Assembly (NCBI GenBank): GCA_964468285.1
Contig: CAYYKG010000018.1
Coordinates: 21,742 to 53,741, forward strand
Source of the DNA: an uncultured Syntrophorhabdus sp.
Lineage (GTDB): Bacteria; Desulfobacterota; Syntrophorhabdia; Syntrophorhabdales; Syntrophorhabdaceae
Direction: 5' to 3'
Length of the DNA: 32,000 nucleotides
In this document: positions 1 to 32,000 of the stretch, in pieces
Position numbering within the stretch: position 1 is the stretch's first letter
How the letters are laid out: each line of letters starts with the position of its first letter
The notes under the pieces: model-generated
Told to the model about the DNA's origin: nothing
The model's database searches: none
Seen by the model: the letters and a program-made list of their open reading frames with translations, nothing else
Position numbers and translations under genes: made by a program

Positions 1-2897
1 TACTGGACGTTCGATACCGGGTTGCCTTCAGCGTTGGGGGCAACGGCGTCGGGAGGAAAAGTGTAGGGCCAGTTGCAGTCCCAGGGCGTAAAGTGATTCA
101 GCTCCACTTTCCAGTATGTATCACCCGGTCTGTAGGCGGTCGGGTCTGTGAGTCCGATGGCGGTTCCATGAGCCTGACCATCGCCCACGTCATCATAGGC
201 ATCGACGATGCCGTCACCATTCGCATCGAGGAGACGGACCACCTTGCCGTTCTCGGACGGCACCCACACCGCCCGGTCACGGTCGTAGTAACCAACGGGA
301 ACGATCATACCGACATCAAAGCCCAGAAAGTTGTTGACGTATACGCTGACGGGCTTTTCAAAGCGCACATTCGAGGCCCCGTCGGCCGACAATTCAGAGC
401 AATAGGTGTAGGCGATATTCGAGGGAAGGACCGCAGGCATTGACTGTCGGGTCCTATACTCCGTAGCTCGAACGGTTATGTTGCTGACCTGTGTTTCGGT
501 GCCATCAGGATTCCTGACATAGGCCCTGTTGTCCCCAGTGAAAACCATGGTCAGGGACCGGGTGCCCCGCTCGTCGGTGACGGGCGTGCTCTTGTGAGAC
601 AGGATGGTCGAGGCATTGCCGTCAAAGGCGACTGCCGTAGAGGAAGGGTCCTCGGCGAGCATGGTGACGGTCTCGGCGGTTGCGAAACCGTTCCGAGGTA
701 CGCTCACCTGTCTGTGAAATGTCATATAGCCCTGCTTGGCGTAAACAAGCGTGATGGTCCCCCCTCCGTCCACGGGCAGAGAAAAACGTCCCGATGAATC
801 CGTTCTGGCGGTGCCGTACTGGGGCCGGCCATGGATGGTAACAGCCACAGCGGGAACAGGATTGCCGGATAGATCGTTGACCCTGCCTGTCATGAGGGCG
901 AATCGCAACGGGTCGTATTCAGGGATTGTTGCGTCAGCGGGGATGAGGTCCTCGTACAGCTTCCCGAAGGAACCGTCAGGAGGGGGTACGACGCTTGATG
1001 CCTTTGTGACTGTGAGAGTGACTGCGTTCGATGTTCCTCCTCCCGGCGCCGGGTTTGTCACCGTGATAGGGTAGGGACCCTCCGCAGCGATCAGGCTTGA
1101 CGGCAACGGGGCATCGATCCTCGCGGGATCGACGAACGCGCAGGATAGCGCGCTGCCGCCAAAGTTGACCGTCGATGCCGATGTGAATCCTGTGCCTGTG
1201 AGCGTGAGGGCTACCCCCTCTGTCCCGGCCTTCACAGATGGAGGGCTGACGGAGGAAAGCACCGGAACAGGGTTCTGTACAGCGAATTGAGCACTATTCG
1301 ATACGCCCCCTCCCGGTGCCGGGTTTGAGACACGGATCTCCAGATATCCAGGTGAACCAAGGTCTGTGGCACCCAATAGCAGTTGGAGCTGCGTCGTGCT
1401 GACAAAGGTCACGGGGTGCAACTGGTTATTCACGGTCACGGTGGACTCCTCCGAGAAGCCGCTTCCAAGAATGTTGACGGTCAATCCAGGGGTGCCAGCA
1501 GGGGCTTGTGCGGGGTCAAGGACCGTTATTGAAGGCACAGGGTTCTTCACCGTAAAGGAAACAGCATTCGACTCGCCCCCGAGGGGAGCCGGATTCAGCA
1601 CGGTGACATTGAAGACACCCGAAGCCGCCAGTTGCTCCTTCGGTATTGTCGACTGGAGGCTCGAGTTGTCGGTGAATGTTGTCGCAAGTGGGGTGCTGCC
1701 AAAGGAAACGATCGAACCCCGGACAAACAGCTCTCCCGCCACAGACAGGGGAGTCGCCTCCGCTCCCCGCGTTGTTTCTGAAGGAAATATCGAAGTAATC
1801 TCCGGGACGGGGTTGGGAAGCTGGATATCGAGCACACCCTTCTCAACGGCATTACCGGCAACTCGGAAGTAAGAGGTTAGGGCGCTGTTGCGGAACAGAT
1901 CAATGGCAACGGTGATCATGCTCTCCCCGCCTGCCAGTTGATATGCCTGTGACGTGTTGTCGTTGAGATCGATAACGAGGAACCCATTGTCTCCCGTGAC
2001 GACTGCGACATGTGTGGAAGGATTGATATCGACGCCGAAGAAAAGATCCGAGAGGACGTCGGGATCGGTGCCGCCAAGAATCTGTTGGATGATGTCGGCA
2101 ATGGAGAAAGATGAGGGAATGGTGGCGATGGTGCTCCCCGTATTGATATTGACGATAACCACCCGGTTGAAGCTCACAGCGACCGCGATGTCTTTCTCGC
2201 TGTCGACGGCAAGCCCACGAATGCCTTCCGGTACATGAAGCTCGTTGATAATGGCACCCGTTCCGAGATCCAGGGTTAGCAGTTTTGTCTGACGAAGCGA
2301 CAATAGGTTAGCCCTTGCCGCAATGACCGCCCGGTTCGTGTTATGATCGAGAGCTATGAGGCCCGGAAGGTAAGGCAGGGACATCTCATTTGCCAGTGAC
2401 AGGTTTGTCGTGGAATATACGCGAACCTTCTTCTCGAGATCGAAGGTGACTGCTGCTGTGTTGCTTACCGGGTTCAGCGACAGCCCCCTCGAACTCCGGG
2501 GGATCTCCACGGTCCCGAGTATAACGCCGTCCGGCGAGACAACAGAAAGAGCCCCCTTGGTCAGCAATGTTCCCCTTGATAGCACAAAGGCACTGTTGTT
2601 CTGCGGATGGACGGCCAGGGCGACCGGCCTCTTGGTGAAGGTAACCTTCCCTCTTTGGGTATATGTGTCAAGGTTGAACAAGACAAGATTCTTGGTCACA
2701 GGGTTCAAACCGTACGCCACGTCAGTATCAGGAGCCTGGGCGACCTTCAGGATGAATTCATCCGTAGCGATCCTCCCGTTCAATGGCGTCTCCTGGGCAC
2801 TGGCATGAGCACACACCAGTTGTATTAGGATAATTGAGACAATGACCAACACACTGCGCCAGCTTTTTTTGCACAGACCTTCCGTTAAAGGTATCAT
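1..2897 (-). CDS. Teneurin-like YD/Rhs-family giant secreted protein, N-terminal ~965 aa only (3' part lies beyond window start)
   Basis: Absent from the ORF track because there is no in-window stop. My reverse translation from ATG 2897 (GGGGGA 8 nt upstream) stays open to position 1; the frame was spot-checked at 5 places. Signal peptide MIPLTEGLCKKSWRSVLVIVSIILIQLVCAHASA. Then YVTN-type propeller-like repeats, and four IPT/TIG-like repeats each ending NPAPGGG-SN. Then a CarboxypepD_reg-like segment (GRVNDLSGNPVPAVAVTIHG..SGRFSL). Finally NFLGFDVGMIVPVGYYDRDRAVWVPSENG...HFTPWDCNWPY, which resembles the FN-plug that precedes the NHL/YD shell in teneurins and bacterial teneurin-like toxins. 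Only fragmented ORFs exist on the plus strand here. Confidence 0.8.
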   Translation of the reverse strand, partial: MIPLTEGLCKKSWRSVLVIVSIILIQLVCAHASAQETPLNGRIATDEFILKVAQAPDTDVAYGLNPVTKNLVLFNLDTYTQRGKVTFTKRPVALAVHPQNNSAFVLSRGTLLTKGALSVVSPDGVILGTVEIPRSSRGLSLNPVSNTAAVTFDLEKKVRVYSTTNLSLANEMSLPYLPGLIALDHNTNRAVIAARANLLSLRQTKLLTLDLGTGAIINELHVPEGIRGLAVDSEKDIAVAVSFNRVVIVNINTGSTIATIPSSFSIADIIQQILGGTDPDVLSDLFFGVDINPSTHVAVVTGDNGFLVIDLNDNTSQAYQLAGGESMITVAIDLFRNSALTSYFRVAGNAVEKGVLDIQLPNPVPEITSIFPSETTRGAEATPLSVAGELFVRGSIVSFGSTPLATTFTDNSSLQSTIPKEQLAASGVFNVTVLNPAPLGGESNAVSFTVKNPVPSITVLDPAQAPAGTPGLTVNILGSGFSEESTVTVNNQLHPVTFVSTTQLQLLLGATDLGSPGYLEIRVSNPAPGGGVSNSAQFAVQNPVPVLSSVSPPSVKAGTEGVALTLTGTGFTSASTVNFGGSALSCAFVDPARIDAPLPSSLIAAEGPYPITVTNPAPGGGTSNAVTLTVTKASSVVPPPDGSFGKLYEDLIPADATIPEYDPLRFALMTGRVNDLSGNPVPAVAVTIHGRPQYGTARTDSSGRFSLPVDGGGTITLVYAKQGYMTFHRQVSVPRNGFATAETVTMLAEDPSSTAVAFDGNASTILSHKSTPVTDERGTRSLTMVFTGDNRAYVRNPDGTETQVSNITVRATEYRTRQSMPAVLPSNIAYTYCSELSADGASNVRFEKPVSVYVNNFLGFDVGMIVPVGYYDRDRAVWVPSENGKVVRLLDANGDGIVDAYDDVGDGQAHGTAIGLTDPTAYRPGDTYWKVELNHFTPWDCNWPYTFPPDAVAPNAEGNPVSNVQ

Positions 2898-3025
2898 GAG
2901 ATATCCCCCGGTTAATGAGTATTTCCTCTATTGCAAGTCTTCTACAGTTCCTATCGCACTGAGGTCAGTGCGTATCGTCCGGCTTCATGGCTTGCCTCCC
3001 ATACCCGAAAAGGAAGCGCACTTCA

Positions 3026-3541
3026 TCAATCTCGCACCATAGCATCGCAGTTACCGCTGCAGGAACCGGCGTTCTTGTCGGTCACCACGTAAGGGTCAGG
3101 AAAGTAGGATACCTGTTTATCATACGTGGCAGGGTCCCAAGTTCCAAAAAGACAGACTGTCCTGACGCTCGTTCCCGCTCTCGAACAGGTTGCATAGGCA
3201 CGGTATATCTGATAGTCCACGCGCATCCATACTCCGCCGGCACCGCGATATACTGTTTGGCCACCATATCCCGCTCTGGGACAAACAATACGGAAGCAAC
3301 CCGGCTCCCAGCTCACCCGGTATGCTGACTCCTGGGTGCAGTCTGCGAAAATCAGATCCTCGTTAAAGGGGCAGCACTGATCAGACATAGCACGCAGTTC
3401 AATGATTGCGCTTTCAAGGTCGCTGCCTGCATGGGGTGTTACCGTCTCGAAGATCCCCGATGCATGTACTGCTGAACCAAGAAGAACCAGACCGACCAGC
3501 AAGCAAGGATTCAGGAGACACAGTACGCTTCCTGACTTCAT
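3026..3541 (-). CDS. Small secreted Cys-rich protein, divergent member (P1) of the NAGG-C-terminal-module family
   Basis: 171 aa. Signal peptide MKSGSVLCLLNPCLLVGLVLLGSAVHA. The C-terminus VVTDKNAGSCSGNCDAMVRD matches the module in 3611-4087, 4132-4716 and 17069-17647. GGGGGA lies upstream of the ATG. No family recognised. Confidence 0.6.
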   Translation of the reverse strand: MKSGSVLCLLNPCLLVGLVLLGSAVHASGIFETVTPHAGSDLESAIIELRAMSDQCCPFNEDLIFADCTQESAYRVSWEPGCFRIVCPRAGYGGQTVYRGAGGVWMRVDYQIYRAYATCSRAGTSVRTVCLFGTWDPATYDKQVSYFPDPYVVTDKNAGSCSGNCDAMVRD

Positions 3542-3610
3542 GGTAATCCCCCTACGGGTATGGATTTATTGTTTCCCTGATGTCAGCCTGAGACAATCCG
3601 GGTTCAGGCA

Positions 3611-4087
3611 TCATCCACCCCCGCTGCTATCGTTGATGGTAGTATTGCATGCCCCCTCGCACTCGCCCCCGGCGTTCCTGTCCGCCATCTCGGTGGTTAT
3701 CGGTGGATCAGGCTGCTGGGATGGTGCCGGACACACACCGACGGGATAGTAATAAACCTTGGAGCCGTTGGAGAAAACAGGGTCCCTGCAACCGTTCGCG
3801 ACGTACGTACAGCCGGGCGTGGTGCAAAAACCGACGTACCGGAAGCAGGAAGGGTTCTGGGGCACAAAATACTGGTAAGCCGGGAGACCATAACAATCCG
3901 CCTTCAGTGCCTCGTAAGCAGACTCCTGGTCAGGGTAGATCACCCACTGATACCTGTCATGGACACATGCACACGCCGACCCGGGCGGATACCCCCATGT
4001 GACCGCCCCCGATGTAAAGGGACACGATACGGTAATACCCAGGAACACCACCGCCAGACTAATGACTGTCATGATTCGTTTCACCAT
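3611..4087 (-). CDS. Small secreted (possibly lipoprotein) Cys-rich protein P2, NAGG-module family
   Basis: The track ORF 3611-4174 has an Arg-rich N-terminal extension that I rejected. ATG at 4087 gives MVKRIMTVISLAVVFLGITVSC PFTSGAVTWGYPPGS (signal peptide; ITVSC fits a loose lipobox). It ends ITTEMADRNAGGECEGACNTTINDSSGGG. Confidence 0.7.
   Translation of the reverse strand: MVKRIMTVISLAVVFLGITVSCPFTSGAVTWGYPPGSACACVHDRYQWVIYPDQESAYEALKADCYGLPAYQYFVPQNPSCFRYVGFCTTPGCTYVANGCRDPVFSNGSKVYYYPVGVCPAPSQQPDPPITTEMADRNAGGECEGACNTTINDSSGGG
3666..3720. repeat. 55-nt segment 54/55 identical to 17121-17175 (encodes QQPDPPITTEM-DRNAGG of P2 and P4)
   Basis: Direct comparison: cccccggcgttcctgtccg[c/t]catctcggtggttatcggtggatcaggctgctggg. 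The flanks diverge immediately on both sides. Confidence 0.85.
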
Positions 4088-4131
4088 GGGCAATCCCCCC
4101 TTCCCCTCCGGAAACATCATATCCCGCCGAC

Positions 4132-4716
4132 TCATCCGCCCACTCCACCTCCGTCGCCGACAAGGATGTCGCACTTGCCATTACACCCTCCCCCGGCGTT
4201 GATATCGGTAACCTCGGTGGCGACCGGGGCATCCTGAATCTGGGCGGGGGGAGGATCGCCCCCCGGGGTACAGACTGGGTACCAGTAGTTCACCTGTGGC
4301 CAATATCCTCCGGGAAGTCTTACGTGTTCCCTGCAATTCTGGCAGGTAAACCCGCAGTCCGTCACACCCGGGCAACCCACCACTCCACAGGTGCAACTGG
4401 TCAAACATTGGGGCAGTGGTGTATAGGCACAGTTCCATTCCCAGTATCGCAGGTTAATGCCCCAGCACCAGGAAGGTTGGGGGCTGAGTCCATCACACAC
4501 TGCCTTGGCGGCATCATAGTCGGCCTTCGCAGCCGCCAACGCGGTGTCGCGATCCGGGTACAACTCGTATTTGTAATAGCGACTCGCCAGACACTGCCCC
4601 AGGGTGGAATCGGAAGGATACCCCCATGTGACGGCCCCCGATGTGACGGGACACGATACGGCAATGCCCAGGAGCACCGCCATCAGACTAAGGACTGATA
4701 AGGTTCTGTTCTTCAT
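4132..4716 (-). CDS. Small secreted (possibly lipoprotein) Cys-rich protein P3, NAGG-module family
   Basis: 194 aa. GGAGG lies 8 nt upstream of the ATG. Starts MKNRTLSVLSLMAVLLGIAVSC PVTSGAVTWGYP. Shares YWEW and CPGVT-CGFTC-NCR motifs with 17069-17647. Ends ATEVTDINAGGGCNGKCDILVGDGGGVGG. Confidence 0.75.
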   Translation of the reverse strand: MKNRTLSVLSLMAVLLGIAVSCPVTSGAVTWGYPSDSTLGQCLASRYYKYELYPDRDTALAAAKADYDAAKAVCDGLSPQPSWCWGINLRYWEWNCAYTPLPQCLTSCTCGVVGCPGVTDCGFTCQNCREHVRLPGGYWPQVNYWYPVCTPGGDPPPAQIQDAPVATEVTDINAGGGCNGKCDILVGDGGGVGG

Positions 4717-4826
4717 GGATCATCCTCCCTGCACACTGGTATCTGTGTGCGCAACTCCAGTACGACCCTCCCTGCAAGGCCTCATGATGGATTAACCAGA
4801 TGGAGTAGATTCTTCTGTATGGTACC

Positions 4827-4850
4827 GGCCTGCCGTATCAGCGGCAGGCC
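4827..4850 (-). terminator. GC-rich hairpin right after the FG-GAP gene stop (9-bp stem ggcctgccg/cggcaggcc, 6-nt loop); no U-tract
   Basis: Perfect inverted repeat read directly, starting 5 nt beyond the stop at 4856. Lack of a U-run on the minus transcript keeps confidence low. Confidence 0.35.
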
Positions 4851-4855
4851 TGGTC

Positions 4856-6067
4856 CTATTCCTTCGACGTCCTGAACACCCCCGAGCCCGTGACCAACCA
4901 GTTGAGGTCGGGGACGGTGTCGAGGTCATGGGAGCCCGTTGTCGCGGGGCCTTCCATGTACCAGATCCTGTTCTCTCCCGTCTTTGTGTTCCTGAAGAGG
5001 ATGTCCGTCCTGCCGTCGCCGTTGAAGTCCGCCGTCGCGGCTATCCTCCAGTCCTGGCCGGGCTGGGTGGTGAGGTTGACGGTACTTACGGGGGTCGTCC
5101 CCTCCATGTACCACAGGGCGTACTGTCCCGTGGAGGAGTCCCTCCAGATGATGTCCGGGGTGCCGTCGCCGTTGAGGTCGCCTGTGGCCGCCATGGTCCA
5201 GTTCGTGGGGGCGGAGGAGATGGCGTCGGAGCCGGTGACCGTCTGGCCGTTCATGTAGAGGACCATGTTCTCCCCGGTTGCCGTGTTCCGTACGAGGATG
5301 TCCGATATGCCGTCGCCGTTGTAGTCCCCGGTGGCCGCCATGGTGAAGTTGCTGCCTGCAATGGAGGCAAGGGTGGCGGAGGAGGCGATCGTCGTCCCGT
5401 CCATGTACCAGATCTGGTTCTCCCCGGTCGTGGCGTTGCTCCAGAGGATGTCCGTCTTGCCGTCGCCGTTGAAGTCACCCGTCACCGCCATGGTCCAGTT
5501 GGGGCCGGGATCGATGGCAAGGCCCGTCGCCTCCATCACCGTCACCCCTTCCATGCGCCAGATGGCATACTGTCCCGTTGTCGTGTCCCTCCAGATGATG
5601 TCCTGAACGGGTGGGACCGTTGCCGTCTCCCGGGTGGCGGTGCTTAAGGACACCTCGGTGACGGAAGAAGGGTTGGAAGAGGCGGTGGATGCCGAGGGGG
5701 TGAGGGAAGCGGTCGTTGTGAGCGTGCTTGCGGGGGATGACGATGCCGCTTTCGCAGAGGCGGGCTTCTGGAGGGTGGCGGTCTTCATGGCCATGCCCAT
5801 CATCCCGCCTTCCCCCGCGGAGACGGCGACGGAGACCCTGTTCCCGTTGGCATCGTAGGTGTAGGTCTCGGTGAGGGAGCTTCCGTAGCCCACCACGCTT
5901 ACGCGGTCGAGGACGTTGTACTCGTAGGTGGTGGTGACGGAGGAGAAGGAGAGAGATGGGAAGAAGAGGAGTATGGTCCAAAGAATCGTTAGGAGGAAGA
6001 CGATGCTGCTCAAGGCGGTATATCTTCCTGTCTGTGGAATGTTATGGGAAAGCTGGGTGGTTTTCAT
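4856..6067 (-). CDS. Secreted FG-GAP/VCBS-repeat (beta-propeller type) protein with Rhs-like leader and YD repeats at the N-terminus
   Basis: 403 aa. Hydrophobic leader, then VTTTYEYNVLDRVSVVG..YTYDANGNRVS (YD repeats) and an S/T/A-rich linker. Then about five ~47-aa repeats of the form DFNGDGKTDILW.N..TGE..IWYM.G (FG-GAP/VCBS signature). Confidence 0.85.
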   Translation of the reverse strand: MKTTQLSHNIPQTGRYTALSSIVFLLTILWTILLFFPSLSFSSVTTTYEYNVLDRVSVVGYGSSLTETYTYDANGNRVSVAVSAGEGGMMGMAMKTATLQKPASAKAASSSPASTLTTTASLTPSASTASSNPSSVTEVSLSTATRETATVPPVQDIIWRDTTTGQYAIWRMEGVTVMEATGLAIDPGPNWTMAVTGDFNGDGKTDILWSNATTGENQIWYMDGTTIASSATLASIAGSNFTMAATGDYNGDGISDILVRNTATGENMVLYMNGQTVTGSDAISSAPTNWTMAATGDLNGDGTPDIIWRDSSTGQYALWYMEGTTPVSTVNLTTQPGQDWRIAATADFNGDGRTDILFRNTKTGENRIWYMEGPATTGSHDLDTVPDLNWLVTGSGVFRTSKE

Positions 6068-6339
6068 GTGTCCCCCTTCGGTAAAAGAAATGCTGGACCG
6101 TCTAAGGCATACTCAAGGCACCTTCCTTGAAATTCGTCACTTCCCGCACCATATCTGTCCGTGTATCACCTACTGCCTCTCCTTCAAAGCTGTAACGATA
6201 CATTGATCATCAATATTAGTGTGCTTATAGATGCCCACATCTCCTAATTTTTTTATTGGCACGTTTATCAGCAACACTTGCGCAACAATGTCCTTAATGA
6301 ATCTGTAGGTCGAAACCATTTTCACACGTATTCTATTAC

Positions 6340-6924
6340 CTAGCTTTCTCTGCAAAAGAATTTCTCAAATAATAATTCCTCTTTTGGTGTGACTAAATAT
6401 ATACAAACCTCACTATTAACACGGCCAGATAATAGAATAAGAGCTTTCTTTCTGCTTTTTAGCGCACCAGCAAGATTTATCCATCTGTTGACTATTTGCT
6501 CGGTTAAGACCAACTGAAAAACAGGATTGCTTACACCGCATTCGATCATATGTACATGGTTGCATAAACCTTGAGCATCAAGAAGACCATATTTATTAAC
6601 GGCGTCTGTAAAATGCTTTTTCATATCAGAATACTCGACATTTTCATCAACAAGGAATATGCCACCGTTTTCAATCAGCAGATTAGACTGCATTACTTCC
6701 TGAAAGTACCTTTTGCCTTTTGATTTGGGACGTACAGACGGCATTCCTAGAACCTCAAATATTTTTTCAATATCGTTCTTTGTATATTTATTATTATGTC
6801 CTGTTGGAGGTGGTATTACGCCGTCATTAATTCTTCTATTTAGAGTTTTTCTTGACATACCAAATGCTTCGGCAACATCCGATTTTGAGATCTTCTTTTT
6901 CTCTACTAATAATTGTATTTTCAT
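6340..6924 (-). CDS. AT-rich HTH-domain protein; positional candidate immunity or regulator for the orphan-1 toxin
   Basis: I chose ATG 6924 (GGAG 6 nt upstream), 11 nt after the orphan-1 stop, not the track start 6963. N-terminus ISKSDVAEAFGMSRKTLNRRINDGVIPPP...YTKNDIEKI looks like a MerR/excisionase-type HTH. Rest unrecognised. Confidence 0.55.
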   Translation of the reverse strand: MKIQLLVEKKKISKSDVAEAFGMSRKTLNRRINDGVIPPPTGHNNKYTKNDIEKIFEVLGMPSVRPKSKGKRYFQEVMQSNLLIENGGIFLVDENVEYSDMKKHFTDAVNKYGLLDAQGLCNHVHMIECGVSNPVFQLVLTEQIVNRWINLAGALKSRKKALILLSGRVNSEVCIYLVTPKEELLFEKFFCRES

Positions 6925-6937
6925 AACAACTCCTGTA

Positions 6938-8176
6938 TCAATCTTTCCTATAGAATAACTCAATACAATCTTCAGGATACTGACGACAATAGTTTGTCAC
7001 CGTGTCAGGCAAACCAAACGCGGCTGGCAATATCCCTTCCTTTCTTGCATACTTGATCCATTTGTCAAAAGCCTTGCTTTTGCATAAATCTTTCTTTTGA
7101 GATTTGGTTAATTCAGGTGGCATTTTTTTGTGAGCAATCGGTTCCAATGTTCGAGCGTCATATCTGTGCCCTTCAGGACTTGTAAAGTGAGGGCGTTGTC
7201 CAGGCCGTTTTCCAACATCCATGTCGTGATCGTATAAATCGAGTCGCCAATCTCCCTTCAATCCAGCAATATCCACCCAGTTCACCGGGCTGTTTTCCGC
7301 ATACACGAACGGATCTATCCCACCCTCCAGCCCTATCGGGTCAGGGGTAAGGTACCTCCCCGTCCTGGGGTCGTAGTACCGGTTCCAGTTGTAGTGGAGG
7401 TTCGTCTCGGCATCGAAGTACTGCCCGGGGAAGCGTATGTTGTTCGTTATGGTGGAGGCGCCGTCGACCTCCGCGTGTCCGAAGCCGTGGTAGGCGGCCT
7501 GCCAGGCAACGGTGCCGGCAGAGTTCGTCATGACCCTCGGGGTGTTGATGTGGTCGGTGTGGAAGTAGTACACCGTATCGGTGGGCCTCACGGTGGCAAG
7601 GGGCATGTCGGAGAGGTAGACGTATTCGACAAGGGTATTCCCGGCGGTGTCCGTCTCCGCTATCAGATGTCCGTTCACATCGTAGTGGAATATCCTCGTC
7701 TCGGCGGGTGTCGCCTTCTTCACCCGGAGGTTGCGTGCATCATAGACGTAGGAGGCGATCTCAGTCTCATTGTCGGTAACCGCGGTGAGCCTGTTCGTAA
7801 GGTCGTAGGTGAAGGTGCGGGTGCCTTCGGTGATGATGTTCCCGTTAGCATCATGGGTGAGGGTCGCCGTGGGGGTGCCCGTTATGGTCGTGAGGCGGTT
7901 CGTCCCGGACTCATAGGCGTAGGTGGTGGAGTCGATGTACTGCCCGGGGGCGCTGCCGATCGTATCCGTTATGGAGGTGACGTTGCCGCTGGCGTCATAA
8001 CCGTAGGAGAGGGACAGGACGGAGCCGGCGGTGATCGAGGAGAGGCGGTACTGGTTGTCCCATGTCTGAGTGAGGGAGAGGCTGTTCCCGTAGGTCAGGG
8101 ACGCGATCCCCCCGAAGGGCATGTAGGTGATGGATGAGGCGAGGGTGACGGGGGTGCCCTGGGTCGTCATGCTCAC
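6938..8176 (-). CDS. Orphan rhs fragment 1: ~305 aa of YD/RHS core plus a unique 106-aa C-terminal toxin domain
   Basis: Nucleotides 7381-8184 are identical to 13482-14285 of the full rhs gene. Core end is PGQYFDAETNLHYNWNRYYDPRTGRYLTPDPIGLEGGIDPFVYAENSPVNWVDIAGL, followed by an unrelated tail (6941-7258). The apparent GTG start is an internal Val codon in the full-length copy. Confidence 0.85.
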   Translation of the reverse strand: MSMTTQGTPVTLASSITYMPFGGIASLTYGNSLSLTQTWDNQYRLSSITAGSVLSLSYGYDASGNVTSITDTIGSAPGQYIDSTTYAYESGTNRLTTITGTPTATLTHDANGNIITEGTRTFTYDLTNRLTAVTDNETEIASYVYDARNLRVKKATPAETRIFHYDVNGHLIAETDTAGNTLVEYVYLSDMPLATVRPTDTVYYFHTDHINTPRVMTNSAGTVAWQAAYHGFGHAEVDGASTITNNIRFPGQYFDAETNLHYNWNRYYDPRTGRYLTPDPIGLEGGIDPFVYAENSPVNWVDIAGLKGDWRLDLYDHDMDVGKRPGQRPHFTSPEGHRYDARTLEPIAHKKMPPELTKSQKKDLCKSKAFDKWIKYARKEGILPAAFGLPDTVTNYCRQYPEDCIELFYRKD

Positions 8177-8184
8177 CTGGGATA
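7381..8184. repeat. 804-bp perfect copy of 13482-14285 (rhs core segment); flanked by a ~70-bp lower-identity extension to 7311
   Basis: Line-by-line comparison at offset 6101 found no mismatch across 7381-8184. There are four mismatches in 7311-7380. Identity ends at 8185. Confidence 0.9.
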
Positions 8185-8382
8185 TACCTCCGTGAAGGAT
8201 GTCTCGCTGCCCACCACGCTTACGCGGTCAAGGGCGTTGTACTCGTAGGTGGTGGTGACGGAGGCGGTAGAGAAGGAAGGGATGAAGAAAACAAGTGTTG
8301 TGAGGAATAGTAACGCCAGAAATTTATAGACGAGACCAGAATTAGTCTTTCGATCTGATACTGAACTGGAAATGACTATCAT
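8173..8382 (-). CDS. Rhs-like leader fragment (signal peptide + first YD repeat), out of frame with orphan rhs fragment 1
   Basis: ATG 8382 with a perfect GGAGGAGG 5 nt upstream gives MIVISSSVSDRKTNSGLVYKFLALLFLTTLVFFIPSFSTA SVTTTYEYNALDRVSVVG. This is homologous to the FG-GAP protein N-terminus (53/55 nt identical, 8210-8264 vs 5889-5943). The TGA stop overlaps the GTG of 6938-8176 (GTGA). Confidence 0.6.
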   Translation of the reverse strand: MIVISSSVSDRKTNSGLVYKFLALLFLTTLVFFIPSFSTASVTTTYEYNALDRVSVVGSETSFTEVYPR

Positions 8383-8475
8383 TAATTCCTCCTCCGGACT
8401 ATGATAATGCAAATGTCATCTGTCCACTTTGAAAACAAAAGTCTCCCTCAATCACCCGTATTTCAGTGATGTTAC

Positions 8476-9078
8476 TTACATTAACCGCCACCAGAGTTCT
8501 TTGAGATAACAGGCTCTGATTTCCAAAGATAATAGCAACCGACGCAATTCATACAAATTCAAGAGTTGGCGGGGATAATCGCGGACATTGGACGAAAAAA
8601 CGATTTCAAAAGCAGTGATTGCTTGTCTTGCCTCCGATATCATATCACCTAAGAATTGATTCTTGATTTCTTCAGGATTATCTGGCATTTCGATCGCAAT
8701 GTGCATTACGTTGCCCTGGTTACTTGAAGAACCTATTCTAGAAGAACCATTTTTCGTAATATTCTGTTGAAGGATATCCTCAATGGAAAAAAAGTAAATG
8801 CCAAAAACGGCTGAATGGTAGGCCAAATCCTCAAGTATTGGAAGTAAATCTTGAAACACTCCGGCCCGAGGCTTCTGATGATTTTGGTTAGTCTCTTGTA
8901 TGATGCTATCGAGATGTGAATAGATTTCGGATACGTTAGACACGCCAAATCCTATCCATTGATCCGCGTTCTCCGACAAGATGCTTGTGCCCGACGTAAA
9001 TATCGTATCTACCGATCCAGGCGAATTTCTAATCTTCTCGCAAATATCTTCAAAATATCTTCTGATCTTCTCATTCAT
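8476..9078 (-). CDS. AT-rich hypothetical protein; positional candidate immunity for the orphan-2 toxin
   Basis: ATG 9078 with AAGGAG 7 nt upstream, 4 nt after the orphan-2 stop. The track start 9183 would overlap the toxin gene. 200 aa, no recognised motif. Confidence 0.55.
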   Translation of the reverse strand: MNEKIRRYFEDICEKIRNSPGSVDTIFTSGTSILSENADQWIGFGVSNVSEIYSHLDSIIQETNQNHQKPRAGVFQDLLPILEDLAYHSAVFGIYFFSIEDILQQNITKNGSSRIGSSSNQGNVMHIAIEMPDNPEEIKNQFLGDMISEARQAITAFEIVFSSNVRDYPRQLLNLYELRRLLLSLEIRACYLKELWWRLM

Positions 9079-9082
9079 CGAA

Positions 9083-10111
9083 TCACTCCTTATCAAAAGG
9101 TGGAAATTTATTCGGATGTTCTGGATACTTCTTTGACCAATCTTGAGTACATATCGAATTGTATACATTTGCCGCGTATACATTATCAGATGTACTGAGT
9201 TTTCCGGCAGCGGCGGCTTTTCTCAAACAAGCTAGGAGAGCGCTGCATGGTTTTGGATGCCGAGGTAATCCATCGACCCCAACATGTTTTTCAACTTGTT
9301 TAGCATAACCTTTACAGCTAATACCACTATCGCATTTATCCGGTGATTCTGTTCCCATCCTCTTCACGATTTCAGTAATCGTTTTAGCCAAAATTGCTAT
9401 TGCAGGAGGGCCGTAGATTAGAAGCGGCGGTATGGCAATAGCGGCAAGTCCTTCTTTGTCCGTTCTATTTATAGGCTGATTCTCCGTGTAAACATACGGA
9501 TCTATCCCACCCTCCAGCCCTATCGGGTCAGGGGTGAGGTACCTTCCCGTCCTGGGGTCGTAGTACCGGTTCCAGTTGTAGTGGAGGTTCGTCTCAGAGT
9601 CGAAGTACTGGCCGGGGAACCTGAGGTTGTTCGTTATGGTGGAGGAGCCGGCGACCTCAGCGTGTCCGAAGCCGTGGTAGGCTGCCTGCCAGGCGACGGT
9701 TCCGGCGGAGTTCGTCATGACCCTCGGGGTGTTGATGTGGTCGGTGTGGAAGTAGTACACCGTATCGGTGGGTCTCACGGTGGCAAGGGGCATGTCGGAG
9801 AGGTAGACGTGCTCAGCGAGGGTGACACCCGTCCCGTCCGTCTCCGCTATCAGGTGTCCGTTCACATCGTAGTGGAATATCCTCGTCTCGGCGGGTGTCG
9901 TCTTCTTCACCCGGAGGTTATTTGCATCGTAGACGTAGGAGGCGATCTGCGTCTCGTTGTCGGTGATCGCGGTGAGCCTGTTCGTAAGGTCGTAGGTGAA
10001 GGTGCGGGTGCCCTCGGTGATGATGTTCCCGCCCGCGTCATGGGTAAGGGTCGCCGTGGGGGTGCCCGTTATGGTCGTGAGGCGGTTCGTTCGGTTTCTG
10101 GTTTCTGTCAT
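9083..10111 (-). CDS. Orphan rhs fragment 2: ~220 aa of RHS core plus a unique 120-aa C-terminal domain
   Basis: Homologous to the full rhs from NRLTTITGTPTATLTHD onward, but diverged at nucleotide level (9488-10090 vs 13402-14004). Core end is DPIGLEGGIDPYVYTENQPINRTDKEGL. The tail (9086-9445) begins with a hydrophobic stretch AAIAIPPLLIYGPPAIAILA. Its ATG overlaps the upstream gene's stop (ATGA at 10108-10111). Confidence 0.85.
   Translation of the reverse strand: MTETRNRTNRLTTITGTPTATLTHDAGGNIITEGTRTFTYDLTNRLTAITDNETQIASYVYDANNLRVKKTTPAETRIFHYDVNGHLIAETDGTGVTLAEHVYLSDMPLATVRPTDTVYYFHTDHINTPRVMTNSAGTVAWQAAYHGFGHAEVAGSSTITNNLRFPGQYFDSETNLHYNWNRYYDPRTGRYLTPDPIGLEGGIDPYVYTENQPINRTDKEGLAAIAIPPLLIYGPPAIAILAKTITEIVKRMGTESPDKCDSGISCKGYAKQVEKHVGVDGLPRHPKPCSALLACLRKAAAAGKLSTSDNVYAANVYNSICTQDWSKKYPEHPNKFPPFDKE
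9488..10090. repeat. Diverged third copy of the rhs core segment (aligns to 13402-14004)
   Basis: Collinear at offset 3914 with scattered substitutions, about 4-8 per 60 nt in the lines I compared. Confidence 0.8.
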
Positions 10112-10452
10112 TCTTTCTTCATCTTGTTTTTCTGACGCCTAACACTCAGCCGATAAATGATAAATTCGTTTAATATAACAAACGACAATAAGATTAGACC
10201 TCGGGCATATATCGAGTCGGGTATATCTATACGCGATAGCCCTGATGCATTCAGTATCCCTATGCATAATGCCCCCACTAGACTCCAAGGTGAGGCAACT
10301 ACCACAAGAAACAGAGCTGCAAATTGATCCGTTGAATCCGCCGTGGCAAAATATAGGAAAGATGGAATCACAAGGATAGTGTAAACAATGTTACCCAAAT
10401 ACGATTTGATGAATTGTCTCATTTTCGCCTCTTGAAAACCTCTCATGGACAT
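10108..10452 (-). CDS. Small multi-pass membrane protein; candidate immunity for the PLA2-like toxin
   Basis: 114 aa with about three hydrophobic helices, visibly AT-rich, overlapping the 3' end of the toxin cassette. An alternative ATG at 10446 forms ATGA with the toxin stop. Confidence 0.6.
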   Translation of the reverse strand: MSMRGFQEAKMRQFIKSYLGNIVYTILVIPSFLYFATADSTDQFAALFLVVVASPWSLVGALCIGILNASGLSRIDIPDSIYARGLILLSFVILNEFIIYRLSVRRQKNKMKKE

Positions 10453-10847
10453 CCACAGTATTGTCTGGCCTTCTTGAAAGCAGGTTTCGCTCCGAAAGAT
10501 ACTGCTGCATAATAGATACTAGCAGCCGAAGTGCATGACTGGAATAAGCCAGGGATAGCGATATACTTGAAACAAATCTTTTGCATACTGACGAAAAATG
10601 CAAGGTCACATGCTGCCTTATTTCTTCCTTGTTTCTCGCCTACACAACCATAACAGTCATCATGAGCTTGACAGGGTTTGGAGAAGTCCAGAACCCAAAA
10701 CGGTCGATCAGGAACCCACTTGGCATCTTCATTCCCGCAAGGACCGGGAAACAATCCCATGACATCAGTTTTGTTCACCGGGTTATTGTCCGCGTGATAC
10801 CGTCGGAAAACCCCCTCGTTGACCTCGGTATTTGCCATCATCGCCAT
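10443..10847 (-). CDS. Orphan Rhs-CT cassette: residual core end + phospholipase A2-like toxin domain
   Basis: RYHADNNPVNKTDVMGL is a degenerate Y..NNP....DP.GL core terminus. Downstream, PCQAHDDCYGC (10644-10673) matches the PLA2 catalytic C-x-x-H-D-x-C-Y signature and GPCGNED could be a Ca-loop. An in-frame TGA lies about 11 codons upstream of the ATG, so there is no attached Rhs body. Confidence 0.7.
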   Translation of the reverse strand: MAMMANTEVNEGVFRRYHADNNPVNKTDVMGLFPGPCGNEDAKWVPDRPFWVLDFSKPCQAHDDCYGCVGEKQGRNKAACDLAFFVSMQKICFKYIAIPGLFQSCTSAASIYYAAVSFGAKPAFKKARQYCGCP

Positions 10848-10899
10848 TCTCAGATCGTCCGTTGTGCCGTTTTCATCAATGCGTCTTCAATGAAGGGTT

Positions 10900-12640
10900 T
10901 CATTCTGCTATTCGTGCGCCTGTTCGCCAGGGCAGCCCCTGTCCTTTTCATATCCATCATGCGGGAACGAACCCTATCTTCGGCTTGAGCTTCTCGATCT
11001 CCAGCTTGATCCACCGCTTTATGTTCACGACGGCTGCGGTGAAGTAGCACTGGAGCCTTACCTTATTGAGGCCCCGGTACCTCGCCCTCCTTAAGCCGTG
11101 ATAACGGACCATCTCGGAAAGCTTCCCCTCGATGGGCGGCCTCAATCTCATGTCCTCCCTGAAGGCCTCCGTACGGTTGTATATCTCGGCATCACGGAGG
11201 ACCCTGTTGAACCTGCTGATGCATACAGTCCGTCTCTTCTCCGAAGATACGGTGCATTGACTGTTGCGGGGGCACCTCGTGCAGATAGGCCGTGGGAAGT
11301 GGTAGACCGCTATTGACCGGCCCTTTTCATAGGATGCGGGGTTTGTCGTCACACCTTCGGGACAGGTAAGGGTCATGGTCTCCTCGTTGTGGTGGAACAG
11401 TCTCTTGGGAAGGACGGCGCGTGTCGTGTTGTTGGGGATCTTCAAGGGGGCGATAACCTTTGTTCCCAGATCCCTCAGGGCCCTGCGGTGTATACCGTTA
11501 CTGTACGCGGTGTCCCCGATGAGCTTTGGTGGCTTGAGCCCGTGAGGGTGCTGTTCGAGGATAGAGATTGTCGTCACATCGCCGTCGGGGCGGTTCCCCG
11601 GTATTGCCTGGATGCTCGTGATGAAACGGCTCTTCGTCGTTTCCGTGATGTTTGCCTTGTAGCCCGTGAAGCGTTTGCTCCTAGACTTGGCGCCGTAGCG
11701 GGCATCGGGATCGACGGGTGAGACGAGGATGTCCTTCGGTTTGCCTGAGTAGGGCATCTCCCGTGGCCCCTCGTTATCTTCCTCTATGTTCTCCCTGAGG
11801 ATGCGGCGGAGCATGCCGGCGGGTTCAGTGATAACGGGATCGTCAATGTCCTTTATATGGTCGAGGACCTTTTTGGCGTCCTTCACCACGTCGACGAGGG
11901 CCCGTTTCTTCTTCTCCATATCCATGCGACCGGGGTGATCGTGGTTGATCTCGTTCCTCTCATAGGGGGCGAGGTCGATGTCGGAGGATATGGCAGACAG
12001 GATACGGGTATGCTTCTTCTGAAGGGGCTTCAAGACCTCGAAGATTCCCCTCTTGACGAGGCCTATCATGGTGGGGATGGCGATGTCGGCGATGACGTGG
12101 GTGGCGTCGATCCTCTGGATCTCGTTCTTCTCGATGAGACCGTCATCTATGAGGGCGGAGAGTATCCTGTCGAAGACCTCCTTCTCCTTCCCGTTCACGA
12201 GGAGCCTCTTCCTGAAGTCGTGGAGGGAGGAGTGGTCGAAGGGACGCTCGTCTATGGAGAGATTGAGGGCGTACTTGATCTCGATGTCGTAGGTGCAGGC
12301 CCTTTCCATCTGCCTGTCCGAGAGGTCCCGGTGAAACTGGAGGATCGTCGCCATGGCGAGAAGGGAGGGAGCGATGGCGGGACGTCCGTTGTCCCTGCAG
12401 TACATCTGCCTGAAGTCCTCGTCCTTGATGAGGGGATACACGGTCTGCCGGAACCTGCGGTAGAAGCTGTCCTCGGGGATCAGCCTCTCGCAGAGGGAGT
12501 CGGTATCGAAGAAGCTTGCCTGCCTGCACGTGGGTCGGAGCATGCTTAAGAGGTCCTTTCGGTTGTAGGGTATAGATCCATTATACCTCGTAGATGGTTG
12601 CAAATAAAGAGGCTTCGACCATTTACATGGCGCATTTTCT
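10900..12640 (-). mobile_element. Insertion sequence (IS1182/IS5-type); ends not resolved
   Basis: Single transposase gene sitting between the rhs immunity candidate and the orphan PLA2 cassette. I could not identify convincing terminal inverted repeats or a target duplication by eye, so the boundaries are approximate. Confidence 0.55.
10957..12543 (-). CDS. DDE transposase, IS1182/IS5 superfamily
   Basis: I chose ATG 12543 (MLRPTCRQASFFD...). InsH-type N-terminal domain (DNGRPAIAPSLLAMATILQFHRDLSDRQMERACTYDIEIKYALNL). DDE candidates are RIDATHV, LIGDTAYS and PPIEGKLSEM. Cys cluster CPEG...CTRCPRNSQC. Family tail is GLRRARYRGLNKVRLQCYFTAAVVNIKRW. Confidence 0.9.
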   Translation of the reverse strand: MLRPTCRQASFFDTDSLCERLIPEDSFYRRFRQTVYPLIKDEDFRQMYCRDNGRPAIAPSLLAMATILQFHRDLSDRQMERACTYDIEIKYALNLSIDERPFDHSSLHDFRKRLLVNGKEKEVFDRILSALIDDGLIEKNEIQRIDATHVIADIAIPTMIGLVKRGIFEVLKPLQKKHTRILSAISSDIDLAPYERNEINHDHPGRMDMEKKKRALVDVVKDAKKVLDHIKDIDDPVITEPAGMLRRILRENIEEDNEGPREMPYSGKPKDILVSPVDPDARYGAKSRSKRFTGYKANITETTKSRFITSIQAIPGNRPDGDVTTISILEQHPHGLKPPKLIGDTAYSNGIHRRALRDLGTKVIAPLKIPNNTTRAVLPKRLFHHNEETMTLTCPEGVTTNPASYEKGRSIAVYHFPRPICTRCPRNSQCTVSSEKRRTVCISRFNRVLRDAEIYNRTEAFREDMRLRPPIEGKLSEMVRYHGLRRARYRGLNKVRLQCYFTAAVVNIKRWIKLEIEKLKPKIGFVPA

Positions 12641-12643
12641 GAT

Positions 12644-12895
12644 TTATCGATGTAATCTCCCCTCCCGTCTTCTTCTGACTATCAATCGGCCGATTTTAAA
12701 CATTAAAACCAAGACACCTAAGGCAGCTGTGATGAGCACAGTGTTAATCATTGCAAATAGCAGAACACCGGAAACGCCTACGGAGTCTGCATTTGGCCAG
12801 TTCTCTCTAACGATCTGATAGATGATGTTCAACAGAAGTATGACCGCTACTGCCATAAGCCAGTGTTTAGTCTTCATCTTTCCTCGCTCCATCAC
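12644..12895 (-). CDS. Small two-helix membrane protein; candidate immunity for the main Rhs toxin
   Basis: Starts 8 nt after the rhs stop and is visibly AT-rich. Two hydrophobic helices and an Arg-rich tail. ATG 12877 preceded by GAGGA is an equally plausible start. Confidence 0.6.
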   Translation of the reverse strand: MMERGKMKTKHWLMAVAVILLLNIIYQIVRENWPNADSVGVSGVLLFAMINTVLITAALGVLVLMFKIGRLIVRRRREGRLHR

Positions 12896-12903
12896 ATAAG
12901 AGG

Positions 12904-15900
12904 CTAGTTGTTTTCATGTCTACCCATCATATCAGGCGCAGAAGAAGGCACCGTGAAAAGTCTGTTTCGCTTGTAAGGGGGTTTGCTTGCATCACGAGGC
13001 CGGTTTGGCCAAGATCCAGCCTTGCTGAGCCCACAGTTTTCAAGGGCTGTGGCCACGCAATGACAGCAATTGTACATGGTAAGGTAGTAGTCGAATGCTC
13101 TGCATTTTCTCATTTCTCGCCTTACACAGGCATCACTCCCGCAGCCTACCGTAGGACTAAACTTGGCGGCACCGGGATTAGCGTCTGGCCCAATTCCCTG
13201 ATTTGTAAAACTCAATGTATCGTCATTGCGACCATTGAACCTGACAAAGCAGTGTCGTGCGTACGGTACTGCATAAGGATAAAACGTTCGAACCCCTACT
13301 TCCACAAATAGGCCTTTCGGGTCGACGCGGTTCATGGGACTATTGTTCGTGTAAACGAAAAGGTTCGGTTCATTCAGCAAGGGTTTTCCGACAGTATCCG
13401 CGTAAACATACGGATCTATCCCTCCCTCCAGCCCTATCGGGTCAGGGGTGAGGTACCTCCCTGTCCTGGGGTCGTAGTAGCGGTTCCAGTTGTAGTGGAG
13501 GTTCGTCTCGGCATCGAAGTACTGCCCGGGGAAGCGTATGTTGTTCGTTATGGTGGAGGCGCCGTCGACCTCCGCGTGTCCGAAGCCGTGGTAGGCGGCC
13601 TGCCAGGCAACGGTGCCGGCAGAGTTCGTCATGACCCTCGGGGTGTTGATGTGGTCGGTGTGGAAGTAGTACACCGTATCGGTGGGCCTCACGGTGGCAA
13701 GGGGCATGTCGGAGAGGTAGACGTATTCGACAAGGGTATTCCCGGCGGTGTCCGTCTCCGCTATCAGATGTCCGTTCACATCGTAGTGGAATATCCTCGT
13801 CTCGGCGGGTGTCGCCTTCTTCACCCGGAGGTTGCGTGCATCATAGACGTAGGAGGCGATCTCAGTCTCATTGTCGGTAACCGCGGTGAGCCTGTTCGTA
13901 AGGTCGTAGGTGAAGGTGCGGGTGCCTTCGGTGATGATGTTCCCGTTAGCATCATGGGTGAGGGTCGCCGTGGGGGTGCCCGTTATGGTCGTGAGGCGGT
14001 TCGTCCCGGACTCATAGGCGTAGGTGGTGGAGTCGATGTACTGCCCGGGGGCGCTGCCGATCGTATCCGTTATGGAGGTGACGTTGCCGCTGGCGTCATA
14101 ACCGTAGGAGAGGGACAGGACGGAGCCGGCGGTGATCGAGGAGAGGCGGTACTGGTTGTCCCATGTCTGAGTGAGGGAGAGGCTGTTCCCGTAGGTCAGG
14201 GACGCGATCCCCCCGAAGGGCATGTAGGTGATGGATGAGGCGAGGGTGACGGGGGTGCCCTGGGTCGTCATGCTCACCTGGGATACCCTCTGCACCGTGT
14301 CCATGGTATAGCTTACCACCCTTCCCGACGGATAGGTAACGGAAGTGAGAATGTTGTTCTTGTTGTAGGTGTACTGGGTCGTGTAGGAGACGCTGTTCAC
14401 GACCTTGTCCTCCCGCACCATGTTTCCCTGGGCGTCATAGGAGAAGGTGTAGGTGCCGGAGGGGTCCGTCCGCCCCGTGAGCCTTCCGATACCGTAGGTG
14501 ACGGAGGTGGAGTCGTAGGTGAAGGTTATGTTCTGCGTGGAGTCGGAGGGGAACTGGACGGAGGTTATCCGGTTGAGGGCGTCGTAGCCGTAGTTGACGA
14601 CGGTGCTTCTCGCGTCCGTCATCTGGGTCACGTTGCCGGCGGGATCGTGGACGTACTTCGTCGTCCCCGTGTCGGGGGAGACGACCTGATTGAGCCTGCC
14701 GAAGTCGTCATAGGCGTACTGGGTGGTGAAGGTGTTGGGGTCGACTATGGACGAGGGGTTGTCCTGGGTGTCATAGTTGTAGCTCGTGAGGTTCGACCCC
14801 GGCCTCGTCATGGTCCGGGCCCTGTCGAGGGCATCCCAGGTGAAGGAGGTGGTGTTGTCCCTCGGGTTCCTCACGGCGGTCCTCTCCGACCTCTCGTTGT
14901 AGGTGTACTGGGTGTAGGTGGAGTCGGGGTTCACGATCCGGTAGATGTTGTTGTAGGCGTCGTAGGTGAGGTCGAGGTACTTCTTGAGGACATTACCGGG
15001 ATCCCTGACCTCCTCGCGGGTGCGGTTGCCCTCCACGTCGTAGGAGTACGTGATCTTGTTCCCCTGGTTGTCCTGTATCCCGGTGAGCCTGTCGGCGAGG
15101 TTGTAGGTGTAGTCTATCCTGTTGCCCTCGGGGGGTATGACGTAGGAGAGGTTCCCCCTGCCGTCGTAGAAGTACTGGATCTGACCGTTCGTCGACTGGT
15201 TCGTGGAGGTGAGAAGGCGGTTCCTCTGGTCGTAGGTGTGCACCGTGACGACACCGTCGGGGGCGGTGATCGTCCCCGCGTTGCCGTTCGCATCGTAGTT
15301 GGAGAAGGTTGTCACCTGTCCCAGGGCGTTCGTGATCGTGTAGAGGCGGCCCCGGTTGTTGCCCTCTTCTGCCGTGTTGGCGTAGTAGGCAAGCGTCGTC
15401 GTGTCCGTCACGTCCGTGCGGGGACCGTTGATCTCGGCGAGCTGTCCCAGGGCGTTGTACTGGTAGGAGGTGGTATAGGTCCTCTGGACAGGTGACCCGT
15501 CGACGAGGACATAGCCCGTTACCGTCACCGAGGAGACGTTGCCCGCGGTATCGTAGGCGGTCGTTATCACCTTCGACTGGCCGGTACTCACGACACTCGG
15601 CTTCGTCTCGGACCTCTCAGTGAGGAGGAAGGGGTCGTCGGTGCGGTGGGTGTAGGCGTATGTCGTCTCCCTCTCCTCGGCGAGACCGTAGGCCTCCTTC
15701 ATGCTCGTCACCTCTCCCACGTAGTCCCAGAAGCTCGTGGGGGCGTCATAGGTGTAGTGGGTGGTGTACGCCTGGCTCTCGGAGGTGCGGGTGACGTCCG
15801 TCAGGGTGCCCCGGGTGTCGTAGGTGAAGGACTTGTGCAGGCTCCCCCCGCAGGTCGAGCCGCACCCGTCCACGGCGGTCACGAGGCGTATGCCGTCGTT

Positions 15901-16953
15901 GATGGCGGTGGTGTACGTCGTCGTCCCCGTGGAGCGGGTCAGCGTCGTGGTGTTGGGGGTGGAGGTGTAGTCGTAGGTGAAGGTTATCTGCTCCTGGTTG
16001 ACGGTGTCCCTGACGAAGCGGTAGTAGGTGGAGACCCTGCCGTTCGCGTCATAGGCCCAGTGGCCGATGAGGTTCGAGGAGGTGTCGTACTTGTCCGTCA
16101 TGCGGTGGCTGGAGTAGGCGTAGCTTAACGACCGGCTGTCGGGGTAGCTGACCTGGGTGAGGTCGCTGCTGGTATAGGTGTATGTCACCTGCTGGCTCTT
16201 CGGGTCGGTGACGGAGGATATCTTCGTCCCGCTGTACGCGATCGTGAGGCTCCTGCCGTAGTTGTCGGTGATGTCGGTGACAAGATCGCTCGTATACGTG
16301 AGGGTGAGGGAGTTCCCGCTGGGGTCGGTGATGCTTGTAAGCTTGCCGTCCGTTCCGAAGGTGTAGGTGAGGTTGGAGTCGCTCTTCCTCAGGACATACT
16401 GACCCGTGGAGATGATCTTCTTGAACCGGTGGCGCACCCCGGACTCCCCGTAGAAGCGCAGCTCGTCGGTGTACGTCTGGAAGATGCGGGAGAAGTAGAG
16501 GGCCCGACCGTCGGAGTCCATGACCTTGATCCGTACGGGTGTTGTCACACCCCCTATCGTCCAGTTCGTCACGACCGTGACGGACATGTTGTAGGTGTGC
16601 GTCCATCCGTAGCCCAGGGGACCGTCGGAGAGCATGCTGCTGTTGTAGGACCTTTTGAACTCGAGGGGAATGCCGGGGGTGGAGAAGGAGACGTCGAGGG
16701 CCTCCTCGTACTTCTGGCCCGTGCCCACGTTGACGGGGTTGGCGACGAACGGGGCGGGCACGCCCTCCCTTGTGCCCCCGGCGTTCAGGTCGGCTGCCTC
16801 GGACGAAGGGACGGGACCGGGCTGCGCAGAGAGGGCCGCATCCTCGCTATCCTGCACCAGGGGAGCGGCTTCACCGGGTACGTGCATCGTTATGGAGACA
16901 ACTGCCAGCAGCATACCGAAAATGCATATCCACGCTCCAATCATCATCTTCAC
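12904..16953 (-). CDS. Full-length Rhs/YD-repeat polymorphic toxin (1349 aa) with N-terminal hydrophobic leader and a papain-fold (PPPDE/DeSI-like) C-terminal domain
   Basis: Leader MKMMIGAWICIFGMLLAVVSITM. Rhs N-terminal region NPVNVGTGQKYEEALD. Dozens of YD repeats. Core end is RYYDPRTGRYLTPDPIGLEGG...NLFVYTNNSPMNRVDPKGL. The 134-aa tail (12907-13308) has ARHCFVRF...TLSF and YYLTMYNCCHCVATALENCGL...WPNRP, resembling the PPPDE His...NC-H order. Confidence 0.95.
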   Translation of the reverse strand: MKMMIGAWICIFGMLLAVVSITMHVPGEAAPLVQDSEDAALSAQPGPVPSSEAADLNAGGTREGVPAPFVANPVNVGTGQKYEEALDVSFSTPGIPLEFKRSYNSSMLSDGPLGYGWTHTYNMSVTVVTNWTIGGVTTPVRIKVMDSDGRALYFSRIFQTYTDELRFYGESGVRHRFKKIISTGQYVLRKSDSNLTYTFGTDGKLTSITDPSGNSLTLTYTSDLVTDITDNYGRSLTIAYSGTKISSVTDPKSQQVTYTYTSSDLTQVSYPDSRSLSYAYSSHRMTDKYDTSSNLIGHWAYDANGRVSTYYRFVRDTVNQEQITFTYDYTSTPNTTTLTRSTGTTTYTTAINDGIRLVTAVDGCGSTCGGSLHKSFTYDTRGTLTDVTRTSESQAYTTHYTYDAPTSFWDYVGEVTSMKEAYGLAEERETTYAYTHRTDDPFLLTERSETKPSVVSTGQSKVITTAYDTAGNVSSVTVTGYVLVDGSPVQRTYTTSYQYNALGQLAEINGPRTDVTDTTTLAYYANTAEEGNNRGRLYTITNALGQVTTFSNYDANGNAGTITAPDGVVTVHTYDQRNRLLTSTNQSTNGQIQYFYDGRGNLSYVIPPEGNRIDYTYNLADRLTGIQDNQGNKITYSYDVEGNRTREEVRDPGNVLKKYLDLTYDAYNNIYRIVNPDSTYTQYTYNERSERTAVRNPRDNTTSFTWDALDRARTMTRPGSNLTSYNYDTQDNPSSIVDPNTFTTQYAYDDFGRLNQVVSPDTGTTKYVHDPAGNVTQMTDARSTVVNYGYDALNRITSVQFPSDSTQNITFTYDSTSVTYGIGRLTGRTDPSGTYTFSYDAQGNMVREDKVVNSVSYTTQYTYNKNNILTSVTYPSGRVVSYTMDTVQRVSQVSMTTQGTPVTLASSITYMPFGGIASLTYGNSLSLTQTWDNQYRLSSITAGSVLSLSYGYDASGNVTSITDTIGSAPGQYIDSTTYAYESGTNRLTTITGTPTATLTHDANGNIITEGTRTFTYDLTNRLTAVTDNETEIASYVYDARNLRVKKATPAETRIFHYDVNGHLIAETDTAGNTLVEYVYLSDMPLATVRPTDTVYYFHTDHINTPRVMTNSAGTVAWQAAYHGFGHAEVDGASTITNNIRFPGQYFDAETNLHYNWNRYYDPRTGRYLTPDPIGLEGGIDPYVYADTVGKPLLNEPNLFVYTNNSPMNRVDPKGLFVEVGVRTFYPYAVPYARHCFVRFNGRNDDTLSFTNQGIGPDANPGAAKFSPTVGCGSDACVRREMRKCRAFDYYLTMYNCCHCVATALENCGLSKAGSWPNRPRDASKPPYKRNRLFTVPSSAPDMMGRHENN
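13482..14285. repeat. Master copy of the rhs core repeat (identical to 7381-8184; diverged copy at 9488-10090)
   Basis: Same comparison as for 7381-8184. Confidence 0.9.
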
Positions 16954-17068
16954 GGGCTAACCCCCTTCAGGTTTATGGGATTCGGTAGTAGGGATCGAAT
17001 CCTTCGGTTCTTGTGATCTCTCGTATCGGTTTCTTCTGTATCGAGTTGAGGCAACGCCTGTTCTGGTC

Positions 17069-17647
17069 TCATCTCATCCCCTGACCGCCAACGGTGATGT
17101 CACACGTCCCGGCACACCCTCCCCCGGCGTTCCTGTCCGTCATCTCGGTGGTTATCGGTGGATCAGGCTGCTGGGTCGGGGGAGAACCGGGGCCGCATAT
17201 GTAATACCAGTAATTGGTTTTTCTCCAATAGTTCTGTTCCGGATCCCATCCCGGGTCCCGGCAGTTTTTGCAGGTGAAACCACAGTTCGTCACTCCAGGG
17301 CAGAAATAAAAGCAACCAGAGGTCGAGCTACAGCACGGGGGACAATCTAAACACCAAGTACAGCCCCATTCCCAATACTCCAGATTACTGCAATAGGACG
17401 GTTTCGGGCTGGGGGCCGCCGCACATAATGCCTGTACTGCGGCATAATCCGCCTCCAAAGCGGCCACCGCACTGCCCCTGTCAGGGAAGACGAGGGTCGT
17501 GAACATCTCGTTGGCCAAACACTCGGCCAGAGATGAGCCGGGTGGATATCCCCACGTCAGTGCCCCACACGATGATGGAAATCCTGCAGAAACCGTCTGG
17601 ACTATCAGGAAAAAACCCAACGCGTACAGCAGAAGACTGACTCTCAC
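17069..17647 (-). CDS. Small secreted Cys-rich protein P4, NAGG-module family, directly upstream of the main rhs
   Basis: I chose GTG 17647 (GGAGGA 6 nt upstream), giving MRVSLLLYALGFFLIVQTVSA GFPSSCGALTWGYPPGS. Ends ITTEMTDRNAGGGCAGTCDITVGGQGMR. 17121-17175 is 54/55 identical to 3666-3720. Confidence 0.75.
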   Translation of the reverse strand: MRVSLLLYALGFFLIVQTVSAGFPSSCGALTWGYPPGSSLAECLANEMFTTLVFPDRGSAVAALEADYAAVQALCAAAPSPKPSYCSNLEYWEWGCTWCLDCPPCCSSTSGCFYFCPGVTNCGFTCKNCRDPGWDPEQNYWRKTNYWYYICGPGSPPTQQPDPPITTEMTDRNAGGGCAGTCDITVGGQGMR

Positions 17648-17915
17648 TGGCGTTCCTCCATGTAGATCGGTGGATGGAGTTTCCAATACCTTCTTCTGGG
17701 CATACCTACGTTATGGCCTTATGTCCGGGCAGCGTGATGGAATGTCAAAGATGATCTGGATGTCTTACTGTGTCTTACCACAGGCGTGAGGAATGTTGTC
17801 AAGCGTTTTTTTCATAATACTGCTATACTGATATATCACTTTACTTACGTTCTCCAAGAACTCCGTATGGTTATACTGACAGAGAATATTTTTCTTACAG
17901 TGTCCTCTACGTTCC

Positions 17916-18344
17916 TCATTCCCAGCTCGCGACATCCTTGTCTTCCCCTTCCCCGCCGGGCGAACCGTCCCTTCCATACGAGAACAAATCATATTCTCCA
18001 TGGGTGCCTGGAGCCTGATAATGGTAGGGTTTACCCCAGGGATCATTGGGAAGTGCCTTCTTGAGATAGGGTCCTTCCCAGTTCTCGATACCCGGGTTGG
18101 TGACGAGGGCATTGAGTCCCTCCTGCATCGAAGGATAACGTCCCACGTCAAGTCTGAAGTGGTCGAGGGTCTGGCCCAGAAGCTCTATCTGGGCCTTTGC
18201 AGCAGCCTGTTTCCCTTTGCCCAGCTTCGGGAACACCCGCGGCCCCACCAGGGCGACAAGCAGGCCGACGATCACCATCACGACAAGAAGCTCTATGAGC
18301 GTGAAGCCTCTTGTGTCCGAAGTCCTCGTTTGACTGCACGACAT
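17916..18344 (-). CDS. gspG: T2SS major pseudopilin GspG
   Basis: Prepilin motif RGFTLIELLVVMVIVGLL plus the GspG signature PNDPWGKPYHYQAPGTHGEYDLFSYGRDGSPGGEGEDKDVASWE. Confidence 0.95.
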   Translation of the reverse strand: MSCSQTRTSDTRGFTLIELLVVMVIVGLLVALVGPRVFPKLGKGKQAAAKAQIELLGQTLDHFRLDVGRYPSMQEGLNALVTNPGIENWEGPYLKKALPNDPWGKPYHYQAPGTHGEYDLFSYGRDGSPGGEGEDKDVASWE

Positions 18345-18661
18345 GTCATCCTCCAGTTAGTCATGTATTGTATCGATGCCTGTCAATGGATGATTAACCA
18401 GTGTGTTTCTTCTTCATTTCGCGGAGACTAAGATGGTGATCTGATAATTAGTACTGACATTGTATGACTTTTATTCTTGACAGTCCACCAAATATTGTTT
18501 AACTTCAAATTTACTTCGGGTGACAAACACCAGGATCGACAGAATACCTGAATAGAACGGCCGAAACAGCACAGCACTCAGTCGCGGGTCTCGGGGATGC
18601 TTTCTCTACTTCCGGGAAGGAAGCACAGATCCGCAGGCTGCCATTGATGTTCGGAGAGTCT

Positions 18662-20926
18662 ATGAAGAGGGTATGCAGTCTTCTCGCGATTCCCTGTCTT
18701 TTCCTGTTCCTCAGTCTTTCCCATGCCCAAGAGACAAAGCCGCTCCCCCAGACACCATCACAGCAGGTATCTGTCCCGATTCCCCGACAGCTGGAGAGAG
18801 GGGCATCGGAAAAGAATCCCGGACCGCACTCTGAAACCAGTATCCAGGATAAGGCCACACCACCTGTACAAGCCGCCCCCGCATCGAAGGAGGCCACCGG
18901 TTCAGGTCAGCAAGTCGGTGTCCAGCAACCCCAAACCCCGGTGTCCTCGAAGACGCAGGCATCGCTCCAGTCTTCCGCCGCAACACCGCCCCAGAAACCA
19001 CTCCGGAACGACAAGGCCCGTGCCCGCGCTAATGGTTCGATCAGTCTCAACTTCGATGATGCCGACGTCTACTCCGTCATCCAGACTATCTTCGGGGAGA
19101 TCCTCAGGGTTAACTACGTCATCGATCAGCGCGTGAAAGGTCGCGTGACATTCCGTTCCGTGGCCCCCGTCGCCAGGGAACAGGTCCTGCCGGTCATGGA
19201 GGTGATCCTGAGGCTCAACGGAGTGGGAATCGTCGAAGAGTCAGGTCTGTACAGGCTCGTGCCGATCGGCGATGTCTCGAGGGAACCAGCGGAGGTGACC
19301 CTGGGCAGAGACGCGGATTCCATTGTTGTGCAGGGGAAATCGATCATACAGGTCATCCCCCTGATGCACAGTCAGTCATCGGAGATCATCAGGCTGATCA
19401 CCCCTTTCATCACGACGAGCGCCGTGGTCGTCGACGTCTCAAGCATCAACCATATCATACTGGTCGACACGGACTCGAACGTCCGAAGGCTTCTCAGGCT
19501 CATCGACCTCTTCGATAATGAGCAGACAAAGAAAAAGAAACCGCGCGTCTATGTTTACCATGTCCAGAACAATAAGGCGAAGGACATAGCCAACATACTG
19601 CAGTACATCTTCTTCGGTTCCGGACATAGCACGCTGGCTGCCCCGGCAGCAGCATCACCTTCTCCTGCGACAAACTCCGCCTCGCCGTCCCGCCAGACGC
19701 CGGCTCCTTCCTCCCACCCGGTGATCGCAAGCACCGCGGCTGCGGGGTCCCGCACCATGGAAGGGCTCATATCCCCCATCACGAGGATCATGGCGGAGGA
19801 GAACCTCAATTCCCTCATCATCCTCGCCATACCCGAGGACTACGATGTCATCAAGGAGGCCGTGCAACGCGTCGACCTCATACCGAGGCAGGTCGTCATC
19901 GAAGGGGTGATCGCCGAGATAACCCTGAAGGATGACCTGAAGCTCGGCGTATCCTGGGCACTCCAGTTTTCACCCGGAGGCATGAATGGGGTCCTCGGGG
20001 CCGTCAAGGGAACGGTAGGATTCAATGTGCCCGGGGCAACGCCTACTGCAACGACGGGTAGCGGGACATTCACCTTCGCCGGGACCGTGGGGAGCGATTT
20101 CAAGACGGTGATCGACATGCTCGCCACCACATCGAAGGCAAAACTTCTTGCCGTGCCCCATGTCCTGGTCTCGGACAACAAGGAAGCACGCATCCAGGTC
20201 GGGGAACAGGTACCCATAGTGACGTCCGAGACGTTCGGCTCCAGCACGGTCGCTCCTCAGCGCACGATCCAGTACAAGGATATCGGCATCATCCTCAAGG
20301 TGAAGCCGCGCATAAACGAGGGAGGCCTTGTATCCCTCGATCTCTCCCAGGAGGTCTCCTCCTATGACACGATAAAGCTCTTCGACGGCGAAGAGAACAT
20401 CATCGTCAAGAAGACGGAGGCGACAACGAACCTCGTCGTTCAGGACGGGCAGACGATCCTGATCGGGGGGCTCATCAGGGAGGACATATCGTCAGCAAGG
20501 TCCGGCATCCCCTTTCTGAGCAAGATACCCGTCCTCGGCTACCTCTTCGGGTCCACGACCGATGAGAACCACCGCAAGGAACTCATCATCCTGCTCACGC
20601 CCCGGGTAATCAAGAGCCACGGCGACGCGCAGAGGACAACATCCGGCTACATCGACGACATAACGAGAACGGGCAAGGGCAAGATGAAGAAGGAAGAACT
20701 CATCAGGAGCTTCGGACCGACGGGAACAGGCATGGAAGTAAGGCCCGACGAGCCGCCTGTCGCCTCCAGGGAAAGCGATAAGGAACCGGGCGAGGAGACA
20801 GAGCAGGAAACGAAGGGCAACGGGAAGGTGCAGGAACCACCGGCGCAACAGCACCACGAAGGGACCAGGGAACTGCCACCGACGGCCCCTCAGACGTTGG
20901 AACAACCGGAGGGCAAGGCACCGTGA
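18662..20926 (+). CDS. gspD: T2SS secretin GspD
   Basis: ATG 18662 (GGAGAG upstream) gives signal peptide MKRVCSLLAIPCLFLFLSLSHA. N0-like SISLNFDDADVYSVIQTIFGEILRVNYVID. Secretin C-domain GQTILIGGLIRED..SGIPFLSKIPVLGYLFG....ELIILLTPRVI. Low-complexity P/S/T/Q N-linker and E/P/K C-tail. Confidence 0.95.
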   Translation: MKRVCSLLAIPCLFLFLSLSHAQETKPLPQTPSQQVSVPIPRQLERGASEKNPGPHSETSIQDKATPPVQAAPASKEATGSGQQVGVQQPQTPVSSKTQASLQSSAATPPQKPLRNDKARARANGSISLNFDDADVYSVIQTIFGEILRVNYVIDQRVKGRVTFRSVAPVAREQVLPVMEVILRLNGVGIVEESGLYRLVPIGDVSREPAEVTLGRDADSIVVQGKSIIQVIPLMHSQSSEIIRLITPFITTSAVVVDVSSINHIILVDTDSNVRRLLRLIDLFDNEQTKKKKPRVYVYHVQNNKAKDIANILQYIFFGSGHSTLAAPAAASPSPATNSASPSRQTPAPSSHPVIASTAAAGSRTMEGLISPITRIMAEENLNSLIILAIPEDYDVIKEAVQRVDLIPRQVVIEGVIAEITLKDDLKLGVSWALQFSPGGMNGVLGAVKGTVGFNVPGATPTATTGSGTFTFAGTVGSDFKTVIDMLATTSKAKLLAVPHVLVSDNKEARIQVGEQVPIVTSETFGSSTVAPQRTIQYKDIGIILKVKPRINEGGLVSLDLSQEVSSYDTIKLFDGEENIIVKKTEATTNLVVQDGQTILIGGLIREDISSARSGIPFLSKIPVLGYLFGSTTDENHRKELIILLTPRVIKSHGDAQRTTSGYIDDITRTGKGKMKKEELIRSFGPTGTGMEVRPDEPPVASRESDKEPGEETEQETKGNGKVQEPPAQQHHEGTRELPPTAPQTLEQPEGKAP

Positions 20927-22452
20927 ACGGCCGGACGGTCATACATCTCTCCCCGGAAGAATTCCCCAGGGTACCTCTCGTCCTGGACGGTATATCCATG
21001 CGATTCATCAAGGAGAACAGGATCATCCCCTTCGAGTGGAAGAACAACACGCTCAAGATCATCATGGCCGAGCCGCAAAACCACGAGGTCATCGATGCCC
21101 TGCGGGCCGTGGTGGGTGGCGATGTCCTGGTCCACAGCGGGGACCCCGCCACCATCAACGAGCACATATCACGCTTCTACAGCCAGGAACAGCAGAACCT
21201 GGACAGTATAATCGAGGGCATCGAGGGCGACAACCTGGAGTTCTTAAGCGACGCGGAGGAAGAGGATGTAGGCCACCTCAAGGACCTTGCCTCCGAGGCA
21301 CCCATCATCCGGCTCGTGAACCTCGTTATCACCCGCGCCGTCGAATCGAGGGCGAGCGACATCCACATCGAACCCTTCGAGGACGAGCTCAAGATCCGCT
21401 ACCGGATAGACGGGGTGTTGAGCGACGTGGAGGCGGCCCCGAAGAGACTCCAGGCCGCCATCGTATCGCGCCTCAAGATCATGGCGAAACTGAACATCGC
21501 CGAGCGCAGGCTCCCCCAGGACGGCAGGATGCGTCTTCGTGTCGGGGAGCGGGAGATCGATCTGAGGGTCTCCACGATACCCATCCTCCACGGCGAGAGC
21601 GTCGTCATGAGGATCCTCGACAGGGAAAGCGTCGTCATCGATCTCGATGCCCTCGGCTTTGCCCCCGACACCCTCGACAGGTTCAACGGCATCATCACGA
21701 GGCCCAACGGGATCTTCCTCGTCACGGGACCCACGGGGAGCGGCAAGACCACGACCCTGTATGGTGCCCTCGACAAGATCAACTCGCCGGGAAGGAAGAT
21801 CATCACCGTCGAGGACCCCGTGGAGTACCAGCTCAAGGGCGTCAACCAGATCCAGGTGAAGCCGCAGATAGGGCTCCATTTCGCGAACACCCTGAGGCAC
21901 ATCGTCCGGCAGGACCCGGACGTCATCATGATCGGAGAGATAAGAGACCTCGAGACGGCGGAGATCGCCATACAGGCGGCCCTTACGGGCCATCTCGTCT
22001 TCTCCACTCTCCACACGAACGACGCCCCAAGCGCCATCACGCGGCTTCTCGACATGGGCGTGGAGGCCTTCCTCCTGTCATCGACGGTGCGGGGCATCCT
22101 GGCGCAGAGGCTGCTCCGGGTCATCTGCCCCTCGTGCAGGAACGTTGACCCCGCCCCCGAGATCAGGCAGGGGCTCTCAGGTGCCGGCCTCTCCGAGGGG
22201 ACCACCCTGTACCGCGGCAAAGGGTGCGAGAGGTGTGGCCACACGGGGTTCATGGGCAGGGTTGGCGTCTTCGAGCTCCTCGTCGTCGATGACGGGATCC
22301 GCGGGCTCATTCTCAAGAGAGCGGACGAGAGGACGATCAGGGACGCAGCTCGCCGGGCCGGCATGAGGACACTCCTCGAGGACGGCATCCAGAAGGTCCG
22401 CACGGGAACGACCACCCTCGACGAGGTCTACAGGGTCACGAAGGAGGACTAA
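20923..22452 (+). CDS. gspE: T2SS ATPase GspE
   Basis: Walker A GPTGSGKTTTLY, Walker B/His-box region, tetracysteine CPSCR...CERCGHTG, and an N-terminal GspE-N-like domain. The GTG start overlaps the gspD stop (GTGA); ATG 20998 is an alternative. Confidence 0.95.
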   Translation: MNGRTVIHLSPEEFPRVPLVLDGISMRFIKENRIIPFEWKNNTLKIIMAEPQNHEVIDALRAVVGGDVLVHSGDPATINEHISRFYSQEQQNLDSIIEGIEGDNLEFLSDAEEEDVGHLKDLASEAPIIRLVNLVITRAVESRASDIHIEPFEDELKIRYRIDGVLSDVEAAPKRLQAAIVSRLKIMAKLNIAERRLPQDGRMRLRVGEREIDLRVSTIPILHGESVVMRILDRESVVIDLDALGFAPDTLDRFNGIITRPNGIFLVTGPTGSGKTTTLYGALDKINSPGRKIITVEDPVEYQLKGVNQIQVKPQIGLHFANTLRHIVRQDPDVIMIGEIRDLETAEIAIQAALTGHLVFSTLHTNDAPSAITRLLDMGVEAFLLSSTVRGILAQRLLRVICPSCRNVDPAPEIRQGLSGAGLSEGTTLYRGKGCERCGHTGFMGRVGVFELLVVDDGIRGLILKRADERTIRDAARRAGMRTLLEDGIQKVRTGTTTLDEVYRVTKED

Positions 22453-23646
22453 GTGGCCGTCTATTCATATACTGCCACGACGCTCGACGGCACCATCGTA
22501 CAAGGTGTTGTGGAGGCATCGGATGAGAGGGTCGCCCTTGAGCGCATCAAGGGGACCGGCGTCATACCGCTCAGGATCACAGTGCCCAGGGCAGGCCTCG
22601 GGAAGGCCCTCCGGGACAGGTCCCCGAGGGGAGACATCCTCACCTTCACCACCGAACTCTCCGCCCTCATCGGGGCGGGCCTGCCCATCGACCGGAGCCT
22701 CAACATTCTCGGCGAAATATCAGAGGGAAAGGCAATGAAGGGAGTCGTCCAGTCGGTCTTGAGGGACATCCGCGGGGGCAGTTCCTTCTCGGAGGCGCTG
22801 CAGAGGCACCCGAAGCTCTTCCCGAGACTCTATGTGAGCATGGTCAGGGCAGGCGAGACGGGCGGCGTCCTCGATGTCGTCCTCGACAAGCTCGGGGAGT
22901 TCCTGGAAACGGCAAAGGAACTCAAGGACAGCGTCTTCTCCGCCATGATCTATCCGATCATCCTCGCCGTCACCGGCGGCATCTCCATTGTCATCCTCCT
23001 TACCTTCGTCATCCCCAGGTTCTCCGTCATCTTCAGGGAACTGGGCGGAACCCTCCCCCTTTCGACTCAGGTCATCCTGGGGATGAGCAACGCGCTCAGG
23101 TCGTGGTGGTGGGTGGTCTTCCCCCTCATCGCCGCCGGCGTATTCGCCTTCGTTTCTTACGTCAGAACGGAGAAGGGCACGTACGTGTGGGACAGGATGA
23201 AACTCAGGTTCATCGGTGACGTGGTGAAAAAACTCGAGACGGCCCGTTTCTGCAGGACCCTGGGGACGCTCATAAGAAGCGGGGTACCCTTCCTCCAAGC
23301 CCTCCAGAACTCAAGGGATGTCATAGGCAACAGGATCGTTGCCGAATCCATCGGGGCCGTCACGAAGAACGTGCGGGAGGGCAAGGGAGTTGCCGGCCCC
23401 CTCATGGATGCGGGGGTCTTCCCCCAGCTTGCCCTGTCCATGATAAAGGTCGGGGAGGAGACGGGACAGCTCGACACCATGCTCCTCAGGGTGGCGGCCA
23501 CGTATGAGAAGGGACTGAGAGAGGCGGTGAAGAGGTTCATGGGTCTCCTGGAGCCGGCGATCATCCTCTTCATGGGGCTTGTCATCGCCTTCATCGTCAT
23601 CTCCATGCTCATTGCCGTCTTCAGCATACTGGAGCTGCCGTTTTGA
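22453..23646 (+). CDS. gspF: T2SS inner-membrane platform protein GspF
   Basis: 397 aa with two GspF-type repeats (LSALIGAGLPIDRSLNIL / LGTLIRSGVPFLQALQ) and three hydrophobic segments. Immediately follows gspE. Confidence 0.9.
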   Translation: MAVYSYTATTLDGTIVQGVVEASDERVALERIKGTGVIPLRITVPRAGLGKALRDRSPRGDILTFTTELSALIGAGLPIDRSLNILGEISEGKAMKGVVQSVLRDIRGGSSFSEALQRHPKLFPRLYVSMVRAGETGGVLDVVLDKLGEFLETAKELKDSVFSAMIYPIILAVTGGISIVILLTFVIPRFSVIFRELGGTLPLSTQVILGMSNALRSWWWVVFPLIAAGVFAFVSYVRTEKGTYVWDRMKLRFIGDVVKKLETARFCRTLGTLIRSGVPFLQALQNSRDVIGNRIVAESIGAVTKNVREGKGVAGPLMDAGVFPQLALSMIKVGEETGQLDTMLLRVAATYEKGLREAVKRFMGLLEPAIILFMGLVIAFIVISMLIAVFSILELPF

Positions 23647-24095
23647 GAGAGAAGGAAGGTTTCACGCTATTGGAACTGGTGATCGTTATGACCCTCATGG
23701 TCATCATGCTGGGTTTGTCGGGTGCTCAGTTCGCGAACCTTCTTCCATCGGTAAGGCTCAACTCCGCCGGACGGGAACTGTCGGGCCTCATCCGGATGGC
23801 CCGCGTGGAGGCCATGAGCAGCGGCGAGGAGCGCAAGGTCACCATCGACCTCGACGGAAGGCGGTACGGTTTCTCCGGCGGGCCCGTACGGACCCTTCCC
23901 GAGGATGTCGGCGTCAGGGTGCTTGACCCCCTTTCAGGCGAGACGACACGAGGAACATACCATATCGCGGCCGACCCTCTGGGCAGTGTCCGGTCATGCG
24001 AGGTGGTCCTGTGGAACAGGAAGAGGAGTTTGACGATAGCGGTCGATCCCGTCGTGGGGTCGACGGTATTGAAGGGTACCAGGGAAGGGCGTTAA
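23643..24095 (+). CDS. gspH: Minor pseudopilin, GspH-like
   Basis: Prepilin motif EGFTLLELVIVMTLMVIML. Size and operon position fit GspH. The TTG start overlaps the gspF stop (TTGA). Confidence 0.6.
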   Translation: MREKEGFTLLELVIVMTLMVIMLGLSGAQFANLLPSVRLNSAGRELSGLIRMARVEAMSSGEERKVTIDLDGRRYGFSGGPVRTLPEDVGVRVLDPLSGETTRGTYHIAADPLGSVRSCEVVLWNRKRSLTIAVDPVVGSTVLKGTREGR

Positions 24096-24096
24096 G

Positions 24097-24507
24097 ATGC
24101 GCGGCCACGACAGGTACCTTAGGAATCAACGGGGTTTCACGCTCCTTGAAATCCTCGTGGCATTTGTCATCCTCGCGGTGACGGTGACCGTCATCCTCCA
24201 GCTCTTCTCCGCGAACCTGAAGACGCTGTGGATGTCCGACGACTACGTGACGGCGGCCACTCTGGCCGACGTGAAGATGAGGGAGGTGCTCGAGAGCGGA
24301 GTCCTTAGGGAGAACACGTCGAGCGAGACGACACCGCAGGGGTACCGCATGGATGTGGTCGTAACAGAGGCCCTTATGAAGCGAACGGAGAACCTCACGT
24401 GGAAGATGTTCGAGGTGGCCTTGAAGGTTTCCTGGCAGAAGGAGGGGAAAAACAGAACAATATCCGTGAGGACTCTGAGGACGGCGAAGAGGGAGGCGGT
24501 CCGGTGA
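24097..24507 (+). CDS. gspI: Minor pseudopilin, GspI-like
   Basis: RGFTLLEILVAFVILAVTV prepilin motif. 136 aa, position after gspH. Confidence 0.6.
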   Translation: MRGHDRYLRNQRGFTLLEILVAFVILAVTVTVILQLFSANLKTLWMSDDYVTAATLADVKMREVLESGVLRENTSSETTPQGYRMDVVVTEALMKRTENLTWKMFEVALKVSWQKEGKNRTISVRTLRTAKREAVR

Positions 24508-25160
24508 CGGACGGACGGAGACAGATTCCCGGGACTGGTCATCCGCTACGAAGGCTGTCGGGCTTCACGCTCCTGGAGCTCATGATCTCCATCGTCCTCG
24601 TCACCATCATCGTTGTCCTCCTCGGGGCCTCAATGCGGGTGGGATACCGTTCACTCGAAAGGGGAGAGGAAAAGGCCGAATCCATGGAGCGTTTCAGGGT
24701 GTCTCTGCGGCTCGTGGATTCACAACTCCAGTCGGGCCTGCCGTTGACAATTAAGGAGGACGGGCTGAACAGGTCCGTCTTTGTCGGCAGGAGAGACCGC
24801 ATGACCATCGCGTCGAACCGGTCCCTCTTCAGGGGAGGAAGGGGGTACGTCATCGCCTCATACAGGGTCGAGTCCGACACGAACGACAAGCGAACCCTCT
24901 TTGTGCATGAGACCACCATCGGGTTCGACAACGGACAGGAGACGAAGCTGCTGGAGGGTTTCGACCAGATTCGCTTCGAATACTACCAGGTGGACGACAT
25001 GAAGGGTGAGGGCCAATGGGTGGAGGAGTGGGCCGATGAGACCAGGTTTCCCGGAAAGGTGAGACTCCATCTGGGACAGGGCACAAGGAGGTTCTCCCTC
25101 ATAATACCCGTCCACGTGAAGAAGGTCGCACGGGGCCGGCACCTCGGGGGGGACGTATGA
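24504..25160 (+). CDS. gspJ: Minor pseudopilin, GspJ-like
   Basis: I chose GTG 24504 (GTGA overlap with the gspI stop) rather than the track start 24399. SGFTLLELMISIVLVTIIVVLL prepilin motif, ~218 aa. Confidence 0.6.
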   Translation: MTDGRRQIPGTGHPLRRLSGFTLLELMISIVLVTIIVVLLGASMRVGYRSLERGEEKAESMERFRVSLRLVDSQLQSGLPLTIKEDGLNRSVFVGRRDRMTIASNRSLFRGGRGYVIASYRVESDTNDKRTLFVHETTIGFDNGQETKLLEGFDQIRFEYYQVDDMKGEGQWVEEWADETRFPGKVRLHLGQGTRRFSLIIPVHVKKVARGRHLGGDV

Positions 25161-26131
25161 GAAGGCTCAGACCTACCCGCTCCCAAAGGGGCTTTGCCCT
25201 CCTTGTCACGCTCTGGGTCATTATCATCCTAATGTCCATCGTCATGTCCTTCTCGCTCCTTGCAAAGACCGAGGCGTTCGCTGCCCTGTTCTTCCGTGAG
25301 TCTTTCGCAGCGAGGCTCCTGGCTGAAGCGGGCCTCGACAGGGCCATCATGGAGATCTACTACCGGCGAGCGAACCTGAACAGGACGGTCATCCCCGAGG
25401 GCGGCGAGGTGGTCCGGGTGGACGGGACCGAGATCGAGGGTGTCCTGGGAGACGACCGGTACGTCGTGCGGATATTCAACGAGGCGGGCAGGATCAACAT
25501 CAACACCATGAACGATCGGAACAAGGTCATCCTCGGCAACCTCCTCGCCAACCTCGGCGTGCCGGGGGAGACCGCGGATACCATCATGGACTCGGTCCTC
25601 GACTGGATGGACAAGGACAACCTTCACCGCCTCCACGGTGCGGAGGACGAGTACTACCAGTCGCTCCCCAATCCGTACAAAGCGAAGAACGCCCCTTTCG
25701 ACACGATGGAAGAGCTCCTCCTCGTGAAGGGCATGACGGAGGAGATCCTCTTCGGAACGAAGGAGCGCAAGGGCCTCATCGAGTTCGTCACCGTCTACGG
25801 CAATTCCTCGAAGATCAACGTTAACATGGCCCCGAAAGAGGTGATCATGGCCATGCCCGGCATGACGGAGGAGACGGCGGACAGGATCATCTCCCAACGG
25901 TTGGTCAGCGAGCTTAAGTCCCTCGACGACGTTCGCGCCCTCATGGGAGCGCTGTACGCCGGCGCGTCGGGCTACATCGATACCGGTGAGTCGAGCAGCT
26001 TCACTGTGGAGTCCATGGGTCTCAGGAAGAGGGGCGGTACCGGCCATGGCATCCGGGCGACCGTTGTCGTTCAGTCCGTCGGAGAATACCGGTACGTCTC
26101 GTACAAGATTCCGGCTGAGGTTCGCAGATGA
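25157..26131 (+). CDS. gspK: Minor pseudopilin GspK
   Basis: RGFALLVTLWVIIILMSI plus the GspK signature DWMDKDNLHRLHGAEDEYYQSLPNPYKAKNAPFDTMEELLLVKGMT. ATGA overlap with gspJ. Confidence 0.85.
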   Translation: MRRLRPTRSQRGFALLVTLWVIIILMSIVMSFSLLAKTEAFAALFFRESFAARLLAEAGLDRAIMEIYYRRANLNRTVIPEGGEVVRVDGTEIEGVLGDDRYVVRIFNEAGRININTMNDRNKVILGNLLANLGVPGETADTIMDSVLDWMDKDNLHRLHGAEDEYYQSLPNPYKAKNAPFDTMEELLLVKGMTEEILFGTKERKGLIEFVTVYGNSSKINVNMAPKEVIMAMPGMTEETADRIISQRLVSELKSLDDVRALMGALYAGASGYIDTGESSSFTVESMGLRKRGGTGHGIRATVVVQSVGEYRYVSYKIPAEVRR

Positions 26132-27684
26132 ACATCGGATCGCTCGTCAGAGGACGGTTCATCGAAGGATCCCTTTCACGGGCCGAGGCCGCAATGGTCC
26201 GGGCAAAGTCCCTTGGTCTCACGGCATGGGCCATTCTCAACTACAACCTCGTGGAAGGGATACTCCTCCCAAAGAGATATCTTGCCGTATGCCTCGAACC
26301 CGGGGGCGTCTCCGTCGCATGCGGGGAGCGCTTCCTCAACCGGAACTACCTCAGGAGATCAAAGCGGTACACGTTCGAGGATGGCGGGTACGTCACCCCA
26401 GCCGGCCTCGCCGCCACCGCGACACTCGCCATGGAAGAACTCCACTGCCGCGGGTCAGGGGTTCTGCTTGGGCTGCCACGGGAGTGGCTCGTCACGAGGA
26501 CGGTGGGACTCCCCTCCGTCGTTAGACAGAACCTCGACAACGTCGTTGCCTACGAAATCGACAGGCTGACCCCGCTCAACGCCGATGACGCCACGTACGA
26601 TTACCTCGTGGGCACGGAGAAGGACGGCAAGCTCACCCTATCCCTCATGGCAATGAAGAAAGGGCTTTTGGAGCCCTATGTCACGGCCCTGAATGAGATG
26701 AAGTCGTCGCCCGTGAGGATATCGACCCCGCTGATGAGCATGGCAAGACTCTCCAGCGCTCTCGTGGATAACGACGCGCACACGCTCCTCCACGTGGGGG
26801 CACATGCGTTTGAAGGGGGGTTCGTTGAGAAGGGGAACATTGCGAACACCTTTTACGGGTCCTTCAACACCTCGGGTGACAGCGGTATTGAGGACGGCTG
26901 GCGTTCCGAGATACTATCCGTGCTGGAGCAGCAGCACAGCATTGCAAAACCTTTGCTCGTATGTCTTCTCTCCGAAAAGGATGGCGTGGAAGTACCGGAA
27001 GCAGTCATGAACACAGTAGTACGGAAATTGAAGGCTGGCGATATGACATCTCTGTTCAGGTCAAAGCAGGAAAACATACCCTGGGCGCCGGTATGTATGC
27101 TCTACGAGGCCCTCTCGAACGGCGCACGAAGCTTCAACCTCGCCCCCGGGGCGGAAAGGCGCAGGAGTCCCTTTATCACCACGCTGTTACTCGTCGCGCT
27201 CCTCGTGGCCATGATGGTGCCCTATGTCGTTGTGCCCCTCGAGATGGAAAAGAGAAAGATAAGCGAGATCGAGCACCAGATAACAGCCAGGAAGAAGGAC
27301 GTGAGGGCCGTCGAAGCAATGAAGAAGGACATCGACCTTGTCCAGTCCGAGATAGACGAGATAGAACGGTTCAAGAGAGGGAGGCCGATGGCCCTCAATG
27401 TTCTGAAGGAACTCACGACGCTCCTTCCGAAGACAGTATGGCTCACGCGGACGAGGGTCACGGAGCAGACGGTGGAGATTGAGGGATACGCGTCCTCGGC
27501 GACAAGCTTGCTCTCGCTGCTCGAGGAATCTAATCTCTTCAAGAAGGTCGAGTTTGCCTCTCCGACGGTGAAGGACACACGGCTCAATTCGGACCGCTTT
27601 GTCATCCGTATGGAGATAGAGGGCTTCGAGAAACAACCTGACGTCAAGGAAAGAACACAGAGGAAAGATGGTGCGAAGAAATAG
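26128..27684 (+). CDS. gspL: T2SS assembly-platform protein, GspL-like (PilM-like cytoplasmic domain + TM + PilN-like periplasmic domain)
   Basis: 518 aa with a single TM (FITTLLLVALLVAMMVPYVVVPL), then a coiled coil and a PilN-like end (NVLKELTTLLPKTVWLTRTRVTEQTVEIEGYA). Operon position of gspL. ATGA overlap with gspK. Confidence 0.65.
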   Translation: MNIGSLVRGRFIEGSLSRAEAAMVRAKSLGLTAWAILNYNLVEGILLPKRYLAVCLEPGGVSVACGERFLNRNYLRRSKRYTFEDGGYVTPAGLAATATLAMEELHCRGSGVLLGLPREWLVTRTVGLPSVVRQNLDNVVAYEIDRLTPLNADDATYDYLVGTEKDGKLTLSLMAMKKGLLEPYVTALNEMKSSPVRISTPLMSMARLSSALVDNDAHTLLHVGAHAFEGGFVEKGNIANTFYGSFNTSGDSGIEDGWRSEILSVLEQQHSIAKPLLVCLLSEKDGVEVPEAVMNTVVRKLKAGDMTSLFRSKQENIPWAPVCMLYEALSNGARSFNLAPGAERRRSPFITTLLLVALLVAMMVPYVVVPLEMEKRKISEIEHQITARKKDVRAVEAMKKDIDLVQSEIDEIERFKRGRPMALNVLKELTTLLPKTVWLTRTRVTEQTVEIEGYASSATSLLSLLEESNLFKKVEFASPTVKDTRLNSDRFVIRMEIEGFEKQPDVKERTQRKDGAKK

Positions 27685-28225
27685 GCTTCTTCCATATGCG
27701 GTCCCCGTGATCATCATCCTCGCCTGCCTCACCGCATGGCAGTACGGGTACGTGAACGCCCGTCAGGAGATCGCGTCGCTGAAGGAAGCGAGCGCTTCGA
27801 GAACACGGGCCCTCGTGAAATCCATGGAGGTCATAGCAAGCAAGCCAAACCTTGAAAAGAAGCTTGAGACCCTGAAGGAGAAAAGGAAGTCCGATGCTTC
27901 GAAGATCCTGGAGGCGCAGACACCGTCACTGTGCGCCGCCAGCCTGCAGGAGACCGTGAAGGGCGTCATCACCGGCCGGGGAGGATTGATCACGAGCGAG
28001 CGGGTGGAGAAGCCGGAGAACCTGGGGAGGTTCCATGTAGTGAGCATCAGCGTCGACGCGACCTTGCCCGATACAAGAGCCTTGAGCGATGTCCTGTATG
28101 GCATAGAAACACGCACTCCTTTCATAGTGGTGAGGGAGGTGGACACACGGGTGCGGAACTTCCGGGACCCCCGGGAGCTTGTGGTGAAACTGCGCCTGTC
28201 GGCGCTTGCGGGAGCACAACAGTAA
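27668..28225 (+). CDS. gspM: GspM/PilO-like bitopic platform protein
   Basis: 185 aa: N-terminal TM, coiled coil, small C-terminal domain. Called from position and topology only. Confidence 0.5.
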   Translation: MVRRNRLLPYAVPVIIILACLTAWQYGYVNARQEIASLKEASASRTRALVKSMEVIASKPNLEKKLETLKEKRKSDASKILEAQTPSLCAASLQETVKGVITGRGGLITSERVEKPENLGRFHVVSISVDATLPDTRALSDVLYGIETRTPFIVVREVDTRVRNFRDPRELVVKLRLSALAGAQQ

Positions 28226-28947
28226 TGATGAGATTACTGGAGACGATCGCGCGTCATGTAACGGTCCTCAACGTCCTGCTGACTGTTGCCGTGATGCTGG
28301 CAGGTACCGGCATCGTCTTTCCCCTCGCGCGCATGGATTACCGCTACAAGCTCCCCCGGATTGCGCAACAGGTTGCGCCAGCCGAGGAAAAACCTGTCGA
28401 GGACTCACCGGCGGCACTGCCCACCGACTATGCTGTGGTCGGGGAGATGAACCTCTTTCACCCGGAAAGGATAACCCCCATAGACAAGAAGGCGGAGTTG
28501 CCCAAGCCGGAGCTCATACTCTACGGGACGATCGTTGATGACAAACAGCAGGTGGCCTTCATCGAAGACAAGAAGGCTCCGGTCACGTCGCCTGGGAGGG
28601 GAAAGCGGCAGACAGTGGTCAAGAAGGGGTCGGTCATCAACGGTTTCACGGTTACGGAGATCGCCCGGGACAGAATAATACTGGTCCGGGGGGAAGAACA
28701 TATGTCGGTGGGACTCATGGATGGAGAGAAAAGAAAGGATGGCACTGAACGGGACAAGAAAGCATCTCTCCCTCCGACAATTCCACCGTCCGGCCCTGCC
28801 CCACCCTCTTCTTCTGCAGGAACACCGAGAATACAGCCGACGGAACCGTTAAAACCCGCACAGCCCCCTGTCCCGTCCATTCCCCGGAGAGTGACGACGA
28901 ACGATAAGGGCGTCACCGCTCCCGTCACAGCATCACCAAGAAAATGA
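28225..28947 (+). CDS. GspC/PilP-like (HR-domain) protein with Pro-rich tail
   Basis: I chose ATG 28225 (TAATG with the gspM stop); the track ORF from 27931 overprints gspM. TM segment VTVLNVLLTVAVMLAGTGIVF. LILYGTIVDDKQQVAFIEDKK....VVKKGSVINGFTVTEIARDRIILVRGEE resembles the PilP/GspC HR fold. Confidence 0.5.
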   Translation: MMRLLETIARHVTVLNVLLTVAVMLAGTGIVFPLARMDYRYKLPRIAQQVAPAEEKPVEDSPAALPTDYAVVGEMNLFHPERITPIDKKAELPKPELILYGTIVDDKQQVAFIEDKKAPVTSPGRGKRQTVVKKGSVINGFTVTEIARDRIILVRGEEHMSVGLMDGEKRKDGTERDKKASLPPTIPPSGPAPPSSSAGTPRIQPTEPLKPAQPPVPSIPRRVTTNDKGVTAPVTASPRK

Positions 28948-29029
28948 GAGAGGAGACTGGAGCCCACCGAAATAGCCCGCACATTACTGAACAGGGGTCT
29001 TTTGTGGTATTGTATTTTTATTAAATTGC

Positions 29030-29058
29030 TTGCCACATCATTTCAGCCGCTATACAAT
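29030..29058 (+). promoter_or_regulatory. Candidate sigma70-type promoter: TTGCCA -17 nt- TACAAT, 6 nt before the ATG (near-leaderless abiEi-like mRNA)
   Basis: Hexamers read directly: TTGCCA at 29030-29035, TACAAT at 29053-29058, ATG at 29065. No SD sequence fits in the gap. Confidence 0.35.
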
Positions 29059-29064
29059 ACATCC

Positions 29065-29859
29065 ATGAAACGACGACTAGGACCAACGGAAATGCAATTC
29101 CTCGCATACACGCAGATGAGGAAGATGACGGCGGTCCGGACCGGTGACATACAGGAGGCGCTCGCCCTCTCTCCCAACCAGGAGAGGGAGCTCCTCAGCC
29201 GCCTGTCGAGGGCCGGCGTAATCGCACGGGTGCGGAGAGGTCTTTATCTGGTGCCGGACTATCTCCCGCCCGGTGGTGAGTGGACGCCTGACGAGGCCAG
29301 CGCTTTGAACGCGCTTATGAAGGATGCCGGCGGGCGATATCAAATCTGCGGGCTTAATGCAATAAACCGGTATGGCTACGATGAGCAGGTGCCCACGAGA
29401 GTATATGCCTACAATGACAGGATCTCGGGGGAGCGGACGATCGGAGTCATTACGCTCAATCTCATCAAGGTCAACCGGAGAAGGCTTGGCGACACGGAAA
29501 AAGTGAAGACCTGGGACGGACAGACTGTCTTTTATTCGTCACGCGCACGTACCCTCCTGGACGCTGTCTACGACTGGGCACGGTTCGGCACTCTGCCCCG
29601 GGCATACAAATGGATCCGCGACGACCTGCGGGCCGGCCGGGTAACACCGGGCAAGCTTGTCGATGTCACACTTAAGTTCGGTGACGTAGGGACGATCCGG
29701 CGCATGGGTGCCCTGCTCGAGAGCGAGGGAGTGGATGAAGGGATACTGGAGAGACTGGAAAGGCCCCTGAAACCTACATCGGCAACGATCCCGCTGGTTC
29801 CGCGGAAGCCGAAGAGGGGCAGGCTGAACAGGAGGTGGGGAATAGTAGTCAATAGATAG
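29065..29859 (+). CDS. AbiEi-like (COG5340-type) wHTH transcriptional regulator/antitoxin, no partner toxin adjacent
   Basis: MQFLAYTQMRKMTAVRTGDIQEALALSPNQERELLSRLSRAGVIARVRRGLYLVPD fits the AbiEi N-terminal wHTH pattern (..L.RL...G.l.RvrRGlY). The end KRGRLNRRWGIVVN is typical of this family. ATG 29065 was chosen over the track start 29002. Confidence 0.6.
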   Translation: MKRRLGPTEMQFLAYTQMRKMTAVRTGDIQEALALSPNQERELLSRLSRAGVIARVRRGLYLVPDYLPPGGEWTPDEASALNALMKDAGGRYQICGLNAINRYGYDEQVPTRVYAYNDRISGERTIGVITLNLIKVNRRRLGDTEKVKTWDGQTVFYSSRARTLLDAVYDWARFGTLPRAYKWIRDDLRAGRVTPGKLVDVTLKFGDVGTIRRMGALLESEGVDEGILERLERPLKPTSATIPLVPRKPKRGRLNRRWGIVVNR

Positions 29860-29889
29860 TCACCAATATTGTATTTGCGACTATCTATT
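29851..29889. other. Perfect 11-bp inverted repeat (aatagatagtc / gactatctatt, 17-nt spacer) overlapping the abiEi-like stop codon
   Basis: Read directly. A near-copy aatagtagtc lies just upstream at 29841-29850. AT-rich stem, so it is either a weak terminator or a protein-binding site. Confidence 0.4.
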
Positions 29890-30007
29890 GACTTGGCCAT
29901 CAAAAAGATCCCCCACCGCAGCCTCTATATCACGCATACCCACCCATGCGACACACTGTTCCAGCCCCACCACGCTGTCCATCACGGTACACCCTGGGGG
30001 ACAGGTA

Positions 30008-30349
30008 TCAGGCCTGCGTGCAGTAGGCCTCCATCACCATCTCCGGGGCGTACTCGCGGAAGAGATCGAGGAGCTTCTCTCTGGCGGGGATGTCGGGAGG
30101 GAGTTCCATCGCCAGGTCGAGAGGGGTCTCGCCGTCGTCATTCCGTGCGTTCACGTCCGCTCCCGCATCGAGGAGGAGACGGGCGATGGCGGTGTGGCGC
30201 TGGAGGCACGCCTCATGGAGGGGGGTGCGGCCGTGCTCGTTCAGTGCGTTCACATCGGCACCGGCATCGAGGAACTCGCGGAAACGGGCCTCGGGTCGTT
30301 TCAATCTTACCGCACGCTCCAGTCCTTTTTGTGCCTGCCATTTGGTCAT
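30008..30349 (-). CDS. Ankyrin-repeat protein (about 2-3 repeats)
   Basis: I chose ATG 30349 (ATGA overlap with the upstream ORF stop). GADVNALNEHGRTPLHEACLQRHTAIARLLLDAGADVNARNDDGETPL. The C-terminus PPDIPAREKLLDLFRE is paralogous to the end of 30808-31353. Confidence 0.8.
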   Translation of the reverse strand: MTKWQAQKGLERAVRLKRPEARFREFLDAGADVNALNEHGRTPLHEACLQRHTAIARLLLDAGADVNARNDDGETPLDLAMELPPDIPAREKLLDLFREYAPEMVMEAYCTQA

Positions 30350-30603
30350 ATCGCCTCCCTCACAGCCTGGTATCTCTCCCTGTACATCCCCGGGAGGTCT
30401 ATCGGCGGGTTGACGTTCCCGTCGAGGTTTCCCCGGCACAGCGTCACCAGCAGTGACATCCTGTCGAAGGTCTCTTTGTCCTTCTTGGGGTTGAACGCGA
30501 ACCAGACGGTCTCCATGGCGTCGTTGAAATCAGGAGTGTTCGAGAGGGACGCCAAGGCATCCAGGGATGTGAGGATGCAGGGGGTCGGGATCTGCAGCAT
30601 CAT
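30346..30603 (-). CDS. Hypothetical 85-aa protein, translationally coupled between the RHH and ankyrin genes
   Basis: ATGA overlaps at both ends (30600-30603 and 30346-30349). No motif recognised. Confidence 0.5.
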   Translation of the reverse strand: MMLQIPTPCILTSLDALASLSNTPDFNDAMETVWFAFNPKKDKETFDRMSLLVTLCRGNLDGNVNPPIDLPGMYRERYQAVREAI

Positions 30604-30758
30604 GAGCGGCCTCCTCCGCGCTGGCGGGACATGTAGGCCTCGAGGGCCTCAAGGATCAGCGCGCGCATTGTCGTCTCCCTTTTTGCGGCCAGGATCTTGA
30701 GTGCCAGGTGGAGGTCCGCGGGGAGTTTGAGCATCAGGGCTTTGTCTTTATCTTTCAT
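30600..30758 (-). CDS. Ribbon-helix-helix (CopG/Arc-like) protein, 52 aa, not in the ORF track
   Basis: Manual translation: MKDKDKALMLKLPADLHLALKILAAKRETTMRALILEALEAYMSRQRGGGRS. This shows the beta-strand/helix/helix RHH pattern. AAAGGAG lies 6 nt upstream. The stop overlaps the next ATG. Confidence 0.6.
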   Translation of the reverse strand: MKDKDKALMLKLPADLHLALKILAAKRETTMRALILEALEAYMSRQRGGGRS

Positions 30759-30771
30759 TTTGTTCTCCTTT

Positions 30772-30792
30772 CCCCCCGGGTCGCCCGGGGGG
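30772..30792. promoter_or_regulatory. Perfect GC palindrome ccccccggg-tcg-cccgggggg between the ankyrin stop and the RHH gene RBS
   Basis: 9-bp arms with a 3-nt centre, read directly. It sits 13 nt upstream of the RHH start on the minus strand and has no U-tract. Either an RHH operator or an intercistronic stem-loop. Confidence 0.45.
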
Positions 30793-30807
30793 ATTGTCTT
30801 GTCTATC

Positions 30808-31353
30808 TCACTCGCGGACGAGATCGAGGATCTCCTCGCGGGCTGGGTCGTTGTGAGGCATGTCCATCACCAGGTCACGAGGCGTGCGGCCCTTCCTGTC
30901 CCGCGCGTTCACGTCCGCGCCATGCTCCAGGAGGAGGCGGACGGTCTCGATGCGGCTGTTCCGGCATGCGTAGTGGAGGGGAGTGTCGCCGTTGTCGGCC
31001 TGGGCGTTGACATCCGCGCCCTTCTCCAGCAGGAGGCGGGTGATGACAGGGTCGCGATGAGCGGCAGCGTAGTGCAGGGGGGTCTCGTTGACGATGTTCG
31101 CGGTCACCTCCGCGCCGTGCTCGAGGAGGAACAGGGCGACGGCGGTCTGGCCATAATAGCACGCCTTATGGAGGGGGGTGTTGCGATTACCATTCGTAAC
31201 GTTCACGTCCGCGCCGGCATCGATGAGCTCCTGGACCGTGTGGAGGAGGGTGGGGATCTCTTGGAGGGAGAGAGGGTGGCTGACGTGATGGCGCACGGTG
31301 CGCTCCAGTGTCCCGCTGGTTGTGATCCCATATATTGCATGTATTGTCGTCAT
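30808..31353 (-). CDS. Ankyrin-repeat protein (about 4 repeats)
   Basis: 181 aa with repeated GADVN....G.TPLH.A pattern: TNGNRNTPLHKACYYGQTAVALFLLEHGAEV, NETPLHYAAAHRDPVITRLLLEKGADVNAQADNGDTPLHYACRNSRIETVRLLLEHGADVNARDRKGRTP. The ATG overlaps the upstream stop (ATGA). Confidence 0.85.
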   Translation of the reverse strand: MTTIHAIYGITTSGTLERTVRHHVSHPLSLQEIPTLLHTVQELIDAGADVNVTNGNRNTPLHKACYYGQTAVALFLLEHGAEVTANIVNETPLHYAAAHRDPVITRLLLEKGADVNAQADNGDTPLHYACRNSRIETVRLLLEHGADVNARDRKGRTPRDLVMDMPHNDPAREEILDLVRE

Positions 31354-31658
31354 GCTGCCACCTCCTGTCTATACTGCTCGAGCTCCCATTCCGCCGTGTT
31401 GACCAGCTCCGCCAAGTCGTGCATCAGGCTCCTCTCCTCGATCTCCTCCGCCGCAATCAGCTCCGCGAGCACACCCGCTGCCGGCGTCGGTGTCGGTGTC
31501 GCCCGGGGATACCACCGCGAGGGAACGACCCGGGCAACCTCACCGTTGACCTCGACACGACCCTCCGCCCAGTCGTTGTCCCAGGCAGGGTATGTTGCGA
31601 TCTCGTATCGTGTGCTGTCGTGGTGGCCGTTGAATTCGTATGTTTCGCCAAAATCCAT
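31350..31658 (-). CDS. Hypothetical 102-aa protein
   Basis: Perfect AGGAGG 6 nt upstream of the ATG, and coupled to the ankyrin gene. TPTPTP linker between an N-terminal domain and an acidic helical tail. No family recognised. Confidence 0.5.
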   Translation of the reverse strand: MDFGETYEFNGHHDSTRYEIATYPAWDNDWAEGRVEVNGEVARVVPSRWYPRATPTPTPAAGVLAELIAAEEIEERSLMHDLAELVNTAEWELEQYRQEVAA

Positions 31659-31676
31659 TGTTACCTCCTGTTCTCG

Positions 31677-32000
31677 TTAGACACCCCGCGCCGTCGCCCA
31701 CTCGGAAAAAATAGCCCGCGGGCTGGACCGATGATCAATCCACCAGCTCGCACTGGTTTTTTTTGTGAGGTCGTCGATAAACTGCTGCCAGCCCTGGAGC
31801 GCTCCATCCCCCCGGTACGCCTCGTTTGCCCCGGTGCGGAGCCTGCCAACCATATAATCTTTGTCCTGGTCGAGCTCGATGAGGATTTTCGCACGCAACG
31901 TCTGCGCCCAGGCGATCTGTCTGTCCGTGCCAGAGAGCGCCGCGAGCCTGGGGTGGAGCTCCGTGCAGGCCTTCTCGGTCTCGCGCGCCAGGCGGCGACG
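31677..32000 (-). CDS. C-terminal part of a hypothetical protein (ORF open to the window end)
   Basis: The frame of track ORF 31677-31898 has no stop upstream to position 32000 (RRRLARETEKACTELHPRLAALSGTDRQIAWAQTLRAKILIELDQ...), so the gene probably starts outside the window. Confidence 0.45.
   Translation of the reverse strand, partial: RRRLARETEKACTELHPRLAALSGTDRQIAWAQTLRAKILIELDQDKDYMVGRLRTGANEAYRGDGALQGWQQFIDDLTKKTSASWWIDHRSSPRAIFSEWATARGV

Follow-up and report, generated by a model that had tools for sequence, protein, structure and literature searches.

Small cysteine-rich secreted proteins encoded beside Rhs and teneurin-like toxin genes of an uncultured Syntrophorhabdus sp. correspond to N-terminal domains that relatives carry fused to Rhs

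[quoted passage not shown] Their loading modules, i.e. PAAR domains and the VgrG, Eag/DUF1795, and DUF4123 adaptors, are either fused to the toxin or encoded by a small gene just upstream (PMC8636562, PMC8765631). The N-terminus is released by autoproteolysis, for which the Asp before the Pro of D-P/V (the slash marks the cut) or the Glu of PVxxxxGE is used (PMC8636562, PMC8765631); residues just upstream of the plug, termed the seal peptide and the anchor helix, keep the cleaved N-terminal fragment on the cocoon (PMC8765631). In a recent preprint, WapA and bacterial teneurin-like proteins are treated as Sec-dependent YD toxins whose N-termini are thought to govern surface display and whose immunity genes lie downstream; lipoprotein, S-layer, and cell-wall-binding N-termini are described there within the toxin (bioRxiv 10.1101/2025.11.11.687626). 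A term search of that preprint revealed neither separate small Cys-rich partner genes nor a DKNxG linker. In the Tc (ABC) toxins, a YD-repeat cocoon (TcB-TcC) is combined with a separately encoded receptor-binding and translocation subunit (TcA), and CdiA, colicins, and pyocins combine in one polypeptide a binding domain and a toxin that both vary with a delivery scaffold that stays constant, with recombination shuffling the domains. Small accessory proteins are also encoded beside type II secretion cargo or machinery (LipB, CpaB of Acinetobacter, GspS/PulS); these chaperones and pilotins are membrane-anchored or lipidated, conserved, and do not form polymorphic multi-copy families.

The DNA analyzed here (the window) is a stretch of 32,000 nucleotides. 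The features that are relevant to the argument are as follows.

1..2897, minus strand: 5' part (965 codons) of a teneurin-like YD toxin gene, encoding a signal peptide, IPT/TIG domains, and a teneurin TTR domain
3026..3541, minus strand: P1, a stand-alone B-type Cys-rich domain (ORF, 171 aa)
3611..4135, minus strand: P2, a stand-alone A-type domain with a shortened core (the ORF spans 3611-4174)
4132..4716, minus strand: P3, a stand-alone A-type Cys-rich domain (ORF, 194 aa)
4856..6067, minus strand: FG-GAP/VCBS beta-propeller protein of 403 aa with an N-terminal hydrophobic segment and two YD repeats
12904..16953, minus strand: Rhs toxin of 1349 aa, comprising a DUF6531 plug, YD-repeat shell, RHS core, and C-terminal toxin
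16738..16953, minus strand: N-terminal leader of the Rhs toxin, comprising a signal peptide and a domain-less copy of the linker (AQPGPVPSSEAADLNAGGTREGVPAPFVA)
17069..17647, minus strand: P4, a stand-alone A-type Cys-rich domain (ORF with a GTG start, 192 aa)
17916..18344, minus strand: gene for a GspG-type major pseudopilin (T2SSG, E 4.6e-41)
18644..28225, plus strand: type II secretion cluster with GspD secretin, GspE ATPase, GspF, three minor pseudopilins, GspK, a GspL-like protein (PilN domain), and GspM

The locus resembles the T6SS-borne systems in having an N-terminal module that is either fused or encoded by a small gene just upstream, and in the placement of a conserved region before the plug, where the N-terminal part is kept on the T6SS cocoon. 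In contrast, no T6SS genes were found at the locus, and P1-P4 had no Pfam or NCBIfam match to PAAR, DUF1795 (Eag), DUF4123, or DUF2169; the small proteins are predicted to be Sec-exported and disulfide-rich, are highly polymorphic, and occur in a type II secretion context. The Rhs clade also features N-P-V and either G-Q or G-N at the T6SS-type autocleavage positions, and the analogy to a cleaved-but-retained N-terminal fragment is uncertain because Asp is replaced by Asn, and Glu by Gln or Asn. The pairing of a YD-repeat cocoon with a separately encoded binding subunit would be shared with the Tc toxins, as is a beta-propeller protein in the island, which has a weak TcdB_toxin_midN match. However, the small proteins are 150–200 aa long rather than 280-kDa TcA pentamers, no similarity in sequence or fold was detected, and no translocation channel is evident. 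Unlike the binding domain of CdiA, colicins, and pyocins, the module is split off here into several paralogous genes, and no homology of P1-P4 to the type II secretion chaperones or pilotins was found (Pfam, NCBIfam).

The four minus-strand genes were present as the first-pass annotation, which had been made from the sequence without searches, described them. Each ORF has its own start codon and stop, and an N-terminal hydrophobic Sec signal sequence was evident in all four translations; that of P1 is probably cleaved between VHA and SGIFE. The C-terminal sequences that had been quoted were exact, as were the (S)GA(V/L)TWGYP motif of P2, P3, and P4 and the YWEW and CPGVT-CGFTC-NCR motifs of P3 and P4. 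The mature proteins are unusually rich in Cys, as had been stated (6.2–9.7%, compared to 0–0.8% in neighboring proteins). Mature P3 contains 14 Cys residues; P2 has eight and is devoid of the YWEW...CPGVT block. Translation of P2 likely starts at 4135 or 4087. The former, which is the called start, overlaps the stop of P3 (ATGA), and the latter falls just before the signal peptide; the 174-aa gene call of P2 is designated P0017.

Two earlier descriptions held in part. A lipobox (IAVSC/ITVSC) fits P2 and P3, as proposed, and also the relatives P0002 and P0004, but the Cys is missing in P1, P4, P0003, P0005, and others; lipidation is thus not a trait of the family. The four proteins had also been called paralogs. 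All of them share the tail, but the P1 core has no detectable homology to those of P2-P4 (hhalign probability 3.6%) and defines a second subfamily. The A type (P2-P4) and the B type (P1) therefore have only the tail in common, and, because their cores are not homologous, the tail constitutes an independent module. The earlier statement that no named domain is present was borne out: no matches were obtained in Pfam and NCBIfam scans of P1-P4 or with PDB sequence profiles of the A and B cores, and a Foldseek search of the PDB with the P3 model had a meaningless best E of 0.7. In that model (AlphaFold2), the core (residues 30–160) was of moderate confidence, and the tail (residues 165–194) had pLDDT values below 50.

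The tail consensus in P1-P4 is TD-x-NAGG-x-C-x-G-x-C-[DN]. Immediately before their stop codons, P1 reads PDPYVVTDKNAGSCSGNCDAMVRD and P3 reads ATEVTDINAGGGCNGKCDILVGDGGGVGG. In a six-frame scan of the window, only P2, P3, and P4 matched NAG[GS].C.G.C; P1, which carries the one-residue-shorter NAGSCSGNC, was found in the window with D.NAG and C.G.C[DN]. An HMM of the tail only, the check that had been suggested, returned E values of 1e-10 to 1e-21 for every family member among 840 ORFs, and the tail is kept in about 30 relatives from other assemblies, i.e. well beyond this genome. The codons of the motif differ synonymously between genomes, which argues that selection acts on the linker peptide; the same variation rules out the motif as a DNA-level site.

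Searches in relatives connected the small proteins to Rhs. P1 is 64% identical over 163 aa (E 1e-77) to P0038, a fused Rhs protein in which the P1-like domain runs on through CDAMAGNPVNVATGQKYEE into Rhs; the identity reaches ...CDAM, after which P0038 reads AGNPVNVATGQKYEE. P4 aligned to the N-terminal domain of another fused Rhs, P0022, with 37% identity over 184 aa (E 1e-27). All told, A-type domains fused to Rhs were identified in P0022, P0027, P0030, and P0035 (profile search) and at the genome locus L013, and B-type domains in P0037 and P0038. The fused proteins have the order signal peptide, variable Cys/aromatic-rich domain, linker, DUF6531 plug, YD shell, toxin. The functional tie between small proteins and YD toxins that had been put forward on the strength of gene order is thereby supported, because the same domains occur as the N-terminal domains of Rhs in relatives.

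In the fused relatives, the linker reads [ST][ST]-E-x-[TD]-D-[KR]-N-x-G ... C-x(2-4)-C-[DN]-x4, followed by NPVNVxTGxKYE, the start of the plug. Most of 26 Rhs N-termini of the clade have [DE]-[KR]-N-x-G and then Cys at a fixed short distance before NPVNVxTGxKYE, and among these 26 the linker is common to at least eight N-terminal domain types that are not linked by BLAST. The stand-alone small proteins end at the plug junction or a few residues from it. The tail is not a sorting signal of a new kind; it is the linker found immediately ahead of the DUF6531 plug domain of Rhs. The linker alone was predicted to be disordered, both in the P3 tail and in the fused fragment of P0038 (AlphaFold2); in the latter model, the low-confidence linker carried no information on docking.

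A domain-less copy of the linker is found in the Rhs leader of the window, which reads ADLNAGG...ANPVNV, lacks the variable domain, and ends at NPVNVGTGQKYEE, the start of DUF6531. All five orthologous leaders that were compared (those of the window, L007, L009, L011, and L019) have D-x-N-[AT]-G-G without exception, and the residues around it vary. The tail HMM had no significant score against the Rhs leaders (E ~1); the case for homology between leader and tail is built on this unvarying D-x-N-[AT]-G-G, on where it lies with respect to NPVNV, and on the register of the MAFFT alignment. The signal peptide of Rhs is unlike those of the small genes. At L007, L009, L011, L017, L019, and L021, as in the window, each domain is encoded by a gene of its own that ends in a stop codon, and the gap from the small gene to the next gene is 115–128 nt. 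These comparisons show P1-P4 to be stand-alone versions of the polymorphic N-terminal domain and linker of a Sec-exported DUF6531 Rhs clade. In the Syntrophorhabdaceae-type lineage, the gene is split: Rhs keeps the signal peptide and linker, and the domain has been lost from it.

The small genes accompany both giant toxins. P4 lies 115 nt upstream of the Rhs gene, between it and gspG, and P1 lies 128 nt upstream of the teneurin-like gene. The latter starts at 2897 and runs off the start of the window; in the full contig (L001), it encodes 2468 aa. The teneurin-like protein has an FN-type plug unlike that of Rhs and no linker motif, and three small genes are located upstream of it. That a family member sits immediately 5' of each YD toxin gene on the same strand had been noted in the window; this was true, for Rhs or the teneurin-like gene, at every locus with enough flanking sequence (window, L007, L009/L014, L011, L017, L019, and L021). 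The FG-GAP protein, which shares 91% identity with its L009 copy, is likewise encoded 5' of the array of small genes in L007 and L009 and may be a further partner. The window also contains an IS element and orphan C-terminal cassettes of Rhs. Promoter and terminator scans returned counts at chance level. A CAAX/CPBP processing function was set aside; the Rce1-like gene 3' of the teneurin-like gene occupies the place expected of an immunity gene.

A complete type II secretion cluster (17916-28225), all of whose ORFs match type II secretion families, adjoins the toxin island. The gspG gene is co-directional with P4 and located 268 nt upstream of it. The placement of gspG is the same in L009, and that of the whole cluster is the same in L009/L014. 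Adjacency of such a cluster to the toxins is thus seen in two diverged genomes. The small proteins and the toxin would plausibly be exported via this system.

The small genes are, as judged from their substitution patterns, functional and under purifying selection: dN/dS was 0.20–0.31 overall, ca. 0.25 for P1, and 0.20 for P3 compared to its L007 counterpart. They are also strongly diverged, with a dS of 1.15 between P4 and its positional counterpart vs. 0.18–0.30 in the flanking genes. Recombination tracts are visible among them. P2 is a mosaic, because its 5' end has 80–93% nucleotide identity to P3 and its tail 96% to P4, with about 50% elsewhere. This strong polymorphism of the domains favors a role in binding or targeting over one in export. 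The family is rare. Only 23 matches were found among 1.84 billion representative proteins, mostly from Syntrophorhabdaceae-type and other uncultured Thermodesulfobacteriota, and genome and metagenome pattern scans yielded one locus each, so that statistics on how it is distributed are limited. The arrangement is kept across at least six contig sets in which the small proteins are only 42–83% identical. Three giant Ig-like repeat proteins (P0016, P0020, and P0032) were discarded as compositional false positives; their profile scores sum many weak repeats (ATNSGGTSSADISITVNDN).

The reading that we favor, with a probability of about one half, is that P1-P4 act together with the neighboring toxins, as polymorphic N-terminal binding modules encoded by genes of their own, by a mode of attachment that we infer. 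It draws on the fusions, the retained linker, the functional polymorphic genes, the synteny, and the adjacent type II secretion cluster. The small proteins would most likely be swappable targeting or attachment parts for both giant toxins. Each would be exported by Sec, relieved of its signal peptide, and folded with disulfides in the periplasm. The flexible tail, the sole part common to the A-type genes, B-type genes, and Rhs, would then hold it on the cage of the neighboring toxin or on a partner that the two toxins share. The complex would leave the cell, plausibly with the aid of the type II secretion system encoded alongside. Once outside, the Cys-rich domain would act as a binding module, either recognizing a receptor on the target cell or retaining the toxin on a surface, and the several divergent paralogs per locus could confer alternative specificities. 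Several observations weigh against this reading. The presumed docking site may be occupied, since Rhs carries its own linker in cis; the teneurin-like protein has no linker, yet three small genes precede it; the tail HMM gave the Rhs leaders no significant score; the autocleavage residues of T6SS-borne Rhs are replaced; and no type II secretion genes are adjacent to the fused-type loci L013, L015, and L016.

A more specific form of the favored reading may be offered only tentatively, as its chances are clearly lower. In it, the Rhs and teneurin-like proteins would be binary toxins that receive specificity or surface attachment in trans from small, polymorphic, disulfide-rich proteins, which would be plugged into the cage by a seal-like peptide and co-exported by dedicated type II secretion.

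The small genes could instead be spare N-terminal modules, with recombination at the linker or among the paralogs rebuilding or swapping the N-terminal domain of Rhs. Such a reservoir would mirror the orphan C-terminal toxin cassettes of the same locus, and it accords with those cassettes and the IS element, with the mosaic structure of P2, and with the far greater divergence of the small genes compared to their flanks. Moreover, the P4 tail and the Rhs leader both contain AACGCCGGGGG in the same codon phase as direct repeats, and a deletion between these repeats would yield an in-frame fusion like those found elsewhere. We nevertheless consider this explanation unlikely. The small genes each have a start codon, a signal peptide, and a stop of their own, and their dN/dS is 0.2–0.3; no more than 11 nt are identical to the Rhs leader, and the codons of the motif differ from genome to genome. 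A 5' homology arm is absent because the signal peptide of Rhs differs from those of the small genes, and the arrays that precede the teneurin-like gene lack a linker partner for recombination. The starts, signal peptides, stops, 11-nt identity, and dN/dS values also set the small genes apart from silent Rhs orphan cassettes.

Ranked behind it, and likewise doubtful, is the proposal that a third party, for instance the adjacent type II secretion system or the FG-GAP protein, recognizes the linker as a linear peptide tag. The small proteins and Rhs would in that case not form a complex but be parallel, independent cargo. The occurrence of one motif on the small proteins and on the Rhs leader, the disorder of the tail, the order gspG, small gene, Rhs kept in two genomes, and the conservation of the FG-GAP protein in the island are all compatible with such a tag. 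However, the motif is missing from the teneurin-like toxin, fused-type Rhs loci with the same linker have no type II secretion genes nearby, and the motif keeps a set distance from the start of the plug, which suggests a role linked to the cage. Moreover, linear peptides are not known to serve as type II secretion signals.

Fragments do build up in Rhs loci, and part of the P2 core has been lost, but it is very improbable that the small genes are non-functional leftovers of Rhs rearrangements, given their intact reading frames, conserved signal peptides, dN/dS of 0.2–0.3, and recurrence of the same arrangement in at least six contig sets at only 42–83% protein identity. The tail is a C-terminal motif that secreted proteins have conserved, and the least credible explanation is that it serves as a new kind of free C-terminal signal for sorting or recognition. 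This notion from the first-pass annotation is not supported: the motif lies inside the polypeptide in the fused relatives and near the N-terminus in the Rhs of the window, only 12–19 mostly polar or Gly residues follow D-x-N-A-G in P1-P4 without the transmembrane helix and basic cluster of PEP-CTERM, MYXO-CTERM, or GlyGly-CTERM, no exosortase, rhombosortase, or similar sortase-like gene was found among the window ORFs put through Pfam, and there was no NCBIfam match. A RiPP or lanthipeptide precursor, considered because of the Thr-rich sequence with two Cys residues, was rejected on account of the Sec signal, the 130-aa folded domain, and the internal position of the peptide in Rhs.

The routes by which Sec-dependent Rhs toxins and bacterial teneurin-like toxins exit Gram-negative cells and reach their targets have yet to be worked out, and almost all mechanistic work has been performed on T6SS-borne Rhs; the host organisms of the present family are hard to grow. 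Three handles on the problem are provided here: a conserved pre-plug linker peptide that joins many unrelated N-terminal domains to one Rhs scaffold, a natural gene split of the Rhs architecture that opens the way to trans-complementation and pull-down experiments, and a type II secretion cluster that is physically linked to the toxins. In the Rhs toxins of this clade, polymorphism affects the N-terminus in addition to the toxin end at the C-terminus. If the binary form of the favored reading is true, Sec-dependent YD toxins would have an AB-type architecture with exchangeable heads.

Four minus-strand genes encode the small Cys-rich secreted proteins considered here. Three lie within 3026-4716 (P1, P2, and P3) and the fourth at 17069-17647 (P4); all four reading frames are real, and every motif described for them in the first-pass annotation was present. 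The N-termini feature positive charge followed by a hydrophobic stretch, as is typical of Sec signals, and Cys constitutes 6.2-9.7% of the mature chains, compared to 0-0.8% in neighbouring proteins. The lipobox proposed for P2 and P3 was seen in both, but it was not kept among homologs. In a six-frame translation of the window, the tail pattern NAG[GS].C.G.C was matched by P2, P3, and P4 only; the P1 variant, NAGSCSGNC, is shorter. A tail-only HMM recovered all family members from among 840 ORFs (E 1e-10 to 1e-21). Most proteins with the P1 type of core, termed B-type (P1, the relatives P0013, P0014, P0025, and P0029, and the product of 11922-12536 in locus L009), have an odd number of Cys residues, with 9 in the mature chain, and those with the P2-P4 type, termed A-type, are mostly even. 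The odd count leaves room for a free thiol, from which an intermolecular disulfide could follow.

No relative of the family was found in Pfam, NCBIfam, or the PDB, in line with the first-pass annotation, which recognised no named domain. Searched by word index against 5.8 billion proteins, P3 gave 7 clusters and P1 gave 4; when 1.84 billion representatives were searched exhaustively with a profile, 23 matched. NCBI furnished one record, named as a Syntrophorhabdaceae MAG, and GTDB one genome with a relative, that of an uncultured delta proteobacterium.

The small proteins are the detached N-terminal domain and linker of Rhs proteins. Four of the profile matches (P0022, P0027, P0030, and P0035) are themselves Rhs proteins, in which a signal peptide is followed by an A-type domain (AVTWGYP..., ASPWGYQP...), the tail, and NPVNVTTGNKYE; the last is the start of the DUF6531 plug, and the tail runs into it without a gap. 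One A-type fusion was seen in its genome context (locus L013, from a delta-proteobacterial MAG). The fused gene is broken there at a poly-C run (~10700-10830), probably because the homopolymer was misread in sequencing and not by a true frameshift, and locus L016 has similar breaks. A query made of the window Rhs leader together with its plug found N-terminal fragments of more Rhs proteins, two of them with a B-type domain. P1 and the fused fragment P0038 share 64% identity (E 1e-77) over a region that starts at the signal peptide and ends with ...KNAGSC.G.CDAM, after which P0038 continues as AGNPVNVATGQKYEE and P1 reads VRD-stop; stand-alone P1 thus ends at the plug junction. Several A-type members (P0003, P0019) end in ...NP, which MAFFT aligned with the C-N-P of the fusions.

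BLAST clustering of 26 Rhs N-termini gave at least eight unlinked types of N-terminal domain. In most, the domain is followed by [DE]-[KR]-N-[LAS]-G, a short Cys-containing stretch, and NP[VAT]N[VI]xTGNKYE. In the window Rhs and four orthologs, the domain is absent and the A-type linker is kept (Q-P-x-P-x-x-[ST][ST]-E-x-x-D-x-N-[AT]-G-G ... F-V-A-N-P-V-N-V). Because the tail HMM did not score significantly against leaders of the window type (E about 1), the homology of leader and tail depends on the hexapeptide being invariant, on its occurring at a fixed position, and on the register of the alignment; the chance of D-x-N-A-G-G in a 45-residue leader was roughly estimated, from typical residue frequencies, at about 5e-5. 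Homology between the A and B cores was undetectable (hhalign probability 3.6%), and the tail is therefore an independent module common to unrelated domains and to Rhs. Judged from these sequences, it is the linker that precedes the plug in this clade of Rhs. At the autocleavage position of T6SS Rhs (D-P|V ... G-E), the window Rhs leader (16738-16953) and the loci L007, L009, L011, and L019 have N-P-V ... G-Q/N, so N-terminal processing in this clade may be absent or different.

The window is a toxin island. Between the end of P4 and the Rhs gene are 115 nt, and 128 nt separate the end of P1 from the start (2897) of the teneurin-like gene, which extends beyond the window and encodes 2468 aa in the full contig. 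The first-pass annotation had placed a family member 5' of each YD toxin, and strict synteny was found at all informative loci.

Gene order of the island, read from 18344 down to 1, and the adjoining secretion cluster
17916-18344, minus: gspG, leading into P4 and then the Rhs gene
17069-17647, minus: P4, between gspG and the Rhs gene
12904-16953, minus: Rhs gene, 1349 aa, 3' of P4
10957-12603, minus: IS transposase (DUF772/DDE_Tnp_1), inserted just downstream of the main Rhs gene
10443-10847, minus: phospholipase-A2-like orphan toxin
10108-10452, minus: small membrane protein accompanying that toxin
9083-10111, minus: orphan Rhs C-terminal cassette and downstream gene
6938-8176, minus: orphan Rhs C-terminal cassette and downstream gene
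4856-6067, minus: 403-aa protein that combines two YD repeats and an FG-GAP/VCBS beta-propeller with a hydrophobic segment at the N-terminus and a spacer rich in Ser, Thr, and Ala
4716 downward, minus: P3, P2, P1, then the teneurin-like gene, last genes of the island
18644-28225, plus, divergent from the island: complete type II secretion cluster (GspD, E, F, minor pseudopilins, K, L-like protein, M)

With the minus-strand gspG, the type II set spans 17916-28225 and adjoins the island; the same island lies beside the same cluster in a diverged genome (L009/L014). GC drops to 0.38 at 6001-7000, a stretch that overlaps the cassette/IS region (6340-12603). The 403-aa protein has a weak TcdB_toxin_midN match and is 91% identical to its L009 copy; its gene invariably separates the Rhs block from the array that precedes the teneurin-like gene. 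Outside the window, a gene for an Rce1-like (CPBP/Abi) membrane protease stands 3' of the teneurin-like gene in three loci (L001, 20017-20585; L007, 18895-19575, where it overlaps the stop codon of the teneurin-like gene; L017, 9625-10236) and is probably the immunity gene or a relative of it. Downstream of the secretion cluster is an AbiEi-type antitoxin-like gene (29002-29859, plus), followed by two ORFs (29888-30700 and 30697-31680) without a Pfam match.

The small genes are under purifying selection and recombine. Against counterparts in other genomes, dN/dS was 0.20-0.31. For P4 and its positional counterpart in L009, dS was 1.15, compared to 0.18 for the flanking FG-GAP gene and 0.30 for the Rhs gene; the cassettes are thus much older than their flanks or were replaced relative to them. 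P2 (3611-4135) is a mosaic: its 5' signal-peptide end is 80-93% identical to P3 in nucleotides and its tail is 96% identical to P4 over about 60 nt, compared to about 50% elsewhere, and its shortened core lacks the YWEW...CPGVT block. The tail codons vary synonymously between genomes, indicating selection on the peptide; a function of the motif as a DNA site was ruled out on the same grounds. In the AlphaFold2 model of P3, an alpha/beta core of moderate confidence (mean pLDDT 70) is followed by a tail that is disordered (residues 165-194, pLDDT below 50); the linker of P0038 was of low confidence as well.

N-terminal regions of Rhs determine the trafficking route (PMC8636562), and in T6SS Rhs the pre-plug segment (seal peptide and anchor helix) holds the cleaved N-terminal part on the cocoon (PMC8765631). 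By extension, the small proteins would be anchored by the conserved tail, either on the toxin cage or on some common partner, and their variable Cys-rich domains would then serve as binding modules. Against such attachment, a linker is already present in cis on the Rhs, the teneurin-like protein has a different plug and no motif, and the catalytic residues of T6SS autocleavage are replaced. A binding or targeting role is favoured by the polymorphism, since proteins that had to recognise a single conserved secretion machine would be expected to stay conserved themselves.

That the small genes are a cassette reservoir for N-terminal switching would accord with the mosaicism and with the direct repeats of AACGCCGGGGG that the P4 tail and the Rhs leader carry in phase, but the case is weakened because the small genes have complete expression signals and are under purifying selection, and because the homology is very short. 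A shared secretion or partner tag, suggested by the adjoining type II cluster, is likewise weakened, as there are fused-type loci that have no secretion genes nearby. The selection data contradict debris. The synteny with YD toxins noted in the first-pass annotation was upheld, and its interpretation holds in part. The tail is a linker rather than a sorting signal; a free C-terminal signal is contradicted by relatives in which the motif is internal.

The closest analogues of detached domains with a linker, none homologous to P1-P4, are the PAAR and adaptor genes of T6SS Rhs (fused or separate), the separate TcA subunit of Tc toxins, and the receptor-binding domains that vary among CdiA proteins and among colicins. 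Neither the P1-P4 domains nor their linker has been described, and their arrangement, split off as several paralogs beside a type II secretion cluster, is new.

Follow-up and report, generated by a model that had tools for sequence, protein, structure and literature searches.

Is an Rhs toxin that is encoded beside a type II secretion system (T2SS) exported through it? The question is raised by a stretch of 32,000 nucleotides (the window) from an uncultured member of the Desulfobacterota, in which gspG, a small Cys-rich gene (P4), a large rhs gene and an immunity candidate follow one another on the minus strand, and the operon gspD-E-F-H-I-J-K-L-M-C diverges from them on the plus strand, beginning at 18644, 300 nt from the start of gspG. 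An earlier note on this DNA had described both the gene order and the divergent operon, and we find them as given, coordinates included. The genes concerned are as follows.

12644..12895, minus strand: 83-aa ORF directly after rhs, two hydrophobic segments, candidate immunity protein of the main Rhs toxin
12904..16953, minus strand: main Rhs toxin, 1349 aa (DUF6531, RHS repeats, RHS core, TIGR03696)
17069..17686 (alternative start 17647), minus strand: P4, ‘TWGYP’-type head encoded between gspG and rhs, 192-205 aa with 17 Cys (match P0014)
17916..18344, minus strand: gspG, T2SS major pseudopilin (TIGR01710, 168 bits, cut-off 88.85)
18644..20926, plus strand: gspD secretin (TIGR02517, 390.6 bits, cut-off 351.35)
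20923..23646, plus strand: gspE ATPase and gspF platform protein (Pfam T2SSE 482 bits, T2SSF 202 bits)
23643..26131, plus strand: gspH, I, J and K, minor pseudopilins (N_methyl motifs, T2SSJ, T2SSK)
26128..28947, plus strand: gspL (PilN-containing, 518 aa), gspM and a weak delta-type gspC (family matches)

The single gsp gene on the strand of rhs is gspG. Within 26128..28947 the GspM family NF040576 matches above its cut-off (77.8 bits), and GspC_delta at only 26 bits. The T2SS had been called complete, which is right for its structural genes; the prepilin peptidase GspO is not encoded within the 32,000-nt window. A substrate gene lying beside its own gsp operon is a known pattern, as with pulA and pulC-O or sslE/yghJ and gspC-M.

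The main Rhs protein is predicted to consist of a leader, a ~45-aa linker with the motif ‘DLNAGG’, a DUF6531 plug beginning at N72-P73, a YD shell with 10 RHS-repeat stretches, an RHS core containing DPIGL and a C-terminal tip of ~135 aa whose family is unassigned. At the position of the 83-aa ORF, lineage L006 has a different 70-aa membrane ORF. Leaders were judged by the best 12-residue Kyte-Doolittle mean within the first 70 residues. This value was 2.65-3.14 for Rhs, P1-P4, the FG-GAP protein and a TIG protein at the left end of the window, compared with 2.59 for the GspD signal peptide and 0.6-1.5 for GspE and the orphan fragments. The hydrophobic leaders ascribed by the earlier note to two large YD proteins and the FG-GAP protein are therefore supported by hydropathy, the ‘YD’ label of the second large protein being another matter (see below). 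The hydrophobic stretch of the Rhs leader is long (~20 residues), and an uncleaved membrane anchor, which would count against the export model, is possible. None of the ORFs scanned in the window matched PAAR, VgrG, Hcp, LXG, WXG or TcA families, in agreement with the claims that trafficking domains of the PAAR, VgrG-binding and LXG types are lacking and that the 32 kb hold no T6SS, Tc (TcA) or T7SS genes. Because Rhs combines a Sec-type leader, only ~45 residues before its plug and, in the domain scan, no PAAR, prePAAR or VgrG-binding domain, its loading onto a T6SS would be unlikely. Export of Rhs by Sec is strongly inferred.

Three further small genes resembling P4 lie towards the left end of the window.

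3026..3541, minus strand: P1, ‘GIFExVTPHxGSxLE’-type head of 171 aa with 11 Cys and a signal peptide of its own (match to P0043)
3611..4135, minus strand: P2, ‘TWGYP’-type head, 174 aa when begun at the public gene-call start, the ORF reaching 4174 (match P0100)
4132..4716, minus strand: P3, ‘TWGYP’-type head of 194 aa with 15 Cys (match P0099)

P4 has no Pfam match; over its full length it aligns with residues 1-183 of P0014, a DUF6531/RHS protein (36% identity, E = 1e-27), and residues 9-169 of P1 are 64% identical to the N-terminal 171 aa of P0043, a DUF6531 Rhs fragment. P1-P4 are detached copies of a Cys-rich N-terminal head that is fused before the DUF6531 plug in sister Rhs proteins, where it is placed between signal peptide and plug; P0117 (1423 aa) is a complete example of the fused form. 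What is new is this identity of the small Cys-rich genes beside rhs as detached heads of the toxin. P1 ends in ...CDAMVRD, in register with the residue that precedes the plug proline; P4 and several others also stop at the residue before the first plug proline, and the remainder do so within a few residues. Junction motif and exact C-terminal register held when 16 stand-alone and 15 fused or full-length sequences were compared. The plug, the N-terminal cleavage site and the anchoring of the N-terminal fragment in the shell have been described for Tse5 (PMC10684867). Judged by register, the end of the P proteins matches K47|P48, the point at which Tse5 undergoes its N-terminal autocleavage, and the last ~20 residues of the heads, aligned in the same way, to the Tse5 segment that is anchored in the shell. 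An AlphaFold model of the head (pLDDT 71) found no fold match in the PDB.

The window and three other lineages (L006/L095, L097-L099 and L100/L101) have stand-alone heads directly upstream of an rhs gene. The head segment is hypervariable: its flanks are 91% identical between the window and the sister species and enclose one head gene in the former, four in the latter. The 3' ends of P2 and P4 share 95% DNA identity over 61 nt. All nine head copies in the two species are intact ORFs, each with its own start and signal peptide. Elsewhere there are at least six further stand-alone head clusters (176-188 aa) versus three or four fused.

Two larger proteins with hydrophobic leaders flank P1-P3.

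3..2897, minus strand: second large secreted protein, N-terminal 965 aa, running off the left end (TIG, TTR-like domains)
4856..6067, minus strand: FG-GAP beta-propeller protein, 403 aa (Pfam FG-GAP_3, 111 bits)

The leader of the left-end protein ends ASA|Q and is accompanied by three TIG/IPT (CoaZ-type) domains and a teneurin TTR-like domain. It had been taken for a second large YD protein; the 965 aa inside the window (3-2897) bear out a large protein with TIG and teneurin-TTR domains and contain no YD repeats, and the last of these residues, ‘NAEGNPVSNV’, look like a junction followed by the beginning of a DUF6531 plug. The N-terminus of the FG-GAP protein is hydrophobic, with a weak RHS-repeat match near it (21.0 bits, cut-off 22). 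The protein also matches TcdB_toxin_midN at 30.4 bits over the whole protein (cut-off 24.8), no single stretch passing alone, and this is the sole Tc-like trace in the scanned ORFs. In the sister species its gene comes straight after the rhs-immunity pair, and it is 91% conserved in L006/L095. A role as accessory subunit is possible.

Between this gene and the immunity candidate of the main Rhs lies an array of toxin cassettes.

6340..6963, minus strand: 207-aa protein, candidate immunity protein or regulator of orphan cassette 1 (weak HTH match; 38% GC segment)
6938..8176, minus strand: orphan rhs C-terminal cassette 1, comprising shell end, RHS core and an alternative toxin tip (Pfam RHS_repeat, RHS)
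8476..9078, minus strand: candidate immunity protein of orphan cassette 2, 200 aa in the public gene calls (no family match)
9083..10111, minus strand: orphan rhs C-terminal cassette 2 (Pfam RHS)
10108..10452, minus strand: small membrane protein, candidate immunity protein for the PLA2-like tip (weak DUF7942)
10443..10847, minus strand: phospholipase-A2-like toxin tip fragment without shell, adjoining the IS (Pfam PLA2G12 and Phospholip_A2_3, both below cut-off)
10957..12603, minus strand: IS transposase (DDE_Tnp_1_6 / DUF772), its insertion separating the main rhs-immunity pair from the orphan cassettes

In cassette 1, 889 nt (7296-8184) are 99.1% identical to rhs 13397-14285, and 609 nt of cassette 2 are 91.8% identical to the rhs core. 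The IS is missing in the sister species; together with the PLA2-like tip fragment it has rearranged the array. Its predicted domains make the locus a polymorphic-toxin island built around an Rhs with Sec leader and DUF6531 plug.

The order gspG-P-rhs is kept in three related uncultured lineages, the window included, with GspG 87-100% identical (97% in L006/L095; 87% in L097-L099, where the Rhs N-terminus is 77% identical). Among GTDB species that share the divergent gspG|gspD layout, the five closest have no rhs, P or FG-GAP gene beside gspG; in four of these the place is taken by signal-peptide proteins of 816-847 and 885-1508 aa, which the L010 annotation calls an autotransporter and a beta-propeller-like protein. 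The six loci that carry the nearest Rhs homologues (50-61% identity) all have unrelated genes as neighbours and no gsp genes in the flanks read (up to 10 kb per side). The pairing of rhs and Cys-rich genes with gsp that the earlier note asked about thus exists in three lineages and is absent from the five nearest species, and insertion at loci unrelated to gsp, which it had named as speaking against a T2SS link, is what all six homologue loci display in the flanks read. The rhs-gsp linkage is not general, being confined to a narrow clade of uncultured, anaerobic Syntrophorhabdales-like Desulfobacterota, and inherited synteny after a single insertion explains the synteny data equally well. At 4 of 59 loci from other species gspG has an unrelated giant Sec-leader RHS protein as its direct neighbour, and a fifth such protein follows gspD; the cases beside gspG in Smithellaceae are plain co-occurrences, at loci that are not phylogenetically independent.

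The adjacency could be a chance island insertion, the Sec-exported Rhs reaching its targets otherwise (in outer-membrane vesicles, by lysis-type release of the kind known from Tc toxins, or by remaining on the cell envelope) and the T2SS serving other substrates. We regard this as possible but doubtful. The scattered loci of the nearest homologues and the gsp clusters of the five nearest species, orthologous and devoid of rhs, fit it well, as do the IS, the low-GC cassettes and the rearrangements, which are marks of a mobile island. So does the bulk of the Rhs shell, to which the reported width of the secretin channel is close. The folded Rhs core measures ~100 x 60 Å (10.1101/2024.02.26.582050). 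However, the gspG-head-rhs order has persisted in three lineages, with GspG down to 87%, while the head segment turned over; independent RHS giants adjoin gspG in Smithellaceae; a T2SS-dependent Rhs bacteriocin provides experimental precedent; and no holin, endolysin or spanin genes for lysis-type release were seen in the window. That the P genes are functionless debris, the 5' ends of former rhs genes displaced by recombination, is improbable. Their number at one site differs fourfold between sister species, their ends coincide with the expected recombination junction, and an 11-nt in-frame microhomology, AACGCCGGGGG, joins the P4 tail and the rhs 5' region; but debris would hardly leave nine of nine copies intact with start and signal peptide, stand-alone clusters outnumbering fused ones, or several proteins with ends exactly at the cleavage-site position instead of at chance stops farther downstream.

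Still less probable is a Tc- or teneurin-like complex in which FG-GAP propeller and Rhs shell form a TcB/TcC-type cocoon, with a TcA-like translocator encoded elsewhere. The weak TcdB_toxin_midN and RHS-repeat matches of the FG-GAP protein, the teneurin TTR domain of the left-end protein and the single-chain SpvB-FG-GAP-TcdB-RHS proteins with leaders at related loci all point that way, but TcA and an SpvB domain are missing in the window, Rhs itself lacks a TcdB_mid domain and carries the kind of plug, DUF6531, that is usual in stand-alone Rhs shells, and the orphan tips and immunity-like ORFs suggest interbacterial use. The least credible reading has a T6SS elsewhere in the genome deliver Rhs via unlinked adaptors. 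Although the diderm Rhs toxins characterised so far are mostly delivered by T6SS, and Tse5 is an example of a T6SS Rhs with DUF6531, this reading is opposed by the Sec-type leader so close to the plug, by an Rhs that has no PAAR, prePAAR, clade or VgrG-binding domain, by the disulfide-rich, extracytoplasmic-type heads behind signal peptides in fused relatives, and by the absence of vgrG, hcp and Eag genes from the 32 kb.

The explanation that we favor as a whole, with a probability of roughly 0.55, is a Sec-exported Rhs island with T2SS passage and split heads. Rhs, the heads and the FG-GAP protein would leave the cytoplasm by Sec, the heads would form disulfides in the periplasm, and the shell-plus-toxin would cross the outer membrane through the neighboring T2SS, a step to which we give about even odds; the gspG-P-rhs synteny, the lack of any terminator-like site between gspG, P4 and rhs, and the other RHS giants beside gspG or gspD count in its favor. 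Of the T2SS-linked export suggested earlier, the leader and the synteny in three lineages stand, and a general linkage does not. Once outside, Rhs would diffuse and act like a bacteriocin, the mode suggested for Xanthomonas Bcn-A, and the heads may be alternative target-binding modules, either docking to the shell in trans or serving as recombination cassettes. The cis linker of Rhs, with its ‘NAGG’ motif, could fill the anchoring site, which speaks against docking in trans. The view that a Sec plus T2SS route for Rhs would be unusual is outdated. T2SS was given as an export class for many RHS toxins by Zhang et al. in 2012 (PMC3482391), the 1398-aa Rhs protein Bcn-A of X. perforans has supernatant activity that is lost in an xpsD mutant (PMC7259588), and a 2025 preprint links Rhs families to gspG in Xanthomonas and Ralstonia (10.1101/2025.05.08.652813). 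The idea of gspG-linked Rhs export is thus not new, having already been proposed for plant pathogens.

Among known systems, WapA of Bacillus subtilis and Streptococcus suis shares a Sec signal peptide, DUF6531 and non-T6SS export (PMC12704120), but is anchored to the wall of monoderm cells, where there is no outer membrane in its way, and has neither a T2SS link nor detached heads. Tc toxin BC cocoons and teneurins resemble the locus in the YD shell, the FG-GAP propeller gene adjoining the shell gene and the TTR-like and TIG domains of the second large protein; the window differs in having neither TcA nor an SpvB domain, in an architecture split over several genes, and in an immunity-like ORF and orphan tips that indicate bacterial targets. 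The T6SS effectors Tse5, RhsA and Rhs1, with N-terminal plug and double autocleavage, share the DUF6531 plug, the YD shell, an RHS core with a DPxGL aspartyl-protease region and an N-terminal fragment ending just before the plug proline, shell-bound in Tse5 (PMC10684867). Their N-terminal fragments, however, are PAAR, prePAAR or transmembrane trafficking modules without a Sec leader, whereas the N-terminus here is a signal peptide with or without a Cys-rich head, the head lying in separate genes. Orphan rhs C-terminal cassettes (‘rearrangement hot spot’) are represented by the two in the window, with 91-99% identical core DNA, and the head genes look like their mirror image at the 5' side, variable modules between conserved ends; orphan tips lack start codons and export signals, whereas each head is a whole gene that encodes a signal peptide of its own. 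Also among the closest systems are the gspG-linked Rhs proteins of Xanthomonas (XRhs F VIII, which includes Bcn-A) and Ralstonia (RRhs F II) (10.1101/2025.05.08.652813). There too rhs is physically tied to gspG, Sec plus T2SS rather than T6SS is predicted, orphan cassettes and an immunity gene lie downstream, and small accessory ORFs adjoin the toxin, Bcn-A requiring ORF2-4 (PMC7259588; 10.1101/2025.05.08.652813). The same junction motif precedes the plug in the Xanthomonadales DUF6531 Rhs proteins P0088 (Rhodanobacter) and P0080 (X. bromi); P0088, which is complete at the N-terminus, has a signal peptide as well. The present host belongs to another phylum, the Xanthomonas protein is only ~27% identical to the Rhs of the window, and gspG is here the cluster's own major pseudopilin gene beside a full gsp operon, with accessory genes that are detached Rhs heads.

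The gene order of the window is as the earlier note gave it: on the minus strand, gspG is followed by P4, rhs and an immunity candidate, and the gsp operon diverges from it. P4 is one of four stand-alone Cys-rich proteins with their own leaders, the other three (P1–P3) being encoded near the left end. On the rhs strand, gspG precedes P4 by 229 nt and rhs by 962 nt, and a promoter and terminator scan, in which overall counts were at chance level, found no terminator-like site between the three genes.

Gene map of the window, from the ORF listing and family scans
Off the left window end, minus strand: TIG/teneurin-TTR protein, first 965 aa
4716–3026, minus strand: P3, P2 and P1
6067–4856, minus strand: FG-GAP propeller protein
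8176–6938, minus strand: orphan rhs tip 1, with a low-GC 207-aa ORF with a weak HTH match behind it
10111–9083, minus strand: orphan rhs tip 2, with a 200-aa ORF behind it
10452–10108, minus strand: small membrane ORF
10847–10443, minus strand: PLA2-like toxin-tip fragment
12603–10957, minus strand: IS transposase
12895–12644, minus strand: 83-aa ORF with two hydrophobic segments
16953–12904, minus strand: rhs, 1349 aa
About 17686–17069, minus strand: P4
18344–17916, minus strand: gspG (TIGR01710 at 168 bits)
18644–28947, plus strand: gspD-E-F-H-I-J-K-L-M and a weak delta-type gspC, the first gene 300 nt from the gspG start
29002–29859, plus strand: AbiEi-type antitoxin/regulator gene
30008–30439 and 30808–31353, minus strand: two ankyrin-repeat genes

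The secretion genes had been described as a complete T2SS, which holds for GspD (TIGR02517, 390.6 bits, above the cut-off of 351.35), GspE (T2SSE match, 482 bits), GspF (T2SSF match, 202 bits), GspG, the minor pseudopilins H–K (N_methyl motifs in H, I and J, with T2SSJ and T2SSK matches) and GspM (77.8 bits, above the cut-off of 60); GspD, GspG and GspM pass NCBIfam equivalog cut-offs, and a PilN-containing protein of 518 aa is the GspL candidate. However, the GspC_delta match is weak (26 bits against a cut-off of 150), and no prepilin peptidase GspO is encoded within the window.

The main Rhs protein consists of a leader, a DUF6531 plug, a YD shell, an RHS core and a tip. Its YD/RHS repeats are of the shell type (PF05593, 197.6 bits over 10 stretches; TIGR01643, 150 bits), and the core (TIGR03696, 74.4 bits with a cut-off of 32.5, and PF03527) includes '...LTPDPIGLEGGIDPYVYA', with the DPxGL motif that sets off the variable C-terminal tip. 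Just 72 residues precede the plug, ∼27 of them hydrophobic leader; the protein is headless, with the leader followed by ∼45 residues including 'DLNAGG' and then N72|P73. No Pfam or NCBIfam match to a PAAR, prePAAR or VgrG-binding (clade) domain was found in it, and we reject T6SS delivery of this protein on its N-terminal architecture. The family scans also bore out the reported absence of T6SS, T7SS and TcA-type families from the 32-kb window: PAAR, VgrG, Hcp, LXG, WXG and TcA families are found nowhere in it, nor are vgrG, hcp or Eag chaperone genes. A Tc toxin complex, which combines TcA with a TcB of SpvB/TcdB_mid type and a TcC shell, is not supported either: the window encodes neither TcA nor SpvB, and the sole Tc-like trace, a TcdB_toxin_midN match in which no stretch is significant by itself, belongs to the FG-GAP protein, a product of another gene.

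The hydrophobic leaders of the earlier note were confirmed by a 12-residue Kyte-Doolittle mean, which reaches 2.65–3.14 at the N termini of Rhs, P1–P4, the FG-GAP protein and the TIG protein, compared with 2.59 for the signal peptide of GspD and 0.6–1.5 for cytoplasmic controls. These leaders, the Cys-rich heads of extracytoplasmic type and the lack of a T6SS loading domain argue strongly that Sec exports not only Rhs but also the heads and the FG-GAP protein.

Proteins identical to those of the window were found on JGI and ENA metagenome contigs. The best GspG matches in a collection with one genome per GTDB species are 80–84% identical and belong to Syntrophorhabdus, Syntrophorhabdales and unclassified 'Deltaproteobacteria' MAGs; the source is thus an uncultured Desulfobacterota lineage without a species-level representative in that collection. 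The earlier note had asked whether rhs and the Cys-rich family neighbor gsp clusters in related genomes, and in two further lineages they do. In a sister species (loci L006/L095; GspG 97%, GspD 89% and Rhs core ∼90% identical), gspG is followed by four P genes, rhs, a membrane ORF, the FG-GAP gene and then a further P gene, and a third lineage (loci L097–L099; GspG 87%, Rhs N terminus 77% identical) has gspG, one P gene and rhs, the rhs start overlapping the P stop codon. They do not at any of the five nearest-species loci (L009, L010, L012, L013 and L021; GspE 76% identical), which have the divergent gspG/gspD-...-C layout of the window but, by tblastn, no rhs, P or FG-GAP gene downstream of gspG. 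In four of these, two large signal-peptide proteins converge on gspG instead, annotated in L010 as an autotransporter and a beta-propeller-like protein, so in the nearest species the site of the rhs island holds other kinds of secreted protein; L021 has other, unrelated genes beside gspG. The paired proteins of the four loci measure 816–847 aa and 885–1508 aa and are encoded at positions ∼10.5–17.7 kb of these loci. Several Syntrophorhabdaceae-type genomes have two gsp clusters (L010 and L032, L008 and L014, L031 and L081), one with gspG divergent from gspD as in the window and the other with gspG co-directional with gspD-E-F, which suggests two specialized T2SSs per genome.

The reverse comparison bears on the alternative that the island is inserted at loci unrelated to gsp. 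The closest homologues of the Rhs N-terminal 455 aa (50–61% identical) lie on six contigs among RND efflux, thiamine, ABC-transporter, amylase and other unrelated genes, and none of the six has a gsp gene within the flank of up to 10 kb on each side. This favors the alternative for the subfamily at large, whereas the order kept in the clade of the window speaks against it there. Synteny, the nearest-species loci and this reverse test together indicate that the rhs-gsp linkage arose once and was kept in a narrow clade; across this Rhs subfamily the linkage does not hold in general, and the T2SS-linked export route of the earlier note is supported in part.

Of the 59 species loci where gspG has 3 kb or more of free flank, four, all Smithellaceae-type, have an RHS-repeat gene next to gspG with no intervening gsp gene.

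RHS-repeat proteins encoded beside gspG in Smithellaceae-type loci
L061: transglutaminase-PKD-PASTA-DUF6531-RHS, >2071 aa, Sec-type leader
L064: SpvB-TcdB-RHS-TSP3-Ig, 2094 aa, Sec-type leader
L070: SpvB-FG-GAP-TcdB-RHS, 2167 aa, Sec-type leader
L043: RHS protein, 996 aa, no leader evident at the ORF start used

The gap between gspG and the RHS gene is about 0.35–0.9 kb in L061, L064 and L070 and about 1.3 kb in L043, and in a further locus, L066, gspD is followed by an SP-SpvB-FG-GAP-TcdB-RHS gene, with stop codon and start overlapping. These neighbors point toward linkage but are suggestive only, as the loci are phylogenetically non-independent. On the Smithellaceae chromosome of L064, giant secreted proteins flank the gsp locus on both sides, with a 2133-aa transglutaminase and phosphodiesterase protein (13212–19613) behind gspD and the SpvB-TcdB-RHS protein just upstream of gspG.

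Between rhs and the FG-GAP gene, the window carries two orphan cassettes in which core DNA matching main rhs 13397–14285 (99.1% identical at 7296–8184 and 91.8% at 9483–10090) leads into tips that differ from each other and from that of the main gene. Membrane ORFs behind tips (12644–12895 and 10108–10452) match no recognized immunity family, and neither the three toxin tips nor the immunity candidates have a Pfam match even at E ≤ 1. In the sister species, whose locus has neither IS nor orphan cassettes, the FG-GAP gene comes immediately after the rhs-immunity pair; we conclude from this that insertion or duplication brought the cassettes and the IS into that junction. A 56-nt copy of the 5' part of the FG-GAP gene (8209–8264 against 5888–5943, 96% identical) lies just upstream of orphan cassette 1. 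GC content falls to 38% at 6001–7000, across the 207-aa ORF and the orphan 1 tip, compared with 55–63% elsewhere, as is typical of horizontally acquired toxin-tip and immunity modules; the window has no tRNA gene or Rfam family and hence no clue to an integration site. The two ankyrin-repeat genes past the gsp operon contain DNA segments ∼75% identical to each other, and ankyrin proteins (Imm-ank) are among the listed immunity proteins for some polymorphic toxins (PMC3482391).

Many homologues of the Rhs N terminus carry an extra Cys-rich domain, or head, between signal peptide and DUF6531, to which the P family corresponds. Over its full length, P1 shares 64% identity with the first 171 residues of the homologue P0043, and the whole of P4 can be aligned with all of residues 1–183 of P0014 (36% identity, E = 1e-27). 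P0117 is a complete fused protein of 1423 aa with leader, P4-type head, plug, shell and toxin tip. The variable heads meet the plug at a conserved junction, approximately [DE]-x-(K/R)-N-x-G-x(1-3)-C-x(3-4)-C-x(6-10)-N|P-V-N-V-A-T-G-N-K, a motif also present in DUF6531 Rhs proteins of Rhodanobacter, Chania and Xanthomonas. Right alignment of the stand-alone tails with the fused junctions places the last residue of P1, P4, P0115 and others exactly before the first plug proline; all the remaining stand-alone heads end within a few residues of this point. In the same Rhs subfamily, at least two further head types precede this junction, 'SASGGCPPYxWSLSGGG' (P0012, P0026, P0031, P0040, P0047 and P0053) and 'WAVFVPTHAQY' (P0008, P0017 and P0044), so N-terminal polymorphism extends beyond the P1 and P4 types.

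The head family is rare, as a full HMMER profile search of 1.84 billion representative proteins gave 22 matches at E ≤ 0.001 (two relatives with P4 in a word-indexed search), ∼11 of them stand-alone proteins of 171–194 aa, including P1–P3, and 3–4 fused to Rhs; a metagenome scan with a narrow head alignment returned the sister species only. The head fold has no recognizable relative. Two very large proteins, P0103 (4652 aa) and P0110 (2966 aa), reflect either a repeated Cys-rich module or low-complexity cross-matching. Wherever context exists (the window, the sister species, the third lineage and L100/L101), a stand-alone head lies directly upstream of rhs. Window and sister DNA are 91% identical through gspG and the first ∼140 nt of P4, become unalignable across the head segment, where one gene faces four, and resume 91% identity at the P4 stop codon and into rhs; over 61 nt at their 3' ends, P2 and P4 share 95% identity, with the proteins only ∼40% identical. 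With such turnover between conserved flanks and with shared 3' ends, the heads behave like an array of quickly changing cassettes whose ends are conserved.

An in-frame stretch of 11 nt, AACGCCGGGGG (N-A-G-G), is also identical in the tail of P4 and the 5' part of rhs, where each copy follows a GAC (17121–17141 and 16771–16790), and a deletion from one copy to the other would produce an in-frame fusion of P4 head and shell. Fusion of P4 and Rhs by read-through was rejected because the 115-nt spacer is out of frame. An '(A/T)VSC' in the leaders of P3 (4640–4660) and P2 (about 4050–4070) fits the loose PROSITE lipobox but is probably incidental, because P4 and the fused homologues, which do not have it, align better with cleavage at A|xTWGYP.

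In Tse5, DUF6531 forms the N-terminal plug of the shell, autocleavage falls at K47|P48 with P48 as the first plug residue, and the last 18 residues of the released N-terminal fragment remain anchored in the shell (PMC10684867). On this analogy, each P protein would be the equivalent of a ready-made N-terminal fragment, anchoring tail included. The detached heads may either bind the shell in trans or act as recombination cassettes. The Rhs has a cis linker of its own, which argues against simple docking in trans, and debris would fit poorly with the heads' intact ORFs, their signal peptides and the exact register of their C termini. From their variability and position, and by analogy with the receptor-binding parts of other polymorphic toxins, we infer a role in target binding. 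The most novel interpretation, to which we give a probability of roughly one in five, is of a genetically split, modular Rhs bacteriocin in which interchangeable exported heads would dock to one headless shell and the particle would leave via the gspG-linked T2SS. Each of the P1–P4 heads would end at the natural N-terminal autocleavage site, its conserved tail of ∼20 residues would dock into the DUF6531 plug in the periplasm, and one toxin cage would so gain several target specificities.

For the last step, in which the shell would cross the outer membrane through the adjacent T2SS and act as a diffusible bacteriocin, we consider the chances evenly balanced, on the strength of the synteny in three lineages, the lack of a detectable terminator between gspG and rhs, the Smithellaceae cases and the Xanthomonas precedent. 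The practical question is the passage through a secretin of a cage which in the solved Rhs core measures ∼100 × 60 Å; given the width of the secretin channel, lengthwise passage is at the limit but conceivable. Descriptions of a T2SS-Rhs link have until now been confined to plant-pathogenic Xanthomonas and Ralstonia, with direct proof pending, and the same pairing in an unrelated phylum of uncultured anaerobes, along with the Smithellaceae cases, suggests that Sec plus T2SS may be a widespread second Rhs route. What is new here is that N-terminal heads of Rhs have genes of their own, separated from the toxin at what would be, on the Tse5 analogy, the autocleavage site. Such detachment suggests that the Rhs N terminus can be modular like the known C-terminal end, and the poorly understood N-terminal autocleavage would find a possible rationale as a natural module boundary. 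Should target range be determined by the heads, these loci would offer retargetable protein cages.

As a concept, gspG-linked Rhs export is not new. The earlier note had called a Sec plus T2SS route unusual, but it is already in print for other bacteria (PMC3482391, PMC7259588, 10.1101/2025.05.08.652813), and the window would therefore be a new, phylogenetically distant example. Zhang et al. (2012) listed 'T2SS', meaning signal-peptide-dependent export, as one export class of many RHS-repeat toxins (PMC3482391), and Marutani-Hert et al. (2020) described Bcn-A of Xanthomonas perforans, a 1398-aa Rhs/YD protein that is active from culture supernatant, requires small neighboring ORFs and loses activity in an xpsD secretin mutant, supernatant activity and loss in a secretin mutant being data for Bcn-A only (PMC7259588). 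In a 2025 preprint, linkage to gspG is reported both for the most numerous Rhs family of Xanthomonas (180 toxins in 118 genomes) and for one of Ralstonia (56 toxins), with T2SS export predicted and functional confirmation still pending (10.1101/2025.05.08.652813). Xanthomonadales DUF6531 Rhs proteins are distant matches (P0080, 27%, and P0088, 25% identity) that have the junction motif in common with the proteins described here. The likeness to the gspG-linked Rhs proteins of the Bcn-A type lies in the physical linkage of rhs to gspG, in an order that is kept in both the sister species and the third lineage.
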